In this document: piece by piece, positions 1 to 64,000 of the stretch | How the letters are laid out: each line of letters starts with the position of its first letter | Numbering within the stretch: the first letter of the stretch is position 1 | DNA from: an uncultured Candidatus Saccharibacteria bacterium | GTDB lineage: Bacteria > Patescibacteriota > Minisyncoccia > UBA6257 > 1-14-0-10-40-38 | NCBI GenBank assembly: GCA_964543265.1 | Contig: CAZIWN010000001.1 | Coordinates: forward strand, 168,644-232,643 | DNA length: 64,000 bases | Direction: 5' to 3' | Notes under the pieces: generated by a model | What the model saw: only the letters and a program-made list of their open reading frames with translations | Databases searched by the model: none | Told to the model about the DNA's origin: nothing | Translations under genes and position numbers: made by a program

Positions 1-15
1 TTAAATTCTCTCGCA

Positions 16-219
16 TCACTTCGTCGATGTGCTCTCTCCAACAGCCCCAGTCGCTTTTTTACCAGAAAGAGCATTGCCGTTCCCATTTGTTTTGCGCACT
101 CCCCTGCGTGGATCAGGCTTTTTCTTATTACTGATCCAAATCATCACCCCCACCAACGCTCCACAAACCAAAAGCGTGACCAAGAGCCCCGTCAAAGAGT
201 TTTCGGCCAAGAGATTCAT
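16..219 (-). CDS. GC-rich minicassette A: 67-aa small protein with one predicted TM helix (MNLLAENSLTGLLVTLLVCGALVGVMIW...)
   Basis: On the minus strand, TTGACA (RC of 288-293) then AAGGAGA then ATG at 219; GC-rich coding in an AT-rich background; window edge prevents seeing a terminator. Confidence 0.4.
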   Translation of the reverse strand: MNLLAENSLTGLLVTLLVCGALVGVMIWISNKKKPDPRRGVRKTNGNGNALSGKKATGAVGESTSTK

Positions 220-304
220 TGGTTTCTTTCTCCTTAAAGAACGAAGTTTCGGAACTAAATAAAAAAATACTCTTTCCTATTTAATATGTCAATTTCCATT
301 TTGA

Positions 305-1105
305 TTGTTAATTATTATTACTTATACTTTCTCTTATATGTTTTACGAATCATCTGATGTTTTTAAAAAAGAAGCCGGGCATGAAATTGATGGTGTTTGG
401 TATCCTCGTGTTACTAAAATTTTAGAAATAAAATCAAAACCAGCTTTATATAAATATTATGCAGAAGCTCCTAGCTTTGCGGTTGCGGAAGAAAGAACCA
501 AAAAATCAGCCGAAGAAGGGACATTAATTCACGAAGCTGTAGAAAAAATATTTGTGGGTGAAAAACCGCAAATTACAGACTCGATATCACCCGCCATTTC
601 AGCAGTTGAAGATTTTTTGTCAAAAAATAATTTTCAAGTAGAACGTGATCATGTTGAGAGAAAAGTTTTAAATAAAGAAGAAGCTTATTCTGGAACAATA
701 GACGCCATGGCTATTATAGATGGGAAATTCGGGGTTTTAGATATAAAAACATCTCAGTCTATATATAGAGACTATAATCTCCAAACCGCGGCTTATATGG
801 GTCAATTAACTAAAGAATTTCCACATTTAGAAACCAGATGGATTATGCGCGTTGATCAACAAAAAAACTGCTTAAGGTGCGGTGCCACATTAAGATCAAA
901 AGGAGGGAATGACAAAATTAAGTCTAAAGCTTTTAATTCACAAATTTGTGAAGAAAATAATCACGAATGGTCTCCTCTTAAGGGAATAGTTGAACTCAAG
1001 GAATTTCCATTTTGGAAAAGCGACTATAAGGCATTTTTAGCTGCCAAATATTTATGGCAATGGGAAAATGAATATATGCTTCGTAAAATAGGATATTTGA
1101 AATAA
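305..1105 (+). CDS. PD-(D/E)XK nuclease, RecB/Cas4-like, with C-terminal Cys cluster; true start may be the later Met (MFYESS...)
   Basis: Motifs GTIDAMAIIDGKFGVLDIKTS (D..D/E-x-K) and QTAAY (QxxxY), typical of RecB-family nucleases; a CxxC..C insert near the C-terminus. Confidence 0.55.
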   Translation: MLIIITYTFSYMFYESSDVFKKEAGHEIDGVWYPRVTKILEIKSKPALYKYYAEAPSFAVAEERTKKSAEEGTLIHEAVEKIFVGEKPQITDSISPAISAVEDFLSKNNFQVERDHVERKVLNKEEAYSGTIDAMAIIDGKFGVLDIKTSQSIYRDYNLQTAAYMGQLTKEFPHLETRWIMRVDQQKNCLRCGATLRSKGGNDKIKSKAFNSQICEENNHEWSPLKGIVELKEFPFWKSDYKAFLAAKYLWQWENEYMLRKIGYLK

Positions 1106-1375
1106 AAAAAACCGGGATCAAGAAGTGATGGCGGTAGTCTGTGGAGTTTGCGACGCAAGCTCCGACATCAGACCAAACCACTTCCCGTCCCAGTTGCGGA
1201 TCAAAAAAGAAAACAAAGAGGGGTGAGAGGCGAATCATGGATCCAGCCGGTGCCAATGGCGGATCAAGAGGAATCCATCGCCATGCTTTTTCCCGTGTGC
1301 CCGCGCCAGTCTTATCGATTCGTCCCGCAGAAGAAGCCCAAGCGGTTCACCTCCCACCCCTCTCGAGAACTAAGT
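1105..1375 (-). ncRNA. Candidate structured sRNA B: 14-bp closing helix (plus arms 1217-1230 / 1350-1363) followed by a U-rich tract; no convincing ORF
   Basis: On the minus strand 5' AGAGGGGUGGGAGG pairs with 3' CCUCUCACCCCUCU with one G.U wobble, which would be an A.C mismatch on the plus strand; minus-strand promoter-like TTCTTA-17-TATTAA near 1380-1410; GC-rich island. Confidence 0.3.
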
Positions 1376-1431
1376 TAATAGTAGCACATCATTTTAATAA
1401 GAAAAGTTAATAAACTTAAATTATAAATAAA

Positions 1432-1630
1432 AAAATCAGCCCATCGAGATTTCTCTTTGGGCTGTTGCTGGAAAAAAGCGGAGGCGGGACTCTTGTCCTC
1501 CCAACTTGTTGGGACAGAAGAAGTGCGCGTCGCGAGCGGTTTTCTCTTTCCCGGACATTGCGGCAGGTCGAGGTCGTCGGTTTCTCCCTTGTCGAGGTTT
1601 GAACGGCGAAAAAAGTCCCGCCTCCAGTAA
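1432..1630 (-). ncRNA. Candidate structured sRNA C (6S-like architecture?): perfect 11-bp closing helix 1480-1490 / 1615-1625 plus intrinsic terminator 1432-1470 on the minus strand
   Basis: GGAGGCGGGAC...GUCCCGCCUCC inverted repeat enclosing about 124 nt of GC-rich sequence with internal hairpins; minus-strand TTGAAA-17-TAATAT promoter near 1635-1665; hairpin CAGCCCA..UGGGCUG followed by U7. Confidence 0.35.
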
Positions 1631-1674
1631 GATGATATTACAACTAATTAAAATATTTTTCAACAATCAAAAAA

Positions 1675-1920
1675 CACCCGAAGACCAAAGTCTTTTTCGG
1701 GTGTTGTGAGTTTTGGTAGGGAGGGAGATCTCGTAAGGTCATTTCGCTTCAGTTGATTTCGGCATATGGCTTGCCTTGAGCACGGACCGCAACTTAAGAA
1801 TTGAAGAGTGGCTTGGGGACCACTCGAGCATTTCCGCTATCGCAGCCCTTCTGTCTTGGCGTAGTTTTAGCCTAGTTTCTTTGAAGTTTCCTCTTGCGAC
1901 CTCCCCCTCCCCGTCATGAT
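1675..1920 (-). ncRNA. Candidate structured sRNA D: 11-bp long-range helix GGGGAGGGGGA/UCUCCCUCCCU with a 3' ACCA, then a terminator hairpin
   Basis: Minus-strand promoter TTGCCC-17-TAGAAT (plus coordinates about 1925-1950); G.U wobbles favour the minus strand; terminator ACACCCGAA..UUCGGGUGU + U6 at 1675-1713 (bidirectional). Confidence 0.3.
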
Positions 1921-2019
1921 CTAATTCAATTCTAATACTTGTTTTTATAAAGGGCAACAATATTCTTTTTTTATTGTCATATATCAATCAATGTGTTAAT
2001 TTATTAGGGTATATTTATT

Positions 2020-2092
2020 GGGAGATCGTCTAATGGTAGGACAGCAGCCTTTGAAGCTGTGAATCTTGGTTCGATCCCAAGTCTCCCAGCCA
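2020..2092 (+). tRNA. tRNA-Gln (anticodon UUG), CCA encoded
   Basis: Cloverleaf folded by hand: acceptor UGGGAGA/UCUCCCA, D stem GUCU/GGAC, anticodon stem GCAGC/GCUGU with loop CUUUGAA, T arm CUUGG-UUCGAUC-CCAAG. Confidence 0.9.
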
Positions 2093-2176
2093 AGCTACAA
2101 CTTCTTAACATTTTTCATTTAAATTAAAGATTTTTTACTGTTATAATTAAGACAGCAATTAATTTTTATTTTTTAC

Positions 2177-2983
2177 ATGAAAAATTATAAGAGAATTATT
2201 TCCGCGCTTGCGGTTGTTGGATTATTTATAATGTCGTATCTGACATATATCCACTACGCCAATTCTCAAAGTTTTTGTGATATTTCAGAAACTGTTTCTT
2301 GCGACGTTGTAACCACTAGTCTTTATTCAGAAATATTTGGGCTCCCGGTTGCAATCTTAGGTTTGGGATATTTCGCCTTCGTCCTCTGGCAGATTTTTTC
2401 AAATAAACAAGAACAATCTCTACAGAATATTTTTTTTATAACCATCTTTGTCTTAGTTCCATCCTTATACCTATCATCTCTTGAGCTTTTAGTAATTAAA
2501 GCAATCTGCATACTCTGCGAGTCATCCAAATTAATAATGGTGGCTATTTTAATAACCTCATTCCTTTCTATACATAAAAATAAAAAAATTACAGCAAGGC
2601 TTATTGCTCCATTCATTATTTTCGGTCTAGTTGCTGCAGGAGTCACTTATTTTGCTCAAACCTCAAGAAGAGCAACTCAAGATTACACAGAATTTGTTAA
2701 ATGTTTTAATAGTAAAAACATAATCTACTATAAATCCTTCCGTTGCAGTAATTGTAAAAGACAAGAGCTTTTAATTGGCAGTCCATATAAGCTACTTAAT
2801 TCAATAGAGTGTCATCCTAAAGGTCCAAATGGTAATCCGGAATTATGTTTTAAAATGGGCGTAACAAAAACACCAACATTTATAATGGAAAAGAATGGTA
2901 AGGAAATTAAGAGATTAGAGGGGCTTCAACAGATGGAAGATTTATCAAAATTTTCTGGCTGTAGTTTAGAATTAAAAAAATAA
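2177..2983 (+). CDS. VKOR (vitamin K epoxide reductase) domain fused to a C-terminal thioredoxin-like domain
   Basis: Polytopic membrane N-terminus with loop Cys pair (SFCDISETVSCD) and CILC active site; C-terminal CSNC thioredoxin-like motif. Confidence 0.7.
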   Translation: MKNYKRIISALAVVGLFIMSYLTYIHYANSQSFCDISETVSCDVVTTSLYSEIFGLPVAILGLGYFAFVLWQIFSNKQEQSLQNIFFITIFVLVPSLYLSSLELLVIKAICILCESSKLIMVAILITSFLSIHKNKKITARLIAPFIIFGLVAAGVTYFAQTSRRATQDYTEFVKCFNSKNIIYYKSFRCSNCKRQELLIGSPYKLLNSIECHPKGPNGNPELCFKMGVTKTPTFIMEKNGKEIKRLEGLQQMEDLSKFSGCSLELKK

Positions 2984-2995
2984 TTATATAAAAAT

Positions 2996-3706
2996 ATGGC
3001 AGGACAAGAATTAACCTTAGGAATTATAATCAGCGCAGCATTAGTAGACAGTATTAATCCATGCGTCATCGGTGTTTTGATCTTTTTAATAGCTTTTATG
3101 ACAAAGCTTTTCAAGAGTTCAAATAAAATGCTTTTAGGGGGACTTTTCTACACAGCGGTTGTCTACATAACTTATTTAGTTTTAGGCTTAGGTATTTTAA
3201 AGGTAACCGTTAGCATCGGCATAGCTTCGATTTTTTATTGGATCGCAGCCATTATTGCCATAATTGCCGGATTATTAGAAATAAAAGACTTCTTTTGGTA
3301 CGGAAAGGGTTTCACTCTTCAGATGTTTCCTGGTGGAGCAAAAAGATTAGAGTACTACACAGACTCAATTGCTAAAATGGAGAAAAGGCATCCAGCTCTT
3401 CTATTTTTAATGCTTTCACTTTTAGGAATTTTTGTTGTTTTAGTTGAGCTTCCCTGCACAGGCGCTCCATATTTAGCAATTTTAGGAATGTTAGCTCAAG
3501 GTGCATACGCTAAAGCAGTTCCCCTATTACTTATATATAATTTCATTTTCGTATTACCACTTCTTATAATAATAGGACTTTCCTATTTAGGAGTTTCTTC
3601 AAAAAGATTTGAGAGTTGGAGGCATGAGAATAGGGGTATTATGCGTCTATTCATAGGATTACTTCTTCTTGCTCTGGGCTTCTATATGATTTATTCGATT
3701 CAATAA
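2996..3706 (+). CDS. CcdA/DsbD-family thiol-disulfide transporter (cytochrome c biogenesis-type membrane protein)
   Basis: 6-TM protein with conserved Cys in DSINPCVIG and ELPCTGAP, as in CcdA/DsbD; adjacent to the VKOR-Trx gene. Confidence 0.7.
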   Translation: MAGQELTLGIIISAALVDSINPCVIGVLIFLIAFMTKLFKSSNKMLLGGLFYTAVVYITYLVLGLGILKVTVSIGIASIFYWIAAIIAIIAGLLEIKDFFWYGKGFTLQMFPGGAKRLEYYTDSIAKMEKRHPALLFLMLSLLGIFVVLVELPCTGAPYLAILGMLAQGAYAKAVPLLLIYNFIFVLPLLIIIGLSYLGVSSKRFESWRHENRGIMRLFIGLLLLALGFYMIYSIQ

Positions 3707-3736
3707 AATTTCCAAACTTGACTAAGTTGTGATATA

Positions 3737-4453
3737 GTGTTTTTTATGCAAGAAAAATCACTATATCCGATGCGCATAAATAAATATCTTGCCCTTAAGC
3801 AATACTCAACTCGCCGTGGAGCCGATGAGCTTATTCAAAGTAAAAAAGTTTTTATTAATGGAAAATTAGCCGTCTTAGGCGACAAGGTTAACGAAAATGA
3901 TAAGGTAGAGGTTCGTGGCATGGATACTTCAAAAAAATATCTCTATTTTGCTTACAACAAACCATATGGAGTAATCACCCACTCTTCGCAAGAAGGTGAA
4001 AATGAAATCAAAGACATATTCCCCGTCAAAGGAGTTTTTCCTATTGGAAGATTAGATAAGAACTCTAGCGGCCTAATAATTTTAACAAACGATGGCAGAA
4101 TAACTGATAAATTATTAAATCCAGAATACGAACACGAAAAAGAATATATAGTTAAAACAAGAGATAAAATCCGCTCCAATTTTAAAGAAAAAATGGAAGC
4201 CGGAGTTGATATTGATGGTTATATTACTAAAAAATGTAATGTGGATGTTTTAAACGATAATACTTTTAGAATAACCTTAACCGAAGGTAAAAAACATCAA
4301 ATAAGAAGAATGTGTGTGGCTCTTTTTAATGAAGTTTACGAGCTTAAAAGAACTAGAATTATGAATGTTGTTTTGGGTCGTCTCCAGGCCGGAGAGTATC
4401 GTCCCATAGAAGGAAAAGAGCTTTCGATTTTTTTGAAAAGTCTAGGTTTTTAA
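3737..4453 (+). CDS. Pseudouridine synthase, RsuA/RluB family (S4 domain plus catalytic domain)
   Basis: MRINKYLA S4-type N-terminus; catalytic motif GRLDKNSSGLIILTNDG. Confidence 0.8.
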   Translation: MFFMQEKSLYPMRINKYLALKQYSTRRGADELIQSKKVFINGKLAVLGDKVNENDKVEVRGMDTSKKYLYFAYNKPYGVITHSSQEGENEIKDIFPVKGVFPIGRLDKNSSGLIILTNDGRITDKLLNPEYEHEKEYIVKTRDKIRSNFKEKMEAGVDIDGYITKKCNVDVLNDNTFRITLTEGKKHQIRRMCVALFNEVYELKRTRIMNVVLGRLQAGEYRPIEGKELSIFLKSLGF

Positions 4454-4456
4454 ATT

Positions 4457-5458
4457 ATGAGATATAATATTAATATGCTTAAAAAAATATTTATTTTAAT
4501 TATTGTTACTTCTCTTGGTTTCGGTTCATTTTTTTTATTTAAAAAAATAAATAAAAACCAATCCAAAAATATTAAACAAATTGATAAGGTATCAAAAAAT
4601 ATATCCCCAATAACAGAAAAAGAAAACAAGGAGAATACCGTTAGCGATATTACTCCCCAAAAAGATACCTCATTAATTTTCTATGATGGATTTGAGCTTG
4701 GAGATAGATTGTCTGATGGTTGGAATAGTTTTTTAGTTCATGCCCCAACAAGCGACGAGCTTAAAAATTGTCCCGATTATCCAAATGGCTCAATGCAAAA
4801 ATATATTCTTTGCTCTCACGCCTTCGATCTAGTTACATCTCCGGTTCGCTCTGGCAAATACGCCATTAAATTTACAGTTAATCCCGGAGACACAGCAGTT
4901 CCAGGAGATGCAGAAAAATTAAAAGACAGAGCAGAGTTGCAGCGTAAAGAATTTGGAGATGAGGGTAAAAACGGAACAGAATTTTGGTACGGTTGGAGCG
5001 TTTTAATTCCTAAAGATTATAAATATGATCCAAACGTAGATACTCTTCAAATAATGGGTCAATTACACGTTTATGATCAAGGAGAAGCAACCATTTCCCC
5101 ACCAGCTTCAATAGAATATGGCATGAAAAACGGAGAGCACTTTATTTATGCCGATTATGGTCTTAAAAATATAAATAAAGCTCATATCGCCATTTCCCCT
5201 ATTAATTTGGGAGAGTGGATTGACGTTGCTATCCATATCAAATGGTCAAATGAAAACGATGGTTTTATAGAAGTTTATAAAGACGGCAAAGCCATAACTC
5301 CATTTAACGGAAAAGATTACAGGGTTTATGGACCAAATCTTCCCAATTCATATTCTCAAAGTTTTTTTAAGATCGGTCTTTATCGAGGACACGGAGTTAA
5401 AACAACAAATAGCGTCTACTACGACGAAGTTAAAATAAGTAAATCAAAATTCTTTTAA
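4457..5458 (+). CDS. Secreted concanavalin-fold protein, PL7 alginate-lyase-like
   Basis: N-terminal signal/TM; the three PL7 signature blocks are present: RAELQRKE (RxELR), QLH (QIH) and FFKIGLYRG (YFKAGxY). Confidence 0.45.
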   Translation: MRYNINMLKKIFILIIVTSLGFGSFFLFKKINKNQSKNIKQIDKVSKNISPITEKENKENTVSDITPQKDTSLIFYDGFELGDRLSDGWNSFLVHAPTSDELKNCPDYPNGSMQKYILCSHAFDLVTSPVRSGKYAIKFTVNPGDTAVPGDAEKLKDRAELQRKEFGDEGKNGTEFWYGWSVLIPKDYKYDPNVDTLQIMGQLHVYDQGEATISPPASIEYGMKNGEHFIYADYGLKNINKAHIAISPINLGEWIDVAIHIKWSNENDGFIEVYKDGKAITPFNGKDYRVYGPNLPNSYSQSFFKIGLYRGHGVKTTNSVYYDEVKISKSKFF

Positions 5459-5460
5459 AA

Positions 5461-5500
5461 AAAACACCCTCTCGTCCGCATGAACGAGGGGTGTTTTGTT
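5461..5500. terminator. Bidirectional intrinsic terminator between convergent genes
   Basis: ACACCCUCUCGUCCGCAUGAACGAGGGGUGU hairpin flanked by A-run and U-run. Confidence 0.6.
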
Positions 5501-6250
5501 TCATCGAGATTTTTGAGGCATTGCCTCCACCATTCTTCGAACCAACACTGGGTCAAGCTCTGTGTGAGACTTACTAACTCCCGTAGCAACGAGAAAGATA
5601 TCTGCATTCGGAAGAAATAAGTGTACATTTTCTGGAGTAATACCACTAGCGATAGCTAGTGCATGATCCCTAATTGCCTCTCTCATTACACGGATTTTTT
5701 CTGGATCCGGTGGTGATCCGGTTGCATCTCCGCTAGTAGTGATTACTTCCATAAATGGCATAGCAAGCTTGGCGACGCGAGTCAGATCTCTAACTGGAGC
5801 CTGATGCTTGAAGGCCACGCCTCCAAAAATCAGCGGCAGTCCAGGAACTCCTCCTCCTTTGATTGCCATATTAGCTCTTGCAATTCTGCAAGGATCTTCA
5901 TCATCTTCGCGAACGCCGCCATCATCAATCCAAACAGCAAAGATGTTGTGCGTTACTGCTAATCGAACCGCATCTTCACCCGAAAGATCCAGGAAGTTAA
6001 CTCCAATCTCCAATCCCTGCCCTTGGCCCTTCGATGCCCTAAACTCTTTTCTGACAGCAAAGAAATGTTGCAGAAGAGCTGCGTGCATCATCCCGTGGCC
6101 AATTAGAAAGACGCACTTCACGCCAGCATCAAAGGCAATTCTCACGTTTCTCATCACTTGTTGTCTATTCTCTGCGTGGATCACAATAGCCAATATATGG
6201 TTCGTTTGAGTTCCATTTCTTAAGCAGAAAGTTGCTCTGGGAAAAATCAT
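5501..6250 (-). CDS. BtpA/SgcQ-family TIM-barrel protein; GC-rich (about 55%) foreign-looking gene with its own promoter and RBS
   Basis: IGVNFLDLSG and ASGITPENV blocks resemble the BtpA/SgcQ family; minus-strand TTGATT-17-TATATT promoter, AGGAGG RBS then ATG at 6250; GC-rich codons unlike its neighbours. Confidence 0.55.
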   Translation of the reverse strand: MIFPRATFCLRNGTQTNHILAIVIHAENRQQVMRNVRIAFDAGVKCVFLIGHGMMHAALLQHFFAVRKEFRASKGQGQGLEIGVNFLDLSGEDAVRLAVTHNIFAVWIDDGGVREDDEDPCRIARANMAIKGGGVPGLPLIFGGVAFKHQAPVRDLTRVAKLAMPFMEVITTSGDATGSPPDPEKIRVMREAIRDHALAIASGITPENVHLFLPNADIFLVATGVSKSHTELDPVLVRRMVEAMPQKSR

Positions 6251-6331
6251 ATTTAGCTTACGCCTCCTGTGTTTGTTTTTGTTTGTGCTAATTAAAATAT
6301 ATCAACTCTTAAAACTAAATCAATAGAAAAA

Positions 6332-7504
6332 TTACTTTCTAAGTATTTCGTCAATTATCTTGGCGAGTTTAGTCATATCTTTTTCTTTCGCTCCACGAGT
6401 TGTTTCTGCTGCTGTTCCTAAGCGAATTCCAGAAGGATCCATTGGGCCCCTTGTTTCATTCGGAATTGTGTTTTTATTTACAATAATTCCATTTTTCTCA
6501 AGTTTTTTACTAGCCTCATCTCCAGAAATTCCCATTCCATTAAGCCAAGTATCAACTAATAATAAATGACTATCCGTTCCTCCTGATATAATTTTCCATC
6601 CCAACCTCTGCAATTCATTTCCTAAAACTTGGGCATTTTTAATAACTTGTTTGGCGTATTTTTTAAATGAAGGTTCACTTGCTTCTTTTAAAGCAACCGC
6701 AACCGCGGCAATATTATTCATATGAGGACCTCCTTGAAGTCCAGGGAAAACTGCTTTTTCTATTTTCTTATCTAATTCTCTTTGGTCTTTCTTTGCAAAA
6801 ATCATAGCGCTTCTTGGACCGCGAAGCGTTTTATGCGTTGTTGTGGTTACAACATCGGCATATTCAAACGGAGATGGATATGCACGCCCAGCAACTAATC
6901 CAGCGAAGTGAGACATATCAACCATTAAGATTGCTCCGCAAGCATCGGCAATCTCTCTAAACTTTTTAAAATCAACCCTTCTCGGATATGCAGTATATCC
7001 CGCCACGATAATTGCTGGTTTTTCTTTTTCAGCTAGCAACTTAAGAGCGTCATAATCTAAAATTTCTGTGCTTGGATCAACTCCATAAGGAATTTGTGTC
7101 CAAAACTTTCCAGTCGCAGAAACTTTATGTCCATGAGTTAAATGTCCCCCATTATTTAAAGACATTCCCATAATTTTTCCACCTTGAGGAATTAATGCGG
7201 TATAGACCGCCAAGTTAGCCGGAGATCCAGATAGCGGCTGCACATTTACATACCAATTTTCTTTAGATAATTGAAATAATTTTAATGCTCTTGCAATGCA
7301 AAGTTCTTCCAATTGGTCAGTCACCTTTTGTCCTCCATAATATCTTTTTCCTGGATAACCTTCCGAATATTTATTCGTAAATCTTGATCCAAGCGCCTCT
7401 AAAACATCTTTAGAAACATAATTTTCAGACGCAATAAGCGACACAGTTTCTTTTTGTCGCTTATCTTCTGCTTTAATTAATTTCTCAACCTGTTTATCTT
7501 TCAC
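6332..7504 (-). CDS. glyA: Serine hydroxymethyltransferase
   Basis: Full-length SHMT with the PLP-lysine region (TTTTHKTLRGPR) and conserved N-terminal blocks. Confidence 0.95.
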   Translation of the reverse strand: MKDKQVEKLIKAEDKRQKETVSLIASENYVSKDVLEALGSRFTNKYSEGYPGKRYYGGQKVTDQLEELCIARALKLFQLSKENWYVNVQPLSGSPANLAVYTALIPQGGKIMGMSLNNGGHLTHGHKVSATGKFWTQIPYGVDPSTEILDYDALKLLAEKEKPAIIVAGYTAYPRRVDFKKFREIADACGAILMVDMSHFAGLVAGRAYPSPFEYADVVTTTTHKTLRGPRSAMIFAKKDQRELDKKIEKAVFPGLQGGPHMNNIAAVAVALKEASEPSFKKYAKQVIKNAQVLGNELQRLGWKIISGGTDSHLLLVDTWLNGMGISGDEASKKLEKNGIIVNKNTIPNETRGPMDPSGIRLGTAAETTRGAKEKDMTKLAKIIDEILRK

Positions 7505-7564
7505 GTCTTTATATTATTCTATTCTATATCGCTATTTAAACACAAATTTATTAGAATAATTATA

Positions 7565-8062
7565 ATGATCTCAATAATTGTTGCTATAACTAAAGATAGA
7601 GCTATTGGCTTTAAGGGTGGAATGCCGTGGCGTCTTTCTGCTGATTTAAAAAGATTTGCCTCCCTAACCAAAAAACATACAGTTATAATGGGTCGCAAAA
7701 CTCACGAATCCATTTTAAAAGCCCTAGGTAAAAATTTACCAGATAGAAATTCTGTAATTATCACTAATCAAAAAGATTATTCGGCTCCTGGCTGTACTGT
7801 TCTTCATTCCATAAACGACTTACAAAAAACACTAATTAATAATAATGAAGAAGTTTTTATTATTGGCGGAGGCGAAATGTATAAGCAATTTCTGCCATTA
7901 GCCCAAAAACTATATATCACAGAAGTTGGTAAAGATTATGTAGGCGACACTTTTTTTCCAGAATTTAATAAAAATGATTGGAAAGAAATTTTTAGAGAAC
8001 CTCATGTTGCTGACGAAAAAAACGACTCTCCCTATACCTTTATAGAATTAGTCAGAAAATAA
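7565..8062 (+). CDS. folA: Dihydrofolate reductase
   Basis: MISIIVAITKDRAIGFKGGMPWRL...GRKT...IIGGGE motifs typical of DHFR. Confidence 0.9.
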   Translation: MISIIVAITKDRAIGFKGGMPWRLSADLKRFASLTKKHTVIMGRKTHESILKALGKNLPDRNSVIITNQKDYSAPGCTVLHSINDLQKTLINNNEEVFIIGGGEMYKQFLPLAQKLYITEVGKDYVGDTFFPEFNKNDWKEIFREPHVADEKNDSPYTFIELVRK

Positions 8063-8106
8063 ATATACACACTTATCCACAGATAAAGATAAAAGTGTAT
8101 ATACAC
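8063..8106. promoter_or_regulatory. Candidate LexA operator pair in the lexA promoter: ATATACACAC half-site plus perfect 12-bp palindrome GTGTATATACAC (8095-8106) abutting the -10 TATAAT (8114-8119)
   Basis: Perfect palindrome overlapping the -35 position about 80 nt upstream of the lexA ATG; resembles TGT-N-ACA SOS boxes; the same 11-mer TGTATATACAC recurs just upstream of lepA (30066-30078). Confidence 0.35.
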
Positions 8107-8186
8107 ATCTGCTATAATAATTATACGAGCTACCACTGCTCTATTATAAATATTAAAAAATTATCAAAACTTTAAATTTTAAAAAT

Positions 8187-8858
8187 ATGAAAAATAATTT
8201 AACTCCCAACCAAAAAAAGGTTTTAGAATTTATCTCCGCTTATATTAAAACCAATAGTGAATCCCCCACAATTCAAGAAATTCAAGAAAAGTTAAAACTT
8301 TCCTCTTCCCGATCAGTCACTCAATATTTAGAAAGTTTAATTAAAAAAGGATTAGTTGATAAAGCAAGATATAAAAGCAGAGGGATTTCTCTCATCGGCA
8401 AGAATAAAAAAGAAAAAGACACCATAATGCTTCCAGTTTTTGCTTCTGCTGGCTGCGGTAGTCCATCGATCATCGCTCAAAGGACTTTTGATGACTTTGT
8501 AGAAGTTAGTTCCAGCATCGTCAAAGGAAAAAAGAAAGAAAATTTATATGTCATCAAAGCCGTCGGCAATTCCATGAATATGGCTGGTATTAACGACGGA
8601 GATTATGTTTTAGTAGAAAGAATGCCAGATCAAGCCTTTAGTATGGGAGATTCTGTGGTTGCAATTATTGATGACAACGCAGTCATCAAAAAATACGTCC
8701 AATCAAACGATTTAATTGTCTTGCAACCAGCCTCCTCCGATAGCTCCCATAGACCAATCATCTTAGACAGTAAAGCAACCTATAAAATCTTCGGAAAAGT
8801 CTTAAGAACCATCCGCATGCCAAAAGTTGGAGATCTAAGATATGTTCCGGTAATATAA
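8187..8858 (+). CDS. lexA: LexA repressor (S24 peptidase)
   Basis: N-terminal wHTH; Ala-Gly autocleavage site (ASAGCG); catalytic Ser in GNSMNMAGI and Lys in VIKKY. Confidence 0.9.
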   Translation: MKNNLTPNQKKVLEFISAYIKTNSESPTIQEIQEKLKLSSSRSVTQYLESLIKKGLVDKARYKSRGISLIGKNKKEKDTIMLPVFASAGCGSPSIIAQRTFDDFVEVSSSIVKGKKKENLYVIKAVGNSMNMAGINDGDYVLVERMPDQAFSMGDSVVAIIDDNAVIKKYVQSNDLIVLQPASSDSSHRPIILDSKATYKIFGKVLRTIRMPKVGDLRYVPVI

Positions 8859-8897
8859 AATATATTTGACAAAAACTATATGATTATAATATAATAA

Positions 8898-8951
8898 AAT
8901 GGAGTTGATCGAGGATTTACTAGTTTTTACCACAAGAAACGCTCGTTTCTG
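8898..8951 (+). CDS. 17-aa leader-like uORF (MELIEDLLVFTTRNARFW) in GC-rich minicassette F
   Basis: Starts about 10 nt after TTGACA (8865-8870) / TAATAT promoter; followed by a GGAAU..AUUCC hairpin and then the Cys-rich ORF; speculative. Confidence 0.2.
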
Positions 8952-9006
8952 GTGAAGACAGGAATATCCTCACATTCCGCTAAGCGCGGAAAGAAAGGCT
9001 CGTAAG

Positions 9007-9111
9007 ATGAATCTCTTCGGCAAGTCTCGTTTCGACCTGGTCGCCTCCATCTGCTCCGACTGCGTCAAGGGCGACCACTGCGGCGGTTGCAACTGCTGCA
9101 AGCATCGCTGA
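9007..9111 (+). CDS. 34-aa cysteine-rich peptide (MNLFGKSRFDLVASICSDCVKGDHCGGCNCCKHR), GC-rich minicassette F immediately downstream of lexA
   Basis: Upstream promoter with TTGACA at 8865-8870; a 17-aa leader-like uORF (8898-8951) lies between promoter and this ORF; RBS-like AAAGAAAGG; 7 Cys in 34 residues; terminator hairpin UAGCCAACUU..AAGUUGGCUA at 9118-9150; below the ORF-track length cutoff. Confidence 0.4.
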   Translation: MNLFGKSRFDLVASICSDCVKGDHCGGCNCCKHR

Positions 9112-9164
9112 GATCAAATAGCCAACTTTCATTAGCAGTGGAAGTTGGCTACAATTTTATTAAA

Positions 9165-9608
9165 ATGAAAAACAAAATAGATAAAAAAATAAAACCTACC
9201 GTTTTTATTCTGAATAAGTTAGACATAAAAACTACTGGCTCTTGCGAAGGGCATATTTCTTATGGTTCGCCTTGTCCATGGATAAAAATTTCAGAATCAA
9301 TTGATAATAATTTAAAAAAAGAAACGATTAAATTAATAAAAGAATTTTATAAAAATAAAAAAATAAATAAGAATATAAATCTAAAATTAAAGGATGGAAA
9401 ATCCGGATTTTGGCTTTATACTGGCCCTAAAAAAGATTTTGAAAATTGGCGAAAATTAGTTGATAAAACCGCAAAAACTATTTCCAAAGGTAAAACTCCG
9501 GAAAAATATATGATATCTGAAAAGGAAAAGGGATTTAGAAAAATTAATTTATTAAAATATCAGCAAGAAATAAAAGAATTTACAAAATTTTTAAAGACTA
9601 AAATCTAG
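9165..9608 (+). CDS. Hypothetical Lys-rich protein (track ORF 9087 has an upstream extension; probable start MKNKIDKK)
   Basis: AT-rich host-type codons begin at 9165; the upstream part of the track ORF is GC-rich terminator sequence of cassette F. Confidence 0.4.
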   Translation: MKNKIDKKIKPTVFILNKLDIKTTGSCEGHISYGSPCPWIKISESIDNNLKKETIKLIKEFYKNKKINKNINLKLKDGKSGFWLYTGPKKDFENWRKLVDKTAKTISKGKTPEKYMISEKEKGFRKINLLKYQQEIKEFTKFLKTKI

Positions 9609-9610
9609 TA

Positions 9611-11095
9611 TTATTTCTCTAAGTCTAAGACCTCATCAATTCTTATTTGATGCACGAATTCTTTAACGTGGCTAACTAAAACCATCGCTCCAGTAAATTG
9701 GCTCAATGCTTCGGCTATAACTGGGATATGCCTAAAGTTAATATGATTTGTCGGCTCATCCAAGATTAAAAGCCCAGGTTTTTGCAAAACCAACTGCGCA
9801 AAAGCAACTAATCCTTTTTGTCCTTCAGATAAATGTCCAACTTTTAATTTCATCATATCTCCGGTAATCAAAAATCCTGCCGCCACAGATCTCATCTGGT
9901 GATCATCTTTTATTTCCATCACCGAAATTAAAGTGTTATAAACCGTATCTTCAAAATTAAGCGTAGAAAAATCTTGCCTATAATAACCAACTTTAATTCC
10001 CGGCAATATTGTCGCTCCTTTAGCCGTCCCATTGGCGATAGATTCTAATAAGGTACTCTTTCCAATTCCATTTGGGCCTTGCAAGAGTAAATGCTGGCCT
10101 CTTTTTAGATATATCTCTGCTTTTTTAGTGACCGGCTTGTGGTCGTGAATGATCTTAAAAGAAGTAATCGTTAAAATTTTACCCACAATATCTTCCTGTG
10201 AAGGAATAATAAATTTCCTAATAGTTTTATCTTCTTGTCTGGTATCAACCTTTTCCTCTTCCATTTCTTCCACGGCATCTCTCATTCTTTTAGCCACCAA
10301 TCTCATCTTTCCCCCTTTATGAGCGAAGAAATTTGCCTTATCTTTATTTTCTTGGATTTCTTTTTCTAATTGGGCATTTTTTCTATTTTCTTTTTCAATT
10401 CTAGCAGCAATATCTTTAACCACATTAAAATAGTTTCCAGCATACTGCTCGATTTTCTTAGTAAACACATCTAAATATAAAACTCCATCTGAAAATGCAT
10501 TTAAAAAATCGGCATCGTGCGAAATTACCACGCAAGTCTTTTTATAATCAATCAAAAACTTAGTTAAATGCTCAATTCCCGCCTTATCAAGGTTATTTGT
10601 AGGCTCATCAAGTAATAATAAATCAGGATCTTGGATTAAAGCAGAAGCTAAAAGCAATCTTGCCTGTTGTCCGCCAGAAAAAGATTTAACAATCCTATCG
10701 TGTGGCGCTTTTAAATTAACAACCTCCAAAACCGCATCAATTCTTGGATCAAGGTCATAAATTTTATCTTTACCCCCAGCAATTTTTTTATAAGTGCTTT
10801 TAGAAAAAGATTTTTCAAAAAACTCTCTCACCGTCAAATCCATTTGATCTCTTGGAATAACTTGTCTAGCGGTCGCAATAGTGAGCCCATTATCCATACT
10901 TATTCTTCCCGTCTCTGTTGTAAATTCTCCGGTAATAAGTTTAAAGATTGTGCTCTTTCCGGCTCCATTTTGTCCCATTAAAGTCACCTTCATACCTTTT
11001 CTTAAACTAAAACTCACCTCATTTAAAATGGGTTTATTTGGGCCATATTCAAAACTAACTTCATCAAATCTTAAGATTACTTGGTCGTTTGCCAT
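9611..11095 (-). CDS. ABC-F family ATPase (tandem ABC domains, EttA/Uup-like translation factor)
   Basis: Two Walker A motifs (GQNGAGKST, GPNGIGKST) and two signature motifs (FSGGQQ, LSEGQK); the track N-terminal 28 aa (to 11179) read through a terminator hairpin; probable start MANDQVILRF at 11095. Confidence 0.85.
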   Translation of the reverse strand: MANDQVILRFDEVSFEYGPNKPILNEVSFSLRKGMKVTLMGQNGAGKSTIFKLITGEFTTETGRISMDNGLTIATARQVIPRDQMDLTVREFFEKSFSKSTYKKIAGGKDKIYDLDPRIDAVLEVVNLKAPHDRIVKSFSGGQQARLLLASALIQDPDLLLLDEPTNNLDKAGIEHLTKFLIDYKKTCVVISHDADFLNAFSDGVLYLDVFTKKIEQYAGNYFNVVKDIAARIEKENRKNAQLEKEIQENKDKANFFAHKGGKMRLVAKRMRDAVEEMEEEKVDTRQEDKTIRKFIIPSQEDIVGKILTITSFKIIHDHKPVTKKAEIYLKRGQHLLLQGPNGIGKSTLLESIANGTAKGATILPGIKVGYYRQDFSTLNFEDTVYNTLISVMEIKDDHQMRSVAAGFLITGDMMKLKVGHLSEGQKGLVAFAQLVLQKPGLLILDEPTNHINFRHIPVIAEALSQFTGAMVLVSHVKEFVHQIRIDEVLDLEK

Positions 11096-11119
11096 GTCGG
11101 GATATAATATAACATTTTT

Positions 11120-11175
11120 ATATAAAAGAAAATGGCCCGAGGAGTTGCTACCGTAGTAGCAGCCCCCAGGGCCAT
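11120..11175 (-). terminator. Compound intrinsic terminator of the GC-rich 154-aa gene
   Basis: Minus-strand AUGGCCC...GGGCCAU stem with inner GCUGCUAC..GUAGCAAC, followed by UUUUCUUUU. Confidence 0.5.
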
Positions 11176-11196
11176 TCATTGTTCTGCGGTTGTAGT

Positions 11197-11661
11197 TCAG
11201 GCGACCGCGAGCGCCTTGGCGAGAGCTGCACCGAGCGACCCACGGTGGATGCGATCCACCGAAGCCACGGCGGCCCTCAAATCACCGACCGGCATGTCCG
11301 GCCTGGAGACGATCTGCGCCCTGCGAACCGGCGCGACCACCTTCGGACGTTTGGGCTGCGCGACAGGGGCCGCCTTCAGGATCCGAAGCGGGCTCACCAC
11401 GAGGATGAAAACCCTCTTCATCACGTAGGCACCGATGATGTTGAGGCTCTGCACCTCCCACATCTCGCCCGCCTTCGGCTGGTAGGTGGCACCACGGTCG
11501 ATGACGACCTCGGCGACCCATCCGTCGGAGAGGTCCTCGAGTCGGCCCTTCAGCTGCGGCCCGCCCAGCGTGGTGTTGGTCCCGACGAAGAACGTGACCG
11601 CGAACCGCGGCGGCGTGATGTTCCGAATCGCCCGGTCGAGACGCGCATCGAGAAACGCCAT
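11197..11661 (-). CDS. GC-rich minicassette G: 154-aa hypothetical protein with Ala/Pro/Arg-rich C-terminus
   Basis: Minus-strand TTGACA-18-TATAAT promoter (plus 11736-11765), RBS GAGAGGG, own terminator; antisense ORFs in this island look like low-complexity junk. Confidence 0.4.
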   Translation of the reverse strand: MAFLDARLDRAIRNITPPRFAVTFFVGTNTTLGGPQLKGRLEDLSDGWVAEVVIDRGATYQPKAGEMWEVQSLNIIGAYVMKRVFILVVSPLRILKAAPVAQPKRPKVVAPVRRAQIVSRPDMPVGDLRAAVASVDRIHRGSLGAALAKALAVA

Positions 11662-11871
11662 CGGTATACCCTCTCGAAATCCTTCATTCCCTCAAGCGCC
11701 ATCTTGCGACAGCAGAAACTCAAGGTACTTCCTATATTATATCATAATATATCTATATTTGTCAATAGATATACAAATAACCCTTAATTTTAATGATTTT
11801 ATCAACTATTGACTTATATATTAATTATTGCTATAATTAGGAACAGAACAAGGTCAAAAAAGGAGAACGTC

Positions 11872-12090
11872 ATGATTCACTGGTTCCAGGTCTGCGACGT
11901 CGTGGAGGCACTTCTAGACATCACCACTCCCGGTTTTGGCAACGAAGGCACCACGATTTTCAAGGGAACACGGGGAATCGTGGAAAAAATTCTCCGTTCA
12001 GAAGGCAACCTCAGGGTTTCCTGGGAGTTGGGATCAAGTCAGACCATCAGCTTCGTCGTTGCTGAAGCTGGGGTCAAAGCAATCGGCTAG
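11872..12090 (+). CDS. GC-rich minicassette H: 73-aa hypothetical protein, divergent from G
   Basis: TTGACT (11809-11814)-17-TATAAT (11832-11837), RBS AAAGGAGAA, ATG 11872; compound terminator AGCGCCGC..GCGGCGCU + U-rich at 12094-12160. Confidence 0.45.
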   Translation: MIHWFQVCDVVEALLDITTPGFGNEGTTIFKGTRGIVEKILRSEGNLRVSWELGSSQTISFVVAEAGVKAIG

Positions 12091-12152
12091 TAAGAGACTA
12101 GCCGCCGCCAATAAGCGCCGCAAGTTCGAGCATATCGAACAAGCGGCGCTTT

Positions 12153-15100
12153 CTATTTCAATAAACTCTCTTCAAACGCCTTTATTCCGTTTATATCTTT
12201 CGAAAATTCAGATATATCTGGAAAATCCAGATTTTTTATTCTTTTATATATAACTTCTATCAATTTTCTCATTCTCTCAACCTCTTTATTTTCAATTTTC
12301 AATTCCAAATCAATTATTTTCCCTTTTTCTGGTTCTATAAATTCAATAATCCCTTTATTCATAAAATATTTACCGCCAAAGTCTTGGGAATTTTCAACTA
12401 ATAATTTATAAAATATAAGCTGATTCCTATATTTCCAAGCTTTAATTTTGTCGTATTTATCTTTTGGCTCCCAATCTTCTATATTTTTTCCAGTCTTAAA
12501 ATCAGTCACCACAATCTCAAAATTAATTAATCTCATTTTATCAATCTTCCCAGTTAGATGTGCTTCTCCTAAAACCACTCCCTGATTTTTAAAATTAAAT
12601 TCGATTTTATCTTGCGACAAGAAATCAGATTTTTTATTTTCATAAAACACAGCTAAAGATTTCTTACCCCTGCCAAGCATTAAATTAAAATCTTTCTCGT
12701 TTAATCTTTCATTTATTAATAACCTTTCAAATCTTAATAAAATTTCTTCTATATCTGGTAAAGATTCTTTATTTTTTAAATAATGATAAATAAATTGAAT
12801 TGTTCCATGGATTGCCGAGCCATAAGCCCCAGAAGGAGTTTTCGGTTCCGGAAACATTAATAAATTCTTTTCCAAAAAAGCTAATGGCCCCGCATCTGCC
12901 ACGTTTAAAAAGTTTTGAAAATGAGTCACGCTTAATTGATATTTTTCCAACATTTTATCAAGTAAAGCTTTTTCATTTTCAACTATTGGTTTAGCAAAAT
13001 TAACACTCCAATTATTAATAGCTAATTGCTCCGCGCTTTCTTTAAAATCATTAACGCTTATTTCTTTTTCCTCAATTAAGCTCTTTTCTCCAATTTCTGG
13101 ATGTAAGAATTCCAGTTTCACACTATCTTTTCCTCTGGAATCTTTTTTGTAATAAGTTAAATATAATTTTTTCTTTGTTCTAGTTATTGCTGTATAAAAC
13201 AATCTCAACTTATCATCTTGCGTATCTCCGGCAGGATTAATACTAAGATTCATAGGCATCGGTATATCTCGACTACTCCTTCCACTATTCCAAACATCTT
13301 CTTGGCAATTAATCACAAAAACCGCTTCAAACTCCAATCCTTTTGCTTTGTGTGCCGTTAATAATTGAACCGCTTCATTAGAATTAGAAAAAGCGCTTAT
13401 ATTATTAATTGGAATATTGTTTTTAATATGTAGGTCAAAAAACTCCAGCATATCTTTAACTTTCAATGGTTTTCCACGGTGATACTCTCTTAAACTTCCA
13501 AAAAAAGATTGCAAAGATGATAAGAATTTCAAATAATCAGCTCTTTTCTCTTTAAAAACAGATTCTCCAAAATAATAAGATTTAAAACCGGTATTAAATA
13601 TAGCCCTTGCCTCGCCAGAGCTGTAGGTAGAAGGCGGGTCATCATTATCTTCATCTGGCAAAACCAAATCAGTTGAACCTATAAGCTCATGAAGTATTTC
13701 TTCTGCGGTTTTATAATTTATTTTTCCGCTTAAATCTATAAAGAAGTTAGCTATTTCGCTAAATTTTCCTCCCATTTCCCTCATTATCGCTAACCACGGC
13801 TTATGTTCTGCCCTAGCTTTAATAGAAATATCCCAAATATTAACCCTATCTATTCCCCAAAACGGATAACTTAATATTTCCGGCAACAAATCATCCGCCT
13901 CTTCTTCTTTTCGCATTATAGAATTGGCAAATCTCGCCATAGTTACAAGTTGAACAATATGGGGTTCATTTAAAACATTTTGTTCTCTCTCATAAGAAAC
14001 TGGTATTTTTTTATTATGAAAATGTAAAACTAATTGCTCCAAATCTTTATGTTCGCGGGCAATAATCGCAATTTCATTTTTTGTAGTGCCGGATTTTATC
14101 AATCTTTCAACCTCCTCAGCAATCCAAAAATATTCAGCTTCTCTATTAATAAATTCCAAACCTAAAATCCCAGAATCATCTTTTTTATTATTCTCTGCAA
14201 TTAATTCTTTTTTTAAATCAGTAATTACATTTTCTAATCTATTCTTTCCTTTTTTAATAACTCCTAGCGCCACATTTAAAATTTCTTGCGTTGATCTATA
14301 GTTTTTCTTTAAGGCAATTAAATTTACGTCTTTATACTTCTTTTTAAAATCAAAAATATTAGATATTTCTGCCCCCTGAAATCTATAGATCGCCTGATCA
14401 TCGTCTCCAACAACCATTATATTTGGCCTACCTTCATTTACATCATTATCAGTCAATAAATGAAGTATTTTCATCTGGGCATCATTAGTGTCCTGAAATT
14501 CATCCACTAATATATATTGATATCTTTCCTGCAGATCTAATTTTACGCCGATGTTGTTCTGGAGCATTGTAATCGTGTCCAAAATCATATCGTTGTAGTC
14601 GTAATAATTATTTTTTTTCATACTACCCAAATAATCCTCATATATTTGAGCTAAAGCATTCATTTTTTCCAGATTAACAAAATCTTCCAGATGAGTTTTT
14701 TTGTCATCTCCCTTAACGGTCCAATCTTTTTTCCATTCGGTTATATATGTAGTGGATTTATCTTCTTCTGATTTCTGCAACGCCACTGAAAGCGAGTTAA
14801 CTAAAACATTATTATATTCTCCAGTATTTTTATTCTGAATATTCTTTATTAATTCATAAATACCAGGAAACATTTTTTTTGAAACCCTATCATTAAAAAC
14901 CTCGCCGATTAATTTATCAGAAAACTCTATCTCTTTTTTATTTTTCTCCAGTATTTTTTTAAATTCAGCAGGCGAAATTCCCGCTTTTTTTAGATTCTCA
15001 ATCGCTTTTTTGGTTTTATATAAATAAGTAAATTGCTCCTCGTGCTTTGATGCTAGTGGATTTCTATAATCTAAAGATTTAAAAACATCTTCTAAAATTT

Positions 15101-15464
15101 CTATTTGAGTCACATCATCCGCAGGAGAAAAAACAGCCCCATTATAAAATTTATCAGCATAGCGGCCGATTATTTCTGTGCCAAAACTATGAAATGTATA
15201 AATTCCAACCTTGTATGCTTCATTTCCAATCAGTCCAATTAAACGTTTGCGCATATTAAAAGCACCAGATTCAGTAAAAGTTAAGCAAAGAATATTTCCA
15301 GGCCCCGCATCTGTCTTTGATAAAATATTGGCCACCCTCAAACTTAAAAGCTCGGTCTTGCCCGATCCTGGACCAGCAATCACCATCACCGGCCCCTCAA
15401 TCGCCTCAACCGCTCTTCTTTGCTCCTCATTAAGCTTATTTAATCTTTCTTGGAAATTATTCAT
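12153..15464 (-). CDS. AddA-like ATP-dependent helicase-nuclease (UvrD/PcrA SF1 helicase plus C-terminal RecB-type PD-(D/E)XK nuclease)
   Basis: Walker A AGPGSGKT and UvrD-family motifs; C-terminal GSAIHGTIQ, GKIDKM, VVTDFKTGK and RNQLIFY (QxxxY) nuclease motifs. Confidence 0.8.
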   Translation of the reverse strand: MNNFQERLNKLNEEQRRAVEAIEGPVMVIAGPGSGKTELLSLRVANILSKTDAGPGNILCLTFTESGAFNMRKRLIGLIGNEAYKVGIYTFHSFGTEIIGRYADKFYNGAVFSPADDVTQIEILEDVFKSLDYRNPLASKHEEQFTYLYKTKKAIENLKKAGISPAEFKKILEKNKKEIEFSDKLIGEVFNDRVSKKMFPGIYELIKNIQNKNTGEYNNVLVNSLSVALQKSEEDKSTTYITEWKKDWTVKGDDKKTHLEDFVNLEKMNALAQIYEDYLGSMKKNNYYDYNDMILDTITMLQNNIGVKLDLQERYQYILVDEFQDTNDAQMKILHLLTDNDVNEGRPNIMVVGDDDQAIYRFQGAEISNIFDFKKKYKDVNLIALKKNYRSTQEILNVALGVIKKGKNRLENVITDLKKELIAENNKKDDSGILGLEFINREAEYFWIAEEVERLIKSGTTKNEIAIIAREHKDLEQLVLHFHNKKIPVSYEREQNVLNEPHIVQLVTMARFANSIMRKEEEADDLLPEILSYPFWGIDRVNIWDISIKARAEHKPWLAIMREMGGKFSEIANFFIDLSGKINYKTAEEILHELIGSTDLVLPDEDNDDPPSTYSSGEARAIFNTGFKSYYFGESVFKEKRADYLKFLSSLQSFFGSLREYHRGKPLKVKDMLEFFDLHIKNNIPINNISAFSNSNEAVQLLTAHKAKGLEFEAVFVINCQEDVWNSGRSSRDIPMPMNLSINPAGDTQDDKLRLFYTAITRTKKKLYLTYYKKDSRGKDSVKLEFLHPEIGEKSLIEEKEISVNDFKESAEQLAINNWSVNFAKPIVENEKALLDKMLEKYQLSVTHFQNFLNVADAGPLAFLEKNLLMFPEPKTPSGAYGSAIHGTIQFIYHYLKNKESLPDIEEILLRFERLLINERLNEKDFNLMLGRGKKSLAVFYENKKSDFLSQDKIEFNFKNQGVVLGEAHLTGKIDKMRLINFEIVVTDFKTGKNIEDWEPKDKYDKIKAWKYRNQLIFYKLLVENSQDFGGKYFMNKGIIEFIEPEKGKIIDLELKIENKEVERMRKLIEVIYKRIKNLDFPDISEFSKDINGIKAFEESLLK

Positions 15465-16758
15465 TCTTATTTAAATTTAACGCGGCACTACTCCCCGACA
15501 CAAACCCAGTTGTCCAGCAGAGTTGCAAGCTATATCCTCCCGATGGGCGATCAATATTTAATACATCGCCAACCATATACAAATTATCAATCTTTTTCGA
15601 TTTCATAGTTTTAAAATCAACTTCCTCTAGCGCCACTCCGCCAGAAGAAACAACCGCCTTATCTTCTCCCAATAATCCACCGACCTCCATAGGTATCCCT
15701 TTTAAAAAATCGATCAACCTTATTCTATCTTCTCTTTTTACGCTATTATTTTTAATCTCTCCGTCAATTCCAGTTAATTCTAATACCATTTTAACCATCG
15801 AAGACGGAATGATTTTATCTAAGCTATTTTTTAGTTTTTTATTGCTATCAGTTTTAAAAAGCTCCTGTAATTTATTGTTCAACATCGAATAATCTAATTC
15901 TGGCAGTAAATCTAGCTTAATAATCACCTCTCCATATTTTAATAATTCTCCAATTTCCTTACTCATATTTAAAACTGTAGGCCCACTGACGCCAAAATGA
16001 GTAAAAAGTATTTTCCCTTTTACCGATTCTTGCTTCTGATTATTTTGAAAAGTTGTCAGTTTTATATTAGTTAAAGATATTCCCTGAATCTTCTTAATCC
16101 ATTTATCTTTTATAGATATTGGCACCAACGCCATATTAGTTGGCATAACTTTATGCCCAAGACTAGCCAACCAATGAAATCCATCGCCGGTAGAGCCAGT
16201 TTCCGGTCTAGAAATTCCGCCAGTGGCCAATATAAAAGCTTTTGCTTTAATAATTTCTCCACCCTTAACCTTCACGCCAGATATTCGATTATCTTTTTCG
16301 GTGATAAATTGTAAAACCGGAGAATTGCTTTTTACTACTACCTTATTCTTTTTTAAATATTCAACCAGTACATTCCACACAGATTTTGCACTATCGCTTT
16401 TTGGAAAAACTCTTCCCTCGGCCTCAACTTTTGTATCCATTCCACGATCATTAAAGAATTTTAGAGTATCTTTAACGGAAAACTGGGAAAAAGCAGAAAA
16501 TAAAAACTTATCATTTTCTTTATATTTCTTAAGAAATTTCCGCACATCCAACTCATTATTAGTTAAATTACACCTTCCTCCTCCAGTAATAAGCAATTTC
16601 TCTCCCAATCCTTCATTTTTCTCAATTAAAATAACAGATGCGCCAAGTTCTGCTGCACGTCCCGCCGCCATCATTCCCGATGGTCCGCCTCCAATCACCG
16701 CCACATCCCAAATTTTATTATTTAAACCCTGCTTCATTTGATTTATTAATCTTACCAT
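15457..16758 (-). CDS. HI0933/YhiN-family FAD-dependent flavoprotein
   Basis: DVAVIGGGPSGMMAAG Rossmann motif; RCNLTN and C-terminal blocks of the HI0933 family. Confidence 0.8.
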   Translation of the reverse strand: MVRLINQMKQGLNNKIWDVAVIGGGPSGMMAAGRAAELGASVILIEKNEGLGEKLLITGGGRCNLTNNELDVRKFLKKYKENDKFLFSAFSQFSVKDTLKFFNDRGMDTKVEAEGRVFPKSDSAKSVWNVLVEYLKKNKVVVKSNSPVLQFITEKDNRISGVKVKGGEIIKAKAFILATGGISRPETGSTGDGFHWLASLGHKVMPTNMALVPISIKDKWIKKIQGISLTNIKLTTFQNNQKQESVKGKILFTHFGVSGPTVLNMSKEIGELLKYGEVIIKLDLLPELDYSMLNNKLQELFKTDSNKKLKNSLDKIIPSSMVKMVLELTGIDGEIKNNSVKREDRIRLIDFLKGIPMEVGGLLGEDKAVVSSGGVALEEVDFKTMKSKKIDNLYMVGDVLNIDRPSGGYSLQLCWTTGFVSGSSAALNLNKNE

Positions 16759-16796
16759 TTTAAGATTGTATTTGTCTTAAATAAAACAAAATAAAC

Positions 16797-17462
16797 ATGA
16801 AAAATAAAATCTTTTTAACAATATCTGGTATTTTAGTGATTGGTGTAGGATTTTTCTTTTATCAAACTAGGCCATTAAGCGCACCGACGGCAAATGTAGA
16901 AGATGTCGTTTCCCGCTTAAATGAAAACGGAAAGCTTTTAAATATAGATTCTTCCAAATCACAAGCAGAATTTAGCCTTAATGAGGTTTTAAGGGGTGTT
17001 CCAACGTTGGTCGTGGGAACAACCAGTCAATTAGCTGGAGATATCGTTATAGAAAGCGAAAATCCTTTTAAAATTAAAATTGGAGAAATTAAAATCAACG
17101 CCAAAACATTTAAAACAGATAACACTCAAAGAAATGGAGCTCTCGGCAGAATGATTTTAAAGTCAGAAGATCCCGCCAACGAATTTATAGTTTTTACCCC
17201 TAAAGAAATATTAGAGCTCCCAGAACAGATAGAAAAAAATAAAGAATTTTCATTTAAAATAAACGGAGATCTTTTAATTAAGGGAGTAACTAAACCAGTA
17301 GTTTTTAACGCCAAAGCCACACAAAATGATGATGATTCTTGGACTGCAGTAGCAGATACTAATGTCGCTTATGCAGATTTTGGTATTTCCGTTCCAAATC
17401 TTCCATTTTTAGCCAACGTTGATAAGGTTGTAAACCTTAAAATCTCTCTATCTTTAAGGTAG
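16797..17462 (+). CDS. Secreted YceI-like domain protein
   Basis: Signal/TM N-terminus; YceI-like beta-barrel pattern; assignment from weak motif recall. Confidence 0.45.
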   Translation: MKNKIFLTISGILVIGVGFFFYQTRPLSAPTANVEDVVSRLNENGKLLNIDSSKSQAEFSLNEVLRGVPTLVVGTTSQLAGDIVIESENPFKIKIGEIKINAKTFKTDNTQRNGALGRMILKSEDPANEFIVFTPKEILELPEQIEKNKEFSFKINGDLLIKGVTKPVVFNAKATQNDDDSWTAVADTNVAYADFGISVPNLPFLANVDKVVNLKISLSLR

Positions 17463-17669
17463 TTAGTTGTATTTGACAAATTAATAGTTTTAATATAGTA
17501 TAAAAGAACTAACAAATCTCTTAGTTTTTAATTTTTAAGTGGTAAGTTGCTTATAAATAAAGCTTGATTACAAGCCAGATAAAACTCCAGGAGACCACTT
17601 AGTCGTTTTTATCGAAAAAACGGAAATTAAAAAATAACACTGCTCATTTATTGAAGCAGTAAAAAAGTT

Positions 17670-18944
17670 ATGTATAACAATTATAAAAATAGCTCCGGAC
17701 CAAGAAAATCATTTTTTGGATCAGGTAGCCAAGGAAACAGAAGAAGCGCTTCCCCATTCAAAAGAGGAAATTTTGCGCCTCGTTTTGGTTCAAGACCAAG
17801 ATTTGGAGGGGGTAGAAGAAGCGGTGGTGGAAACACTGGTTTAAGAATAAATCCTGCCAAATTTATTAATAAAGTCACCTTAACTGAAGAAGCTGAGGTT
17901 TTTAAGCCTGAACATAAGTTTTCAGACTTTAAAATCGAAGAGAGTTTAAAAAGAGGAATTGAATTTAAGGGATACAAAGAACCAACACCAATCCAAGACA
18001 GATCAATACCCCATATATTAAACGGATTAGATATCGTTGGAATTGCCAATACTGGAACGGGTAAAACTGCTGCCTTTTTAATCCCCTTAATCAATAAAGT
18101 TCTCTTAAATAGAAGAGAAAAAGTTTTAATCATAGTTCCTACAAGAGAGCTCGCTATTCAAATAGATGAAGAACTCCAAGGATTTACAGGAAATATGAGA
18201 ATTTTTTCTGCCTGTTGCGTCGGGGGTATGAATATTGGTCGTCAAATTAGCTCTTTAAGAAGAGAGTATAATTTCGTCATCGGAACTCCGGGAAGACTAA
18301 AAGATTTAATCGATCGCAGAGTTCTTAATCTAAAAGAGTTTAATAGCTTAGTCTTGGATGAAGCCGACAGAATGTTAGATATGGGTTTCATTAACGATAT
18401 GCGCTTCGTGGTTTCTTTGATGCCGAAAGAAAGACACACTCTTTTCTTTTCAGCCACTCTTTCTCCAGATATAGAAAGATTAATTAAAGATTTCTTAAAA
18501 GATCCAGTCAGGATTTCTGTTAAGACCAGAGATACTTCAAAAAACGTTGAACAAGACGTCATTAAGGTTGAAAGGGGTCAAGATAAATTACAAATCTTGC
18601 ACGATATTTTAAGCCAAAAAGAATTTAATAAAGTTTTAATCTTCGGCAGAACAAAACATGGAGTTGAGCGTCTTTCTAAAATGTTGGCCGCTAAAGGATT
18701 TAAAGCTGAATCAATTCACGGAAATAAAAATCACGCCCAAAGACAGCGCGCTTTAAACAGTTTTAAAGATAATTATATTCAAATTCTGGTTGCCACCGAC
18801 GTTGCAGCTCGCGGATTAGATATTCCAGATGTTTCCCACGTTATCAATTACGAACTTCCAGCTACTTATGAAGACTATGTTCATAGAATTGGAAGAACTG
18901 GTAGAGCTAATAAGAAAGGAAAGGCTTTAACCTTCGTTGAATAA
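17670..18944 (+). CDS. DEAD-box ATP-dependent RNA helicase with N-terminal RGG/Gly-rich tail
   Basis: Q-motif, GTGKT, PTRELA, DEAD, SAT and HRIGRTGR motifs; long structured 5' leader 17465-17669. Confidence 0.9.
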   Translation: MYNNYKNSSGPRKSFFGSGSQGNRRSASPFKRGNFAPRFGSRPRFGGGRRSGGGNTGLRINPAKFINKVTLTEEAEVFKPEHKFSDFKIEESLKRGIEFKGYKEPTPIQDRSIPHILNGLDIVGIANTGTGKTAAFLIPLINKVLLNRREKVLIIVPTRELAIQIDEELQGFTGNMRIFSACCVGGMNIGRQISSLRREYNFVIGTPGRLKDLIDRRVLNLKEFNSLVLDEADRMLDMGFINDMRFVVSLMPKERHTLFFSATLSPDIERLIKDFLKDPVRISVKTRDTSKNVEQDVIKVERGQDKLQILHDILSQKEFNKVLIFGRTKHGVERLSKMLAAKGFKAESIHGNKNHAQRQRALNSFKDNYIQILVATDVAARGLDIPDVSHVINYELPATYEDYVHRIGRTGRANKKGKALTFVE

Positions 18945-18947
18945 AAA

Positions 18948-18980
18948 TAAAAACTCCGATTTAAATCGGAGTTTTTATTT
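18948..18980 (+). terminator. Intrinsic terminator of the helicase gene
   Basis: AAACUCCGAUUUAAAUCGGAGUUUUUAUUUU. Confidence 0.6.
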
Positions 18981-19049
18981 TGACACCATGAAATTCTTAT
19001 TGATAGAATTAATTAAGCACACAACCCAAAAGAGACAAAGGAGAAAGAA

Positions 19050-19232
19050 GTGGACTTGGAAAGACTGTCGATCGGAGAACTGCAAGATGTTCTAGTAAGG
19101 CGCCTCAAGAGAATAGTATGGAGCCTTACAAAAGAAAAACTCATCGAAGAAATCGGTGGACTTGGAAAAGAAGAGTCGGTTCTGAAACAATTTGAATCCA
19201 AAACCGCTCTCGAAGAAGCCCCAGCTGCATAA
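19050..19232 (+). CDS. GC-rich minicassette I: 60-aa helical protein with internal repeat (GTG start)
   Basis: TTGACA (18979-18984)-18-TAGAAT, RBS AAAGGAGA, GTG 19050; terminator GCCCCAGCUGCAUAAGCGGGGC + U-run at 19214-19250; gtggacttggaaa occurs twice. Confidence 0.4.
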   Translation: MDLERLSIGELQDVLVRRLKRIVWSLTKEKLIEEIGGLGKEESVLKQFESKTALEEAPAA

Positions 19233-19267
19233 GCGGGGCTTGTTTTTTATGCTATAATTACAAAAAT

Positions 19268-19627
19268 ATGAATAAACTTCCATTAATATCATTTTTATTT
19301 AGAACCAGCATCGCTTCTGCCTACTTATATGCCGGATTGGGCTCATTATTGGACCCAAATTCTTGGATAGGCTTTCTTCCTAGTTTTATAAATAATTCCA
19401 CTTCGGGAGCAACATTCCTCACTATTTTTTCAATAGCAGAAGTAATATTAGGTATTTGGATTATTTCTGGTAAAAAACCCTATCTATCTTCAGCTTTTTC
19501 TACGGCAATAATGTTTCTTATAATAGCTTTTAATCTCGAGCTGTTAGATATAGTCTTTAGAGACATTCCAATACTTTTTGCGTCAATTGGCTTAATGGTA
19601 TTACATAAAAATAATTCCTTAGTATAA
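19268..19627 (+). CDS. DoxX-like small membrane protein
   Basis: About 3-4 TM helices in a DoxX-like arrangement; weak family recall. Confidence 0.35.
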   Translation: MNKLPLISFLFRTSIASAYLYAGLGSLLDPNSWIGFLPSFINNSTSGATFLTIFSIAEVILGIWIISGKKPYLSSAFSTAIMFLIIAFNLELLDIVFRDIPILFASIGLMVLHKNNSLV

Positions 19628-19631
19628 AAAT

Positions 19632-20045
19632 ATGATATTTTCAAAAACACTTATCCTAATTTCATTATTGGGATTAATCAATGCTCTTTACTTAACCTAC
19701 AAACACTACTTCACAAAAAAGCCACTAGTCTGTTTAGTCGGCGAAAATTGCGAAGCAGTTCTTGATAGTAAATGGAGTCACATGTTCGGAGTTAGGAATG
19801 AAATTCTCGGAGTTTTATTTTATGGTGGAATCTTTACCGGATCTTTAATTTTATTTTTCTATCCACTATTAATACCAAATTTATTATTCTATTTATTTAT
19901 AGGAAGCATTACCGGGGTTTTATTTTCTGGATTTTTAGTAGCGCTTCAAAAATTCGTCATTCATAATTTTTGTTTTTATTGTTTAATCTCCGCCGGATTA
20001 AGCCTATTACTTTTCATTAATTGCGCTTACTTATTTTTATATTAA
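19632..20045 (+). CDS. VKOR-family membrane protein (second copy)
   Basis: Loop cysteines CLVGENC and CFYC active site in a TM helix. Confidence 0.55.
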   Translation: MIFSKTLILISLLGLINALYLTYKHYFTKKPLVCLVGENCEAVLDSKWSHMFGVRNEILGVLFYGGIFTGSLILFFYPLLIPNLLFYLFIGSITGVLFSGFLVALQKFVIHNFCFYCLISAGLSLLLFINCAYLFLY

Positions 20046-20067
20046 AAGAGGGGTCCTGATGGACCCC
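20046..20067. terminator. Bidirectional terminator
   Basis: AGAGGGGUCC UGAU GGACCCCUU hairpin shared by the convergent plus-strand VKOR gene and the minus-strand GC-rich operon. Confidence 0.6.
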
Positions 20068-20259
20068 TTATGAGAACTGAAGACGAAGAACCTGAACGAA
20101 CACACATGGATCAAGATGCTTCTTCCTCCTTGCCTTGAGACAGGCTCTAAACCTAGCCTGTCTTTCGGACACAGCAGTCGACTCAACGGTAACAATTTCT
20201 CCGCTGGGACACCTCACGGAAGCGGAGAAGTTGCGCCACACAGCCGGTGCACGCTTCAT
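20068..20259 (-). CDS. GC-rich minicassette J gene 2: 63-aa basic protein (MKRAPAVWRNF...), translationally coupled to gene 1
   Basis: ATGA stop/start overlap at plus 20256-20259; RBS GGGAGGGGAG inside gene 1; the track ORF has a 7-aa upstream extension. Confidence 0.4.
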   Translation of the reverse strand: MKRAPAVWRNFSASVRCPSGEIVTVESTAVSERQARFRACLKARRKKHLDPCVFVQVLRLQFS

Positions 20260-20471
20260 GGAATGAATCTCCCCTCCCAAAGAGCAAACTCTGGGGACCT
20301 AGAGATGACGTCAATCGCCACCCAGTCAGAGCTTGGAACTTCGTTTTCTGTTTTGAATTTCTCCAAAACAAAGACTCTAGCCCATTTTTCAGACGAAGCA
20401 CAAACCCTCACCTTATAAGTGCATCTCCTCCATGAAACAAGGGCAGACCAAGCGACCGATCTTCTGGCCAT
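20256..20471 (-). CDS. GC-rich minicassette J gene 1: 71-aa protein (MARRSVAWSALVSWRRCTYKV...)
   Basis: Minus-strand TTACAT / CATAAT promoter and RBS AAGGAGATGAGG then ATG at 20471; its stop overlaps the next start as ATGA. Confidence 0.4.
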   Translation of the reverse strand: MARRSVAWSALVSWRRCTYKVRVCASSEKWARVFVLEKFKTENEVPSSDWVAIDVISRSPEFALWEGRFIP

Positions 20472-20596
20472 CTTGGACTCCTCATCTCCTTATTGTACTA
20501 ATATAATTATGGCACATGTAAATATATCTCATCAAGATCTTGTTTCTATATAAACAATAGGTATAATCTTAGTATTAATTTAAAAAATAAAACCAA

Positions 20597-21127
20597 ATGA
20601 AAAATATATTCAGATATATCCTAGTTGGCGTCTTTGCGGTAGTAATGATATTTTATGGAAATAAATTTATAAATAAACAAAGTTCATCAGAAAATATAGA
20701 AAACTCCCAAGCTAATCTAGAAACCATTAAAAATACAGTAAATTTTCAACCAGAAACCATTAAAAAAACAGAAATAAACAATATGCCAAAAAAAGAAGTC
20801 AGAGCTAATGGATTAATTTTAGAAGATTTAACACTGGGAACAGGAGCTATGGCTTCCTGCGGAAAAAATATTGAAGTTAATTACCTCGGAACCTTAACTA
20901 ATGGAACAAAATTCGACAGTTCTTATGACAGAAATAAAACTTTTTCATTTAATCTTTGTGCCGGAGAAGTTATTCGCGGTTGGGACGAAGGAGTGCAGGG
21001 TATGAAAGTCGGCGGTAAAAGACGCTTAGAAATTCCAGCTGCTTTAGGATATGGAGATATTTCAGTTGGAACAATTCCGGCTAACTCAACACTTGTATTT
21101 GAAGTTGAATTGGTTAGTGTTAAATAA
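20597..21127 (+). CDS. FKBP-type peptidyl-prolyl cis-trans isomerase, secreted/anchored
   Basis: N-terminal TM; C-terminal FKBP domain (GTLTNGTKFDSSYDRNKTFSF...GWDEGVQGMKVGGKRRLEIP). Confidence 0.85.
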   Translation: MKNIFRYILVGVFAVVMIFYGNKFINKQSSSENIENSQANLETIKNTVNFQPETIKKTEINNMPKKEVRANGLILEDLTLGTGAMASCGKNIEVNYLGTLTNGTKFDSSYDRNKTFSFNLCAGEVIRGWDEGVQGMKVGGKRRLEIPAALGYGDISVGTIPANSTLVFEVELVSVK

Positions 21128-21130
21128 AAT

Positions 21131-21463
21131 ATGATAAAAATTGACGACTTTCAAAAAATAGATTTAAGAGTTGGAACAATTTTAGAAGCAGAAAAAGTTG
21201 AGAATTCTGAAAAGCTCTTAAAACTTAAAGTTGATTTTGGTAAAGAGGTAGAAAACTCACCTCGAACCATTCTTTCTGGAATTGCAAAATACTATGCCCC
21301 AGAAGATCTAATCGGCAAACAAGTAGTTGCTATAGTTAATTTAGAACCAAGAATGATGATGGGTCTAGAAAGCCAAGGAATGCTATTAGCTTCAAGTAGT
21401 GGAGAAAAACTAGCCCTCCTTAAGTCTTATAAAAAAATGAAGCCAGGATCTAAAATAAGCTAA
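21131..21463 (+). CDS. tRNA-binding protein (CsaA/Trbp111-like OB-fold)
   Basis: DLRVGTILEAEKV...LKLKVDFG...GIAKYY...VNLEPRMMMG, as in the EMAP/Myf domain. Confidence 0.8.
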   Translation: MIKIDDFQKIDLRVGTILEAEKVENSEKLLKLKVDFGKEVENSPRTILSGIAKYYAPEDLIGKQVVAIVNLEPRMMMGLESQGMLLASSSGEKLALLKSYKKMKPGSKIS

Positions 21464-21554
21464 TTAATAAAATCCGTCCCAAACAAGAATAAGGGGCGGA
21501 TTTTATTAATTAATGTTAAAATAACAAAATAGACTTTAAAGCGTTATTAAAACA

Positions 21555-24500
21555 ATGATTAAAAAATATTCAATATTAATATTCTCTGCCGTAATAATTT
21601 TTTTAGGAGCTTCTTGGCAAATAAAAGCTCAAAGCGTTACCTCAGAAGAAATTAGCTTAGAAAATTCATTAACTAAATTCACTTTTTCAAAAGAAGTAAA
21701 TAAACTATATCTTAAAAATTTAACTAATTTCTCCACCAACTATACATATTCTTTTAATAAAGAAAATTTTCTTTCTATTCTTATAAGAAATACTGCTGAT
21801 TATAAAGCTGGTAAAAAAAGTCCCGAAATTGAATATTTTATAAACGATATTTGTTCCGATCTTACATATTCAAACTCGCAAACAAAAACATCTTTTTATT
21901 TTTCAAATTGTTCCATACCAAATATAGGATCAGTTAATAATTTTGATTTAACAATCAGTCTAGACCCATCATCGAAAAAATTTAAGTGGTCAGTTAAAAC
22001 ATCGGTAGACTTAAATGGATATGCTCTTACTCAAGTTGGAATAAAAATTCCGGTAATTAGAGATAATTCTCTCACCTCTTACGTGGTCACTCCTAATTTT
22101 GGATCTGGAGAATTAATTAAAGATCCGGAAATTAATTTAAAAAATATATCAATTTGCGGATCGAAAGCAGGAGAAATGTGTGGAAACCTACCATCCCATA
22201 GGATCTGCGGAGCCGGAGAAACACCTTCATGCATAATAGATAATGAAATAGAAAATAAAAAGAATCCTGGAATACAGATGTTTCCATATTATAGATCAAA
22301 TAATTCGGGAATATATTTTGGTTATGATGACCCAAACTCAACATATACTAAGCACACTATAGTAAACAGCAACTTAAACAATGGCGGAAATGCTGATTTT
22401 CTATTTCAGCACTATTTTTATGTACCAAACGATCTTTTGGAAAGAAATTCATACAATTCTTCTAATGAATATAATTTTTTAACAGGAGTATTTGAGGGAG
22501 ATTGGTATGACGCCAGTCAGGTGTATAAAAATTGGGTTTCTGGCACTCCAATAGTCAGAAAAGGCAAGCTTCCTAGAGCCGATATTCCAGACAATTGGGA
22601 GACTAATGAGTTACATATGATTTCTACCGTATCTAACGCTTATGACTTTAATAAACAAGAAGACATAGATAGATATGTTAATGGATTTATTAGAGCGAAA
22701 AATTACTATGGCATCCCAAACGGTAAAATGAATATTTTTCATTTTCTTTGGTATAGCAACATAGGAGACTACACACCAAGCATCATCACTAATCTGAAAA
22801 CCATTATCAAAAAACTTTCCGATAATGGAATTAATACTCAATTATATTCTTTAAGTCAGGGAGTTTCTTCTGCTTCAAGCTATTGGAATAAATATAATTT
22901 AGATAGCGCGGTACAAAAAGATGCACTAAACGAAAAGCAATTAGTTAATGAAGGTTTTTGGAGCGATGTCTATTCTATGGATCCAAGTCAAAAAAATTGG
23001 CAGGATGCTTTTTCTAAAGAAATCGCAGTTAATCAGATACAAAAAGAAATGGGAGCCACTGGAATCTACCTAGATAACCCATACGGAATGAAAACAGGAG
23101 ATTATGAAGATTTTTACACAGGAAATCATAATCATACATATGGACGAGCCGGAACTTACCTATTTTCTGGATACGCAAAACAGATGGAAGAAGCAAGAAA
23201 CGCTATGAGGATTTTAAATCCTGATTCATATTTAACATATGAACAAGGAACAGAGGCGTATATAGGTTCAGCCGACTCATTTGGAACAGCCGGACTCGGA
23301 ATGAATAGTGGATACTTAGCCGCAAATAACTTTAAATATTTCAAGAGTATCCCCTTTTCACAATCTATCTATCACGAATACGCCATCGTTGGTCCAGCAA
23401 ACGTTGGTCCAGACTATCTTAAGCTCGGAAGTTATGTAAATAATTACGACTATCTTGCTGCGGCAGGAGCAATAGCCGGAGGAGCATTGAACGATCAAGA
23501 AGTTATCTTTGATTTCGGTGACGACTGTATGGCTTTTGAAATGACTAAATGCTATGGAAGTGATGGGATTATTTTAGAAAATCACGCCAAACTAATAAAA
23601 AGTCTAATAGAAACAAGAAGAAACTCATCAAAATTTTTGATTTATGGAAGTCTCCTTAGGAATCCAATAAGTTATTCCCCTATTCAAGTTATTCAACTTC
23701 AAGATTATTCAGGAAGATATTATGAAGTTAGAGATCCAGAAGTACTATCTTCCACTTGGAAAAGCGGAGATGGAAAAAGTAGTGGGCTTTATTTAATAAA
23801 TTATAACGATAAGGATAAAAGTATCTCATTAGATTTAAAATTCGGCGATCTTGGTCTTCAGTCTGGAGTAAAATATGGGCTTTATAAAGTATTATCTAAC
23901 GGGTATCAAAATCTAACACAGGCTTCTTATAATTTTTCATTAACCAAATCAGTTACTCCATCAACTGCAGAATTTTTTGAGTTTATGAAATTGCCAATAT
24001 ATTCAAATTTCAATGGACAAACAACTAATTTTGACAGCTATCCAGATATTCGCTCAGTCCAAAACGCCACAATAGAAAAGGTTGGAAGCGGTAAAATACA
24101 ATTCAACCAAACTCTTAATTTTGAAGGGTTAGATCTTAATAATGGCGTAAGTATCTCTAATAATTACATCTCCATAAACTCTTCTAAACTACCGATATTA
24201 AATACATCAGCCAATCTTTCGCTGTATGGTTTAAATTTTAAAGAACCATTAATTCTTAAAAATGGATCTGCTTGTTCCTCAAGCGAATGCTCTATAAAGG
24301 AATATAAAAATAATACCCTATCTTTTTCAATCACTGGCGCAGGAGATTATTCAGTAAAAGAAATAGGAACAATCAGCGATAATAATAACCAAGAAGAATC
24401 CTCATCAAACAATAATCAAAATAATTCATCGTCGGATTCATCAAATAAAGACAATAAGAATTCCACAACAACATCCAATAATAACGAATCAACAAATAAT

Positions 24501-24674
24501 TCTAAAAACAATAATTTAGATAATTCAAAATCAACAACGTCATCTAGCGAAATAAAAAATAATGATTCTGATAATAAAACAAATCAAGTAAATAACAGCG
24601 AAAAGATTGGTTTTTGGGATTCTTTCGTTAACCTCCTTAAAAAGATCATTCTGTTCTTTATCAATCTATTTTAA
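21555..24674 (+). CDS. Large (1039 aa) secreted surface protein with Asn/Ser-rich low-complexity stalk and C-terminal TM anchor
   Basis: Signal peptide; about 850-aa globular region rich in Tyr/Gly/Asn; C-terminal approximately 130 aa are N/S/D/K low-complexity, ending in a hydrophobic helix (ILFFINLF). Confidence 0.6.
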   Translation: MIKKYSILIFSAVIIFLGASWQIKAQSVTSEEISLENSLTKFTFSKEVNKLYLKNLTNFSTNYTYSFNKENFLSILIRNTADYKAGKKSPEIEYFINDICSDLTYSNSQTKTSFYFSNCSIPNIGSVNNFDLTISLDPSSKKFKWSVKTSVDLNGYALTQVGIKIPVIRDNSLTSYVVTPNFGSGELIKDPEINLKNISICGSKAGEMCGNLPSHRICGAGETPSCIIDNEIENKKNPGIQMFPYYRSNNSGIYFGYDDPNSTYTKHTIVNSNLNNGGNADFLFQHYFYVPNDLLERNSYNSSNEYNFLTGVFEGDWYDASQVYKNWVSGTPIVRKGKLPRADIPDNWETNELHMISTVSNAYDFNKQEDIDRYVNGFIRAKNYYGIPNGKMNIFHFLWYSNIGDYTPSIITNLKTIIKKLSDNGINTQLYSLSQGVSSASSYWNKYNLDSAVQKDALNEKQLVNEGFWSDVYSMDPSQKNWQDAFSKEIAVNQIQKEMGATGIYLDNPYGMKTGDYEDFYTGNHNHTYGRAGTYLFSGYAKQMEEARNAMRILNPDSYLTYEQGTEAYIGSADSFGTAGLGMNSGYLAANNFKYFKSIPFSQSIYHEYAIVGPANVGPDYLKLGSYVNNYDYLAAAGAIAGGALNDQEVIFDFGDDCMAFEMTKCYGSDGIILENHAKLIKSLIETRRNSSKFLIYGSLLRNPISYSPIQVIQLQDYSGRYYEVRDPEVLSSTWKSGDGKSSGLYLINYNDKDKSISLDLKFGDLGLQSGVKYGLYKVLSNGYQNLTQASYNFSLTKSVTPSTAEFFEFMKLPIYSNFNGQTTNFDSYPDIRSVQNATIEKVGSGKIQFNQTLNFEGLDLNNGVSISNNYISINSSKLPILNTSANLSLYGLNFKEPLILKNGSACSSSECSIKEYKNNTLSFSITGAGDYSVKEIGTISDNNNQEESSSNNNQNNSSSDSSNKDNKNSTTTSNNNESTNNSKNNNLDNSKSTTSSSEIKNNDSDNKTNQVNNSEKIGFWDSFVNLLKKIILFFINLF

Positions 24675-24679
24675 AACTA

Positions 24680-24712
24680 AAAACCCTCGAAATTCGAGGG
24701 TTTTTAGTTTAT
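24680..24712 (+). terminator. Intrinsic terminator
   Basis: AAAACCCUCGAAAUUCGAGGGUUUUUAGUUU. Confidence 0.6.
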
Positions 24713-24723
24713 AATCCTACTAT

Positions 24724-25827
24724 ATGAAATTTCTGAAAGATCAAAACAAAGAAGATTTTCAAGGTAAAATATCCATCCTAAGAACAGATTATAATATCGA
24801 AGCAGATGAGGATTCGATTAGAATTGATGCCAGCCTTCCCTCTCTAGAGTGGCTATTAAGAGCAGATTCTAAGATAGTTATACTTACGCATAAAGGCAGG
24901 CCCAATTTAAACGATCTAAGTCTAGAAATAGAAAAATTGGGTTTAATAAAAATTATCGATCTTCTTGAGAGAAAAATAAATCAAAAAATACGCTTTATTT
25001 CTTTTAATGAATTTGAAAAAGCAAAGGATATAATTTCAACAGAAAACTATAAAATCTTCTTACTTGAAAACCTCAGATTCTTTAAGGGTGAAGATGAAAA
25101 TAGTGAATTATTTGGAAAACAATTAGCCTCATTGGGTGATTTCTTTATTAATGATGCCTTTGCCGTATCTCACAGAAATAATGCTTCAATCTGCCAAATT
25201 CCCAAATTTATTAAAAGCTTTGCTGGCTTTCAGATGGAAAAAGAAATTTTAAGCCTCAATCAAGCCACAGAAAACCCACAAAAACCATTAACTCTAATCC
25301 TTGGAGGAGCAAAAGCTTCCGACAAGATACCAATCATTAAAAATCTCTTAGATAAAATAGATTTTTGCCTTTTAGGAGGAGTTCCAGCTAATACATTTTT
25401 AAAAGCTAACGGAGTTGATATTAGAAAATCTGTTTACGAGGAAAGCATGCTTGTTGAAGCAAAAAATCTTTTTAATACCGGAAAAATAATTCTTCCAGAA
25501 GATTTTGTCTGGAAAGATGAAAAAATGTATGACGTTGGAGAAAAAACAATTAAAACATTTGAAGATATTATTAAAAAATCAAAAACTATCATTTGGAATG
25601 GTCCATTGGGATATTTTGAAGAAAAAAAATATATGTTTGCATCCCAAAAGACAGCAGAAGCTATATCTCAAAATAATTGTTTCTCTTTAATTGGCGGTGG
25701 CGAAACCGGAAAAATGATTAAACAAACTGGGATATCTGATAAATTTTCCTTCATATCAACAGGTGGCGGTGCAATGCTTGAATATTTATCAGGAAAGAAG
25801 CTTCCTGGTTTAATAGCATTAGGATAA
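24724..25827 (+). CDS. pgk: Phosphoglycerate kinase (divergent)
   Basis: FFINDAFAVSHRNNAS (PGK NDAFGxAHR motif), GGGASDK-like LILGGAKASDK, C-terminal STGGGAMLEYL. Confidence 0.75.
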   Translation: MKFLKDQNKEDFQGKISILRTDYNIEADEDSIRIDASLPSLEWLLRADSKIVILTHKGRPNLNDLSLEIEKLGLIKIIDLLERKINQKIRFISFNEFEKAKDIISTENYKIFLLENLRFFKGEDENSELFGKQLASLGDFFINDAFAVSHRNNASICQIPKFIKSFAGFQMEKEILSLNQATENPQKPLTLILGGAKASDKIPIIKNLLDKIDFCLLGGVPANTFLKANGVDIRKSVYEESMLVEAKNLFNTGKIILPEDFVWKDEKMYDVGEKTIKTFEDIIKKSKTIIWNGPLGYFEEKKYMFASQKTAEAISQNNCFSLIGGGETGKMIKQTGISDKFSFISTGGGAMLEYLSGKKLPGLIALG

Positions 25828-26229
25828 TTGCTTATCTAAAACAATATTCACTTGCTCATCAGCCTCTTTGTTTTTTTCTCTATAAACGTGAGTAAATTTA
25901 ACCGATTTAAATTCTTTAACTAATTGGCAAACATTATCAAATAATGGTTTTAAATTAGGGGCTTTCACTTTAAATTTTCCATTTAGTTGATTAATTAAAA
26001 GTAGACTATCGGATTTTAAATCAATATCGATTTTTTTAGATTCACCTTCGGAAATTTCTTTTGCTTTTTTTAACGACAAAATTACTGCCATATATTCAGC
26101 AAAATTATTAGTATTAATACCCAAATATTTACCATAGCCAACTCCATCTACGGTAAACCCAGCAGCTGAATGTCCAGGATTTCCCCTCGATCCGCCATCT
26201 GTATAAATTTCAATTTTATTTTTATTCAT
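25819..26229 (-). CDS. rnhA: Ribonuclease HI
   Basis: IYTDGGSRGNPGHSAAG and NNFAEYMAV motifs, including the DEDD catalytic residues. Confidence 0.85.
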   Translation of the reverse strand: MNKNKIEIYTDGGSRGNPGHSAAGFTVDGVGYGKYLGINTNNFAEYMAVILSLKKAKEISEGESKKIDIDLKSDSLLLINQLNGKFKVKAPNLKPLFDNVCQLVKEFKSVKFTHVYREKNKEADEQVNIVLDKQLS

Positions 26230-27055
26230 TTAAATTCTTCCAAGGTAAATTATCAAAATTATCAATCGCAAACCCAGAAGCCGCTCTATGTCCTCCACCA
26301 TTATACTTAGAAGCAAGCAAAGATACATCGGTTTTACCATCAGATCTTAAAGACACCGTAATTTTATTTCCATTATATTTCCAAACTATCCCCACAGGAT
26401 AACCCATTTTAACGATTTCATGGCCCAGTTCGCTATGAAAAACAGGTGAATTAATCGCTCTGCATTTTAATCCTTCAAACTCAACCTCATAAGATTTTTC
26501 TAATAAAATTTTTACATTATTATCTCTGGACTTAACCAATAATTGCCCTTCCTTAATTAAAGATTTTGCAGTTTTTTTATTCTGTAATTTCCTCATAAAA
26601 GAATCCCAAACCTTAAAATCTATCTTTTCAGTCTCTAATCTCTCTCTAATTAAATCCGTTTCTTTAAATTTAAAAGCCCAAAGATCCTTATCTTCTATAA
26701 ATTTAAGTAATTCCGGCACGTCTTTGTCTGGAAAAAAATATTTCCAAGTCAAAACACAACCAGAATTTTTTAAGGCATAAGAATGGTTAGGAGCCCTTTC
26801 AACATCATTTTTAGCCGTAACATGGTGATCTATAACAGTTAAATCAGTATTTTTTAATAAATACTCAAAGTTTTCTCCTTTATAACAAAAATCCAAAGTA
26901 TAAACCTCGTTCCCGGCTAATCCTTCGGGTAAGTTTTCTCCGTGTCTTACGGCGATATATTTAGCTTTATTCTTAAACTTTTTCCAAGCAGCATAGGCCG
27001 CCCCAAAACCATCAAAACAATCAGCGTGATACAAAAAAACTTTTTCTTTTTTCAT
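26222..27055 (-). CDS. DHH-family phosphoesterase (NrnA-like nanoRNase / pAp phosphatase)
   Basis: HADCFDGFGAA, IDHHV (DHH motif) and GGGH (DHHA1) motifs. Confidence 0.8.
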   Translation of the reverse strand: MKKEKVFLYHADCFDGFGAAYAAWKKFKNKAKYIAVRHGENLPEGLAGNEVYTLDFCYKGENFEYLLKNTDLTVIDHHVTAKNDVERAPNHSYALKNSGCVLTWKYFFPDKDVPELLKFIEDKDLWAFKFKETDLIRERLETEKIDFKVWDSFMRKLQNKKTAKSLIKEGQLLVKSRDNNVKILLEKSYEVEFEGLKCRAINSPVFHSELGHEIVKMGYPVGIVWKYNGNKITVSLRSDGKTDVSLLASKYNGGGHRAASGFAIDNFDNLPWKNLNE

Positions 27056-27231
27056 CTATTTAAATCTAACAGAAATAAAAGAAATATTAAAATTTATAAA
27101 TTACAGCAAATTTCCCAAATCTTTATTTTTTAGTAAATACAAGGCATTCCGAAGAAGCGATATTTTAAGCCTAGCGCATATCGCGAGGAGGAATAACGAA
27201 GTAGTTACTAATAAAGATAAAGATTACAAAA

Positions 27232-28140
27232 TTACCACTTGCCGGAGGAACCGCCACCGCCCGATCGCCCCCCTCCAAATCCACCAAAGCCACCCCCGCC
27301 TCCAAACTTTCCACCACCAAAACCTCTCCCCCTCATCCACCAAGGTATTGTTGCTCCCATCTCCTTATAAGCCCTATATCTCTTTGAGACAAAATAATCA
27401 AAAATAAGTCCGGCAAGCGATAATCCAATAATCGACAAAATTCCAACATATAGGAATCCAAAAATAATACCCAAAACAGCTCCAAATCCTCCCCCTAAAA
27501 TACCCCCCAGCCACCAAGATTTTGATCTTCCTAAAATATTTGCTAATAAATTAACAACAAAAATTATTAAAAAAATAAAGAAAAATGGATCTATATTTTT
27601 AAAAAAAGAATATTTACTAAAATCAGTACTTTCCGTAACTATTCCCTCAGTTTCAAATCCGTTTGATATTTTAGAAATCATTCCCAAAATTCCATTTTTT
27701 ATTCCCAAAAAATAACTTCCATTTTTAAATGATGGAATAATTAAATTTTGAATGATCAGATGAGAATCAGCATCGGTTAAATATGCTTCTAATCCATAAC
27801 CCACCTCTATTCTTAATTCTCTTTCCTTTATAGCAACCAGCAAAAGCGCTCCATTATCTTTATTTCTTTGCCCAACTCCCCAATCCTTAAATAATTTTTC
27901 AGAAAAATTTTCTATAGTATCTCCATTAAGAGTATTAATAGTAGCCACCGAAATTTGATTACCAGTTTTATCGCTAAAATTATAAAGAATTGTCTCTAGA
28001 GCATTTTTTTCTTGATCACTTAAAACGCCGGCATAATCATTAATAAATCCGGTGGGCTTTCCCGGAAAATCATAAGCAAAAACCAGTCTTGGTATAACTA
28101 AGGCCAAGCCGAAAATTACAATCTTCAGCTTTAAATTCAT
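27232..28140 (-). CDS. TPM-domain protein (YgcG-like) with TM and Gly-rich C-terminal tail
   Basis: Signal peptide; TPM block GFINDYAGVLS..EKNALE; TM helices; GGGFGGFGGG tail. Confidence 0.7.
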   Translation of the reverse strand: MNLKLKIVIFGLALVIPRLVFAYDFPGKPTGFINDYAGVLSDQEKNALETILYNFSDKTGNQISVATINTLNGDTIENFSEKLFKDWGVGQRNKDNGALLLVAIKERELRIEVGYGLEAYLTDADSHLIIQNLIIPSFKNGSYFLGIKNGILGMISKISNGFETEGIVTESTDFSKYSFFKNIDPFFFIFLIIFVVNLLANILGRSKSWWLGGILGGGFGAVLGIIFGFLYVGILSIIGLSLAGLIFDYFVSKRYRAYKEMGATIPWWMRGRGFGGGKFGGGGGFGGFGGGRSGGGGSSGKW

Positions 28141-28150
28141 ATAAATTTAA

Positions 28151-28714
28151 TTAATACTCTAAGTTTACATTAGGAGCATTTTTTGCCTCCTCACTAGATT
28201 CAAAATAATTTCTTTCTGAAAAATTAGACATATTTGCGATTAAAGAACTTGGAAATTTTTTAACCGAAAGATTATAAGTCCTTACTGCATCATTAAATCT
28301 AGATCTCTCAACAGAAATTCTATTTTCTGCCCCCTCCAACTGAGCCATTAAAACAGAAACATTTTCTGATGATTTTAATTGAGGGTAATTCTCTACTATA
28401 ACCAACAATCTTCCCAAAGCACCTTCCATTTCAGAAGCAGCTTTTACTTTTTCATTAGAATTAGAAGCACCAGAATATCTAGTTCTAGCATCTGCTATTT
28501 CTGTAAAAATTTTATCTTCTTGTTTTAAAACACCCTTAACCGAATTAACTAATTGAGGAACCAAATCAAACCTCCTTTGGTATTGAGTTTCAACTTGAGC
28601 CCACTGGCCATCTATAGCTTCATTTGCCGAAACAAGCCTATTGTAAGTAGAAAAACCATAAATAACAAACAAAACCACTAAAACCAAAACTATCCAAAAT
28701 CTTTTATTTTTCAT
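28151..28714 (-). CDS. lemA: LemA family protein
   Basis: N-terminal TM plus conserved LemA blocks (YNRLV...QYQRR...VENYPQLKSSEN...RFN..V..YN). Confidence 0.85.
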   Translation of the reverse strand: MKNKRFWIVLVLVVLFVIYGFSTYNRLVSANEAIDGQWAQVETQYQRRFDLVPQLVNSVKGVLKQEDKIFTEIADARTRYSGASNSNEKVKAASEMEGALGRLLVIVENYPQLKSSENVSVLMAQLEGAENRISVERSRFNDAVRTYNLSVKKFPSSLIANMSNFSERNYFESSEEAKNAPNVNLEY

Positions 28715-28731
28715 ATTTTTAATGCTTAATT

Positions 28732-29292
28732 CTAAATCCCGCCATCGATATGATTATAATGCTTTTTAATAAACAACTGCAATATAAATACATAAACATA
28801 AATAGTTAATGACATAACCGGTATAGTTATATATCCAAATTCATTTACATACTGTATTAAACAAGAGGTTTCACCAGGATTTATTCCACAAGGAATTCCA
28901 AAAGTATTAAACCCTAAAGATATATAAACATGATAAAGCGCAATAACACCCCCAATAACTGTAAGGGGTATTAAATAATCAACTATTTTTGGATATTTTT
29001 TCTTAAGAGCTACCGCTAATATTATAACTTGAGGGAATAAAAATACTCTCTGCCAAATACATAAAATGCAAGGAGCAAATCCTATAACGCTAGAATAAAC
29101 TAAACTTCCCAAGGTTGCTGATAAAGACAAAAGGAAAAGAATTAATAAGCCATTTTTTTTCAAAAAAACATAAAAAGAATGATTTTCTTCTTTTTTAATA
29201 AAAAAAGCATAAAAAATCACAGGAATTAATAAAATGTGCGCGATTATAATTGAAAAACCTACAAATTGATTAAATAAATTAGAAAATTCCAT
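28732..29292 (-). CDS. Disulfide bond formation protein B (DsbB/BdbC-like)
   Basis: 4-TM protein with CILCIWQR Cys pair in the first periplasmic loop; adjacent to the thioredoxin-like gene. Confidence 0.6.
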   Translation of the reverse strand: MEFSNLFNQFVGFSIIIAHILLIPVIFYAFFIKKEENHSFYVFLKKNGLLILFLLSLSATLGSLVYSSVIGFAPCILCIWQRVFLFPQVIILAVALKKKYPKIVDYLIPLTVIGGVIALYHVYISLGFNTFGIPCGINPGETSCLIQYVNEFGYITIPVMSLTIYVYVFILQLFIKKHYNHIDGGI

Positions 29293-29307
29293 TTTATTTT
29301 TTAATCC

Positions 29308-29688
29308 TTATTTAACGGTTTCTAGTACACATCCAGATTTTTCTGCTAATTTTTCGAGAGGAACCTCTCCGGTTTCCTCAGATCCATCAGCAAATCTCCA
29401 AGTTGGATAGCTCTTAATATTTTCATCCTTACAAATCTGTGTCTGACCCTTTCCATCTGGAGTAGAACATTCTACATAAGGAAGTTTCTTTTCAGAATTT
29501 CCGAAGAGTCTCTTTTGAGCTTGGCAATGAGGACACCAAAAAGCTCCAAAAAAAGTAACTTTTTTATCCTTAAGACACAAAGCAAAATCATCATACTTTC
29601 CAGGAGCATTTTTCTGATAAATAACTGCCCCAACTGTTAATACAACAACCACAATCACTGAAATTAAAATTATTTTTTCTTTATTCAT
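29308..29688 (-). CDS. Membrane-anchored thioredoxin-like thiol-disulfide oxidoreductase
   Basis: N-terminal TM; FWCPHCQ CxxC motif. Confidence 0.65.
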   Translation of the reverse strand: MNKEKIILISVIVVVVLTVGAVIYQKNAPGKYDDFALCLKDKKVTFFGAFWCPHCQAQKRLFGNSEKKLPYVECSTPDGKGQTQICKDENIKSYPTWRFADGSEETGEVPLEKLAEKSGCVLETVK

Positions 29689-29689
29689 A

Positions 29690-29995
29690 TTATTTTTTAT
29701 CTAAATTTTCTATTTTAAGTCCCTTAAATATAAAATACACAATCGCGGATATTATTATAAAATCCAATAAATTAGAAACAAAACTACCCCAACTAATTTT
29801 AATAGATCCTAAAAGAACAACCTGACTTTTTAAATCCCCTATAGAACCGAAGATAAAACCAATTAAAGGATTTATCAAGTCATTAACTAGCGATGAAACC
29901 AATTTAGAGATCGCACCACCTAAAATAAATCCCACCGCCAGACCAACAACGCCCTGTTTTCTTATAAAATCAATAAATCCGCTCATATTTAACAT
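29690..29995 (-). CDS. mscL: Large-conductance mechanosensitive channel
   Basis: FIDFIRKQGVVGLAVGFILGGAISKLVSSLVNDLINP matches the MscL TM1/TM2 signature. Confidence 0.85.
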   Translation of the reverse strand: MLNMSGFIDFIRKQGVVGLAVGFILGGAISKLVSSLVNDLINPLIGFIFGSIGDLKSQVVLLGSIKISWGSFVSNLLDFIIISAIVYFIFKGLKIENLDKK

Positions 29996-30065
29996 TATAA
30001 TCTTTTTAATAAAAATTTCACACCCATAAAAAAATCCTTTGAATAAAAACGTAATTTAATGTATT

Positions 30066-30078
30066 TTGTATATACACG
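30066..30078. promoter_or_regulatory. Second copy of the 11-mer TGTATATACAC (candidate LexA half-operator) directly upstream of lepA
   Basis: Exact 11-nt match to the lexA-promoter palindrome core; in an AT-rich genome this is only suggestive. Confidence 0.2.
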
Positions 30079-30080
30079 CA

Positions 30081-31907
30081 ATGCAAGAAAATATACGAAA
30101 TTTCTTAATAACTGCCCATATAGATCACGGAAAATCTACTCTTTCAGATAGAATCTTGGAAGAGACCGGAACGGTTGAAAAAAGAGTTATGCGAGCTCAA
30201 TATCTTGACCAGATGGATTTGGAGCGCGAAAGAGGTATCACTATCAAAATGGCTCCAGTTAGAATGAAATATAATCATAATGGAAAAGAATATATCTTTA
30301 ACCTAATCGACACCCCGGGACATTCAGACTTTAAATATGAAGTCTCTCGCGCGCTCGCCGCTGTTGAGGGCGCGGTTTTATTAGTGGACGCAACTCAAGG
30401 AGTCCAAGCTCAAACCCTTGCTAATTTAGAAAGTGCCAAAAAAGCGGGACTGACAATTTTGGGAGCTATTAATAAAATTGATATTGCGACCAAAGAGCAA
30501 GCCGAAGACGCCCTGAAAGAAATATCGGAACTTTTAGAAATAGATGAGTCAGAAATTTTAAGAGTTTCCGGCAAAACCGGAGCTGGAGTTAAAGAATTAT
30601 TAGACAAAATCATAGAAAAAGTTCCGCCTCCAAATTCCAAAAAGTTTTTAAATCAAATGACCGGTCGGTCAGCTCGCGCCCTAGTCTTTGATTCAACTTA
30701 TCATGATCATAAAGGAATTATAGCCTTTGTTAGATTTTTTGACGGTAATATTAATTTTAAGGGCCAAGAAAATGCCGTACTTGCTGCCAAGCGAGAAAAG
30801 TTTTTAATCAAAGAAGTTGGTTACTTCTTACCAAAATTAACTAAAGGAGAAGAAATTTTACCAGGAGAAATAGGATATATTGCGACAGGTATAAAAAATC
30901 CGGACAAATTAAAAATTGGAGACACAATAGTTATCGGCGACATGACCGACGATGAAATTAAAAAATCCATAATGCCCGGATACGAAGAACCAACTCCGGT
31001 AGTATTCGTCTCTTTCTACCCAGAAGACGCCAGTGATTTTGAAAATTTTAAACAAGCAATTTCGGAGTTAAAACTTAACGACGCAGCTTTAACATTCGAA
31101 CCAGACACTAGCGAAATTTTAGGTCGTGGATTTAAGGGTGGATTTTTAGGCAGACTTCATTTTGAAATTACCGCTGAAAGATTAAAAAGAGAACATAATT
31201 TGGAAACAGTTCATAGCTTCCCCTCTGTTGCCTATAAAGTTAAAAGACAAAATAAAGAATGGGAAACCATAACCAATCCAAAGGATTTTCCAGACGATTA
31301 TTCCGAAGTTATGGAGCCAATGACAGAAATAGAAATTTTAACTCCGCAGGAATATCTAGGAAACATTTTAAGATTAAATGACTTATATAGATTAAGTTCG
31401 ATAGATTTAAAACCTGGAGTCGCCAAAACTCTTCTGAAAGCTAAGTTGCCCCTAGGAGATTTGATTTCTGATTTTGATGATAAAATAAAATCAGTTTCTC
31501 AAGGATATGCCTCTTTAAACTATAAATTTATTGGTTTTGAAAAAGGTGAAGTAGAAAAAATGGAAATTCTAATTGCCACCCAAGCCGTTCCAGGACTGAC
31601 CAGAATCATTCCAAAAATATATGCAGATCACGAAGCAAGGAAATCAGTTGAAAAACTTAAAGATCTTTTGCCAAAACAACAATTTTCTCAAGCCCTACAA
31701 GCCAAGGTTGGCGGCAGAATTTTAGCCAGAGAAACCATCTCCCCTATGAGAAAAGATGTGACTGGATATTTATATGGAGGCGATAGATCTAGAAAGCTCA
31801 AGCTTTGGAAAAAACAGCAAAGAGGTAAAGCTAACTTAAAAGAAAGAGCAGAAACATCCAGAGTAAATATTTCAGCAGATATCTTTAAGGAATTGCTTAA
31901 AAAATAA
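30081..31907 (+). CDS. lepA: Elongation factor 4
   Basis: MQENIRNFLITAHIDHGKSTL G-domain plus LepA-specific C-terminal domain; track start 30066 is probably a 5-aa extension. Confidence 0.95.
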   Translation: MQENIRNFLITAHIDHGKSTLSDRILEETGTVEKRVMRAQYLDQMDLERERGITIKMAPVRMKYNHNGKEYIFNLIDTPGHSDFKYEVSRALAAVEGAVLLVDATQGVQAQTLANLESAKKAGLTILGAINKIDIATKEQAEDALKEISELLEIDESEILRVSGKTGAGVKELLDKIIEKVPPPNSKKFLNQMTGRSARALVFDSTYHDHKGIIAFVRFFDGNINFKGQENAVLAAKREKFLIKEVGYFLPKLTKGEEILPGEIGYIATGIKNPDKLKIGDTIVIGDMTDDEIKKSIMPGYEEPTPVVFVSFYPEDASDFENFKQAISELKLNDAALTFEPDTSEILGRGFKGGFLGRLHFEITAERLKREHNLETVHSFPSVAYKVKRQNKEWETITNPKDFPDDYSEVMEPMTEIEILTPQEYLGNILRLNDLYRLSSIDLKPGVAKTLLKAKLPLGDLISDFDDKIKSVSQGYASLNYKFIGFEKGEVEKMEILIATQAVPGLTRIIPKIYADHEARKSVEKLKDLLPKQQFSQALQAKVGGRILARETISPMRKDVTGYLYGGDRSRKLKLWKKQQRGKANLKERAETSRVNISADIFKELLKK

Positions 31908-31975
31908 TCCAATTTGACAATATATTACAATACTGCTATACTAATAGCATCGATCCAACAAAAGGAGAATTTCAC

Positions 31976-32089
31976 ATGTCGGTATGGGACGAAACACCGC
32001 TGCCTCCGCTTAACTGGAAAGATAAAGTCCTTATTCTCATTTTTATCGTTCTCGCCCTAGTTGCGGTTGTGGCAATGACTCACATGTGA
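31976..32089 (+). CDS. GC-rich minicassette K: 37-aa single-TM peptide (MSVWDETPLPPLNWKDKVLILIFIVLALVAVVAMTHM)
   Basis: TTGACA (31914-31919)-17-TATACT (31937-31942), RBS AAAAGGAGAA, ATG 31976; terminator AUGGACCAUCA..AGAUGGUCCAUUUUUU at 32096-32150; below the track cutoff. Confidence 0.4.
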   Translation: MSVWDETPLPPLNWKDKVLILIFIVLALVAVVAMTHM

Positions 32090-32365
32090 GCATCTAATGG
32101 ACCATCATCAGATCGTATTTTGATAGATGGTCCATTTTTTATGACACAACAAAAAACCCCGAGATTTAACTCGAGGTACTTTGTAGTCCAGCTTTGTTAT
32201 AAAGTTCCATTACTTTAATAACAAGTGGGCGGGCTCAATCGCGTTTCCACGGAAACGGATGCTATCACCTTGCCCTGATATAATTTTTAATCTGGAACTT
32301 ATCTTAGCTGGACATAATAATTATACTCTTATTTTCAGAATGTATATAGTCTCTGTGTATAAAAA

Positions 32366-33172
32366 CTATTTAATTAAAAAATATAAAACTATTATTAAAC
32401 CTAAAACAATCCTATAATAACCAAAAATCTTGAAGTTATGTTTTTTGGAATAATTAACAAAAAATTTAACCACAGAAAAAGCAGTTATAAACGCAACAAT
32501 AAAACCTATTGATAAAATAGAAAAATCTGCAAAAGTAAGAGCAGATTTATATTTTAATAAGCTCAACAAAGACGCTCCAAATACCGTTGGAATTGCTAAA
32601 TAAAAAGAAAATTCTGTGGCCGCCGTTCTAGAAGCCCCTAAAGCAATCGCCCCCATAATAGTTGAAGCCGATCGAGACATTCCAGGAATTAAAGATAAAC
32701 ATTGTATTAATCCTATAAAAAATGCTGTTTTAAAAGTTAAACTTTCAAGAGATGTCGCCCTAATTGACTTAGGGCTTCTCTCTATTATTAAAATAATTAT
32801 TCCTCCAAACAAAAGAGCTAAAGCCACAATCCATGGATAAAATAATTTTTCCTTAACAACTTCTCCAAATTCAAATCCAAGAAAAACCAATGGCGCCACG
32901 CCGATAATTGTCTTAAACCAAATATTCCAAATTTTCTCATTTTTCTCTTTATTTTTTCCAAATGGCCAGATTTTATCTCTAAAATAAAAAGTAACTGCTA
33001 AAATTGCTCCGAGCTGAATCACGATATCAAATAAAGCCGTGAATTCCTCTCTAAAAGAAATAAATTGATTTAAAAGAATAAGGTGCCCAGTAGAAGAAAT
33101 CGGTAAAAATTCCGTAATTCCCTCAACCGCTCCCAAAATAATCGCTTTAAATCCTTCGAGCAAATTAAGCAT
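32366..33172 (-). CDS. uppP: Undecaprenyl-diphosphate phosphatase
   Basis: BacA/UppP blocks (GITEFLPISSTGHL...; SRSASTI; GAIALGASRTAATEFSF). Confidence 0.9.
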   Translation of the reverse strand: MLNLLEGFKAIILGAVEGITEFLPISSTGHLILLNQFISFREEFTALFDIVIQLGAILAVTFYFRDKIWPFGKNKEKNEKIWNIWFKTIIGVAPLVFLGFEFGEVVKEKLFYPWIVALALLFGGIIILIIERSPKSIRATSLESLTFKTAFFIGLIQCLSLIPGMSRSASTIMGAIALGASRTAATEFSFYLAIPTVFGASLLSLLKYKSALTFADFSILSIGFIVAFITAFSVVKFFVNYSKKHNFKIFGYYRIVLGLIIVLYFLIK

Positions 33173-33190
33173 TATTAATTTTTATTCTAA

Positions 33191-33580
33191 TTAATTTCTA
33201 GAAAATAATGCCCTATATTTATCCCAATAGACATAACCCATATAAATATTTAAAGCCACGACAATAAATCCCATTATTAAACCCTCTGGCGCAACCAACG
33301 AATTAACCACAATAATTCCAATCGCAATAGGTGCAAAAAATATTGCTGCTAAAGCAGGTAAAAATCCCAAAACAAACATCAAACCAGCCAAAATCTCGGT
33401 GGTTTTAATCATTTGAAATATTCCTATATCCCAAAGATTTTGAGTCATAGGAATCATATCTGGTGGCACTCCCTGCATCCCATTACTAGCTGCCATAAAT
33501 CCCCCAACTCCGCTAAAAATAAGAAATAATCCAAAAAGCGTTCTAACAGTAATAACTAATTTGCGATTTCTAAAATTCAT
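33191..33580 (-). CDS. DoxX-family membrane protein
   Basis: 4-TM small protein with DoxX-like pattern. Confidence 0.45.
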   Translation of the reverse strand: MNFRNRKLVITVRTLFGLFLIFSGVGGFMAASNGMQGVPPDMIPMTQNLWDIGIFQMIKTTEILAGLMFVLGFLPALAAIFFAPIAIGIIVVNSLVAPEGLIMGFIVVALNIYMGYVYWDKYRALFSRN

Positions 33581-33618
33581 GATTTTTATTTTAATTTTAT
33601 TTACTATTAATTTTAACT

Positions 33619-34143
33619 TTAAAAATTAAATTTAACTAATTTATTATTTTTAACTGTAAAATATTTTGAAACACCAACAGATGGCGTTGCCGTCATAGGC
33701 TCTCCATATGCCCTATCTGCATAATTTACAATAATTTTTCCATCTTTAAATTCAGTAGTTTGCGGAGCGATTCTATCACCCAACAAAACAGCATTGGCTC
33801 CAATATATCCATTTTTATCACCAAAAGCTAAGGCAACATAAAAAAACGTTCCGCTTCCTCCGCTATTTTTAGTTAATAAAAAAGCAACGTCATTAATCCC
33901 ATCATTATTAAAATCTCCAAAAATTTCATTTCCAAAATATCTAACAACAACTTTAGAGCTAGATCCATCAATCATGGACTCACTCAAACCACTATTAAGA
34001 GATATAATGTTGTCATCTATCTCATACGACGCATCCTTAAAATCCTTAAAAGATAAATTTATATTCTGATTTTTAGAATTATTAAAAAGAGTAATCGCTC
34101 CAAGTCCAGCCAAGATGATAAATAAAAAAACTTTTTTAGTCAT
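33619..34143 (-). CDS. Secreted hypothetical protein (FG-GAP-like repeat)
   Basis: Signal peptide; FGDFNNDGINDVAF resembles an FG-GAP/VCBS repeat. Confidence 0.45.
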   Translation of the reverse strand: MTKKVFLFIILAGLGAITLFNNSKNQNINLSFKDFKDASYEIDDNIISLNSGLSESMIDGSSSKVVVRYFGNEIFGDFNNDGINDVAFLLTKNSGGSGTFFYVALAFGDKNGYIGANAVLLGDRIAPQTTEFKDGKIIVNYADRAYGEPMTATPSVGVSKYFTVKNNKLVKFNF

Positions 34144-34204
34144 ATACTAAATATAATATCACACTCCTTAATCACCTTCACTAATTTGATTTTATTTAAA
34201 ATAT

Positions 34205-34378
34205 GTGTTAATTTATTTAAACCAATAAGTCGTCGCCTAAAATTCTAAGCAGTCGCTAGTCAGGCCGACTTCTAGGAATTTTATGTGACGATAATTGTGC
34301 GAATTTCGTCGGGGGACGAAGGTTCGCAAGCCAGATAGAAGACGCTCCACGGAGGGTCAACCATCTGGCTATTTTTTT
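34205..34378 (+). ncRNA. Candidate structured sRNA L: GC-rich island with nested hairpins and a strong intrinsic terminator; no ORF
   Basis: Hairpins AGUCG..CGACU and GCGAAUUUCGUCGGGGGACGAAGGUUCGC, then GCCAGAUAG..CCAUCUGGC + U7 (34326-34378); weak TTGATT / TAATTT promoter near 34186; strand from terminator orientation. Confidence 0.3.
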
Positions 34379-34673
34379 ATCTTATTTTCAATACTAAATT
34401 AATATAATCCCCAGATTTAATTCCCTCCTTTTTTCTAATTTCAGATTTCAACGGTAATAAATACAAGCCAGATTTTTTATCCGGAAAGATAGACGTCTTC
34501 CAAGATGTTTTCCCCGCAACCACAAAAACGGGCAACGATCCCCAACCTCGCTTTATCTTATTAAATTTATTTTTTATATCTATAGATATATCTTTTGGAA
34601 TACTTATAAAGTGCCATCCCGCCATTCCAGGATAAAGCCAGACTTCCGATTTAATTTTATATTTAGAATTCAC
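34377..34673 (-). CDS. Hypothetical protein (possibly DUF1905-like)
   Basis: Host-type composition; weak recall only. Confidence 0.4.
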   Translation of the reverse strand: MNSKYKIKSEVWLYPGMAGWHFISIPKDISIDIKNKFNKIKRGWGSLPVFVVAGKTSWKTSIFPDKKSGLYLLPLKSEIRKKEGIKSGDYINLVLKIR

Positions 34674-34677
34674 AAAA

Positions 34678-35100
34678 TTAATTCCAGCAAGCGATAATCA
34701 ATCCCATAACAAACATAACAACGAAAGAAGAAGCACATTCAAAAAGCCACAACTTCACACTCCTTCCCATCCAGATAACCTCTATTGAAGTTGTGGTTAC
34801 TAAAAATCCAGCCCAAACCAACAAAGAACAAATAACACCTCCCCAAACTCCAGTCCCAATAAAATAAAAAGAAGAAGAAATTAACGAATAAAATATCACC
34901 AAAACCAAAGCCGTTACAAAATTAATAAACAAATTCCAAAGCATCTGTGGAATCATATCTTTCAATTTTTCATTTCCCGTTGGATGAATATTAGCCAACC
35001 TCATCCAAGTCTTTCCGAATAAAGGTCCGTGAAACAAAAATCCTATAATAAAAGCTGCAATCGCAGAAGCGCCAACAGCAAATAAATTAATCGAAAACAT
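34678..35100 (-). CDS. Hypothetical 4-TM membrane protein
   Basis: Hydrophobic segments throughout. Confidence 0.45.
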   Translation of the reverse strand: MFSINLFAVGASAIAAFIIGFLFHGPLFGKTWMRLANIHPTGNEKLKDMIPQMLWNLFINFVTALVLVIFYSLISSSFYFIGTGVWGGVICSLLVWAGFLVTTTSIEVIWMGRSVKLWLFECASSFVVMFVMGLIIACWN

Positions 35101-35127
35101 ATTATTTTAAATTGTTAATTTTAATTT

Positions 35128-35217
35128 TGGCGGAGAGGGGGAGATTCGAACTCCCGGTACCCTTTCGGATACACAGTCTTTCCAGGACTGCGCACTAGAC
35201 CGCTATGCGACCTCTCC
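35128..35217 (-). tRNA. tRNA-Ser (anticodon GGA), long variable arm, CCA encoded
   Basis: RC reads GGAGAGGUCGCAUAGCGGUCUAGUGCGCAGUCCUGGAAAGACUGUGUAUCCGAAAGGGUACCGGGAGUUCGAAUCUCCCCCUCUCCGCCA; anticodon loop CUGGAAA. Confidence 0.9.
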
Positions 35218-35285
35218 AAAATAACATTTATTATACTAGCAAAATTAATGGAAATATCAAAAAAATAATATATACTTATGAATAT

Positions 35286-35654
35286 ATGAAAAAATACACC
35301 TTATTGATAATTATGGTTTTAGCCGGAATTACTGGTTATTTATACATAAATAAACCAACAGATAAAGAATTTGGCGCTCTTATTAATTTAGCCATCAACC
35401 AATCAGCAAGCTTTAAAGATGGATTAAATATAACGCTTTTAGAAATTAATGATTCTCGCTGCCCGAAGAATGTTGTTTGTATTTGGGAAGGTGAACTTTC
35501 TGCCCTTTTTAAATTAACCGGAGGAAGTATTGGTAACAATTCAAAAGAAATACGCCTAGGAACATCAAGAATAAAATCAGATTCTCAATTTGGTTATACC
35601 ATCACGCTAGAATCAGCAACAGAAAAAACCGCTATCATAAAGATTACTAAATAA
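35286..35654 (+). CDS. Hypothetical secreted/lipoprotein-like protein (start at internal Met MKKYTLLIIMVLAG)
   Basis: The track ORF start (35205) overlaps the tRNA-Ser; the signal-peptide-like Met at 35286 is more plausible. Confidence 0.45.
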   Translation: MKKYTLLIIMVLAGITGYLYINKPTDKEFGALINLAINQSASFKDGLNITLLEINDSRCPKNVVCIWEGELSALFKLTGGSIGNNSKEIRLGTSRIKSDSQFGYTITLESATEKTAIIKITK

Positions 35655-35683
35655 AAGAATTAATATTGATAAAAAAAATCCGC

Positions 35684-35959
35684 TTATTTAGCGGATTTTT
35701 TTGTAGAAGATTTTTCTTTTTTAACCCTAGGCTTTTTCTCTGCCTTAACTGTTTCTGCTGCCTTTTTCTTTCTCAAATTAAATTTCTCAACCTTACCGGC
35801 AGTATCAATTAAGTTTTCTTTTCCAGTGAAGAATGGGTGGCAATTTGCGCAAATTTCAACGTGCATCTCTTTTTTTGTAGATCCAACCTTAATAACGTTG
35901 CCGCAAACGCACTTTATTTCAGCATTCTCTATATATTGTGGGTGTATTTCTGGTTTCAT
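35684..35959 (-). CDS. rpmE: 50S ribosomal protein L31 (Zn-ribbon type) with Lys-rich C-terminal extension
   Basis: MKPEIHPQY...CVCGN...CANCHPFFTG. Confidence 0.9.
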   Translation of the reverse strand: MKPEIHPQYIENAEIKCVCGNVIKVGSTKKEMHVEICANCHPFFTGKENLIDTAGKVEKFNLRKKKAAETVKAEKKPRVKKEKSSTKKSAK

Positions 35960-36039
35960 TTTAGTCTAATGATTATATTATAACATCTTTAAAAAATCAA
36001 CCCCCAATTAATTACAGCATAGCAATGCCTAATTCTATA

Positions 36040-36618
36040 CTATATACCGTATGTAATTATACTTATAATTGCAAAAACTAACGAAGAATAAAGAGATACC
36101 TCACTTGCCACAATCAAATTTTGACTTCCCATTATAATTCCCAAAAAAGCTAAGCCTAAACCAACGGACTGCAAAACCATCTTTGTTTTACCCCAAAAAT
36201 TAGCAGATATTCTCACTTTTTTAGTGTGAATTCTATAATAAGCGCTTCCAATCAATACCATTTCCATAAAAATCAAAGCAAATAAAAGCGGGAATCCAAA
36301 AAATTTTGGCAATATGATTAATGCTGTTGAAGAAATTAAAATTTTATCAGCGACAGGGTCAAAGGTTTCTCCCCACTCTGTAATCATATTTCTTGTTCTA
36401 GCTAAAGCCCCATCCACCGCATCGGAAAAAGCAGAAATACTAAAAAGTAATAATCCCCATCTGAATTCTTCCGTAAAAAGCAGGAATAAAATGAACGGTA
36501 TAGTAAAAAACCTAAAAATAGTCACCTGATTAGGAGTTACGTTTTTAGGAATTAACCTTAAGACAGTGGCTCTTAAAATTTTATCCGTAATAGTTAATTT
36601 AATACCCCCCTGCTCCAT
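36040..36618 (-). CDS. CDP-alcohol phosphatidyltransferase (PgsA-like)
   Basis: DAVDGALAR...G...D...D signature (D-x2-D-G-x2-A-R). Confidence 0.8.
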   Translation of the reverse strand: MEQGGIKLTITDKILRATVLRLIPKNVTPNQVTIFRFFTIPFILFLLFTEEFRWGLLLFSISAFSDAVDGALARTRNMITEWGETFDPVADKILISSTALIILPKFFGFPLLFALIFMEMVLIGSAYYRIHTKKVRISANFWGKTKMVLQSVGLGLAFLGIIMGSQNLIVASEVSLYSSLVFAIISIITYGI

Positions 36619-36662
36619 TTAATTAAATAATAACACAAAGCCAACTACTACCTCAAAATGAA

Positions 36663-38604
<1,942 letters not shown>

Positions 38605-38650
38605 TTTATTTTTTATTTTTAATTAATAATAATTAACTGACCTTTAGTAT

Positions 38651-38677
38651 TTAGCAGTCTATCAAAACGTTTGCTAG
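38651..38677. promoter_or_regulatory. CIRCE-like inverted repeat (HrcA operator) upstream of groES-groEL
   Basis: TTAGCAGTC-N9-GTTTGCTAG versus CIRCE consensus TTAGCACTC-N9-GAGTGCTAA (8/9 and 6/9 matches). Confidence 0.5.
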
Positions 38678-38700
38678 ATATCAAGATATTTTATACAAAT

Positions 38701-38735
38701 AAAAAATCCGCGCCTCACGCGCGGATTCCTTATGA
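38701..38735 (-). terminator. Intrinsic terminator of the DUF378-like gene
   Basis: Minus-strand AAUCCGCGCGUGAGGCGCGGAUUUUUUAUUU. Confidence 0.6.
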
Positions 38736-38759
38736 AATAATTATATCAGATCGTAGATA

Positions 38760-38993
38760 TTATTTCATCATTCCACCACCCATTCCGCTCTGATTGTTTC
38801 CACACATCGTGCAACACTTCTTGTGTGAGAATAATTCCACTAGAGCAGATAACCCAACCAATACATAAATTGTGCTCAATAATCCCGATGGGATGAATCC
38901 CCAAGATGCGAGGTCCCAACCTAAGACCATTAAAAGCCAATTTAAGCCTCCAATTACTAGGAGGAAAAAGGTTACCATATGTAGTCCTTTCAT
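38760..38993 (-). CDS. Small 2-TM membrane protein (DUF378-like) with Cys/Gly/Met-rich tail
   Basis: GGLNWLLMVLGWDL pattern typical of DUF378; C-terminal CCTMCGNNQSGMGGGMMK. Confidence 0.45.
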   Translation of the reverse strand: MKGLHMVTFFLLVIGGLNWLLMVLGWDLASWGFIPSGLLSTIYVLVGLSALVELFSHKKCCTMCGNNQSGMGGGMMK

Positions 38994-39116
38994 AGTGTTT
39001 GCTTTTTAGGTTATACGACCTTTCCCAATAATTATAGCAAAGATTTAGATATTCTTATTCACAGCCGTCATTTTTTAAGTTAAAATTCTCTTACTTTAAA
39101 AATTTAAAACAAAACC

Positions 39117-39323
39117 ATGGGAATATTCGATCAATTTAAACAAGCTTCTGAAATGTTGAAAGGTATGTCTCCTGAACAAATTAAAGATATGATGGCGCAA
39201 GCTAAAGAGCAAAAAGCTATGATGGAAGAAGTAATAAGAAAAGGCGTAGAAGATGAAATCAGAAAAAAGAATCTAATTTCAAAAGACGAACTTTTAAAAA
39301 TCCTCAAAGATAAAGGATTATAG
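39117..39323 (+). CDS. Small Lys/Glu-rich hypothetical protein (68 aa)
   Basis: Host-type composition; no recognisable motif. Confidence 0.35.
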   Translation: MGIFDQFKQASEMLKGMSPEQIKDMMAQAKEQKAMMEEVIRKGVEDEIRKKNLISKDELLKILKDKGL

Positions 39324-39376
39324 TCTGTTAGTAAGCCATAATTGACTTTATATAACATACTTGCTATTATAGACGT

Positions 39377-39860
39377 CAGCACCTGTGACCGTCCTTTGTT
39401 CTGGATTTCCAATTAGGCAGACAGTTCGGGCGATGCTGTCTATGCGGAGATTCGAATGAGTCGGTCTGTTACGCTGTCTGGTCTCGTTCTTTTTCACAGC
39501 GAGGCTTGGAGGAGCCTCTTCTATGCGCGCACCGTGTTGATCCGTTTCCCGAGGGTCGCTCTGAAGTTCCTTCCCACTCCTCGCTTTGCGAGAACTTTCT
39601 GGCAACTGATCGTTCAGGGCTGGAGACTGCTTTGCAGGATCCTTGATTCTGAACCCGTTACCATGATGTTCCTGGCACTCCTGCTGCTCGGGGTCGTCAC
39701 GATGCGTTCGTGCGATCCGACGGCCGAAGAGCTGAGAGCGATGGAGTCTTCTTCCGGCACCCTCCTTCCGTGATCTGATCGGAGTCGACATCTTCTCATG
39801 CGTAGCATCTGGGTAGTGAGCGCCTTCAAACCTGCGGGTTCTGGGGGCGTTTTTTTTAGA
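39377..39860 (+). other. GC-rich minicassette M: promoter TTGACT (39377-39382)-17-TATTAT (39400-39405), about 430-nt GC-rich transcript, U-rich terminator about 39835-39858. Possible 105-aa ORF 39456-39773 (RBS GCGGAGA; single TM-like segment)
   Basis: Coding versus non-coding unresolved; the antisense 174-aa ORF (39348-39872) is low complexity and has no room for a promoter. Confidence 0.3.
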
Positions 39861-39880
39861 AAAATTGACCAATTAATTAA

Positions 39881-40894
39881 ATGAATACAAAAATTATAGC
39901 CACAATCGGACCAGCTTCAGAAAATAAAGAAACGATAGAAAATCTTATCAAAGAAGGAGTCGAAATTTTTAGGATGAATTTTTCTCACTGTACATATGAA
40001 GAATATAAAACTAGGAGAAAAATTATATTAGAAGCAGCTAAAAAATTTAAAAAGAAAGTTAAAATTCTTCAAGATCTGCAGGGTCCAAGAATTAGAGTTG
40101 GCGAACTTCCAAAATCAGGAAAAGAATTAAAAGATGGAGAATTAGTTATTTTTACTACCAGCCAAGATAAATCCAAAAACTTCATCTTTATAGACAATCC
40201 ACATCTTCACACCGATATATCCATCGGAGATCCAATATATTTAGCTAACGGAGAAATGGAATTGGAAACAATAAAAACAGAAAACACAGAAATCCACGCC
40301 AAAGTTATTCGCGGAGGAATTCTTTATTCTAGAAAAGGAGTAAATTTACCAAAAACAAAGCTCACCATTTCTGGACTCACAGATAAAGACATAGAAGATG
40401 TTAAATTCTCAATCAAAGAAGGAGTTGATTATATAGGAATTTCTTTTGTTCAATCTAAAAAAGACGTTGAAAAATTAAGATCTATAGTTAATAAAAAAGT
40501 AAAAATAGTTTCTAAAATAGAAACTGCCCTAGCGGTTAAAAACGCAGATGAAATAATTCAAGAATCGGACGCAATTATGATAGCGAGAGGTGATCTTGGA
40601 ATAGAAATTCCTATGGAAGAAATTCCTTATATTCAGAAAAATCTCATCAGACACGCAACTTGGCACGGAGTTCCATCAATTGTCGCAACTCAAATGATGA
40701 TGTCTATGATAAATCACCCTCACCCAACCAGAGCAGAAATTTCAGATATCGCCAACGCTGTTTTAGACGGAGCCTCCGTCTTAATGCTTTCAGACGAAAC
40801 AGCGCAAGGTAAATATCCAAAAGAAACAATTCAAATAATGGTAAAAACTATTAAGCACACAGAAAAAACGCTCAAAAAAGAGCTTACTATTTAA
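39881..40894 (+). CDS. pyk: Pyruvate kinase, short form (337 aa, barrel plus A domain, no C-terminal regulatory domain)
   Basis: MNTKIIATIGPAS...FRMNFSH... and MIARGDLGIEIP motifs; length about 130 aa shorter than canonical PK. Confidence 0.8.
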   Translation: MNTKIIATIGPASENKETIENLIKEGVEIFRMNFSHCTYEEYKTRRKIILEAAKKFKKKVKILQDLQGPRIRVGELPKSGKELKDGELVIFTTSQDKSKNFIFIDNPHLHTDISIGDPIYLANGEMELETIKTENTEIHAKVIRGGILYSRKGVNLPKTKLTISGLTDKDIEDVKFSIKEGVDYIGISFVQSKKDVEKLRSIVNKKVKIVSKIETALAVKNADEIIQESDAIMIARGDLGIEIPMEEIPYIQKNLIRHATWHGVPSIVATQMMMSMINHPHPTRAEISDIANAVLDGASVLMLSDETAQGKYPKETIQIMVKTIKHTEKTLKKELTI

Positions 40895-41165
40895 TTTCAA
40901 ACCTATCAAAAGCTTGATATGTTCCTTTAGAGGTTTCTACTTGTATTATTTTATAATCCCCGCCATCTCCCGCGCCTTTCTTAATCCAATCTATAAAGTT
41001 TTTTAAAATTTCCTGTTTTCCTTCTATTTCTAAATAAACAGTTCCATCATCTTCGTTTCTAACAAATCCAAAAACACCCAATCTCTTAGCTTCTTTTTCT
41101 AATGTTCTTCGCAGATACACCCCCTGCACATTTCCAAAAATAGTTACATTAAAATGTTCTGTCAT
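40887..41165 (-). CDS. acyP: Acylphosphatase
   Basis: VQGVYLRR and GFVRNEDDGTV signatures. Confidence 0.85.
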   Translation of the reverse strand: MTEHFNVTIFGNVQGVYLRRTLEKEAKRLGVFGFVRNEDDGTVYLEIEGKQEILKNFIDWIKKGAGDGGDYKIIQVETSKGTYQAFDRFEIK

Positions 41166-41169
41166 TTAT

Positions 41170-41550
41170 TTATTTTCTTATTATTTTAAAACTTATAAAT
41201 CCCAACAGTCCCAATTGAATCGCTGGAGTTAACCCAACATATAAAATTGGAATGATCGGCATTAAATTATTATATGCCCATTTATGTAGATTCAAGGCAT
41301 TCCACTCCATTATTACTGCCCAAACAAATCCAACTGGAATTATAAGCCATTCTCTTGTTTTTAAAAAACCAAAATATAAAAACGGTAAAGAAATAACGCT
41401 AATAATTAATCCATCAATCAAAGAAGCTCTCAAAAGAACCCATTCTGTAATCTTTCCTCCCATATAATTATCATAAAGAATGGCGTGAAAATTTTCCCAA
41501 ATAAAATTTAAAAAGAAAGAAATTAAAAATATTTTTAAAACCCTAATCAT
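41170..41550 (-). CDS. Hypothetical 4-TM membrane protein
   Basis: Hydrophobic throughout; host-type composition. Confidence 0.45.
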   Translation of the reverse strand: MIRVLKIFLISFFLNFIWENFHAILYDNYMGGKITEWVLLRASLIDGLIISVISLPFLYFGFLKTREWLIIPVGFVWAVIMEWNALNLHKWAYNNLMPIIPILYVGLTPAIQLGLLGFISFKIIRK

Positions 41551-41574
41551 ATTAATATCATACTAAAAAACAAA

Positions 41575-41625
41575 AAATCGCCAAACCGAAGTTACACGTA
41601 GCAACTTAGGTCTAGCGATTTGTTT
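41575..41625. terminator. Bidirectional terminator of cassette N
   Basis: AAUCGC...GCGAUU stem with inner AAGUU..AACUU hairpin and U-runs on both strands. Confidence 0.5.
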
Positions 41626-41633
41626 TTTGAAAT

Positions 41634-42131
41634 CTATTCGCCCATCACCTCAAGACGATCGAACAGAGACTTGAACCAAGAGAGAGCACCAACTTTTCTT
41701 GCAACCCTATTACCCATACCAGGGCGCATCTGACAAAAAGAGACAGCAAAAGCAATAGTTATTGCAGAGTCTATCTCGGGAGAAATCCCAACAAAGGCCA
41801 CAACGAGTCCACTATGACTCACAGCTCGGGATTCCGCGGGTGGAAGAGCAGCTGAAGATCCAGCGACCCTAACAACCATCTCTCTTGCGACAATACAACT
41901 TCGCGAAGCTGTTGGATTATGAGGAATTGTTCCAATCCTCGCGCAGATAACTTCTTGGCCTGTATCACTATTAGCAAGACAGAAGTATCCGCCACTGACT
42001 TCACCAAGCTTGAATACCCTTCTTGCCTGCTGGAAAATCATGCCAATCCGCGAAACAGCATCTGCAGAATTAGCAACAATAGCGACAGTAGTAGCCCCAT
42101 CTCTCTCAGCGACCATCGTCGGTTGAGACAC
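41634..42131 (-). CDS. GC-rich minicassette N: approximately 166-aa hypothetical protein, possibly Ntn-hydrolase/proteasome(HslV)-like (GATTVAIV after a short propeptide)
   Basis: Minus-strand TTGACC-17-TAATAT promoter abutting the upstream gene stop; RBS AAGGGGAGGA then GTG (42131); the track ORF starts at an upstream TTG; weak similarity to HslV RRV..G..AG..D block. Confidence 0.35.
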   Translation of the reverse strand: MSQPTMVAERDGATTVAIVANSADAVSRIGMIFQQARRVFKLGEVSGGYFCLANSDTGQEVICARIGTIPHNPTASRSCIVAREMVVRVAGSSAALPPAESRAVSHSGLVVAFVGISPEIDSAITIAFAVSFCQMRPGMGNRVARKVGALSWFKSLFDRLEVMGE

Positions 42132-42214
42132 GCCGATCCTCCCCTTTTTGGCAGGTTTTTTGGAAACTTCAAAGAGCTGAAACAATATTAAATTAATAAA
42201 ATAAACTGGTCAAT

Positions 42215-42754
42215 TTATTTTAAAACCACACTCTTTAAAATATCTTCAGCTAATTGATCAATATTTATATTTTCATGCTCCATGGCGCAGTCTGTTTTAT
42301 TTGGCTCTTCATAATTTTCACACCTTGGATACTTTAAAACAAAATTCAAATCTAAAATTTTATTTTCTCCCGCTTCAGTTTTATAACTATATGTTGTATA
42401 AATGCTTCCAGCAGCTCCCTCGCTTTGAGTCTCTATGCAATAAATAGATCCATTAATTTGCTTTTTTACCACTTTTTTAAAAGACGGGTTTTCATCTAAG
42501 TATTCATTACAAGAAAAAGCTTCAGAAATTAAGCTAACCTTCGGTGGCCATTCTTGAGGAATAATAAATTTATTAGAAAGCTCAGGATATTTAAATTGAA
42601 TTCCCTTCCCGGAATCGCTGTATATTCTCCAAAAATTACCCAAAGTCTCAACGGTTGGGGCAGGTGCTTTTGCGCTAAAGAAAAAACCAACACCCAAGAC
42701 TAAAACCGCAATAGATGTAATTAATATATTCTTTTTATTACTAAATTCCGACAT
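42215..42754 (-). CDS. Secreted hypothetical protein
   Basis: Signal/TM N-terminus; no recognisable motif. Confidence 0.45.
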   Translation of the reverse strand: MSEFSNKKNILITSIAVLVLGVGFFFSAKAPAPTVETLGNFWRIYSDSGKGIQFKYPELSNKFIIPQEWPPKVSLISEAFSCNEYLDENPSFKKVVKKQINGSIYCIETQSEGAAGSIYTTYSYKTEAGENKILDLNFVLKYPRCENYEEPNKTDCAMEHENINIDQLAEDILKSVVLK

Positions 42755-42868
42755 ATTATTAGATTATTTAATTATAATCATTATCCCACAAAATAATATA
42801 AAATTCAACAATCCCCACTTTAATTATTGAATTTTTTTCCTTCATAATATATAGTTTATCAATATTAT

Positions 42869-42940
42869 TCCGGAGTAGTTCAGTGGTAGAACGCCTCGCT
42901 GTTAACGAGGATGTCGTAGGTTCGATCCCTACCTCCGGAG
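42869..42940 (+). tRNA. tRNA-Asn (anticodon GUU)
   Basis: Acceptor UCCGGAG/CUCCGGA, anticodon stem CCUCG/CGAGG with loop CUGUUAA, T arm GUAGG-UUCGAUC-CCUAC; the 3' end is the target of a downstream repeat array. Confidence 0.9.
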
Positions 42941-43064
42941 CAAAAATAAAATACCCCTTCTGGGGTTGTTTTATTTTTGTTTTGAAATGGATCGAACCGA
43001 AGGTCAAAATCACGCAGTGATGAGATTTCGACTGAAAGGAGAAGCGATCCCTACCTCCGGAGCC
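42936..43064 (+). repeat. Direct repeat copy 1 (129 bp): tRNA-Asn 3' end + terminator (ACCCCUUCUGGGGU + Us) + 65-bp spacer + 21-bp tRNA-3'-end mimic gcgatccctacctccggagcc
   Basis: Identical by eye to 43503-43631; the mimic recapitulates ttcgatccctacctccggagca of the tRNA (att-like). Confidence 0.75.
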
Positions 43065-43146
43065 GATATTTGACAATAATATAACAGTATGCTATTATCC
43101 AGATAGTTCCGAAAGTTAAAAATCGAGCAGGAAAGCGAGGTTAGAA

Positions 43147-43320
43147 ATGGATACGCAAAAACTCGTGGAACTCGTACGCCAATGCACAAAAATCGTCGTT
43201 AGAGAAGGGCAGAATACCACTGGCGATATGTCCGCTGTGATTCCCTTGCTACAAGCTGCGCTGAGAGATTTGCCCTCCGATCAGGTCCAGAAGGCCATTC
43301 TCGAATACAACAATGATTAA
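43147..43320 (+). CDS. Cassette O: 57-aa hypothetical protein (MDTQKLVELVRQCTKIVVREGQNTTGDMSAVIPLLQAALRDLPSDQVQKAILEYNND)
   Basis: TTGACA (43070-43075)-17-TATTAT (43093-43098), RBS AAAGCGAGG, ATG 43147; dual-hairpin terminator 43362-43435; GC-rich. Confidence 0.45.
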   Translation: MDTQKLVELVRQCTKIVVREGQNTTGDMSAVIPLLQAALRDLPSDQVQKAILEYNND

Positions 43321-43502
43321 GACAAGTAATACTGCCTAGGAACGTCCTGATATTTCGATATGTGTCGCGCAAAGCGACACGCCCCCCCCCGTTGGAGGAA
43401 TTTCGATGATTTCTCCCGGGGGCTTCGTTTTTTTATCTCAAATCGGGAATATAAATATATTCATTTTGTCGTGCTATAATATTTCTAATATCCGATACTG
43501 TT

Positions 43503-43631
43503 CGGAGCAAAAATAAAATACCCCTTCTGGGGTTGTTTTATTTTTGTTTTGAAATGGATCGAACCGAAGGTCAAAATCACGCAGTGATGAGATTTCGACT
43601 GAAAGGAGAAGCGATCCCTACCTCCGGAGCC
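43503..43631 (+). repeat. Direct repeat copy 2 (129 bp), identical to 42936-43064
   Basis: Same sequence, including the terminator and the 21-bp tRNA 3'-end mimic. Confidence 0.75.
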
Positions 43632-43700
43632 ACTTATTTGACAATATTATTTATATATGATATTCTTTTTATAGAACAATTTCCAACAAGGAGAGAAGAG

Positions 43701-43898
43701 GTGCACCGCTATCTCATTACAATTTCGTTCACGCCCGGTCGAGATGGATCTGAGAGAACGACGGAGTGTTACGAAGTGAGTATGGAGCAGCCGATTCGTT
43801 CCATGGATCAACTCAATGCAGAAATCAGGAAGCTCTGCGATGTAAAAAAGATTGCTGGGCACGTGACCCCGATTGCGTTTTCTCGATTCTCCGAATAA
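43701..43898 (+). CDS. Cassette P: 65-aa hypothetical protein (GTG start; VHRYLITISFTPGRDGSERTTECYEV...)
   Basis: TTGACA (43638-43643) promoter homologous to cassette O, RBS AAGGAGAG, GTG 43701; the track ORF 43533-43898 runs spuriously through the repeat. Confidence 0.4.
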   Translation: MHRYLITISFTPGRDGSERTTECYEVSMEQPIRSMDQLNAEIRKLCDVKKIAGHVTPIAFSRFSE

Positions 43899-43920
43899 CT
43901 CAAACCAGAGGAGACGTCCC

Positions 43921-44094
43921 GTGAATCAGTCCAGCGGACAGGAACCGAAAGTTCAACAGGAAAAGCCGCGACAAGAATTCCCTCCCTGCACCAACAAGGA
44001 ATGCGAGTGCTATGAGTCTTCTGCTCGTGTCGGGCCAGCTGCATCGATCCCGCGCGCCTACTACTGCTACGAGTGCTGCAACATCTTCTTCTGA
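43921..44094 (+). CDS. Cassette Q: 57-aa cysteine-rich peptide (..PPCTNKECECYESSARVGPAASIPRAYYCYECCNIFF)
   Basis: RBS GAGGAG 6 nt before GTG 43921; 7 Cys in the C-terminal 36 residues; terminator 44110-44177 homologous (about 78%) to cassette O terminator. Confidence 0.4.
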   Translation: MNQSSGQEPKVQQEKPRQEFPPCTNKECECYESSARVGPAASIPRAYYCYECCNIFF

Positions 44095-44206
44095 TGCGAA
44101 TTCTAATATATCGCGCAAAGCGCGAAACCCCCGGTTAGAGAAATTTAGATGATTTCTCACGGGGGATTCTTTTTTTGTCTCAAATGTAGTGTGATATTAT
44201 TACAAT

Positions 44207-44632
44207 ATGATAACAATCAATCCTTGGATTAACTTCAATGGTAATGCTGAAGAAGCTTTTATATTTTACAAATCAGTCTTTGGCGGAGAATTCACAAAAA
44301 TTATGCGCTTTAAAGACTTAGCAGGGCCAGAATTTCCCGTAGCAGAAAATGAAGCAAATAAAATAATGCACATTGCCCTACCTATTGGTAAAAATTTTTT
44401 AATTGCCAACGATATTCCAGAAAGTATGGGACGGGTGAGTGAAAATGAAAATAGAAGCAAAATCAAAATTAGCACAGAGAGTAAAGAAGAAGCAGATAAA
44501 TTATTTAATGGACTTTCAGTTGGCGGGAAAGTGGAAATGCCTATTGCCGATAGTCCTTGGGGATCATACTTTGCAATGCTTAGAGATAAATATGGTATTG
44601 AGTGGATAATTGAATTTTCAAAAACAAAATAA
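44207..44632 (+). CDS. VOC-family (glyoxalase/PhnB-like) protein
   Basis: ITINPWINFNGNAEEAFIFYKSVFGG N-terminus typical of the PhnB-like/3-demethylubiquinone-9 3-methyltransferase domain. Confidence 0.65.
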   Translation: MITINPWINFNGNAEEAFIFYKSVFGGEFTKIMRFKDLAGPEFPVAENEANKIMHIALPIGKNFLIANDIPESMGRVSENENRSKIKISTESKEEADKLFNGLSVGGKVEMPIADSPWGSYFAMLRDKYGIEWIIEFSKTK

Positions 44633-44651
44633 CTAAATTTTCATAATTTAT

Positions 44652-45095
44652 ATGAAACATCTTAATCTAAAAGGATCTTGGATAATCAAGGCTCCAAAAG
44701 AAGAAATCTATAAGATAGTTTCTGATTTTGAAAATATGCCCAAACATTTTCCAACCGTTGCAGAATCTGTGCGCATAATAGAAAAACAAGGCAATCATCA
44801 AAAAATGAGTGCCAAAGTAAAATCCTTTGGTAAGGTTTTTGATGTAAAAATGCAAACCGAGCTCATTCCTAATATTGGTTTTAAGTCTAGTAATGAATCA
44901 TCTTTTGGAACCTCTGGTTACGAAGAATTTTTAATGGAAGATGTTAAAGGAGGCACTAAAATTACCTATACATATAATATCGAAATTCATCGTCCATTAT
45001 TAAGAATAATAGGAACACCTTTAATAAAGTGGTTTGCTATGTGGTCTTGGAAACGCGCCTTCATTGATGAGTTGCGAAAAATTATAGAAAAATAG
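44652..45095 (+). CDS. SRPBCC (START/Bet v1-like) family protein
   Basis: Length and pattern (W..K.PKEEIYKIVSDFENMPKHFP) of polyketide-cyclase/AHSA1-like proteins. Confidence 0.5.
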   Translation: MKHLNLKGSWIIKAPKEEIYKIVSDFENMPKHFPTVAESVRIIEKQGNHQKMSAKVKSFGKVFDVKMQTELIPNIGFKSSNESSFGTSGYEEFLMEDVKGGTKITYTYNIEIHRPLLRIIGTPLIKWFAMWSWKRAFIDELRKIIEK

Positions 45096-45159
45096 TCTTT
45101 TAATAGAAACTTTAACGTTACTAATCGTCTATTCATTTGATTATACTTAATACGATAAA

Positions 45160-45504
45160 ATGAATATTTCAAGAAAAAAATTCGTTCTTATCTTTATGGT
45201 CTGCGGGTTTATTTTTCTTTTTATTACCACATCTCTTTTAGGAGCAACAGGCCCAAGAGGATTTCCAAAACCACCAGACTCTCTAGTTACAACCGGCATT
45301 GATTCACCTATAATATGGAAAAGCACGTTATCTAAAATAATTTTACCCATTAAAATCGTTTTAATAGGACCATTGGGTTTACCCTCCATTAATTTCCTTA
45401 AAGACGACCCACCGCCACCATTCGTTGGTATATATTTTGTCCTATATTGGTCGGTCCTTGCTTCTTTTATATATTATATAATTAACAAATTAAAACGTTT
45501 TTAA
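45160..45504 (+). CDS. Hypothetical membrane protein
   Basis: N-terminal TM; weak ORF. Confidence 0.3.
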   Translation: MNISRKKFVLIFMVCGFIFLFITTSLLGATGPRGFPKPPDSLVTTGIDSPIIWKSTLSKIILPIKIVLIGPLGLPSINFLKDDPPPPFVGIYFVLYWSVLASFIYYIINKLKRF

Positions 45505-45520
45505 TCTTTATTAAAATAGA

Positions 45521-46114
45521 ATGAGAAAAATAATAGTTTCAGAATTTATTACCCTAGATGGAGTTATGCAGGCTCCGGGTGGACCAAAAGAAGATGTCTC
45601 TAGAGGTTTTAAATATGGAGGTTGGACAGCTCCATATCTTGACGAAGCATCGGGTAAAAATATGACTAAACAAATGGAATCTGCAGATCTTCTATTAGGA
45701 AGAAAAACTTTTGATATTTTTGCAGGATATTGGCCAAAACATGCAGACGGATGGCCTGGTATTAACGACGTAATTAAATATGTCGTTTCTAAAACAACAA
45801 AAAAATCTAATTGGAAAAACTCAGTGTTTCTTAAAAACCTATCTGATATAAAAAAACTGAAAAACTCAAATGGTTCAGATATCCAAGTTTGGGGTAGTGG
45901 AAAATTGGTACAAACATTGCTTAAAAACGATCTAGTTGATGAGTTGTGGCTAAAAATTTTCCCCATCACTCTCGGAAAAGGAAAAAAATTATTCGACAAC
46001 GGAACAATTGCAAAATCATTTATCCTAACGGAAAGCTTCACAACTCCAAGTGGAGTTATTTTTGCTAATTATAAACGAATTGGAGAAGTAAAAACTGGTA
46101 CCGTTGGAGATTAA
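45521..46114 (+). CDS. RibD C-terminal-domain / DHFR-like reductase (YwjB-like)
   Basis: MRKIIVSEFITLDGVMQAPGGPKED...LLLGRKTF...IQVWGSGKLVQTLL. Confidence 0.8.
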   Translation: MRKIIVSEFITLDGVMQAPGGPKEDVSRGFKYGGWTAPYLDEASGKNMTKQMESADLLLGRKTFDIFAGYWPKHADGWPGINDVIKYVVSKTTKKSNWKNSVFLKNLSDIKKLKNSNGSDIQVWGSGKLVQTLLKNDLVDELWLKIFPITLGKGKKLFDNGTIAKSFILTESFTTPSGVIFANYKRIGEVKTGTVGD

Positions 46115-46141
46115 TATTATTTATTAAGACAATAAATCTTT

Positions 46142-46369
46142 ATGCATTCGACACCTAAAGATATAAAAAAAATAATTAATTCTTCCAATACTTTAAAAAA
46201 TATATGGGAAGATATAACTCCCCTAGCAAAAAATGAATGGATTTGCTGGATTACTTCTGGCAAAAAATCCGAAACAAGAAACATTCGCCTAGAAAAAGCT
46301 ATTTCAAAATTAAAAAGTGGAATGCGTCGCCCTTGTTGCTGGGCCGGCTGCCCTCATCGAGACAAATAA
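46142..46369 (+). CDS. Small hypothetical protein with C-terminal RRPCCWAGCPHRDK motif
   Basis: Possibly YdeI/OmdA-like; weak recall. Confidence 0.35.
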   Translation: MHSTPKDIKKIINSSNTLKNIWEDITPLAKNEWICWITSGKKSETRNIRLEKAISKLKSGMRRPCCWAGCPHRDK

Positions 46370-46613
46370 AACATAAGAACTATCCAGCTTGTTTTAATAA
46401 ATATGCAAAAAATAACAACAAAAATATTTATTTATTCATCTATAATTTTTGGTATTATAGGTCTTTTAGTTGTTTTAACAGCTTCAGGACCAGATAAGCC
46501 AGATTCAGCCATCAACGAAATGTTTATTAGACTTTTATTTGCGACAGTTTTTATCATACTCCCATCATTCGCGCTTAGCGTTGCTAGTAAATATTTAAAA
46601 GATTAATTTAAAG

Positions 46614-46856
46614 TTGATGAAAAAGGAAATTAAAAAAACAAATATTATTTACCACAAAGACGGCAGTCTTTGGGCTAAGGGTGAAATGAAAAATGGAAAG
46701 CATGAAGGTTATTGGGAATGGTTTAGAAAACCGACTCAAGGAAAGAAAATCGGAATAAAAATACGCTCCGGTTATTTTAAAAATGGCAAACAAACCGGAA
46801 AGTGGATTACTTATGATTCATCAGGTAAGATTTATAAAATAAATCTAATTAAATAA
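46614..46856 (+). CDS. MORN-repeat (YwqK-like) protein
   Basis: YHKDGSLWAKGEMKNGKHEGYWEWF...KNGKQTGKW repeats. Confidence 0.5.
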   Translation: MMKKEIKKTNIIYHKDGSLWAKGEMKNGKHEGYWEWFRKPTQGKKIGIKIRSGYFKNGKQTGKWITYDSSGKIYKINLIK

Positions 46857-46857
46857 T

Positions 46858-47346
46858 ATGAAACAAAAAATTACCCCATTTCTCTGGTTTAACAACAACG
46901 CCGAAGAAGCTATAAATTTTTATACTTCAATTTTTAAAAAATCTAAAATTAAAAACAAAGCTTACTACGGAAAAGATGGCGCCAAAGCTTCTGGCATGCC
47001 AGAAGGAACTCTAATGACTGCCACCTTTGAATTAAATGGTCAAAGTTTTATGGCCATCAATGGAGGTCCAGTATTTAAATTTACCGAAGCTATATCTTTT
47101 GTAGTGAACTGTAAGACACAAAAAGAAGTAGATTATTATTGGAATAAACTATTAGACGGCGGATCTGAGATTGAATGCGGTTGGTTAAAAGACAAATATG
47201 GTCTTTTTTGGCAAATTGTTCCAGAAATTCTCGGTAAATTATTAAGCAATAAAGATTCTAAAAAATCTGGAAGAGTTATGGCAGCCATGCTTCAAATGAA
47301 AAAAATAAATATAGAAGCTCTTAAGCTGGCCTCTTTAGAAGAATAA
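46858..47346 (+). CDS. VOC-family (PhnB-like) protein, second copy
   Basis: KITPFLWFNNNAEEAINFYTSIFK...; paralogous to 44207. Confidence 0.65.
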   Translation: MKQKITPFLWFNNNAEEAINFYTSIFKKSKIKNKAYYGKDGAKASGMPEGTLMTATFELNGQSFMAINGGPVFKFTEAISFVVNCKTQKEVDYYWNKLLDGGSEIECGWLKDKYGLFWQIVPEILGKLLSNKDSKKSGRVMAAMLQMKKINIEALKLASLEE

Positions 47347-47351
47347 TTAAA

Positions 47352-48326
47352 CTATTTACTAATTTTTTGCTTTTGAACCTCTTCGAATGTTGTTTTAGAA
47401 ATTTCAGCTATAGAAGAAATTAATTTTTCATAATCACTGCCTCTAGTCATAACACACAATAAATATGGAGATTTTGGATAATAAACAATTCCGCAATCAT
47501 GAAATTGTTTTTGATTTAAATATTCTATTTCTCCAAATTTATGAGCAACAATCACATTTTCTGGAACACCAGCCACAATTCCAGCCCTAAATTTTACCTG
47601 ACTTAATAAGCTTAAAGCTGCTTGAGAAAATTTATTAGGCAAATAAGAAGCGTTAAAAAGAATTCTAAAAAAAGAAGCATAATCTTTAACATTAATATTA
47701 TAGCTTTCACTATCAATAGGAACCTCTAAAGAAAAATTAGAAAACATATTCCTAAATTGTTCTTCTCCAAGATATTTATATACAAGAACAGCCGCATTAT
47801 TATCGGACTCAATAATCATTTTCTCCAAAAGCTGCTTAACTGTATATGTTCCATTTGGCCTGATAGGATCTTCCGGTTGAGTGTATTGAATTTCAGTTAA
47901 AGATTTTCCAACATATTCAATTTCCCTATTAAGCAAACCTGGATCTTCAGATGCTCTTTCTAGAGTATATAAAAGAAGTGGCACCTTTAATAAGCTAGCA
48001 GGAAAAAATTTTTCTTTTTCATTAATACCAAAAGTAGATCCATTATTAAGATCTCTAAAATAATAAGACACATAACCAACCATGTCTCTATTTTTTAAAT
48101 CACTTATTTTATTTTCAATTAAATTTTTAAATGGTTTGATTGAATTTTTAGAAATATATTCCTCGCCCAAATCACACTCTAAAAGAGGATTTGTAAGTTG
48201 ATCGGTGCTAGATCCTATTCTTAATTCATTTCTATCTTTGGGACTATCTGAAATACAATAAAATACAAAAAACCCGACTAGCACACCAAATAAAAAGATG
48301 TATAATTTATAAAATTTTTTACTCAT
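47352..48326 (-). CDS. Class A beta-lactamase-like serine hydrolase
   Basis: N-terminal TM; S-x-x-K (ASLLK), SDN (ESDNNAA) and a KTG-like HKFG motif. Confidence 0.55.
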   Translation of the reverse strand: MSKKFYKLYIFLFGVLVGFFVFYCISDSPKDRNELRIGSSTDQLTNPLLECDLGEEYISKNSIKPFKNLIENKISDLKNRDMVGYVSYYFRDLNNGSTFGINEKEKFFPASLLKVPLLLYTLERASEDPGLLNREIEYVGKSLTEIQYTQPEDPIRPNGTYTVKQLLEKMIIESDNNAAVLVYKYLGEEQFRNMFSNFSLEVPIDSESYNINVKDYASFFRILFNASYLPNKFSQAALSLLSQVKFRAGIVAGVPENVIVAHKFGEIEYLNQKQFHDCGIVYYPKSPYLLCVMTRGSDYEKLISSIAEISKTTFEEVQKQKISK

Positions 48327-48346
48327 ACAAATATACTTAGAATCAC

Positions 48347-49339
48347 TTAATTATCATCGAAAAAATAGTGAGGTATAAAATAATTATGCATTTCAAAATC
48401 TCCAATTAATTTATGCTGATGCAATAAATCATATACATAATCCCATTGTACCGGTGTCATAAATCCAATTCTAAAATTATTTTTAGGTACCATTAACGGC
48501 TCCGATTCTTTTAATATAAACATCTGCTTGTCGTGATCCTTATTTTTATCACTCGTACGTATTAATGTAATAGATATAGCTTCTTCTTTATTCTTAAATG
48601 CATATTCCCACCCATCAACGGTAGCTTCCATAAATTTTTTAACAATTTCTGGATGATCTTTATAAAAATTTTTGGAAGTAATTAAAACATCATTATAAAA
48701 ATCTACCCCATATCTTTCCGGTAATATAGAGTTATAAGTAAAATTTTCTTTCTCTAATTTATATTTATCTCCAGTGCGGTACATTGCCACAGCATCAACT
48801 TCTCCGCTTAATAATGCCTTAGGCAAATCCATATCAATTTTTTTAAATTTAACTACATCGATCGGTACATTAGCAGCGGCAAGAACTGTTTCTATAAAAA
48901 ACCTCGAACCCTCATCAACGGTTTTACCAACAAGATCTTCTGGCTTATAAATTTTCTTAGCGCTAGCGCTGATTATTTCAGTAGGAGAATATTGATAAAA
49001 AGCAGCTACGGCTACAATCGGCAATCCCTTGTTGGCCGCTTTAAGAAAATCAAAAGTTGATACGATAGCAAATTGAGATCTACCACTAGCAACTTCATCA
49101 ACTAAAGATAAATTATTATCTTTTTTTTCTAAATCATTAACCTTAATCCCTTCATTTTTATAAAATCCCTTATCTTGAGCCACATATATGCCCGCAAATT
49201 GAGCATTATGAAACCATTTTAACCTTATAGAAACTTCTTCCAGCTTCTTTTTTCCGAAAAAGACCAAAAAGAAAACTGATATAAAAATAGCCACTATAAT
49301 TAAAAAAATCTTAAAACAACGATCGTTTTTAATATCCAT
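48347..49339 (-). CDS. ABC-transporter substrate-binding protein, NMT1/THI5 (SsuA-like) fold
   Basis: N-terminal TM; LKWFHNAQFAGIYVA block. Confidence 0.55.
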   Translation of the reverse strand: MDIKNDRCFKIFLIIVAIFISVFFLVFFGKKKLEEVSIRLKWFHNAQFAGIYVAQDKGFYKNEGIKVNDLEKKDNNLSLVDEVASGRSQFAIVSTFDFLKAANKGLPIVAVAAFYQYSPTEIISASAKKIYKPEDLVGKTVDEGSRFFIETVLAAANVPIDVVKFKKIDMDLPKALLSGEVDAVAMYRTGDKYKLEKENFTYNSILPERYGVDFYNDVLITSKNFYKDHPEIVKKFMEATVDGWEYAFKNKEEAISITLIRTSDKNKDHDKQMFILKESEPLMVPKNNFRIGFMTPVQWDYVYDLLHQHKLIGDFEMHNYFIPHYFFDDN

Positions 49340-49345
49340 ATTAAA

Positions 49346-49885
49346 TCAATAATTTATTCCCAATATTTTTAACACCATACCAGCAACGGGATCGGCAGAC
49401 AATCCATAGACCATAACCCCACCAAGAAGACCAGTTACCGATATGGCTATTAATCCCAAAAAGGCCAATATTCTTGAAAATACTTCATTTGTTAAAATTT
49501 TCTCTTTCCAAATTAAAATTTTTTTAAATTCTGGAGAATTTATTTTTATAAACAAAGATGATGCATTAAATATTGAAAGTATTTCCCCAAACAACAAAAC
49601 TCCATATATCCAAGAAGAAATGGCCGCAAAAGTTGAATGCGCCTCAACCAAATTTCTAGCAGGCTTAAATAAATGCTCAGCTATTTCTCCGGTATAAAGA
49701 GCGGCAAATGCGCCTAGCGTACCAAAAAATAAAAGAATTCTTTCAGCATGCCTCCAAGAAACACCAGGAAACCATTTTTTAAAAGGAATTATTTTTATTA
49801 AAGAATAAACAAACAAAAGAGCGATTGGAAAATGAACAAATATAGGATGAATATTATAAGTCATATTATCAATACAATTATACAC
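49346..49885 (-). CDS. Hypothetical 4-TM membrane protein
   Basis: Hydrophobic; host-type composition. Confidence 0.4.
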   Translation of the reverse strand: MYNCIDNMTYNIHPIFVHFPIALLFVYSLIKIIPFKKWFPGVSWRHAERILLFFGTLGAFAALYTGEIAEHLFKPARNLVEAHSTFAAISSWIYGVLLFGEILSIFNASSLFIKINSPEFKKILIWKEKILTNEVFSRILAFLGLIAISVTGLLGGVMVYGLSADPVAGMVLKILGINY

Positions 49886-49934
49886 CTAATCACAGTAGAT
49901 AATACAAATCTGATATAATTGCTATCAATAAAAC

Positions 49935-50591
49935 ATGAAGTCTTTTCTAAACACTTTTGGCAGAAATATAGTAAAATGCCTTTCTTTAAAAAATTTTATT
50001 TTTCAAATCATAGCAATCATATCTACTATAATTATCGTAAAAAGCGGTTTTGATTGGTATTACTTTTTAAATACAAGAAACCCCATTATATTCTACGGTT
50101 TCTTTCCGGCAGTTATGTTTGGTGGAATACTGCCAATCGTAATTCCATTATTTTTATTAATATCAGGAAAAATTTCTCAAAAAAGAAATATTTTTATTTC
50201 TGGAGTTGCCATGACGCAATCAGCCATAACCGGATCATTTATATCTTCCCTATATAAAGCATTTACAGGAAGAATCCAGCCCACATTTTTTAATACAGCA
50301 GTAGACATTAGTCATCAATTTAATTTTGGCTTTCTTAAACACGGAATTTTTTGGGGATGGCCATCATCTCACACAACCATAGCATTTGCCATGTCGGTCT
50401 GCTTAATTATGCTTTTTCCTAAAAATAAATTTATTAAAATAATTGCAGTTCTATATGCTTTTTATGTTGGATTTGGAGTTTCTATAAGTATTCATTGGTT
50501 TTCAGATTTTATAGCAGGAGCTATATTGGGAAGCATAATCGGTAGAGTTATTGGTAATTACTATATTTTAAAGATTGAAAATAAAGAGTAA
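49935..50591 (+). CDS. PAP2-family membrane phosphatase
   Basis: KAFTGRIQP (Kx6RP-like), PSSH (PSGH), SIHWFSD (SRx5Hx3D) motifs. Confidence 0.55.
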   Translation: MKSFLNTFGRNIVKCLSLKNFIFQIIAIISTIIIVKSGFDWYYFLNTRNPIIFYGFFPAVMFGGILPIVIPLFLLISGKISQKRNIFISGVAMTQSAITGSFISSLYKAFTGRIQPTFFNTAVDISHQFNFGFLKHGIFWGWPSSHTTIAFAMSVCLIMLFPKNKFIKIIAVLYAFYVGFGVSISIHWFSDFIAGAILGSIIGRVIGNYYILKIENKE

Positions 50592-50602
50592 AATATAAGG
50601 GT

Positions 50603-51079
50603 ATGAGAATAAATAATTTCTCAAAATTAGTTATCTCAATAATTATTTCTCAATTAGCTGGAATAATCGGTTCAATTTTTACAACCTCAGAAATTCCAAA
50701 TTGGTATTCAAATCTAATTAAACCAAGCCTCAATCCCCCAAGTTGGCTCTTTGGCCCAGTCTGGATTACTCTATACATATTAATGGGTATATCGGCTTTT
50801 TTAATCTGGAAAAATGGATTGGAGCAAAAAAATATAAAAAAATCTTTATCTCTTTTTATAATTCAACTAATTTTCAATAGCTCCTGGTCTATAGTCTTCT
50901 TTAAATTTCACAACCCTGGCCTTGCTCTAATAAACATAATTATCTTATGGATACTAATTCTTTGCACAATAATTTCATTTCATAAAATATCAAAAACAGC
51001 CAGTCGCTTATTAATCCCATATATTTTATGGGTAAGTTTTGCCACATATTTAAACTATGCAATATATGCGCTTAATTAG
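50603..51079 (+). CDS. TspO/MBR tryptophan-rich sensory protein
   Basis: 5-TM; NPPSWLFGPVWITLY and W-rich loops. Confidence 0.8.
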   Translation: MRINNFSKLVISIIISQLAGIIGSIFTTSEIPNWYSNLIKPSLNPPSWLFGPVWITLYILMGISAFLIWKNGLEQKNIKKSLSLFIIQLIFNSSWSIVFFKFHNPGLALINIIILWILILCTIISFHKISKTASRLLIPYILWVSFATYLNYAIYALN

Positions 51080-51238
51080 AGTCATTGATCAAAAACAAAA
51101 AACACCGAATTCTAAAAATATCGGACCATCCCAATTCATTCCCTTCATCATATATTTATTTAAAAACATAAATATATGAAAATAAGAAATATTAAATATT
51201 TAAGGTCGATTTATTTATAAATTAATTAATTTAAAATT

Positions 51239-51700
51239 ATGACACAATCTCAAAAATTATCTTCATTTTTTCTTAGATTGACTCTAGGTTGGATGTTTTT
51301 CTATGCAGGTATCACTAAAGTTATGGATTCTAATTGGTCTTCTGTTGGATATTTGAAGGGAGCAAAAAACTTTCAATGGTTTTATGGATGGCTTTCCTCT
51401 CCATCAATTATTCCCGTAGTAGATTTTATCAATGAATGGGGTTTAACACTTTTAGGAATTTCTTTAATACTTGGAGTTTCTATTAAGTTAAGTTCGAGAC
51501 TCGGAGCTCTACTTATGCTTCTATACTATTTACCAATATTAGATTTTCCATATCCTAACGCACACGCATTTATAGTAGATGAACATATAATTTATATTGC
51601 CGCATTATTTTTATTGAGCAGTATTAATGCCGGAGAATCTTTAAGCTTACAAAACTGGCTTTCTAATAAAATCCCGTCCTTAAGAAAATTCTTCAGTTAA
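51239..51700 (+). CDS. DoxX-like membrane protein
   Basis: LRLTLGWMFFYAG pattern. Confidence 0.45.
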   Translation: MTQSQKLSSFFLRLTLGWMFFYAGITKVMDSNWSSVGYLKGAKNFQWFYGWLSSPSIIPVVDFINEWGLTLLGISLILGVSIKLSSRLGALLMLLYYLPILDFPYPNAHAFIVDEHIIYIAALFLLSSINAGESLSLQNWLSNKIPSLRKFFS

Positions 51701-51755
51701 AATTTATCCACAATAAATTTTTACAAATATACCCCCCAGGGGGTATATTTTATAT

Positions 51756-52025
51756 ATGAATAATTTAAAGAATAAAAGCCAGCTTATTCGTAGATTAAAA
51801 ATAATAGAAGGACAAACAAGAGGTCTTCAAAGCATGATAGAAGATGGAACTTATTGTATTGATATAATCTCTCAAACATCAGCAGTAAAGCAAGGACTAT
51901 CAAACATTGAAGATTTGTTATTAGAAAATCATCTTGGAGGATGTATCGTTGAGCAAATTAAATCTGGTAAAACAGACCAAGCCAAAAAAGAAATTTTAAA
52001 AGTCTACAAACTTAAAAGAAAATAA
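51756..52025 (+). CDS. csoR: CsoR/RcnR-family metal-sensing repressor
   Basis: RLKIIEGQTRGLQSMIEDGTYCIDIISQ...HLGGC (C-H-C metal site). Confidence 0.8.
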   Translation: MNNLKNKSQLIRRLKIIEGQTRGLQSMIEDGTYCIDIISQTSAVKQGLSNIEDLLLENHLGGCIVEQIKSGKTDQAKKEILKVYKLKRK

Positions 52026-52029
52026 AAAT

Positions 52030-54324
52030 ATGCTTAGTAAAATTTACAAAGTAAAAGGCATGCATTGCGCCTCTTGCGCCTCAGTTATAGAAAAAACAAT
52101 TAAAAAAACAGATGGCGTTGAGTCTATAGAAGTAAATTACGGCACAGAAAAGGCTAAGATTTTATTTGATCCATTAAAAACAAATCTCAATAACCTATCT
52201 AAACATATTAAACCGCTTGGCTATTCCCTAGTGGATTCAATGACGGCCGAAGAAATGGGAATGTCAGAAAACGAACACGCGGCTCATTTAGGATTAAATC
52301 AATCCAAAAAAGAAAAACTCACAGAAATAGCGGAAATGAAAAATAAAGTAAAAATAGCTATTTCCCTAGCCATATTTAGTATTTTTATCATGGGTTGGGA
52401 TATTTTATCCAAATTCAACATCATTCCTAAAATGCCTTTTATTTGGGAAGATTTTTTCCATCACCTTCTTCCAATATTTGCCACTTATACCCTATTTGTC
52501 ATAGGTAAACCATATCTCTTAGGATTTTATCGATTTTTAAGATACGACGTCGCAAATATGGATACCCTAATAGGCATCGGAACATCTGCCGCATATCTTT
52601 ATAGTTTCATCGTTACAGCTTTCGAAGAAAAATTAAAACCCTTTTTGGATGTAAATAATACTTATTATGATGTAACTATAGTTGTAATCGCCTTTATTAC
52701 TCTTGGAAAATATTTAGAAGCTAGAGCAAAAATAAAAACGGGAGACGCCATAGAAAAATTACTCAACCTCCAAGCAAAAACCGCCTTAATTTTAAAAAAT
52801 GGAAAAGAAGAAGAAATGCCAATTAACGAGGTCGTCCATGGAGATATTTTAATTATAAAACCTGGGGCCAGAATTCCAGTAGATGGAATTTTAATAGAGG
52901 GATCATCTTTCGTGGATGAAGCTATGATAACCGGAGAATCAATGCCGATCGAGAAAAAAGCAGGAGACACAGTAATCGCTGGCACAATTAATACCACCGG
53001 CTCTTTTAACTTCAAAGCAACTAAAATAGGCAAAGAAACTCTTCTTTCTCAGATAATAAAAATGGTTGAAGATGCGCAAGGAAGCCGTGCGCCTATTCAA
53101 GCATTAGTAGATAAAATATCAAGCATATTTGTGCCGATAGTTTTAGTCTTAAGTTTTATAACTTTAGGATTATGGTTGTTTTTCGGCTGGAAAACTCTGG
53201 GCTTATCACAATCAATATCTTATGGATTAACTTCATTTGTAGGTATTTTAGTTATCGCCTGCCCTTGTGCCCTAGGACTTGCAACCCCAACAGCCATTAT
53301 TGTTGGAGTTGGTAAGGGCGCCAGAGAAGGTATTTTAATTAAAGATGCCTCAACTTTAGAAAAACTTCATGAAGTAAATATGGTAGTTATAGATAAAACT
53401 GGAACCATAACTAAAGGCAAGCCAGAAATAACCGACATTAAAAACCTATCTAATTTATCAGAAGAAAAAATAATCTCAATTTTAGCCACCTTAGAAAAAA
53501 AATCAGAACATCCAATTGCGCACGCAATCTCTCAATATGCCAAATTAAAAAACATTCAAACATTAGATATTTCTGATTTTGAAATTATTAAAGGAAAAGG
53601 AGTTAGGGGTAAGGTAGACAATAAAGAATATTTTTCTGGAAATATAAAACTCATATCTGATTTAAAAATATCTTTAGATTTAACAAAAATAGAAAAAGAA
53701 ACCTCGCAAGGCAAAACTCCGGTCATTCTCTCAACTAAAAATGAATTACTTGGAATTTTTATGGTTTCCGACGCTATAAAACCAGAAGCCGTTGAAGCCA
53801 TAAAAAACCTACACCGACTTGGAATCAAAACCGCAATGTTAACGGGAGATAATAAAAATACTGCAAACGCCATAGCTCAAATCGCAGGCATTGATAATGT
53901 TTTTTCAGAAGTGCTTCCTGATGAAAAATTAAATAAAATAAAAGAGCTCCAATCTCAAGGACGCATCGTGGCTATGGCCGGCGATGGAATAAACGATGCT
54001 CCAGCACTTGCCCAAGCAGACGTTGGTATCGCTATGGGAACGGGCACAGACGTTGCCATAGAAACCGCCGGCATTACCCTACTACATGGCGATATCTCGA
54101 AATTAGTAAAAGCCATACGTTTATCCAAGATAACTATGCGCGGAATTAAACAAAATCTTTTCTGGGCATTTATTTACAACATAATAGGAATTCCCGTAGC
54201 AGCTGGGTTGTTATATCCGTTTTTTGGATGGCTATTAAGTCCAATTTTCGCAGGACTCGCTATGGCGCTTTCAAGCGTATCAGTCGTCGGCAATTCACTA
54301 CGCCTTAAAACTAAAAAATTATAA
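52030..54324 (+). CDS. copA: Copper-translocating P1B-type ATPase
   Basis: HMA GMHCASCA, CPC in TM6, DKTGT, TGDN, GDGINDAP. Confidence 0.9.
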   Translation: MLSKIYKVKGMHCASCASVIEKTIKKTDGVESIEVNYGTEKAKILFDPLKTNLNNLSKHIKPLGYSLVDSMTAEEMGMSENEHAAHLGLNQSKKEKLTEIAEMKNKVKIAISLAIFSIFIMGWDILSKFNIIPKMPFIWEDFFHHLLPIFATYTLFVIGKPYLLGFYRFLRYDVANMDTLIGIGTSAAYLYSFIVTAFEEKLKPFLDVNNTYYDVTIVVIAFITLGKYLEARAKIKTGDAIEKLLNLQAKTALILKNGKEEEMPINEVVHGDILIIKPGARIPVDGILIEGSSFVDEAMITGESMPIEKKAGDTVIAGTINTTGSFNFKATKIGKETLLSQIIKMVEDAQGSRAPIQALVDKISSIFVPIVLVLSFITLGLWLFFGWKTLGLSQSISYGLTSFVGILVIACPCALGLATPTAIIVGVGKGAREGILIKDASTLEKLHEVNMVVIDKTGTITKGKPEITDIKNLSNLSEEKIISILATLEKKSEHPIAHAISQYAKLKNIQTLDISDFEIIKGKGVRGKVDNKEYFSGNIKLISDLKISLDLTKIEKETSQGKTPVILSTKNELLGIFMVSDAIKPEAVEAIKNLHRLGIKTAMLTGDNKNTANAIAQIAGIDNVFSEVLPDEKLNKIKELQSQGRIVAMAGDGINDAPALAQADVGIAMGTGTDVAIETAGITLLHGDISKLVKAIRLSKITMRGIKQNLFWAFIYNIIGIPVAAGLLYPFFGWLLSPIFAGLAMALSSVSVVGNSLRLKTKKL

Positions 54325-54325
54325 A

Positions 54326-55345
54326 ATGAAAACTTATATATTTCACGTCAAAGGAATGCATTGCAATTCTTGCGTTATCTTAACTGAAAGTGAACTTGGC
54401 TCTATTCCAGAAATATCTAAGGTAAAAGCTTCTCTTGAAAATCTAAGTGTTGAAATTACTGGTGAATTTGGAGATAAGTCTCCAGAAAAAATTGCCGAAG
54501 ATTTAAGCAAAATATTAAAACCTCATGGCTACACCCTATCGATAGAAAAACAAAAAATCCAGATCAAGTGGTCAGATTTCAAAATCGCTTTGCCGATTGC
54601 TATAGGATTTATAGCTCTCTTTATTGTCCTCCAAAAATTAAACATAGTTAATTTAATAACAACTTCAGAAGTTAGTTACGGAACCGCGTTTTTAATAGGG
54701 CTCATCGCCTCAGTTTCAACCTGTATGGCGGTTGTTGGCGGCCTAGTTCTTTCTATATCGGCAAATTTTGCCAAGGAAGGAGATAAAATTCGTCCACAGA
54801 TTTTGTTTCATATTGGAAGATTAATTTCTTTTTTTATTCTTGGGGGAGCAATTGGCATCTTAGGATCTGTTTTTCAGTTTGGTCAAACTGGAACTTTTAT
54901 TCTGAATCTAATAATAGCTTTAGTACTTTTAATTTTAGGTATAAATCTTTTGGAAATTTTCCCTTGGATTAAAAAAATCCAGCCTACAATTCCAAATTTT
55001 ATAGGCAAACGCGCCCATAATATTAAAAACCTAAACCACACCCTTACCCCATTTCTAGTTGGAGTCGCCACATTCTTTCTGCCCTGCGGCTTTACTCAAT
55101 CTATGCAGATATACACTCTCACAACTGGCAGTTTTTGGACTGGAGCCATGACTATGCTTGTGTTTTCTCTGGGAACATTACCAGTTCTCTCTTTATTAAG
55201 TTTCGGATTTGCTGGAATTAATAATAAAACTAAATCTGGAATATTTTTTAAAACTGCTGGAATTGTGATTATATTTTTCGGACTTTTTAATTTAATAAAT
55301 GGCTTAGTCGGACAAGGCATAATACCTCCAATTTTCAGCTTTTAA
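54326..55345 (+). CDS. HMA-domain fused to a polytopic membrane protein (metal-binding permease, DsbD/CcdA-like TM core?)
   Basis: N-terminal GMHCNSCV HMA domain, then about 8 TM helices; possibly translationally coupled (ATAAAATG) to copA. Confidence 0.55.
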   Translation: MKTYIFHVKGMHCNSCVILTESELGSIPEISKVKASLENLSVEITGEFGDKSPEKIAEDLSKILKPHGYTLSIEKQKIQIKWSDFKIALPIAIGFIALFIVLQKLNIVNLITTSEVSYGTAFLIGLIASVSTCMAVVGGLVLSISANFAKEGDKIRPQILFHIGRLISFFILGGAIGILGSVFQFGQTGTFILNLIIALVLLILGINLLEIFPWIKKIQPTIPNFIGKRAHNIKNLNHTLTPFLVGVATFFLPCGFTQSMQIYTLTTGSFWTGAMTMLVFSLGTLPVLSLLSFGFAGINNKTKSGIFFKTAGIVIIFFGLFNLINGLVGQGIIPPIFSF

Positions 55346-55367
55346 CAAAACTGATAGAATAAAATCA

Positions 55368-55757
55368 ATGAAAGCAATAACGTCATCCATCATAATAGGC
55401 ATAATAATCATAGGAGCTTCAATTTTTATCGCTGGTGGGAACAATGACAATTCTACGTCCGAAAAAATAAATAACGTTAGTTTGGTTGACGGAAAACAAA
55501 CCATTACAATAAACGCTAAAGGCGGATACTTCCCCAAAAAAACAATAGCCAAGGCAGAAACCCAAACCACGTTAAAAATAATTACTAAGGGGACATTCGA
55601 TTGTTCTTCCGCAATCAACATTCCAGCTTTAGAATATCGAAATAATCTTCCATCTTCTGGAGAAACAGAGATTAACATCCCTCCGCAAAAATCAGGAACA
55701 ACCATAAGAGGCCTGTGTGCCATGGGAATGTATAATTTTTCTATAAGCTTCAATTAA
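55368..55757 (+). CDS. Small secreted cupredoxin-like protein (putative)
   Basis: N-terminal TM; C..H-less but GLCAMGMY Cys/Met cluster; in the copper operon. Confidence 0.3.
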   Translation: MKAITSSIIIGIIIIGASIFIAGGNNDNSTSEKINNVSLVDGKQTITINAKGGYFPKKTIAKAETQTTLKIITKGTFDCSSAINIPALEYRNNLPSSGETEINIPPQKSGTTIRGLCAMGMYNFSISFN

Positions 55758-55762
55758 AAAAT

Positions 55763-56581
55763 ATGAAAAAAATATCTATCGCCATTATATTAATATTTAT
55801 TTCTATATATATATTTTTGGTTTTAAATAAAAATGAAAATATAGATAATGAAAAAGAAAAATCAGATCTTATAGTTTTAGAAGCTCCTAAGTCCGGTAGT
55901 GAAATATCTAGTCCACTTATTGTAACCGGAAAAGCCAGAGGCCCTTGGTATTTTGAAGCATCTTTTCCGATAAAACTTATCGACGGAAATGGAAAAGAAA
56001 TTGCCTTAATTCCAGCTCAAGCCCAAAGCGATTGGATGACAACAGAGTTTGTTCCATTTAAAACAATTTTAACTTTTTCCACTCCAACCACAAAAAATGG
56101 AAAACTCATTCTTAAAAAAGATAATCCCTCCGGACTTCCAGAAAATGACGATTCACTCACAATACCGATAATTTTCAAAAAATATACACAAGACAAATCA
56201 ACAAAAGAACTAAAAGTATTTTTTAATAATCAAAATGCCGGAGACGAATGCGAAAAAGTATCTTACGTCTTCAGAGATGTTCCCTCGACCGTTGCTGTTG
56301 GTAGAGCTGCTATAGAAGAACTCTTAAAGGGACCATCTGCGGAAGAAATAAAATCTGGATTTTCAACTTCAATCAATTCCGGAGTTAAAATTAACAGCTT
56401 AACCATAGAAAACGAAATTGCTAAGATAGATTTTTCTCAAGAATTAGATAAAAACGTTGCCGGCTCGTGCAGGGTTGGAGCGATCAGATCTCAAATAACA
56501 GAAACTCTATCTCAATTTCCAACCGTAAAAAGTGTAATAATTTCTGTTAACGGAAGAATAGCTGATGTTCTACAGCCGTAA
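55763..56581 (+). CDS. GerMN / Gmad2 domain protein
   Basis: N-terminal TM; Ig-like Gmad2 region then GerMN block AIEELLKGPSAEE..GFSTSI. Confidence 0.55.
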   Translation: MKKISIAIILIFISIYIFLVLNKNENIDNEKEKSDLIVLEAPKSGSEISSPLIVTGKARGPWYFEASFPIKLIDGNGKEIALIPAQAQSDWMTTEFVPFKTILTFSTPTTKNGKLILKKDNPSGLPENDDSLTIPIIFKKYTQDKSTKELKVFFNNQNAGDECEKVSYVFRDVPSTVAVGRAAIEELLKGPSAEEIKSGFSTSINSGVKINSLTIENEIAKIDFSQELDKNVAGSCRVGAIRSQITETLSQFPTVKSVIISVNGRIADVLQP

Positions 56582-56599
56582 ATATTGTATAATTACGGT

Positions 56600-56749
56600 A
56601 TGAGTAAAAAAATATTTTCTTGGGAAGCCTTAGTTTTAATGGGTATAATTCTTTGGTTTTTAAATGGAATAATAAAATTTATTGGCTTGGTTTTAGTAGT
56701 TATTGGAATAATCGAATACTTTAAAAATAGAAAAAATATTATCAAATAA
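56600..56749 (+). CDS. 49-aa 2-TM peptide
   Basis: ATG at 56600; host-type composition; not in the track. Confidence 0.3.
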   Translation: MSKKIFSWEALVLMGIILWFLNGIIKFIGLVLVVIGIIEYFKNRKNIIK

Positions 56750-56750
56750 T

Positions 56751-57125
56751 ATGAATATATTTAAAATTTTATTATTTGGACTAATAAATTACGCTATAAG
56801 ATTTGCCATTGGAGGATTTCTCTATATGGGCATAGCCATGAATCCAGTTGGCTTTTGGTATGGTTTTTCTATGACTTTAACCTCTTTAATTTTAACCATT
56901 ATATTTCTTAAATTTGTTATCAAGCCAGAAACGCGCAAAAACGCTGCTTCAACCATAACTATTTGGATACTTATAGCCTTAATTTTAGATATTGTTACAG
57001 CTAGACCAATAATCCACATCGATATAAGCTATCTTTTATCAGAAATTCAGACTTGGACACGCCTATTTGTGATGTTTTTAGCCGTTCTATTTATTAAGAA
57101 TAAATCACTTAATTCTCAGCTTTAA
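56751..57125 (+). CDS. Hypothetical 3-TM membrane protein
   Basis: Hydrophobic profile. Confidence 0.4.
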   Translation: MNIFKILLFGLINYAIRFAIGGFLYMGIAMNPVGFWYGFSMTLTSLILTIIFLKFVIKPETRKNAASTITIWILIALILDIVTARPIIHIDISYLLSEIQTWTRLFVMFLAVLFIKNKSLNSQL

Positions 57126-57315
57126 AAGGATAATTTTGCTTAATTGACATAAATTACCCATTCCTCTATACTTATGACCGAGTATGAGAACGTTCATTTC
57201 CTTCTTATTTCAGTAAATATTTAAGGGAGTGCGTGGATAGGTTTGTCCAATACAAAACTGGCCCAAATCTAATGGTTCGGCTCATGCGATTTATAAATAT
57301 TTTACGAAATAAAGA

Positions 57316-57648
57316 ATGGCAAAAAGATTATATTTCGGAAACCTTTCATGGGACACAACTGATAAGAGTCTCATGGCTGCGTGTTCTGAATTCGGCACCG
57401 TTACTTCAGCGACTGTCATCACTGATAAAATGACTGGCAGATCAAAAGGTTTCGGATTCGTCGAAATGTCATCCGACGCAGAAGCTGATAAAATTATCGC
57501 TTCTATGAACGGAAAAAACTTCGAAGGAAGAGACATCACCGTTAATGAAGCCAGACCAAAAGAAGAGAGACCAGAAGGCGGCTTCGGAGGTGGAAGAGGC
57601 AGAATGGGCGGTGGAATGGGTGGAGGAATGGGAAGAGGAAGATATTAA
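57316..57648 (+). CDS. RRM-type RNA-binding protein with Gly-rich tail
   Basis: RNP2 LYFGNL and RNP1 KGFGFVEM; about 165-nt structured leader. Confidence 0.85.
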   Translation: MAKRLYFGNLSWDTTDKSLMAACSEFGTVTSATVITDKMTGRSKGFGFVEMSSDAEADKIIASMNGKNFEGRDITVNEARPKEERPEGGFGGGRGRMGGGMGGGMGRGRY

Positions 57649-57687
57649 TCTCCGCTTCACAGACCAAAATCTGTTTAAAAAAACAAC

Positions 57688-57712
57688 CCCGATTAATCGG
57701 GGTTGTTTTTTT
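57688..57712 (+). terminator. Intrinsic terminator
   Basis: AACAACCCCGAUUAAUCGGGGUUGUUUUUUU. Confidence 0.6.
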
Positions 57713-57716
57713 ATAT

Positions 57717-58190
57717 TTAATTATTTTTTATCAATCTATCCAAATCCAATAAAACCTCCTCGGCATGTATTTCAGGTTTTACTTTACCATATACTTTTAC
57801 AATCTTCTGATCCGGATTAATTAGATAAGAAACCCTGCTAGTTCCTTGATAAACCTTTCCCATAAACTTCTTTTCTCCCCAAACCCCGTATTCATTTACC
57901 ACCTTCTTATCTTCATCCGCTAATATTATAAACGGCAATTTATATTTCTTATGAAATTTATCGTGGCTTTTTACCGAATCAACACTCACACCTAAAACAA
58001 CAGCATTCTTCTTTTTAAATTCCGCCCATGAGTCGCGAATCGCGCAAGCTTCTTTAGTGCATCCAGGAGTATCATCCTTTGGATAAAAATAAAGCAAAAC
58101 CCATTTTCCCTCATAATTAGAAAGCTTATGCGCCTTCGCCTCTTGATCCATTAACTCAAAATCCGGTGCCTTTATATTTTCTTTTAACAT
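57717..58190 (-). CDS. bcp: Peroxiredoxin Bcp
   Basis: FYPKDDTPGCTKEAC. Confidence 0.85.
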   Translation of the reverse strand: MLKENIKAPDFELMDQEAKAHKLSNYEGKWVLLYFYPKDDTPGCTKEACAIRDSWAEFKKKNAVVLGVSVDSVKSHDKFHKKYKLPFIILADEDKKVVNEYGVWGEKKFMGKVYQGTSRVSYLINPDQKIVKVYGKVKPEIHAEEVLLDLDRLIKNN

Positions 58191-58200
58191 TTTTATTATT

Positions 58201-59400
58201 TTATTTTTTAAAAATTAATTTAGCCACGCCGAGAGCTGTTCCATCGAATATTTTCTGATAAATTACTGGAATTCCCGTTTTATCACTTATCATCGGACCC
58301 AATTCTTCTCTTCTCGTAACTCCCCCGTCAATAACAATAGACCTTGGTTTTATTGGTAATAATTTAACAGACTCATCAACCATTTTTACCAACTTCTCCA
58401 ATGCCTCTCTTAAAAGACTAGAATCATTTAGTGAATCTTGTATCGTTTTTCCATAAAATTCAATTTTTCCTTCAATGGCATATTCTGGTTGTTTATCACT
58501 TGCAGTAAGGGTGGTAAAAAAACCATCATATATAGAAAATTCTTCGCCAATTTCCTGCATTATAAATGTTCCGGTTCCAAAAGTAATTTTAGTAATTCCC
58601 TGTCCCTTTCCAGCAGCATAAAGACTCGCCTGCTGGTCTCCACACACAGCAACAAAAGGTAGAGAAAACCCAAGGATATCTTTCTTTAAATTTCCAAAAT
58701 TATCTTGTGATTTTTTTATATGTGGGAGAATTAATTTTGGAACTTTAAATATTTCTAAGATATTTTTATCCCAATCTAAAGTTTTAATATTAAAAAGCAA
58801 AGTTCTTGAAGCATTTGTATGGTCTGTTAAATTAGGATTGCCTTCTATTAAATTCCACATAATCCAAGTATCAACTGTTCCAAAAAATAAATTATTTTTA
58901 TCCAAAATTTCTTTAGATTCTTTTATATTCTCCAAAATCCACCAAATTTTAGTGGCAGAAAAATATGGATCTATAGACAGTCCCGTTTTTTCTCTAATTT
59001 CATCCCCAAAAACATCTTTTAGGTCATTACAAAAATCATCCGTCCTTTTATCTTCCCAAACTATTGCCGGATAAACAGGTTTACCAGTGGTTTTGTCCCA
59101 TAATATGGTCGTCTCTCTTTGATTAGTTAATCCAACTCCGACAAAAGATTCTTCTGATAAATTAGATTCTTTAACAGCCTGTTTTAAAACTTCTTTAGAC
59201 GCTTCTAGTAATTCAAAAGGATCCTGCTCAACCCAACCATTTTTTGGAAATTTTTTATCAAGTGGCCTATAAGCCTTAGATAAAACATTAAAATCATCGT
59301 CAAAAACAAACGCTTTTATTCCCGTTGTTCCAATATCTAAAACTAAGCTATGTTTTTTATTAATTGGCATAAAAAAGCTTTTCAAATACCTCTCGAGCAT
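58201..59400 (-). CDS. FGGY-family carbohydrate kinase (short glycerol kinase-like)
   Basis: LVLDIGTTGIKAF N-terminal and GGG/T C-terminal FGGY blocks; adjacent to gpsA. Confidence 0.65.
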   Translation of the reverse strand: MLERYLKSFFMPINKKHSLVLDIGTTGIKAFVFDDDFNVLSKAYRPLDKKFPKNGWVEQDPFELLEASKEVLKQAVKESNLSEESFVGVGLTNQRETTILWDKTTGKPVYPAIVWEDKRTDDFCNDLKDVFGDEIREKTGLSIDPYFSATKIWWILENIKESKEILDKNNLFFGTVDTWIMWNLIEGNPNLTDHTNASRTLLFNIKTLDWDKNILEIFKVPKLILPHIKKSQDNFGNLKKDILGFSLPFVAVCGDQQASLYAAGKGQGITKITFGTGTFIMQEIGEEFSIYDGFFTTLTASDKQPEYAIEGKIEFYGKTIQDSLNDSSLLREALEKLVKMVDESVKLLPIKPRSIVIDGGVTRREELGPMISDKTGIPVIYQKIFDGTALGVAKLIFKK

Positions 59401-60256
59401 TATTATTTTTCACAACCACCTCCTCTAATGCCAAAAGCAAACGGAATTTATGCCTTTTTTCTCCAAGCAACTCAAGAACATAAGGTAAAGACACAATTCC
59501 CTCACTTTTAATAATTTTATTAGTTTTGGCCAATTCCTCTCCCGCTTGATGATTCAAAGAGTAAGCGCTATATCCAGTAGCTATCAAATCTCCTATTCCC
59601 GCCATACTAAAAACAGTTTCTTCGTTGCCACCAAGTTCCTTAATAGCATTTCTCATCTCTCTAATCGCCCTTGCCACAATCCAACCCTTTCCATTTGCAG
59701 ACCACTTAAATCCATCTGCCATGCCAAGCATAACCGCATAAGCATTTTTAAGAACACCAGACAAAGCAACTCCTCTAATATCAGAAGAATGATCTAAAAA
59801 TAAATTCGTTCCCGCAAATAAATCCCTAACACACCTAGAAGCTTCTTCATTTTTTGAAGCAGCAACTCCAGAGCCCATAAGTCCTGCAGAAATTTCTTCT
59901 GCCAACATCGCTCCACCCAACACAACAAATTTATGACCCTTAGGCAAAAACTGCTCCAACATCTGATCAGAAGTTAATTTTAATTCCTGATTTATTCCTT
60001 TAGATAAAGAAATTACCACAGAATCACTGGCTAAATGAGGCTTTATAGTCATTAAAACTTCCTTAAGAGCCCATGACGGAGTACATAGAAAAACTAAATG
60101 AGAAATTGGTATCATCTCCTCTAAGGGTTTTAAAATCTTCACCTTGCCAGGATTCTTATCCCAAACAGAAACATTTAATCCCTTTTTTTCTAAAATATTT
60201 GCAATAGCTGAACCGATTTCTCCTGCGCCTATAACCAAAACAGATTTTTTGCTCAT
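59360..60256 (-). CDS. gpsA: NAD(P)H-dependent glycerol-3-phosphate dehydrogenase
   Basis: VIGAGEIGSAIA Rossmann motif and GpsA C-terminal blocks. Confidence 0.8.
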   Translation of the reverse strand: MSKKSVLVIGAGEIGSAIANILEKKGLNVSVWDKNPGKVKILKPLEEMIPISHLVFLCTPSWALKEVLMTIKPHLASDSVVISLSKGINQELKLTSDQMLEQFLPKGHKFVVLGGAMLAEEISAGLMGSGVAASKNEEASRCVRDLFAGTNLFLDHSSDIRGVALSGVLKNAYAVMLGMADGFKWSANGKGWIVARAIREMRNAIKELGGNEETVFSMAGIGDLIATGYSAYSLNHQAGEELAKTNKIIKSEGIVSLPYVLELLGEKRHKFRLLLALEEVVVKNNNAREVFEKLFYAN

Positions 60257-60371
60257 TTTCTTTTTTGGGTGTAAATTTCAATAATATATTTATATTATAC
60301 ATTTTTCTCTCCACATTTCTATTAACTTTCAAGAAATAATAAATATATTCTTATGTTAAAATAAATAAAAT

Positions 60372-61103
60372 ATGAGCATATTTAAAGGACATCATCACGT
60401 AGAAAAACACTTAAAAGGTAATATAAAATACTTGGGAGATTTAGTTTTTGGAGCCAATGATGGAATCATAACAACTTTTGCAATCATCTCTGGTTCAGCC
60501 GGAGCATCTCTTTCATCAACAATTATTATTATTTTAGGGCTTTCAAATATATTAGCCGATGGAATTTCTATGGGTTTTTCAAATTATTTAGCTCTTAGAT
60601 CTCAGAAAGATTATGAAATTCAAGAAAGAGGTAGAGAAATTTATGAAGTAGAAAATTTTCCAGAAGAAGAAAAAAAAGAAGTTAAGGCAATTTTTAAACG
60701 CTGGGGAATAACAGACGAGTCTGATCTAGAAAGACTAACAACATCTGCCACTAAAGATCATAAAAAATGGGTTGACTTAATGATGATCGAAGAATTAGGA
60801 ATTATCGAAAGCGATATACAGTTCCCATGGAAACACGGCTTTGTGACATTTTTAGCCTTCATAGCGGCGGGTTCAATGCCACTTATTCCATACTTCTTTT
60901 CAATCTCGCAATCTAATCAATTCTCAACATCTATCCTATCAACGGCGGCATCTCTATTTATTGTAGGATCTATGAGATCTTTAGTAACTAAAATTCATTG
61001 GCTGAAATCTGGCTTACAAATGTTGTTTGTGGGAAGTTTAGCTGCAGGTTCAGCCTATCTTGTTGGTTTCTTGATAAAAACAGTTTTCAATATATCTATT
61101 TAG
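60372..61103 (+). CDS. VIT1/CCC1-family iron/manganese transporter
   Basis: LGDLVFGANDGIITTFAIISGSAGA and C-terminal TM bundle. Confidence 0.7.
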   Translation: MSIFKGHHHVEKHLKGNIKYLGDLVFGANDGIITTFAIISGSAGASLSSTIIIILGLSNILADGISMGFSNYLALRSQKDYEIQERGREIYEVENFPEEEKKEVKAIFKRWGITDESDLERLTTSATKDHKKWVDLMMIEELGIIESDIQFPWKHGFVTFLAFIAAGSMPLIPYFFSISQSNQFSTSILSTAASLFIVGSMRSLVTKIHWLKSGLQMLFVGSLAAGSAYLVGFLIKTVFNISI

Positions 61104-61147
61104 TTTAATATTGAAAAATATTTTTAAAAAAGCTATAAATATAAATA

Positions 61148-61335
61148 GTCCTTCAAACCAGTTCAGGGAGAATAAGCTTGGGGAAAAGACGGGTTCGCCG
61201 CGAAGCACGAATGTCTGGCATCTGGAAGCGATTCACTTGCAGGCTGATACGGACAATCGCGTGGGCTAGGGTTCGCCCCTAACCAAGCTTCGCAAACCCC
61301 TCTCGCAGCCGAAAGACCTTCGGCTGCTTTTTTTT
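61148..61335 (+). ncRNA. Candidate structured sRNA R: closing helix AAGCUUGGGG...CCCCUAACCAAGCUU, then terminator module
   Basis: TTGAAA-17-TATAAA promoter (61112-61140); no ORF; terminator GCAGCCGAAAGACCUUCGGCUGC + U8 (61292-61335). Confidence 0.3.
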
Positions 61336-61410
61336 ACTTGAAAAATAACTAATATAATGCTAAAAAACATATAGCCCTTCAATTTCATCGCCAACCAGGA
61401 GGAATTCAAA

Positions 61411-61755
61411 TTGACCCAAAAGAAGAAAGGCGGCGAAATTAAAACAATTAAGCCGCTGATGGATCCTCTTACTGATCCCGCAACTGCAGGAATCAGAAGA
61501 CAGATTCAGGTACAGATCCGAAGGCTTCAACAAGGAGACGGCGTCGAGAAAACTGGTCCGAAACAGACCAAGCATAAGTGCGCGACACCTCGTTGCAAGG
61601 GACGCCTCGTCGAAGACATCTGCCATGAGTTCGACCCCACTTCGGGACCACCTATTATCGGTCCCGGCTCCAGATCACAGTTCAACAGAGTTTCTCGTGG
61701 CTTCTACTGCAACACCTGCGGCGTAAAATATCAGTTCCCTCCAAAGAAGAAATGA
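61411..61755 (+). CDS. GC-rich minicassette S: 114-aa basic zinc-ribbon protein (TTG start)
   Basis: RBS CAGGAGGA 7 nt before TTG 61411; C..C(x3)C and C..C pairs; flanked by duplicated terminator module. Confidence 0.4.
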   Translation: MTQKKKGGEIKTIKPLMDPLTDPATAGIRRQIQVQIRRLQQGDGVEKTGPKQTKHKCATPRCKGRLVEDICHEFDPTSGPPIIGPGSRSQFNRVSRGFYCNTCGVKYQFPPKKK

Positions 61756-61769
61756 GCTCTTGCTCATTT

Positions 61770-61812
61770 CGCAAACCCCTCTCGCAGCCGAAAGACCTTC
61801 GGCTGCTTTTTA
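61770..61812 (+). terminator. Second copy of the 45-nt terminator module CGCAAACCCCUCUCGCAGCCGAAAGACCUUCGGCUGCUUUUU
   Basis: Near-identical to 61292-61335. Confidence 0.6.
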
Positions 61813-62496
61813 ATTAATTTTTGGAATTCTTCTCGTGTCTGGATGAAATTCAAGCTCAATATCAGAATAAATTATTCTCGGATCGTGTTTCTCCTCAATT
61901 TTCAGGCCTCTTTCAATTTTTTTAATCTGTAAATTCCTTAATATTTTTTCCAAAAAGTCTCCAGTAAATCCTTTCAATGCAAATTCTAAAAATGATTTTA
62001 TTCTTGAATCTTTTTTATGAATATATCTTAAGTCGGTTTCGTAATTAACTTTATTTATTTCACCCATCCAATCCCTATTTGCTTCAAAAAAATCGGAAAT
62101 TCTTTCTTCGCTTCCAAAAACAGGGACTAAATTTCTATAAAGATTTTTCCAATACTCAAAATATGGAGGCGACAATTTATAAGATTTTTCGGTAACAAAA
62201 TGATTCAAACAAATCTTATCTTTAGCTTCCTCTTTGTGATCCATTTTTCTTCTCCTATAACCAAACACTCCAAAAACTAGAACAGCAAAAAATCTAGCTG
62301 TAAAAATCCTCCCCAACTTCACCCCCACAATACAATCAAAATCAGACGAATCTTTTACCTCCCCATAAGCCATAGATCCAGCCCCTAAAACAAAATCCAC
62401 AAACGGCACAAATCTAAATAATCTGGCCCTATAAATAAATTTATGCCATTTAGTATCATATAAAACCTCATAAAACTGTTTATCCATAAAATTCAA
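61810..62496 (-). CDS. Nucleotidyltransferase-fold (Pol-beta superfamily) protein
   Basis: GSMAYGEVKDSSDFDCIV (GS..D.D) motif. Confidence 0.45.
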   Translation of the reverse strand: MNFMDKQFYEVLYDTKWHKFIYRARLFRFVPFVDFVLGAGSMAYGEVKDSSDFDCIVGVKLGRIFTARFFAVLVFGVFGYRRRKMDHKEEAKDKICLNHFVTEKSYKLSPPYFEYWKNLYRNLVPVFGSEERISDFFEANRDWMGEINKVNYETDLRYIHKKDSRIKSFLEFALKGFTGDFLEKILRNLQIKKIERGLKIEEKHDPRIIYSDIELEFHPDTRRIPKIN

Positions 62497-62638
62497 TCAC
62501 TTTATATAAATAATTTACCAATGAAGCCCCCGCAGGCGATTTTGCTAGGTTTCCGATTTATCGGAAAAAATCGCCGAGGACTAAGTAAAATTTTTCGCGG
62601 GAAAAAATTTTACAGGCTGAAGAGATAAATTATTTTAT

Positions 62639-63694
62639 TTAACCCTCATGTTCCTCAGGTTGGCTTAATAACTCTTGCTCGATTCCCATAGCCGTACCCG
62701 TCACCCTCATAATATCTTTATCAACTTTTCCAAATTCCTTATAAGCAAAATTATATGAATTAACTGCGGTTCCCAAGTGCCCGCCCAATTTTTTCATATA
62801 GGTTTCGTAAGAAATCAGATGACGAGAAAGTTCTTCTATCCTTTTAATGATTAACTTTGCCGATTCTTCAACTTGAAGCGCCTTTAATCCCTGCAAAACT
62901 GTCTGCAAATATGCCAAAAACGTTGTTGGCGACACAATTAATACCTTTTTTTCTCCGGCATACTGGATCATATCCCTTCCGCTTTCTTTATTAGTTCCAA
63001 CCTTATTAATCAACAAATCATAATAAACCGCCTCCGCAGGAATAAACATAAAAGCAAACTCCATTGTTCCCTCTCCTGGTTTTATATATTTAGAAGTTTC
63101 ATCAATTCTGATTTTTAAATCATCTCTAAAAGCAGACTCATATTTATCCTTTTCAACTTGAGATTTTGCCTCTAATAAACGATTATAATTTTCTAAACTA
63201 AATTTAGAATCTATTGGGATTATTTTTTCTTTTACAAAAACAACTGCATCCACAATCACCCCATCTTTAAATTCATACTGCATTTTATAGCTCTGCGGCG
63301 GTAAAACGTTTTTTAAGACAGTTTCCAAATAATATTCACCCAAGATTCCCCTCTGTTTAGGATTTTTTAGAATATCTTGTAAATTTTTCAACTGGTCTGC
63401 AAAATTAACTACTTGTTTTTGTCCTTCATTAACTCGAGTTAATTCTTGGGTAATCTCCTTTATCATTCTCGAGCTTTCTCCAAATTGATTTTGAACCATT
63501 CTAGAATTTTCAGTAAGTTTTGAATCAAGTTTAGAATCTAATCTATTTGCTAATTCACTAATTTGCGATTGAAGCATTAATAATCCCTGATCGTCTTTTT
63601 GATCAGAATTATCGTTTTTTTTCAAATACAAAACAATCATCAAAACCAACCCCGCCAAAAGCAAAACAGACAGAATAATCAAAAATATCTCCAT
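62639..63694 (-). CDS. rmuC: DNA recombination protein RmuC
   Basis: N-terminal TM plus coiled coil and RmuC C-terminal nuclease-like domain. Confidence 0.8.
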   Translation of the reverse strand: MEIFLIILSVLLLAGLVLMIVLYLKKNDNSDQKDDQGLLMLQSQISELANRLDSKLDSKLTENSRMVQNQFGESSRMIKEITQELTRVNEGQKQVVNFADQLKNLQDILKNPKQRGILGEYYLETVLKNVLPPQSYKMQYEFKDGVIVDAVVFVKEKIIPIDSKFSLENYNRLLEAKSQVEKDKYESAFRDDLKIRIDETSKYIKPGEGTMEFAFMFIPAEAVYYDLLINKVGTNKESGRDMIQYAGEKKVLIVSPTTFLAYLQTVLQGLKALQVEESAKLIIKRIEELSRHLISYETYMKKLGGHLGTAVNSYNFAYKEFGKVDKDIMRVTGTAMGIEQELLSQPEEHEG

Positions 63695-63779
63695 ACATAC
63701 ATATTACTTTAAAACCCTTAAAAACAAAAAAGCGCCGTATCCGAATTGGATCGTGCGCCTTTGAAATCATTTGATGCCG

Positions 63780-64000
63780 TAACAACACAAGCAGGTGCCA
63801 CAATGGCCATGCCCCTCAAAACAAAGCCTGCATGGACGAGAACGAATGTGAAACAAGACAAGCAAATGCGCCAAGAGTTTCATTTTTCATTCCCCCTGAA
63901 AAGAATCGAAACGATTCAGATCAGCTCCTCACAGCAAGGACATCCTCCGCAATGCCTGCCCCTCTTCGGGTCACAGTCCGAACAGAAACCGAAGCCAAAA
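63780..64000 (+). other. GC-rich island at the window edge; open reading frame from ATG about 63804 (MAMPLKTKPAWTRTNV...) continues beyond the window
   Basis: Composition switch like the other minicassettes; truncated, so cannot be assessed. Confidence 0.15.

Follow-up and report, generated by a model that had tools for sequence, protein, structure and literature searches.

GC-rich islands in the window

Short GC-rich islands interrupt the AT-rich bacterial chromosome analysed here, and the question they raise is whether they are selfish, recently imported or engineered elements, or resident genes of the lineage. The window (the whole 64-kb stretch of DNA that was analysed) is housekeeping chromosome of a Patescibacteria (Paceibacteria) bacterium with a GC content of 34.4%, and includes the genes for GroEL, LepA, SHMT, PGK, PK, AddA and DHFR. 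The source organism is uncultivated, ultra-small and from groundwater.

A maximal-segment scan revealed 31 GC-rich segments in the window. Three are accounted for by tRNAs, and about eight were rejected as minigenes as they are mere parts of ordinary genes, including LepA (position 30308), a P-type ATPase (53944), a FAD motif (16640), a proline-rich tail (27235) and the RGG tail of an RRM protein (57550). The 15 core intergenic units total 5,980 bp (9.3% of the window) and have a GC content of 48.7%, AT-rich promoters counted in, versus 32.9% elsewhere in the window; the discrete, compositionally distinct islands of the first-pass annotation are therefore real in a computed profile. About 20 units had been proposed; besides the core, three marginal ones were found, namely c5 (BtpA-like), c17 and c18, giving 18 units (c1–c18). 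The strongest by GC content (64.6%) lies at 11134–11715. Third-position GC (GC3) is 0.36–0.85 in the cassette ORFs versus 0.16–0.33 in ordinary genes. Strong non-tRNA islands occur at 0.17 per kb in the window versus 0.02 per kb in 37 other AT-rich Patescibacteria loci (pooled, 589 kb), an eight-fold difference. The units occupy intergenic slots, often beside a tRNA gene or grouped in clusters with two to six members. Their GC excess is heterogeneous, and c1–c18 may not be one class since the excess of c11 and c5 comes mostly from amino-acid composition (GC3 0.36–0.38).

An assembly chimera had been considered unlikely, and this is borne out: the junctions were reproduced at 100% identity in two independent Logan assemblies, and the architecture also recurs in diverged relatives. 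Engineered insertion, which had been left open, is excluded by the natural divergence of the units across several metagenomes.

Predicted architecture and payloads

All promoters and terminators described here are predicted, being consensus matches. Loose promoter-like matches are no commoner in the whole window than expected by chance. By contrast, there are seven matches at 11 or more of 12 positions (2.5 ± 1.1 expected), two of them perfect (0.025 expected), and directly downstream of all seven lies a GC-richer small unit. A match of at least 9/12 is present in 13 of the 18 units; no −35/−10 match at this level was found for the core units c2, c14 and c15, and the c16 promoter lies beyond the window end. 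A 3′ hairpin followed by a T-run is present in 16 of the 18 units, the exceptions being c8 (a hairpin with a weak T tract) and c1 (its terminator is just outside the window). The earlier view that almost every island has its own promoter and terminator holds for most units but not for the three without a promoter match. Each unit thus resembles a transcription unit with a sigma-70-type promoter, a GC-rich body, an intrinsic terminator and often a strong Shine-Dalgarno sequence, predicted to be monocistronic or, once, bicistronic.

The bodies appear to be fast-evolving orphan small proteins or structured sRNAs of 190–460 nt. No unit matches an Rfam family, and in Pfam, PHROGs, NCBIfam and PADLOC the unit proteins are orphans of no known family (sub-threshold matches of c5 aside), in agreement with the proposal that the islands are unlike known housekeeping RNAs or protein families. 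Several unit proteins are predicted to be membrane-anchored or cysteine-rich. Confidence in the predicted structures was low (pLDDT 52 and 59). Folding z-scores of the structured ORF-less units are −3.5 to −4.1; at least five such RNAs had been proposed, and five units do lack a convincing ORF, but plausible ORFs exist in c9 (71 aa) and c3 (40 aa).

The individual units

The left end of the window holds a cluster on the minus strand. c1 (1–292) encodes a 67-aa single-transmembrane peptide (ORF 16–219, MNLLAENSLTGLLVTLLVCGALVGVMIWISNKKK...) behind the promoter TTGACA-17-TATTTT (292→264), with a terminator just left of the window (L170 4830–4870). c2 (1106–1420) is an sRNA-like unit of ~270 nt (54% GC) with a 19-bp closing stem, a 3′ hairpin and T-run, and no convincing ORF; its fold (z = −3.75) was equalled in none of 200 shuffles. 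c3 (1432–1665; ~197 nt, 55% GC) is likewise sRNA-like, with a 15-bp closing stem (z = −3.66), a 9/12 promoter (1663→1635), a terminator and a possible 40-aa ORF (1436–1558). In c4 (1676–1960; ~247 nt, 50% GC), also sRNA-like and followed by a terminator, a G-rich stretch at the 5′ end pairs with a C-rich one on the 3′ side (z = −3.51).

The marginal unit c5 (5465–6323, minus strand, 46% GC) carries a BtpA/SgcQ-like TIM-barrel family gene of 249 aa (5501–6250, GC3 0.38) directly downstream of glyA. The BtpA assignment made earlier is upheld only in part: Pfam and NCBIfam matches are sub-threshold and C-terminal only (BtpA 29.1 bits, cut-off 30), but the protein has 1,556 relatives, the best ~50% identical. 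It belongs to an ordinary enzyme family, is no orphan and is probably a different case from the other units. Two further marginal units are on the plus strand. c17 (18980–19255, 44% GC), with an 11/12 promoter (18980–19009), a 60-aa ORF (19050–19232) and a terminator, shares the core units' architecture, though its GC excess is mild (GC3 0.38). c18 (31914–32145, ~46% GC) encodes a 37-aa single-transmembrane peptide (31976–32089) between an 11/12 promoter (31914–31942) and a terminator.

Two units encode cysteine-rich peptides of 34 and 38 aa. c6 (8866–9155, plus strand) comprises a perfect promoter (8866–8895), a 34-aa ORF (9007–9111, GC3 0.83) and a terminator (9119–9151); its transcript folds at z = −5.7, and the unit was reproduced in the independent assembly L081. 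c16 (63715–64000, minus strand) has a 38-aa ORF (63767–63883) and a terminator (~63715–63760), its 5′ part lying off the window end. The two peptides are paralogous, with the common motif C-x2-C-x2-G-x-HCG-x-C-x-CC (E = 2e-4), which has no further occurrence in 2.1 Mb of Patescibacteria loci.

c7 (11125–11765, minus strand) encodes a 154-aa orphan protein (11197–11661; 67% GC, GC3 0.85) behind a perfect promoter (11765→11736) and ends in a long terminator hairpin (~11134–11175). The adjacent c8 (11809–12152, plus strand) has an 11/12 promoter (11809–11837), the Shine-Dalgarno sequence AAGGAG, a 72-aa orphan ORF (11872–12090) and its 3′ hairpin at ~12113–12150; it folds at z = −5.8. c9 (20040–20548, minus strand; ~460 nt, 50% GC) has a terminator (20068→20049), a fold of z = −4.09 and a 71-aa ORF (20256–20471) with a GGAG/GAGGAG Shine-Dalgarno sequence, and may be a structured RNA or else serve as mRNA for this ORF.

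c10 (39342–39860, plus strand) encodes a protein of 105 aa that has a hydrophobic stretch close to its C-terminus (39456–39773; 57% GC, GC3 0.66), with a promoter (39342–39370), an 80-nt 5′ UTR and a terminator (~39825–39857). c11 (41565–42213, minus strand), whose promoter (42213→42185) abuts the upstream gene's stop codon, encodes a 160-aa orphan (41634–42116; 48% GC; GC1/2 0.57/0.51, GC3 0.36) and has a terminator. This is the protein previously read as a possible Ntn-hydrolase, a reading which is not supported; its likeness to the DUF336/GlcG fold is weak and non-significant.

c12 (43070–43440) and c13 (43638–44182), both on the plus strand, are associated with R, a 129-nt exact direct repeat on that strand (42936–43064 and 43503–43631) whose two copies bracket c12. 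R includes the 3′-most bases of tRNA-Asn, a bidirectional terminator hairpin, an inverted tRNA-3′-like fragment and a second tRNA-Asn 3′ end (GATCCCTACCTCCGGAGC). c12 has an 11/12 promoter (43070–43098), a 57-aa orphan ORF (43147–43320) and a terminator (43385–43433) that is 86% identical to that of c13 (44128–44176). c13 has a promoter (43638–43666) and two ORFs, of 65 aa (43701–43898) and 57 aa (43921–44094; 7 Cys, GC3 0.64). A second pair lies on the plus strand near the right end, where the terminator of the sRNA-like c14 (61110–61336; ~190 nt, 54% GC; weak fold, z = −2.0) falls within a block of 44 nt that recurs unchanged at the 3′ end of c15 (61340–61812). The latter has an AGGAGG Shine-Dalgarno sequence, a TTG start, a basic protein of 114 aa whose CxxC...CxxC pattern is zinc-ribbon-like (61411–61755, 50% GC) and the 44-nt terminator block. 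The cysteine-rich peptides of 34 and 57 aa, the single-transmembrane peptides of 37 and 67 aa, the coupled two-ORF unit and the zinc-ribbon-like ORF named in the first-pass annotation were all recovered, with the 38-aa paralogue in addition.

Occupancy of the slots in relatives

Empty sites, which the annotation had proposed to look for in relatives, were found. In relative L084 the c8 site is empty, the addA end being followed by 29 nt and then the c7 promoter. In L001 the syntenic site of c11 has 24 bp instead of 674 bp, and c12, looked for after tRNA-Asn, is not present; c13 is likewise absent. No counterpart of c6 was found after lexA in L167. Other sites are occupied: c10 is kept at its syntenic site in L001, and the closer relative L165 carries c11, co-diverged, at 80% nucleotide identity over flank and cassette.

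In L167 the corresponding slots to either side of the PD-(D/E)XK gene also contain GC-rich units. One is a positional and architectural counterpart of c1 (88 aa, 63% GC; BLASTP E = 0.001 over the transmembrane region), and the c4 slot holds four tandem units built as c4 is but not alignable to it. L167 also shares a conserved ~110-nt block that spans the promoter and 5′ region, with 82% identity over 96 nt, and the secreted proteins behind it have no detectable similarity (BLASTP E = 3.4). The slots thus appear to be hot spots, empty in some relatives and filled in others by an orthologue or by an unrelated unit built in the same way, although at the distance of L167 a swapped payload and one diverged beyond recognition would look the same.

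The idea that the islands are selfish mobile cassettes is not supported: comparison of the units' ends revealed none common to all, a scan of the 50 larger window ORFs yielded no recombinase, transposase or integrase, and no unit is multicopy.

Selection and maintained GC content

Recent import is also not supported. In comparisons of two to three sequences per cassette, dN/dS is 0.29–0.37 for c7, 0.24 for c10 and 0.23 for c11, and flank synonymous sites are saturated; c10 and its L001 copy differ at 23/11/44 sites by codon phase and by one 21-nt in-frame indel. These patterns suggest that c7, c10 and c11 were inherited vertically, co-diverging with the flanking genes while purifying selection acted on the protein. 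Foreign donors are not supported either. Among 5.8 billion proteins, a search covering the core proteins c7 and c11 gave only three homologues of c7, all on contigs with AT-rich visible flanks, and two of c11, none outside AT-rich Patescibacteria contexts, while c7, c10 and c15 have no relative in IMG/VR.

GC3 of c7 is 0.83–0.88 in three copies. Its 35 polarised third-position changes comprise 11 W>S versus 24 S>W, where ~2/35 would be expected at the genomic equilibrium (P ~3e-6), and imply an equilibrium GC3 of ~0.73, parsimony polarisation being crude under skewed composition. For c10 a two-taxon argument applies: GC3 is 0.66 and 0.60 despite a flank dS of 1.6–2.5. The dS of each cassette is at most about half that of its flanks, Nei-Gojobori estimates being likewise crude at such composition. 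As GC3 stays high while flank synonymous sites are saturated, we infer that, at least in c7 and c10, GC-richness is being actively maintained, synonymous sites included, and is no fading scar of transfer.

Possible origin and role

The explanation we favour, with somewhat better than even confidence, is that the islands represent accessory minigenes specific to the lineage, resident on a Paceibacteria (Patescibacteria/CPR) chromosome and moron-like in architecture. The annotation had found no described element class to which they could be mapped; phage morons (PMC2920897) are a described architectural analogue of the self-expressed units, which differ in sitting on a cellular chromosome. Turnover of these minigenes may occur by ordinary recombination without a dedicated mobility machine, as suggested by the exact 129-nt and 44-nt repeats bracketing neighbouring units and by the tRNA-3′-end fragments, and resident units would then descend vertically, with purifying selection on the protein retaining them. 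Candidate forces for the GC content are mRNA-level selection, in which stable or structured messages would be favoured among the short monocistronic transcripts of an AU-rich transcriptome, and GC-biased repair in recombination-prone slots. The payload types, together with the VKOR, DsbB and DsbD genes within the window, suggest that the units probably serve cell-surface or extracellular interaction, as well as regulation, in an organism living as an episymbiont. Proteins with Sec signals, 179 and 232 aa long, are encoded immediately upstream of the window.

Inventory and architecture of the GC-rich units

The window has an overall GC content of 34.4% and carries ordinary cellular genes, including those for an AddA-type helicase-nuclease, LepA, GroEL/GroES, SHMT, DHFR, PGK, pyruvate kinase, a P-type ATPase, UppP, LexA, RmuC, VKOR, DsbB and a DsbD-like protein. 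Its GroEL shares 86% identity with the one encoded by a 'Candidatus Paceibacterota' MAG from Lake Baikal and 74-81% identity with those of Harrisonbacteria, Wolfebacteria and other Patescibacteria MAGs, which assigns the window to a Patescibacteria (CPR) chromosome. A maximal-segment scan identified 31 GC-rich segments, three of which are tRNAs and about eight of which are conserved or low-complexity pieces of normal genes; the remainder resolve into 15 core intergenic units (c1 to c16, excluding c5) and three marginal ones (c5, c17 and c18). The core units account for 9.3% of the window and have a GC content of 48.7%, their AT-rich promoters counted in, versus 32.9% for the rest, confirming that GC-rich islands in an AT-rich background, as described in the first-pass annotation, are real. 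The highest GC content (64.6%) is found at 11134-11715, and the GC content of third codon positions (GC3) is 0.36-0.85 in the ORFs of the units and 0.16-0.33 in ordinary genes. When the same island caller was applied to the window and to a reference set of 37 other AT-rich Patescibacteria loci (589 kb), strong non-tRNA islands were present at 0.17 per kb in the window and at 0.02 per kb in the pooled reference loci.

Loose promoter-like matches are no more frequent in the whole window than in shuffled sequence. Matches to at least 11 of the 12 consensus positions, by contrast with the 2.5 ± 1.1 expected, number seven, all of which lie directly upstream of a GC-richer small unit, and there are two perfect (12/12) matches where 0.025 are expected. 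Based on consensus matching, a putative -35/-10 promoter (at least 9/12) precedes 13 of the 18 units and a predicted terminator, consisting of a hairpin and a T-run, is present at the 3' end of 16; the exceptions are c8, which has only a weak T tract, and c1, whose terminator lies just beyond the window edge. The proposal that the islands are self-contained units is upheld by these counts. The sole recognisable conserved gene behind any of the seven best promoters encodes an RRM-type RNA-binding protein with an RGG-like tail (57316-57648), in a transcription unit (57144-57713) with a near-consensus promoter, a 5' UTR of about 170 nt and a 17-bp terminator at its end. Two more short GC-richer intergenic elements, each followed by a hairpin and a T-run, are located at 34228-34384 (+ strand) and 32150-32290 (- strand, 3' of uppP); neither has a match in Rfam.

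Assembly chimerism had been considered unlikely and this view is strengthened, as the junctions are 100% identical in separately assembled contigs of SRR12487045 and DRR736439, two datasets that contain the same organism. The combination of AT-rich flank and GC-rich body recurs in diverged relatives from other sites, and a protein of the window is also present in two independent Logan assemblies.

Proteins encoded by the units

Searches of Pfam, PHROGs, NCBIfam and PADLOC with the ten main ORFs of the units revealed no match other than a sub-threshold one to BtpA for c5, and eight further ORFs had no credible match in Pfam. The payloads listed in the first-pass annotation mostly stood, with three corrections. 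The BtpA assignment of c5 falls below threshold, both for Pfam PF03437 (29.1 bits, cut-off 30) and for TIGR00259 (33.9, curated cut-off 153), and in each case covers the C-terminal 100 residues only, although the protein does belong to a large ordinary family with 1,556 relatives of similar length. Two of the units described as lacking ORFs contain plausible small ORFs. The third correction concerns c11, a putative Ntn hydrolase, which is instead a 160-aa orphan with, at most, a weakly DUF336-like fold. Its sequence has no match in Pfam or the PDB, and the most relevant structures retrieved with its AlphaFold model (pLDDT 59, pTM 0.54), namely 2a2l, 3fpw and 6bws, are DUF336/GlcG-like and non-significant (E ~0.1, TM 0.4-0.5); the Ntn-hydrolase assignment was dropped. 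Both this model and that of c7 (pLDDT 52) were too poor to assign a firm fold.

Among 5.8 billion proteins, three relatives were found for c7 (154 aa) and two for c11, every one of them on a contig with visibly AT-rich flanks. No relatives of c7, c10 or c15 were found among the IMG/VR viral contigs, and the 179-aa neighbour of c11 had no match when used as a query in the first metagenome scan. The dN/dS ratios are 0.29-0.37 for the three copies of c7, 0.23 for c11 and its orthologue in a closely related locus (L165), and 0.24 for c10 and its homologue in a second related locus (L001); the mismatches between the two copies of c10 are distributed 23/11/44 by codon phase, and the copies also differ by a 21-nt in-frame indel. 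These ratios, together with the codon-phase bias and the in-frame indel of c10, show that c7, c10 and c11 are real protein genes.

The small peptides encoded by c6 and c16 are paralogues with the common motif C-x2-C-x2-G-x-HCG-x-C-x-CC; no further occurrence of the motif was detected in 2.1 Mb of Patescibacteria loci. Three proteins that make or isomerise extracytoplasmic disulfide bonds are encoded in the window, namely VKOR (2177-2983), DsbB (28732-29292) and a protein that resembles DsbD/CcdA and carries an HMA domain (54326-55345), in keeping with the several small peptides rich in cysteine.

Gene finders largely miss or mis-call such units. Several ORFs of the window are missing from the protein collection, and gene callers seem to mishandle stop-poor GC-rich bodies. 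At 8848-9564 of a more distant related locus (L167), the recorded gene is one of 238 aa on the + strand; the - strand holds instead an ORF of 180 aa with an evident signal peptide, a GC3 of 0.84 and a conserved promoter block.

Conserved slots with variable content

Scans with GroEL of genomes and metagenomes yielded about 160 Patescibacteria loci, of which only L001 (GroEL 86% identical) was near enough for synteny; none of the units was found in these loci except for c10 in L001. This locus is syntenic over 35.1-42.9 kb of the window, and c10 occupies the same position in it. Unit c11 is missing, only 24 bp being found where the window has 674 bp, and different DNA follows tRNA-Asn in place of c12 and c13. 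In the closer L165 (80% nucleotide identity), c11 is present at the same site and has co-diverged with its flank. In a Hainich groundwater locus (L084), the end of addA is followed by 29 nt and then by the promoter and gene of c7, and c8 is missing. A further locus (L083) has c7 with a different downstream neighbour, which suggests that the unit or its surroundings were rearranged in this lineage. Two extra GC-rich hairpin elements lie beyond the c7 homologue in L083 (484-700).

The flux extends beyond the GC-rich units, as the AT-rich pyruvate kinase gene (window 39881-40894) is also variable. It is absent from the syntenic position in L001 (1560-2260), where an additional gene of roughly 730 bp, which by eye looks NYN/LabA-like, and a minimal promoter-hairpin unit are located between the genes for an acylphosphatase and a membrane protein.

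In L167, a more distant relative whose PD-(D/E)XK protein shares 68% identity with that of the window's strain, GC-rich units occupy both slots flanking the gene for this protein. The downstream slot contains four tandem sRNA-like units, which are built like c2-c4 but cannot be aligned with them. The upstream slot encodes an 88-aa transmembrane (TM) peptide (63% GC), whose likeness to the 67-aa TM peptide of c1 is confined to the TM segment, and the 180-aa Sec-signal protein, which lies behind a promoter/5'-region block of about 110 nt. Over 96 nt, this block shares 82% identity with its counterpart in the window's strain, where it precedes a secreted protein of 179 aa with no detectable similarity to the 180-aa protein of L167 (BLASTP E=3.4). 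A still more distant homologous context (L171) is without such islands. Given this pattern of presence and absence among the relatives, the phenomenon is clade-specific, and the slots are conserved while their content is kept, lost, or replaced or diverged beyond recognition. In the window's own strain, two more GC-rich orphan genes are present 4.9-0.2 kb to the left of the window start (L170, 3324-4653), encoding proteins with Sec-type signal peptides of 232 aa (GC3 0.63) and 179 aa (GC3 0.79), so there are six such units around the PD-(D/E)XK gene.

With moderate confidence, we favour the reading that the units are lineage-specific accessory minigenes, that is, self-contained units of transcription that encode orphan microproteins and sRNAs and would occupy variable intergenic slots of a minimal episymbiont genome.

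Units without a convincing ORF

Five units (c2, c3, c4, c9 and c14) lack a convincing ORF. The predicted folds of the first four are better than every shuffle (z=-3.5 to -4.1), each with a long closing helix in which a G-rich 5' end pairs with a C-rich 3' segment; the fold of c14 is weaker (z=-2.0). At both the gathering and the E-value thresholds, Rfam identified only three tRNAs in the window, with no match to the islands at E<=1, and only tRNAs in six related loci, with no match to an island at E<=0.1.

A single RNA family comprising c2-c4 and the four L167 units was rejected, as MAFFT and RNAalifold predict no pairs for the seven sequences, and neither BLASTN nor TBLASTX detects similarity. 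Unusual mRNA structure as a general trait of the coding units was also discarded (c7, z=-1.8; c10, z=-1.0), although the transcripts of c6 and c8 are unusually structured. Thermophily as the cause of GC-rich RNAs was rejected because most units are coding and relatives lack them.

Searches of the GC-rich intergenic regions of AT-rich genomes, in which structured ncRNAs are enriched, have been used for the discovery of such RNAs (the GC-IGR approach; PMC6429828, PMC11109978, PMC8723152). The units could be small genes of an ordinary, conserved kind together with housekeeping RNAs (RNase P, SRP, 6S, tmRNA or riboswitches), in which case their composition would simply reflect that structured RNAs are GC-rich in AT-rich genomes. 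The window does have long GC-rich intergenic regions in an AT-rich genome, its ORF-less units fold significantly better than shuffles, and it is conceivable that one of c2-c4 is a divergent 6S-like RNA. However, no described family matches the units, most of which encode proteins and show codon periodicity and a dN/dS of less than 0.4, and they are free-standing transcription units that vary between strains or clades, unlike conserved cis-regulators. The first-pass annotation had named known housekeeping RNAs and conserved small proteins, syntenic in all relatives, as the contrary case; what was found are units without an Rfam match, variable among the closest relatives and not detected in the approximately 160 related loci. 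The housekeeping explanation is largely refuted for the set as a whole and we regard it as scarcely credible.

The coding and non-coding units could alternatively be stages of one process of de novo gene birth, in which GC-rich structured sRNA genes came first and then gained long ORFs encoding new small proteins, as transcription and termination of such genes are already in place and the genes contain few AT-rich stop codons and many GGAGG-like stretches. Units with and without ORFs are alike in architecture and are found in the same slots, the GC-rich bodies have long ORFs in several frames, and the sRNA-like units have G-rich, Shine-Dalgarno-like 5' ends; c3, c9 and c14, with short ORFs of doubtful status, would be intermediates, and the core payloads are all orphans, with few or no relatives where searched. 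Against this, no non-coding orthologue was found for any coding unit, the sRNA-like units have no detectable structure in common, and the composition of c7 (GC3>GC1>GC2) is that of an established GC-rich coding gene, unlike random GC-rich sequence. The proposal also leaves the origin of the GC-rich sRNA genes unexplained, and we consider it distinctly unlikely.

Persistence of the GC-rich composition

The GC3 of c7 is 0.85, 0.88 and 0.83 in its three copies (pairwise dS 0.36-0.55), and the adjoining addA segment has a dS of ~1.5 and a GC3 of 0.22-0.29. Changes in c7 were polarised on a three-taxon tree, so that the following values come from small samples and simple methods. At third positions there were 24 S>W and 11 W>S changes, at 132 GC-ending and 23 AT-ending sites, respectively, such that the per-site rate of W>S change is ~2.6 times that of S>W and the implied equilibrium GC3 is near 0.73, versus a genomic value of 0.26. 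At the genomic equilibrium, about 2 of the 35 changes would be expected to be W>S instead of the observed 11 (P ~3e-6, or ~1e-4 once two possible parsimony errors are discounted). Overall, S>W changes in c7 exceed W>S (52 versus 27), so some erosion is under way. The GC3 of c10 (whose own dS is 0.9) is 0.66 and 0.60 in two lineages in which ordinary genes are synonymously saturated (GroEL, dS 1.6; the adjoining 68-aa gene, dS 2.5). Because of the high equilibrium GC3 of c7 and the retention of GC3 in c10 despite the saturation of its flank, passive amelioration of a recent import provisionally appears not to fit these two genes.

These values bear on plain recent horizontal transfer, according to which the units are un-ameliorated foreign DNA from GC-richer hosts, phages or plasmids and their promoters are fortuitous AT-rich flanks. 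The composition shift is abrupt, the codon usage of c7 is typical of genomes with 65-70% GC, c7 is undergoing net erosion, units are present or absent between relatives, some are adjacent to tRNAs with duplicated tRNA 3' ends, and c5 comes from a widespread enzyme family, all of which would be expected of recent arrivals. Among the 5.8 billion proteins, the homologues of c7 and c11 are nevertheless confined to contigs with AT-rich flanks, and c7, c10 and c15 have none in IMG/VR; c7, c10 and c11 have co-diverged with their flanks (20-30% nucleotide divergence) under purifying selection, GC3 has been kept at 0.60-0.88 despite saturated synonymous sites in the flanks, with per-site W>S change exceeding S>W at third positions, and the promoters are far above chance and located exactly at the unit boundaries. 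Recent transfer is thus unlikely, and the description of the units as alien, in the sense of recently imported, was not sustained, given the GC3 retained by c7 and c10 while synonymous sites in their flanks became saturated.

An atypical composition is normally taken to be a passing trace of transfer. It is unusual for GC-rich codon usage to persist in a genome with a GC3 of 0.26, through the synonymous saturation of neighbouring genes. If confirmed, this persistence would provide a natural test case for the action of selection or biased repair on the base composition of single genes, and a caution for composition-based detection of horizontal transfer.

Comparison with phage morons and possible roles

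In anatomy and population behaviour, the closest analogue of the units is the phage moron, a concept that is reportedly due to Hendrix and Juhala. Phage morons have their own promoter and terminator, a deviant GC content and a location in hot spots that carry different inserts (PMC2920897). Like morons, the units are extra genes between conserved neighbours, differ in GC content from their surroundings, have their own promoter and factor-independent terminator (here predicted from consensus), are probably expressed independently of their neighbours, and the same hot spot appears to hold different units in different genomes. Unlike morons, they reside on a cellular housekeeping chromosome, next to the genes for GroEL, LepA, SHMT, PGK, PK, AddA and DHFR, and they carry tiny orphans and sRNAs where morons have recognisable fitness genes. 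Furthermore, no unit was detected in two or more genome classes, with none outside the clade or in phages, and the composition gap has been kept over long divergence instead of indicating recent arrival.

A bolder extension of the accessory-minigene reading, possible but rather doubtful, is that the clade has a second, stably GC-rich gene class amounting to a chromosomal 'moron system'. Conserved promoter/5'-UTR platforms in intergenic hot spots would carry interchangeable or hyper-evolving payloads (secreted, membrane and cysteine-rich microproteins and sRNAs), selection or biased repair, and not inheritance from a donor, would maintain a GC3 of up to 0.85 against a genomic 0.26, and the slots would be a cradle for the birth, testing and replacement of small genes in an episymbiont genome that is otherwise minimal.

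The genomes of Patescibacteria are tiny and streamlined, and these bacteria rely on other cells; to our knowledge, their modes of innovation and host communication are poorly understood. Orphan microproteins and sRNAs that are self-expressed and form a dense, clade-specific layer would be a concrete candidate for interaction and innovation. Several of the proteins are membrane-bound or cysteine-rich, genes for secreted ones lie a short distance upstream of the window, and the window also encodes VKOR, DsbB and DsbD. No description of such units in CPR/Patescibacteria was found in the literature searched.

Type I toxin-antitoxin loci resemble the single-TM peptide units c1 and c18, which have free-standing transcripts with extensive internal pairing, but would cover only two or three units; neither an antisense RNA gene nor a convergent, overlapping promoter was noticed. 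As with integron cassettes and tRNA-linked islets, single features only are held in common.

Junctions, repeats and turnover

Unit c12 lies in a 438-bp insert bracketed by two copies of a 129-nt exact direct repeat (42936-43064 and 43503-43631); the insert contains a single ORF, of 57 aa, and no integrase gene. In each copy of the repeat, a bidirectional terminator hairpin is accompanied by an inverted fragment resembling a tRNA 3' end (TGGATCGAACCGAAGG) and by a copy of the 3' end of tRNA-Asn. The exact repeats contain this tRNA-Asn end twice. Such tRNA 3'-end repeats are found at c12 only, where GATCCCTACCTCCGGAGC occurs three times within or beside the 129-nt repeats. This arrangement is the expected product of the integration of a 567-bp circle or of unequal exchange. 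An independent Logan contig (L166) breaks exactly at the repeat.

Two pairs of neighbouring units have a 3' terminator module in common, c14 and c15 (61289-61332 and 61768-61811; 44 nt, 100% identical) and c12 and c13 (43385-43433 and 44128-44176; 49 nt, 86% identical). The payloads within each pair are unrelated, which suggests that terminator modules were recombined or duplicated. In an all-against-all comparison of the units, only these two pairs had a 3' module in common, with no ends or repeat-family membership shared by the units as a set, and comparison of the empty and occupied junctions of c8 and c11 revealed no clear target duplication. No integrase, transposase or recombinase, including tyrosine recombinases, was found among the 50 larger ORFs of the window that were scanned, and no phage genes were seen among the neighbours of the units. 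From these results we infer that turnover proceeds by ordinary recombination at hot spots, with no dedicated mobility system.

The contrary proposal, that the units are dedicated mobile cassettes (integron-, MITE- or satellite-like) mobilised by a site-specific recombinase whose gene lies in another part of the genome, draws on the structure around c12, which resembles the outcome of Campbell-type integration, on the 3' modules common to neighbours and on unit sizes of 0.2-0.65 kb, similar to those of integron cassettes. It is very improbable, as the units lack common conserved ends or attC-like sites, have their own promoters and both orientations, and carry payloads that are each single-copy, in addition to the lack of a recombinase among the scanned ORFs and of a clear target duplication at c8 and c11. 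Integron cassettes are promoterless and of one orientation, and depend on IntI and an attI/Pc platform. They are similar to the units in size (0.2-0.7 kb), in their mostly orphan payloads, including exported and cysteine-rich small proteins, and in forming clustered arrays whose content varies between relatives. In the window, however, neither IntI (among the 50 larger ORFs) nor attI was found, nor, in the all-against-all comparison, a common palindromic attC-type 3' site, and the units, with their own promoters and terminators, are dispersed over the chromosome on both strands. The resemblance to tRNA-linked islets is likewise partial. Duplicated tRNA 3' ends accompany c12 and c13, which come after tRNA-Asn, and c2-c4 lie ahead of tRNA-Gln, but there is no integrase among the ORFs scanned, the units are of 0.4-0.6 kb and most are located away from tRNAs.

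The accessory-minigene reading outweighs recent transfer, de novo birth and recombinase-driven cassettes. Of the overall reading in the first-pass annotation, the autonomous, compositionally distinct and variable nature of the units stood; that they are selfish, mobile or recently alien was not demonstrable.

An origin of the units through a DGR, a retron or other reverse transcription was rejected, as neither TR/VR-type repeats nor an RT gene is present; reverse transcription is also disfavoured by the inclusion of the promoter in the inserted segment when the empty and occupied sites of c8 and c11 are compared.

A palindromic motif, TGTCGCAAAAGGTATATTGGGCGACAGGTAATA, is conserved upstream of the GC-rich cluster, both in the window's strain (L170, 3195-3235) and in L167 (8765-8805). 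In L171 (~8300-9250), a similar motif ends an AT-rich array of approximately 8-9 tandem units of ~90 nt (…TTTTACGACGGATTTAATTTGT…CATTTTGTGACAGC…).

Follow-up and report, generated by a model that had tools for sequence, protein, structure and literature searches.

Three GC-rich islands (50-60% GC) at positions 1105-1925 of the 64,000-nucleotide stretch of DNA analysed here (the window), which belongs to a Parcubacteria/Paceibacterota (CPR) genome of 34% GC, probably represent three separate genes for stable, highly structured noncoding RNAs, each a different RNA with its own promoter and terminator. We give this reading a probability of about 0.75. The three units, which we call B, C and D, are similar in build, and by sequence comparison they are not detectable paralogues. 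The original prediction had taken three RNAs of like architecture in tandem to be one family, and this suggestion is not supported, as no sequence similarity between B, C and D can be detected. On sequence evidence, B and D are two distinct conserved RNAs, and none of the three units matches a known RNA family.

All three units are situated on the minus strand, between a nuclease gene and the tRNA-Gln gene. Their setting is chromosomal, with housekeeping genes around and without prophage context, and the neighbours within about 10 kb comprise PD-(D/E)XK nuclease, tRNA-Gln, VKOR-thioredoxin, pseudouridine synthase, polysaccharide lyase, SHMT, DHFR and LexA. No reverse-transcriptase gene is found among the neighbours over this distance, which led us to reject a retron msr-msd; integron attC sites and rRNA or tRNA fragments were also considered and rejected. 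At locus L002, the other side carries FemAB, peptidase M23 and orphan genes. The features of the three units are as follows, with RNA ends as predicted, z relative to shuffled sequences, and terminators judged from sequence and fold.

1104-1371, minus strand: unit B RNA, about 265 nt, a closed multi-branch 5′ domain plus a long 3′ hairpin; fold -106.6 kcal/mol, z -3.6
1378-1405, minus strand: unit B promoter, TTTTCT-16-TACTAT with an upstream TG (extended -10), from a pattern scan
1217-1236, minus strand: unit B closing helix, RNA 3′ arm, C/U-rich
1344-1363, minus strand: unit B closing helix, RNA 5′ arm, G-rich, GAGAGGGGUGGGAGGUGAA
1112-1194, minus strand: unit B 3′ hairpin of about 30 bp, with its U-tract (plus-strand A-run 1104-1111) a predicted intrinsic terminator
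1429-1628, minus strand: unit C RNA, about 195 nt; fold -73.5 kcal/mol, z -3.3
1635-1663, minus strand: unit C promoter, TTGAAA-17-TAATAT
1480-1497, minus strand: unit C closing helix, RNA 3′ arm, inverted repeat
1608-1625, minus strand: unit C closing helix, RNA 5′ arm, GGAGGCGGGAC...
1429-1464, minus strand: unit C predicted terminator, hairpin 1437-1464 and U-tract 1429-1436
1669-1922, minus strand: unit D RNA, about 250 nt, a long rod with a G-rich/C-rich closing helix and a terminator; z -4.05
1929-1957, minus strand: unit D promoter, TTGCCC-17-TAGAAT
1719-1737, minus strand: unit D closing helix, RNA 3′ arm, ...GAUCUCCCUCCC
1893-1911, minus strand: unit D closing helix, RNA 5′ arm, GGGGAGGGGGAGGUCGCAAG
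1669-1704, minus strand: unit D predicted terminator, hairpin 1675-1704 and U-tract 1669-1674

The window as a whole is 34.4% GC, and islands B, C and D rise to 0.53-0.61 in 120-nt windows. Common to all three is a build of promoter, G-rich 5′ arm, C-rich 3′ arm and terminator, in which the arms form closing inverted repeats (1217-1234 with 1346-1363 in B, 1480-1497 with 1608-1625 in C, and 1719-1737 with 1893-1911 in D). Two inverted repeats, those of B and C, match at 16 or more of 18 Watson-Crick positions with a spacing of 60-260 nt, and 200 dinucleotide shuffles produced none. The islands, the closing helices and the folds (z from -3.3 to -4.05) thus bear out the original prediction of three tandem, structured, minus-strand units, and its description of the helices needs adjustment only in places. 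Unit C has 12 perfect pairs plus an extension where 11 bp had been described. The closing helix of B is present but longer than the 14 bp given for it, extending over 19-20 bp in the minus-strand reading, where two of the pairs are G.U; the plus strand has A.C mismatches at these two positions. In D the 11 contiguous pairs were found, two of them G.U, although orthologues do not retain the end ...CCCUACCA ascribed to this helix. For the same reason, a tRNA-like CCA terminus was rejected for D.

Promoters of the form TTGNNN-17-TANNNT had been proposed for every unit and were found for C and D, but not for B, which has an extended -10 element (TGcTACTAT, 1378-1386) and lacks a TTGNNN -35 box. 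The TGCTAnTAT block of the B promoter is kept in L006, L092 and L086, and the D promoter reads TTGCAT-17-TATAAT in L092 and L006. A terminator had likewise been predicted for each unit, and sequences and folds agree with this, since a minus-strand hairpin and U-run stand at the 3′ end of B, C, D and all of their orthologues; those of D have other hairpins, then U-runs, at the same place. The terminator of B adjoins the nuclease stop codon (1103-1105). A consensus terminator scanner with a loop limit of 3-8 nt reported no terminators in B, C or D, an outcome for which the loop limit alone is no explanation.

The transcribed strand is marked with differing clarity. G.U pairs that exist only in the minus-strand reading, as claimed for B and D in the original prediction, are clear for B and mixed for D outside its core, and they are mixed for C as well. 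Helices 6 and 7 of the B 3′ hairpin are conserved and contain invariant G.U pairs valid on the minus strand only, and one position of a B helix is U.G in one genome and C.A in another. Helix 1 of D, its conserved closing helix (19 pairs, 94.7% paired), has one G.U pair that is invariant in all three genomes. Across genomes, the minus-strand fold is better by 6-23 kcal/mol in 7 of 10 such units, and the plus-strand fold is the better one in L006_U1 and L003_U1. The plus strand also folds better for unit C (-84.6 versus -73.5 kcal/mol), whose strand is assigned from its promoter and terminator only.

The four-fold degenerate sites of the adjacent nuclease gene have 36-47% identity between genomes and are therefore saturated. 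Despite this saturation, B and D remain alignable (blastn, 65% over 271 nt and 78% over 93 nt, respectively), with nhmmer E-values on orthologues of 1.8e-14 for B and 4.3e-16 for D. Orthologues of B occur at the same locus in the four related metagenomic contigs L092, L093, L086 and L006, and those of D in L092, L093 and L006; promoters and helices persist in these relatives with compensatory changes, and the number of units per relative is 2, 3 or 4. Because they survive saturation at synonymous sites, B and D are clearly functional as far as sequence comparison can tell. By the same measure, purifying selection acts on the structure of both, and they are passed on vertically within a clade of genus or family rank. 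Unit C is present in this genome only, among the related loci compared. No counterpart exists in L006 or L092, where a palindromic element occupies the site, and C is probably a recent lineage-specific addition at that same position.

Covariation was found in the orthologues of both conserved RNAs, with statistics that are optimistic because the consensus structures were derived from the same sequences and orthologues are few (3-4 genomes per RNA): for B, 92% of cells are paired over 64 consensus pairs and 20 of the 64 are changed on both sides, a count reached by none of 500 shuffles, with slid controls giving 1-4; for the B closing helix in the window, L006 and L086, 94.9% are paired over 20 pairs, 5 of them compensatory; and for D, the consensus has 35 pairs with 4 compensatory. 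The comparison drew on a genome-collection scan that gave 80 loci, in which synteny is lost below about 65% amino acid identity, and on a metagenome scan that yielded one close relative only, on a short contig. Covariance models of the B hairpin and of D, run against 735 kb of related loci, recovered their training sequences only, and the D model reached just 3.8 bits at L003_U3. Neither blastn nor nhmmer detected similarity between the window units and four analogous units of L003, a relative at 68% amino acid identity. An exact-pattern scan of IMG/VR with the conserved D block gave 0 matches. A 17-mer of B gave 16, mostly in GC-rich phage contigs, and these we treat as chance because they do not extend past the seed (nhmmer E 3.5).

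Known families do not account for the units. Rfam 15, at gathering and permissive thresholds, found only tRNAs and one 23S fragment (L064) in the region, the whole window and 13 related loci, and no ordinary housekeeping RNA claims B, C or D. The original prediction had seen no signature of RNase P, SRP or tmRNA, in agreement with the Rfam models for all three and with ARAGORN, which reported no tmRNA. No match for the region came from PHROG or from blastn searches with 'distant' settings against phages and plasmids. Searches for a conserved functional motif, target or partner protein for the units found none, and when targets were sought with the conserved single-stranded block of D, matches stayed at chance level. 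A literature search found no reports of regulatory sRNAs in CPR/Patescibacteria.

Among other readings of these units, the idea that they are small, moron-like protein-coding cassettes draws on the many GC-rich promoter-ORF-terminator cassettes with clear Shine-Dalgarno (SD) sites in the same genome, and on the GGAGG motifs inside the G-rich 5′ arms. However, none of these motifs has a start codon at a suitable spacing, no ORF of at least 15 aa with an SD site was found in the B, C and D transcripts, Pfam matched none of the ORFs of the region, and the plus-strand ORF starts are not conserved. Indels between orthologues, including one of 37 nt and others of a single base, break the reading frames, and substitutions keep base pairs instead. 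A coding function is thus highly improbable, and the earlier view that the ORFs are artefacts without ribosome-binding sites holds, with homologues likewise showing no conserved ORFs. That the units are type I toxin mRNAs or similar, in which 5′-3′ long-distance pairing hides the ribosome-binding site, is extremely unlikely, even though a 5′ GGAGG arm does pair with a 3′ CCUCC arm and the units are tandem, independently transcribed and fast-evolving. Downstream of the SD-like motif there is no short hydrophobic ORF. The longest ORFs present reach 30-40 aa, but they are hydrophilic and show neither SD sites nor conservation, and an antisense partner is not evident either.

It is also very unlikely that the units act at the level of DNA, for instance as MITE-like insertions or as recombination sites near a tRNA gene, rather than as functional RNAs. 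Inverted repeats of 18-20 bp at the ends of 110-155 bp, the adjoining tRNA gene, the differing number of units between relatives and the presence or absence of C between close genomes would all fit such elements. Yet neither the window nor the 735 kb of related loci contains a second copy of any unit, B and D keep their place in four genomes and have diverged as these genomes did, the conserved G.U pairs can form on one strand only, and promoters and terminators are conserved. For unit B, a role mainly in cis, as a convergent antisense or terminator module shaping the 3′ end of the nuclease mRNA and not as a trans-acting RNA, is suggested by its terminal hairpin, which begins 7 nt past the nuclease stop codon in the window, and by a GC-rich convergent unit that adjoins the nuclease gene in L092, L086, L006 and L003 and, by analogy, in L013 and L029. 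This hairpin, however, has no U-run on the plus strand, termination would not need the closed 5′ domain, which is conserved separately and has a promoter of its own, and a unit of this kind is absent in most of the more distant relatives, so that we rate the odds of a cis role as very poor. More credit, although still little, can be given to the proposal that D, or another of the three, is a divergent 6S RNA of this lineage, an open-promoter mimic that would sequester sigma-70 RNA polymerase. D and its orthologues fold as 167-217-nt rods with a long terminal closing helix (a rod was obtained in all three genomes folded), D has its own promoter and terminator, its ends are the best conserved of the units, and the 64-kb window offers no other 6S candidate. 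Nevertheless, no 6S model matched at the gathering threshold, at E <= 10 in a 1.1-kb search (1000-2100) or at E <= 1 in the whole window, and orthologous loci were negative too. The large internal loops in the middle of the rod occur in the window copy only, L092 and L006 do not preserve a central open region, and a canonical 6S gene may lie elsewhere in a genome of which the window covers 64 kb. Of the 6S likeness noted in the original prediction, then, the rod shape of D survives and a match to the family does not.

If B, C and D are three separate RNA genes, as we prefer to think, each unit would be transcribed from the minus strand by its own sigma-70-type promoter and would end at an intrinsic terminator. 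The G-rich 5′ segment would pair with the C/U-rich 3′ segment and so close the RNA body into one domain, a build that would be typical of long-lived RNAs whose ends are shielded from exonucleases. The RNAs probably act in trans as protein-binding or regulatory sRNAs, and the most concrete guess, by analogy with 6S RNA, is that the D rod might sequester RNA polymerase or another protein. Should D turn out to be an analogue of 6S RNA, a gap among the housekeeping RNAs of the lineage would be closed. CPR organisms are mostly known from metagenomes alone, and B and D could anchor covariance-model searches across Paceibacterota.

The 64-kb window contains about 12 GC-rich promoter-payload-terminator cassettes, in which every payload tested is an orphan and some of which have identical flanking modules around different payloads. 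Those with clear SD sites include 11872-12090, 20256-20471, 43147-43320 and 61411-61755. Pfam and PHROGs gave nothing for ten other GC-rich ORFs, nor did a PDB sequence search for two neighbouring GC-rich orphan proteins. It is conceivable, if rather doubtful, that B-D are the noncoding members of a genome-wide population of such self-contained cassettes, perhaps a cassette-exchange system or accessory-gene reservoir, whose products act on the host cell or on phages of the presumed episymbiont and not in housekeeping regulation. Orphan cassettes with reused modules raise the question of how a reduced symbiont genome comes by accessory functions and expresses them.

In AT-rich genomes, intergenic regions of high GC content are enriched in structured noncoding RNAs (PMC8723152, PMC11109978). 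Our units show exactly what the GC-IGR/DIMPL approach makes use of, GC-rich islands in an AT-rich genome with covariation, but they are not in the families described (Rfam 15 was negative), and they were found only on the few close Paceibacterota contigs retrieved. With 6S RNA (ssrS; Rfam RF00013) they share a size of about 200 nt, an individual promoter and terminator, and a long stem closing the 5′ and 3′ ends, to which D adds its rod shape. They differ from it in the missing covariance-model match, in the central bubble, which the orthologues of D do not conserve, and in the occurrence of three unrelated RNAs side by side. Sibling sRNA loci, such as Listeria LhrC1-5, Vibrio Qrr and the streptococcal csRNAs, consist of paralogues of about 100 nt with a common seed sequence. 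The head-to-tail genes, each with its own promoter and intrinsic terminator, and the C-rich stretches resembling an anti-SD recall these loci, whereas units B-D are 195-265 nt long, have no common sequence and hold the C-rich stretch locked in the closing helix. In the type I toxin mRNAs hok and aapA1, a 5′-3′ long-distance interaction occurs. Paired transcript ends, a GC-rich structured body and the pairing of SD-like with anti-SD-like segments are similar in our units, which lack a toxin ORF and an antisense RNA. Phage morons, finally, are autonomous promoter-gene-terminator insertions of deviant base composition, and B-D resemble them as self-contained promoter-payload-terminator cassettes whose GC content is sharply unlike that of the surroundings; however, the payload of B-D is noncoding RNA, the units are chromosomal without prophage context, and B and D are vertically conserved.

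The window has an overall GC content of 34.4%, and its region 1105-1925 carries three islands at 50-61% GC with AT-rich spacers between them. The original prediction placed here three minus-strand units (B, C and D), each with a promoter, a long closing helix and a terminator. This observation is confirmed, because the bounding inverted repeats exceed those of shuffled sequences, each unit ends in a hairpin followed by a U-run, promoters are present, and the folds are more stable than those of shuffles (z-scores of -3.6 for B, -3.3 for C and -4.05 for D). Two inverted repeats of this spacing in the region reach 16 or more Watson-Crick matches out of 18, against none in 200 dinucleotide shuffles. 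The feature is real, and structured RNA on the minus strand is the correct reading.

Features of the three-island region
305-1105 (+): conserved PD-(D/E)XK-type nuclease gene, one flank
1217-1234 / 1346-1363: inverted repeat bounding B
hairpin 1112-1194, U-run 1104-1111 (-): terminator of B
TGcTACTAT, TG-extended -10 (-): promoter of B
1480-1497 / 1608-1625: inverted repeat bounding C
hairpin 1437-1464, U-run 1429-1436 (-): terminator of C
TTGAAA-17-TAATAT (-): promoter of C
1719-1737 / 1893-1911: inverted repeat bounding D
hairpin 1675-1704, U-run 1669-1674 (-): terminator of D
TTGCCC-17-TAGAAT (-): promoter of D
2019-2092 (+): tRNA-Gln, other flank

As minus-strand RNA, B has a closing helix of 19-20 bp, longer than the 14 bp first described; at two positions it has a G.U pair where a plus-strand RNA would have an A.C mismatch. 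The helix of C comprises 12 perfect pairs plus an extension, and that of D 11 contiguous pairs, two of them G.U; the CCA noted earlier at the end of the D helix is not conserved in orthologues. A TTGNNN promoter box, expected in each unit, is found in C and D, while B lacks such a -35 element and has the extended -10 instead. Promoters, terminators and conserved G.U pairs all indicate the minus strand, and the minus-strand fold is better by 6-23 kcal/mol in seven of ten units across genomes. The plus-strand fold is better in three of the ten, including C, so that for C only the promoter and terminator assign the strand. The G-rich arm forms the 5' end in 10 of 10 units examined in the window and its relatives, which could come from a preference at initiation, from a need to avoid C-rich Rho-loading sites, or from protection of the ends.

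Homologues of the nuclease number more than 1700, with source names such as Parcubacteria, Paceibacterota and Wolfebacteria. The closest available (89-90% amino acid identity) lie on five contigs that represent four distinct relatives, including L006 (a Lake Baikal MAG), L086 (Hainich groundwater) and the near-identical L092 and L093, counted once. Their nuclease genes are 82-84% identical to that of the window in nucleotides and only 36-47% identical at four-fold degenerate sites; this means saturation at synonymous sites, a divergence at which neutral DNA would not be expected to align any more. B and D are found in these relatives in the same positions and orientation, with 65% identity over 271 nt for B (nhmmer E 1.8e-14) and 78% over 93 nt for D (E 4.3e-16 over full length). 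Promoters are kept (TTGCAT-17-TATAAT for D, TGCTAnTAT for B), and every orthologue is closed by a hairpin and U-run, the hairpins themselves differing. In alignments of three sequences each, with structures derived from those very sequences, the B consensus (window, L092, L086) has 64 pairs with 92% of cells paired and 20 pairs changed on both sides; none of 500 shuffles reached any of these measures, and slid-partner controls gave 1-4. Several invariant G.U pairs of B are valid on the minus strand only, and its closing helix alone (window, L006, L086) shows five compensatory pairs. The closing helix of D has 19 pairs, among them one invariant G.U, and is 94.7% paired; D as a whole shows four compensatory pairs.

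No counterpart of C exists in the relatives. Exactly at its place, between the B and D orthologues, a palindromic element, GATATCCTGCGGATAAG, occurs once in L006 and twice each in L092 and L093; the window lacks this element, possibly an operator or a site of recombination.

Copies of the GATATCCTGCGGATAAG element
L006: 5212-5228
L092: 6094-6110 and 6133-6149
L093: 3419-3435 and 3458-3474

We favor, with a probability of roughly three in four, a set of three distinct genes, each encoding a stable structured non-coding RNA, the structures of B and D being under purifying selection in a narrow Paceibacterota clade and C being a lineage-specific gain. The open reading frames had been dismissed as artefacts, and this judgement holds: the inferred transcripts contain no Shine-Dalgarno (SD)-linked ORF of at least 15 aa, their longest ORFs encode hydrophilic peptides of 30-40 aa, no ORF of the region matches Pfam, and indels between orthologues (1-nt ones and one of 37 nt) preserve no reading frame. 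An Rfam 15 scan assigned the units to no known RNA model; its hits were tRNAs only, whether it was run at the gathering threshold, across the 1.1-kb region at E <= 10 or across the entire window at E <= 1. ARAGORN found no tmRNA. The region resembles no phage or plasmid record, and no unit has a second copy in the window. A single family, as had been suggested, is not borne out, the three sharing their build and no sequence similarity.

Synteny is lost below about 65% identity, and a search of 735 kb of Parcubacteria loci with covariance models for D and the B hairpin yielded no additional hit. At L003 (68% amino acid identity), four analogous minus-strand units with G-rich 5' arms and terminators follow the nuclease gene. 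They have no detectable sequence similarity to B, C or D; the D model gives a weak full-length match (3.8 bits) to one, L003_U3. Other observations at this gene in relatives, and upstream of it in the window's genome (L002), are listed below.

Side observations around the nuclease gene
16-219 (-): GC-rich 67-aa ORF just upstream, one predicted transmembrane stretch, AGGAG SD site, TTGACA-17-TATTTT promoter
L003 9630-9940: analogous small GC-rich membrane ORF
L002 3324-4022 (-), 4114-4653 (-): upstream GC-rich orphan protein pair (about 180 and 220-230 aa), no PDB sequence match
L092 1630-2286 (-), 2375-2920 (-): GC-rich orphan pair similar in size and position; no Pfam match recorded for either pair
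L013 4760-5075, L029 4780-5100 (-): GC-rich terminator-ended units of other lineages directly after the gene, purine-rich 5' arms, no sequence relation to B, C or D
L025 3990-4110, L052 4775-4900, L069 4775-4900, weaker L068 1320-1440: GC-rich motif (..CCTCAACCCGCTTCGCTCGC..TCCTCGGC..) of more distant Parcubacteria directly after the gene, no Rfam match
L064 4883-4975 (Paceibacteria MAG): isolated 92-nt fragment just downstream, a match to positions 2125-2216 of bacterial 23S rRNA

About a dozen further GC-rich islands (50-70% GC) lie in the same 64 kb (8923-9171, 11090-11751, 11828-12192, 20041-20501, 39354-39880, 41634-42187, 43120-44172, 61132-61817 and 63715-64000 among them). Many are small ORFs equipped with a clear SD site, a terminator and a consensus TTGACA/TATAAT promoter of their own (such as 11872-12090+, 20256-20471-, 20068-20259-, 43147-43320+, 43701-43898+, 43921-44094+ and 61411-61755+). 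Ten cassette ORFs tested had no Pfam or PHROG match, and the most GC-rich (11197-11661, 67% GC, 154 aa) has two homologues only among 5.8 billion proteins. In some cassettes, different payloads are framed by identical or near-identical flanking modules, namely a 115-nt upstream block with promoter, and terminator modules (42950-43064 = 43517-43631; 43360-43433 ~ 44106-44176; 61289-61332 = 61768-61811), as if expression frames were reused for different cassettes. Because of these islands, their own promoters and terminators and the reused modules, B, C and D look like the non-coding part of a broader collection of autonomous GC-rich cassettes that this genome carries, a reading that we nonetheless consider improbable.

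Side observations on GC-rich stretches
61160-61340 (+): unit with no convincing ORF, closing helix AAGCUUGGGG...CCCCUAACCAAGCUU, terminator the same as in the next coding cassette; a possible further structured RNA
34215-34385 (+), 39375-39870 (+): strongly folding promoter-to-terminator stretches of 171 nt and about 500 nt, the latter overlapping weak ORFs on both strands
9007-9111 (+): ORF for a 34-aa cysteine-rich peptide, MNLFGKSRFDLVASICSDCVKGDHCGGCNCCKHR; its cassette also has a terminator and a long structured leader

To return to the three RNA genes, we infer that their products are probably trans-acting, either protein-binding or regulatory; candidate targets of the conserved single-stranded block of D match at chance level only. 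The rival readings (a small protein, a type I toxin mRNA, a MITE-like DNA element, a retron RNA, a terminator acting purely in cis) each fall short on one or more of the defining features that were tested. The fold of D and its orthologues is a rod of 167-217 nt, the sole concrete resemblance to 6S RNA. However, the 6S model misses D and the open region in the middle of its rod is not conserved, so we do not claim membership of that class. The units are new genes within an established class, the bacterial sRNAs, and were detected in no genomes other than this one and the few close relatives that were retrieved.

Follow-up and report, generated by a model that had tools for sequence, protein, structure and literature searches.

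The occurrence of a GC-rich cassette (cassette F) encoding a 34-residue cysteine-rich peptide directly downstream of lexA raises the question of whether the two genes belong to a common SOS response, as suggested in a preliminary description of the locus, or are adjacent for another reason. Analysis of the window, i.e. the whole stretch of 64,000 nucleotides, leads us to favour, with a probability of roughly 0.7, the presence of two independent neighbours, an autoregulated lexA and an inserted moron-like cassette for a probable metal-binding mini-protein.

The gene lexA was found with the identity and at the place previously reported (Table 1), its product matching PF01726 at residues 3-66 (4.9e-16) and PF00717 at residues 83-205 (5.2e-20) in Pfam. 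By motif position, a cleavage-site-like Ala88-Gly89 is assigned within FASAGCGSP, and Ser129 (GNSM) and Lys168/169 (VIKK) are candidates for the Ser/Lys dyad. Among 212 homologues with E <= 1e-20, those named in their source are annotated as LexA and belong to Patescibacteria, and the predicted product is a canonical LexA of a Parcubacteria-like (CPR) bacterium.

Table 1. Position of the features of the lexA region and of the related cysteine-rich genes in the window (nt, nucleotides; SD, Shine-Dalgarno sequence)
Feature	Position	Strand	Description
Upstream operator-like element	8063-8081	-	Direct repeat of the operator unit, period 10
Palindrome GTGTATATACAC	8095-8106		Perfect, 12 bp; candidate LexA autoregulatory operator
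lexA extended -10, TGcTATAAT	8110-8118	+	3 nt downstream of the palindrome; direct sequence reading
lexA	8187-8858	+	223 aa; winged-helix DNA-binding domain and S24 peptidase domain (Pfam)
Cassette F, whole	8862-9161	+	Insertion of ~300 bp relative to close relatives
Sigma-70-type promoter, TTGACA-18-TATAAT	8866-8895	+	Perfect, 12/12
5' UTR hairpin	8908-8975	+	Long and stable, -24.9 kcal/mol; z = -5.7 against shuffles
Shine-Dalgarno-like AGAAAGG	8994-9000	+	Precedes the ATG by 6 nt; free of pairing in the predicted fold
34-aa Cys6His mini-protein gene	9007-9111	+	Product MNLFGKSRFDLVASICSDCVKGDHCGGCNCCKHR; motif CxxCxxGxHCGxCxCC at residues 16-31
Intrinsic terminator	9119-9161	+	15-bp stem (9119-9151) with 3-nt loop, then CAATTTTATT; z = -5.5
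ORF147	9165-9608	+	Conserved, function not assigned; no Pfam match
Paralogue B	63767-63883	-	MKLLAHLLVLFHIRSRPCRLCFEGHGHCGTCLCCYGIK, 38 aa, SD AGGGGGA; followed by a terminator, then rmuC
Paralogue A	63916-64000	-	MRNLLASLIARVGRGFGFGFCSDCDPKRGRHCGGCPCCEELI, 42 aa; crosses the window end; complete in L028 (3486-3614)

The 12-bp palindrome said to overlap the lexA promoter is indeed present, abuts the extended -10 and is formed by two GTGTATAT units, inverted and overlapping. Because perfect 12-bp palindromes are common in AT-rich DNA (the window contains 35 where about 31 would be expected or, with at least four G/C demanded, 12 where about 9 would), its significance resides in its conservation and not in its mere existence. 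In fact, GTGTATATACAC is unchanged upstream of lexA in L007, L025/L026 and L114, a symmetric variant, GTTTATATAAAC, takes its place in L020/L021, L024 and L113, and one or the other persists even where protein identity to a relative is only about 64%; this covers the lexA loci of 9 fetched contigs and leaves out L001, which is the window's own sequence. The position of the palindrome relative to the -10 is the same across orthologous lexA loci, the extended -10 having equivalents at the matching position in L007 (TGtTATACT) and L025 (TGcTATAAT). Likewise, clusters of the GTKKATAW unit were found in 13 of 15 loci, solely upstream of lexA, and the 64-kb window holds one cluster; three of its six exact GTGTATAT copies fall in the 45 bp preceding lexA. 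In the remainder of the window, near-matches to the palindrome are no more frequent than chance allows: three were counted where 0.85 are expected, a number reached in 9 of 100 shuffles. The only other sites precede lepA (30066) or lie at the uppP 3' end (32355), and neither recA nor any other SOS gene is found within the 64 kb.

The element reported upstream of the palindrome is also present, and comprises ATATACAC at 8063-8070 and TTATCCAC at 8073-8080, with ATATACAC(AC) spanning 8063-8072. It is kept in L025/L026, L007 (as TTATTCACA), L020/L021 and L114, and is weaker in L022 and L024. The second of these units is also a perfect match to the DnaA-box consensus, TTATCCACA (8073-8081), and consequently DnaA, not LexA, could be its binder. 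Based on this conservation and on the restriction of unit clusters to lexA, the palindrome and its units are a good candidate for a LexA autoregulatory operator, as had been proposed, and autoregulation of lexA is most likely. LexA would bind the GTGTATAT-type unit cluster at its own promoter, composed of the 12-bp inverted pair abutting the extended -10 and of the direct pair about 20 bp farther upstream, and would in that position block RNA polymerase.

LexA sites established in other bacteria include CTGT-N8-ACAG in E. coli, GAAC-N4-GTTC in Gram-positive bacteria and direct repeats such as GTTC-N7-GTTC (overview PMC8565304). The locus resembles known cases of LexA autoregulation in that a canonical LexA is accompanied by a conserved dyad abutting its own -10, and TGTATATACA resembles a shortened core of the E. 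coli consensus; in contrast to known SOS boxes, the candidate operator is a 12-bp palindrome of overlapping 8-bp units preceded by a direct pair. In more distant Parcubacteria (L003, L008) the same unit is repeated in tandem and in direct orientation every 9 bp. In 2017, Sanchez-Osuna, Barbe and Erill reportedly described a LexA motif for the Patescibacteria. A paper from the same laboratory cites this 2017 motif among direct-repeat motifs (PMC7739468). The lexA half of the locus is thus largely routine, and what it supplies are comparative data on LexA operators of Patescibacteria, in which an inverted arrangement of the unit may be set against a tandem one.

Downstream of lexA, the strong promoter, the hairpin, the cysteine-rich frame and the terminator attributed to the GC-rich cassette were all located at the places given for them. 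Together with the Shine-Dalgarno-like sequence, these parts make up a predicted autonomous transcription unit, the expression of which may be high and constitutive; promoters matching at 12 of 12 positions number only two in the 64 kb. The GC-rich body of the cassette has 45-59% GC, against a background of 34%. A short upstream frame (8899-8955), previously described as a 17-aa leader-like uORF, does exist, with 18 aa, but its leader-like role found no support: codon periodicity is absent from 8899-9006, no homologue of the frame was found, its ATG (8899-8901) starts 3 nt past the -10 hexamer and is therefore probably at or upstream of the transcription start, and the frame overlaps the 5' UTR hairpin, its sequence being simply that of the hairpin. 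Read-through of the TGA at 8953-8955, or its decoding as selenocysteine, by which the uORF would be joined to the peptide ORF, was dropped on account of the same lack of coding periodicity.

That the 34-aa frame is a gene is indicated by its relatives. Translated in all six frames, the window contains the strict motif exactly three times, always at the C-terminal end of a small ORF that has an SD, and paralogues A and B form a tandem pair between rmuC and the divergently transcribed cysS. The cores of the cassette F peptide and of paralogue A are identical at 12 of 14 residues, 8 of these 12 being encoded by different codons, and among family members the codon differences are mostly synonymous. 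At least seven homologues were also found as tiny genes in viral contigs (L054, L080, L099, L087, L088, L093, L086) by motif-guided scans, and are accordingly biased towards the search pattern; the extent of the family rests on these scans because collections of predicted proteins gave nothing. Nevertheless, a glycine lying outside the search pattern is common to all seven, and L054 and L080 use GAAAGGAAA as SD at the same distance from the start as in cassette F. Most viral members belong to tightly packed gene arrays in which start and stop codons often overlap or abut, and a hairpin follows the gene in only some of them. Across the family, which ranges from 23 to 42 aa, the conserved part is limited to the 16-residue Cys6-His block CxxCxxGxHCGxCxCC, the shortest members (23-29 aa) being essentially devoid of a leader. 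The genes found next to cassette F, the A/B pair and the viral members encode LexA, ORF147, CysS, RmuC, a ParB-like protein, a terminase, a NUDIX protein and small phage ORFs. The conservation of the cysteine-rich ORF in two paralogues and in viral contigs, with its synonymous pattern of substitution, identifies it as a real gene of a family that, as judged from the sequences retrieved, is carried mainly by viruses (43-68% GC) and of which this CPR genome has apparently made at least two captures, cassette F and the tandem A/B pair.

Alternatively, the GC-rich island might encode a structured non-coding RNA, an sRNA about 250 nt long, with the ORF present by accident. On the + strand the island as a whole folds far better than its shuffles (z = -6.7), it is GC-rich within an AT-rich genome and is delimited by a promoter and a terminator of its own, and an ORF of 35 codons is not improbable at 55% GC. 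However, the folding signal sits in the UTR hairpin and the terminator, with the coding sequence folding no better than shuffles (z = -1.6), and no Rfam model was matched at its gathering threshold, the single match with E < 1 (E = 0.9, 8794-8937) corresponding to a eukaryotic snoRNA model and being at chance level. Moreover, the 34-aa ORF displays strong codon periodicity, and the peptide motif is kept, through synonymous codon changes, in paralogues and viral genes whose DNA cannot be aligned, which makes an RNA gene very improbable; tmRNA, RNase P, 6S, SRP, riboswitch and T-box identities were ruled out with Rfam and ARAGORN. The case is a reminder that the GC-rich islands of AT-rich genomes need not be RNA genes.

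We give an equally small chance to a cysteine-sensing attenuator, in which stalling of ribosomes at the six Cys codons of a leader peptide would control terminator read-through into ORF147 at cassette F and into rmuC at the A/B locus. Both loci do share a layout of cysteine-rich ORF(s), terminator and promoterless gene on the same strand, the terminator begins about 8-10 nt past the stop codon in both, and the A/B locus adjoins cysS. Yet the latter is divergently transcribed, neither of the genes that lie downstream has any relation to cysteine metabolism, ORF147 of the relatives functions without such a leader, no alternative antiterminator pairing is evident, and the viral members, mostly in packed arrays, are followed by a hairpin only in part. 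The invariant Gly and His and the fixed spacing of the cysteines likewise point to selection on the protein and not on codon content.

Less probable still is that the mini-protein is a RiPP precursor, with a leader and a cysteine-rich core on which a maturase acts, as in ranthipeptides, SCIFF peptides or methanobactin. Six cysteines in a short C-terminal core after a variable N-terminal segment would suit such a precursor, and tandem precursor genes, as seen for A and B, are typical of RiPP loci, but neither a radical-SAM enzyme nor any other maturase was found beside cassette F, the A/B pair or the viral members, the 23-29 aa members have essentially no leader to be removed, and the NCBIfam models of RiPP precursors gave no match at E < 10.

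In accordance with a soluble product, the mini-protein is not hydrophobic, with a GRAVY of -0.11 and a best 15-residue window of 0.77, against 3.74 for a true transmembrane peptide encoded in the window at 31976-32089, and the analogy with tisB, dinQ and symE drawn in the preliminary description is not sustained. The 16-residue block of this soluble mini-protein most likely folds round a metal centre, either a single ion or a small metal or Fe-S cluster; the metal binding is probable, as judged from the cysteine pattern only. An AlphaFold2 model was of low confidence (pLDDT 62, pTM 0.23), insufficient for structural comparison by fold. Fe-S motifs of the CX2CX5C type occur in WhiB-like and SPASM/twitch domains, and the mini-protein is as cysteine-dense as these, as metallothioneins and as zinc-knuckle or zinc-ribbon mini-proteins, and likewise very short. 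Its spacing, CX2C-X5-C-X2-C-X-CC, together with the invariant His would suit the tetrahedral ligation of a metal or cluster, although, unlike them, it matches no Pfam, NCBIfam or PHROG model and no PDB chain, and we know of no family with this exact cysteine spacing and the invariant Gly and His.

Homology searches of the peptide gave no match to a curated family, and its paralogues and viral homologues were recognised through the motif. A phmmer search against 1.84 billion representatives returned only two marginal matches, both to long repeat proteins, a profile of the three paralogues yielded no candidates among 5.8 billion proteins, and profile searches of the peptides against Pfam, NCBIfam, PHROGs and PDB gave nothing relevant at E <= 10. 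The sole profile match, of paralogue A to ROK (E = 0.023), is below ROK's own cutoff and irrelevant, and a tblastn match, in a search against annotated phages, to the 'Fur regulated protein' of Escherichia phage Fraca falls inside a 280-aa protein and was attributed to chance. An exact look-up of small ORFs found only a spurious antisense ORF of 50 aa to have been called before, and the mini-protein genes were left uncalled in every assembly of this genome examined. What is new is a conserved six-cysteine mini-protein family shared with viruses and missing from Pfam, NCBIfam, PHROGs and PDB; should metal-cluster binding and a host or phage target hold, it would count as a new type of very small accessory protein in phages.

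A broader and rather doubtful proposal joins both halves of the locus: the CxxCxxGxHCGxCxCC family would consist of unrecognised virus-borne metal or cluster effectors domesticated by a CPR bacterium, and the neighbouring LexA operator would have undergone a switch of geometry. If so, cassettes for mini-proteins of 23-42 aa, autonomous and strongly expressed, would have been domesticated repeatedly while the family stayed invisible to gene callers. The LexA of this clade, for its part, would have retained the 8-bp half-site of its relatives as tandem direct repeats gave way to an overlapping inverted pair, providing a natural case in which the geometry of an operator changes and the recognised sequence does not.

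The relationship between the two halves is best seen in the relatives of this genome. There, ORF147 is found directly 3' of lexA in an operon-like arrangement, and in the window it is split from lexA by cassette F. In L025/L026 only 9 nt separate the lexA stop codon from the ORF147 homologue, in L019 an ABC-F gene comes 7 nt after this codon, another ORF fills the slot in L007, and none of these four relatives, whose LexA is 92-95% identical where measured, contains the cassette. The slot after lexA, with a different ORF in L007 and none in L019, thus appears to be an insertion hotspot. Parsimony and codon usage argue that cassette F was recently gained here and not lost in the four relatives, and a foreign origin is indicated by the GC content of its ORF at the three codon positions (GC1/GC2/GC3 = 0.46/0.49/0.83), given a GC3 of 0.19-0.33 in the flanking host genes. 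Most likely, a moron-like cassette of about 300 bp came to lie between lexA and the gene that had been its operon partner, and ORF147 would now be transcribed by read-through from the cassette promoter instead of the LexA-controlled one. Owing to its AT-rich junctions, the ends of the cassette can be placed only to within a few bases; in a search for terminal inverted repeats and target-site duplications they gave only low-complexity AT-rich matches, which are not callable, and neither an integrase nor repeats nor any prophage context were detected around the cassette. A blastn search against phages and plasmids had as its sole match the AT-rich consensus promoter, in Bacillus plasmids.

When compared with phage morons as defined by Hendrix and colleagues (criteria summarised in PMC2920897), cassette F likewise lies between two adjacent genes and is absent from close relatives, is equipped with a promoter and a terminator, differs from its surroundings in GC content, and carries a gene with homologues in diverse viral contigs. 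In contrast to morons, it is flanked by chromosomal housekeeping genes (folA, lexA, ORF147, ABC-F, AddA/UvrD-like helicase), and for this reason is called moron-like and not a strict moron.

The least credible reading is the one initially put forward, that cassette F is a member of the LexA regulon encoding an SOS-linked small toxin or regulatory peptide in the manner of tisB, dinQ or symE: like these it consists of a small ORF that is transcribed as a separate unit close to an SOS gene, in this case adjoining lexA, with a promoter and terminator as in many type I toxin loci, but comparative data already largely refute the link, as the cassette is missing from L025, L026, L019 and L007 despite the same lexA, 8841-9180 contains no operator unit or half-site on either strand and hence no LexA palindrome of its own, the peptide is neither hydrophobic nor membrane-like and forms no hydrophobic helix, evidence of an antisense RNA is lacking, and the paralogues between cysS and rmuC and the homologues in phage gene arrays have no lexA nearby.

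The locus indicates that reduced CPR genomes take up very small foreign expression units at the junctions between genes, and that a lexA operon can be split in this way. No similarity was detected among the GC-rich islands of the window, which accordingly do not form a repeat family. A second GC-rich insertion, of about 1 kb (11132-12153), consists of a divergent gene pair with consensus promoters and AT-rich junctions, one gene of the pair possessing an AAGGAG SD and a terminator, and shows that this genome habitually acquires DNA of this kind.

The cassette located 3' of lexA (cassette F) is a recently inserted neighbor unrelated to lexA, and its product belongs, judging by sequence motifs, to an undescribed family of Cys6His mini-proteins that is carried in viral contigs too. 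Most of the architecture given in the preliminary description was recovered, namely a strong promoter, a GC-rich body (45-59% GC between promoter and terminator, against 34% for the window), a 34-codon ORF and a terminator. The putative uORF is also present, but has 18 codons instead of 17 and its ATG starts 3 nt past the -10; an attenuator reading of the cassette is unlikely. L025/L026 (about 92% nucleotide identity) lack F, and a homologue of ORF147 (85% identity; L025 2045-2482), a conserved protein, comes 9 nt past the stop codon of lexA in an operon-like arrangement. What follows lexA varies: L007 has a different ORF of ~108 aa there (864-1188), and L019 (92% LexA identity) has none, a convergent ABC-F gene lying 7 nt past lexA. 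Compared with these relatives, the window therefore carries an insert of about 300 bases (roughly 8862-9161) made up of the promoter, the body and the terminator. A recent gain, from a GC-rich and probably viral donor, is argued by the very high GC3 of the ORF and by the lack of F in relatives of about 90% nucleotide identity. F resembles a phage moron in being inserted where two genes adjoin, in bringing a promoter and a terminator of its own and in its deviant GC (criteria in PMC2920897), as well as in having relatives across several viral lineages, whereas its recipient is a bacterial chromosome, and "moron-like cassette" is consequently an accurate label. Due to its position in L025/L026, ORF147 is a likely SOS-controlled gene; as only 13 nt separate the terminator of F from its start codon, in the window it is probably uncoupled from the LexA-controlled promoter and would now depend on read-through from the cassette promoter. 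The 5'-UTR hairpin of F may stabilize the mRNA.

Features of the window and members of the mini-protein family
Feature	Position	Strand	Remarks
Third unit copy, ATATACAC(AC)	8063-8072
Element TTATCCACA	8073-8081
Palindrome GTGTATATACAC	8095-8106
lexA	8187-8858		both LexA domains; AG, GNSM, VIKK motifs
F promoter	8866-8895		perfect TTGACA-18-TATAAT
F uORF start	8899
Antisense 50-aa ORF, MKVGYLISAMLAAVATAAVV...	8980-9132	-
F 34-codon ORF	9007-9111
F terminator	9119-9151		15-bp stem
ORF147	9165-9608	+	contains TGSCEGH...GSPCPW
154-aa gene	11197-11661	-	divergent pair in second insertion
72-aa gene	11872-12090	+	SD AAGGAG; terminator-like hairpin follows
TTGTATATACAC	30066-30077		5 nt upstream of lepA (EF4) start codon
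Small-gene cassette	31914-32135		TTGACA-17-TATACT; SD AAGGAG; terminator-like hairpin sequence
37-aa peptide MSVWDETPLPPLNWKDKVLILIFIVLALVAVVAMTHM	31976-32089		hydrophobic, single TM
Further GC-rich islands	1103-1937, 20082-20367, 27165-27396, 39355-39878, 41729-42185, 43142-44159, 61139-61800		50-62% GC, 34% genome
Near-consensus promoter and small RRM-domain protein	57144-57648		protein: PF00076; 110 aa; 45% GC
Paralogues A/B	63767-64000	-	between cysS and rmuC; complete in L028
Viral member, L054			MSLKRFRSSLRSWLHRRFCTSCQMGVHCGGCTCCS
Viral member, L080			MLNLLFVIWRSRKPCWRCRVGRHCGNCHCCK
Viral member, L099			MLRKIKLALHKAFCINCQFGNHCGRCTCCKG
Viral member, L087			MRRQCDRCKEGRHCGYCSCCYGRS
Viral member, L088			MDKCVDCMTGSHCGACNCCASRP
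Viral member, L093			MCWNCAAGQHCGNCACCKPKKYTAVGSSK
Viral member, L086			96-aa protein, motif near N-terminus
Looser relative, L058

The decisive evidence for F as a protein gene came from a weak tblastn match leading to two paralogous ORFs, A (MRNLLASLIARVGRGFGFGFCSDCDPKRGRHCGGCPCCEELI) and B (MKLLAHLLVLFHIRSRPCRLCFEGHGHCGTCLCCYGIK), each with a GGGGGA-type SD and with one terminator in common. The strict pattern C..C.{3,8}HCG.C.CC has exactly three matches when the window is translated in six frames, each 3-4 codons before a stop. The cores of F and A are identical in 12 of 14 residues, and 8 of these 12 use different codons, a pattern indicative of purifying selection on the protein. Taken with the viral members, the paralogues and these synonymous differences establish the peptide ORF as real and conserved. 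With a GC3 of about 0.5, the A/B pair may be older than the acquisition of F. Within the island the public (Logan) annotation calls a single gene, an antisense ORF; this is a mis-annotation, as the ORF is the mirror frame, rich in Ala, Val and Gly, of the true gene with its high GC3.

The homology search recommended earlier yielded nothing from protein resources: the peptide and a three-sequence profile had no finds in large predicted-protein collections, the family is without a match among Pfam, NCBIfam and PHROG models and PDB chains, and searching the literature turned up no description of it. Family ORFs are uncalled by gene callers even in assemblies of this genome. Viral members were found instead by back-translated motif scans of IMG/VR contigs followed by context filtering. 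A glycine two residues before the histidine is common to all clear viral members and, being outside the search pattern, independently confirms the family; an alignment of ten members (A3) has 9 invariant positions. The contigs (43-68% GC) carry these genes in tightly packed phage-type arrays or just ahead of genes for ParB-like, terminase or NUDIX proteins, with an SD seen 5' of the L054, L080 and L099 members, and several overlap or abut their neighbors (L058, L087, L088). On the reverse strand of L087 the ORF directly after the family member, with an ATGA overlap, encodes another Cys/His-rich mini-protein, MKGCPDASTCSCSCHGCCHGDHGSGCHGSGCHMNCTK, which suggests that viral contigs carry clusters of different metal-binding-type mini-proteins. 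No maturase was found in the gene neighborhoods examined, and the shortest members consist of little more than the motif, so that there is no conserved leader in the N-terminal segment; a RiPP precursor is unlikely. From the spacing CX2C-X5-C-X2-C-X-CC and the invariant histidine, the F product is predicted, as the most plausible reading, to be a mini-protein that binds a metal or a cluster. AlphaFold2, run without metal, gave a poor model of the peptide.

The proposed SOS link of the cassette fails on four counts, because F is not conserved beside lexA in relatives, has no operator unit or half-site, has paralogues and homologues with no lexA nearby, and encodes a peptide devoid of the hydrophobic helix of TisB/DinQ-type toxins. 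The original observation was confirmed, and its interpretation half right. A novel RNA was at first suggested by the much more stable folding of the island relative to shuffles (z = -6.7 on the plus strand, -3.0 on the minus strand), but dissection places the signal in a 68-nt 5'-UTR hairpin (z = -5.7) and the terminator (z = -5.5) and not in the ORF (z = -1.6, unremarkable); an Rfam search of the island matched no family. The ORF has GC1/GC2/GC3 of 0.46/0.49/0.83, whereas GC3 is 0.33 for lexA and 0.19 for ORF147, and the 5' part of the island displays no codon periodicity.

LexA homologues place the window among Parcubacteria/Patescibacteria (CPR) from groundwater-type metagenomes, and since positions 8034-13858 recur with 100% identity in an independent Logan assembly (L001), the features discussed are not artefacts of one assembly. 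The lexA gene and its palindrome are as reported, and the latter is a reasonable candidate, of a known kind, for a LexA autoregulatory operator conserved in orthologous loci. With 35 perfect 12-bp palindromes observed in the window and about 31 expected, such sequences are not in themselves unusual, and the one at lexA gains its meaning from comparison with those loci. The identical palindrome, with the same spacing to an extended -10 (TGnTATAAT/TGnTATACT), occurs in L007 (95% LexA identity) and L025/L026, and in L114 (64%) it directly precedes lexA; the variant GTTTATATAAAC of L020/L021 (78%), L024 (65%) and L113 (64%) keeps the dyad, positions 3 and 10 having changed together. Two overlapping copies of an 8-bp unit, GTGTATAT, in inverted orientation compose the palindrome, and the reported upstream half-site, though present, is rather a third copy on the other strand, in a direct pair of 10-bp period with the adjoining TTATCCAC. 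More distant Parcubacteria have the same or a related unit as tandem direct repeats of 9-bp period (GTGGATAT-A-GTGGATAT in L003, GTGTATAT-A-TTGTATAT in L008). In 13 of 15 loci, clusters of at least two relaxed units (GTKKATAW) within 40 bp are confined to the ~125 bp preceding lexA, and the one upstream of lexA is the sole cluster of the 64-kb window. A Patescibacteria LexA-binding motif dates from a 2017 publication, and a later paper of that laboratory lists it with direct-repeat motifs (PMC7739468).

As a sequence comparison, these elements form a solid phylogenetic footprint. We infer LexA autoregulation as its most economical reading, and go no further because the window has neither recA nor other SOS genes, because the other near-matches to the palindrome, at chance level, lie only in front of lepA and behind uppP, and because TTATCCACA also matches the textbook consensus of a DnaA box perfectly. 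Several relatives conserve this element in front of lexA, and either LexA or DnaA may bind it; its reverse complement resembles GTGGATAT, the unit repeated in tandem before lexA in L003. The sequence preceding lepA, one mismatch from the palindrome, could be a second LexA site or a coincidence, about 0.85 near-matches being expected. In L025/L026 a thymidylate kinase gene, tmk (minus strand; L025 564-1184), lies between folA and lexA; it is absent from the window, and there the folA stop codon directly precedes the lexA control region (8060-8063).

The same comparison with relatives revealed that a further GC-rich segment, of about 1,020 bp (11132-12153; up to 71% GC), is a second insertion, absent from L025, in which ABC-F abuts an AddA/UvrD-like helicase. 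Its divergent genes have consensus promoters (TTGACA-18-TATAAT and TTGACT-17-TATAAT), neither protein was found in the protein collection by exact look-up, and the two may form a pair of the toxin-antitoxin or defence type. The window has few near-consensus promoters, just 7 scoring 11/12 or better, most of them at GC-rich islands. The further islands had no Rfam match, no Pfam match for the ORFs tried and no mutual similarity, and may be foreign genes or novel RNAs. Of everything in the window, the 37-aa peptide of an autonomous small-gene cassette looks closest to a type-I-toxin-style peptide. Consensus promoters are located at 43070 and 57144, and a small RRM-domain RNA-binding protein is encoded about 140 nt downstream of a near-consensus TTGACA-17-TATACT.
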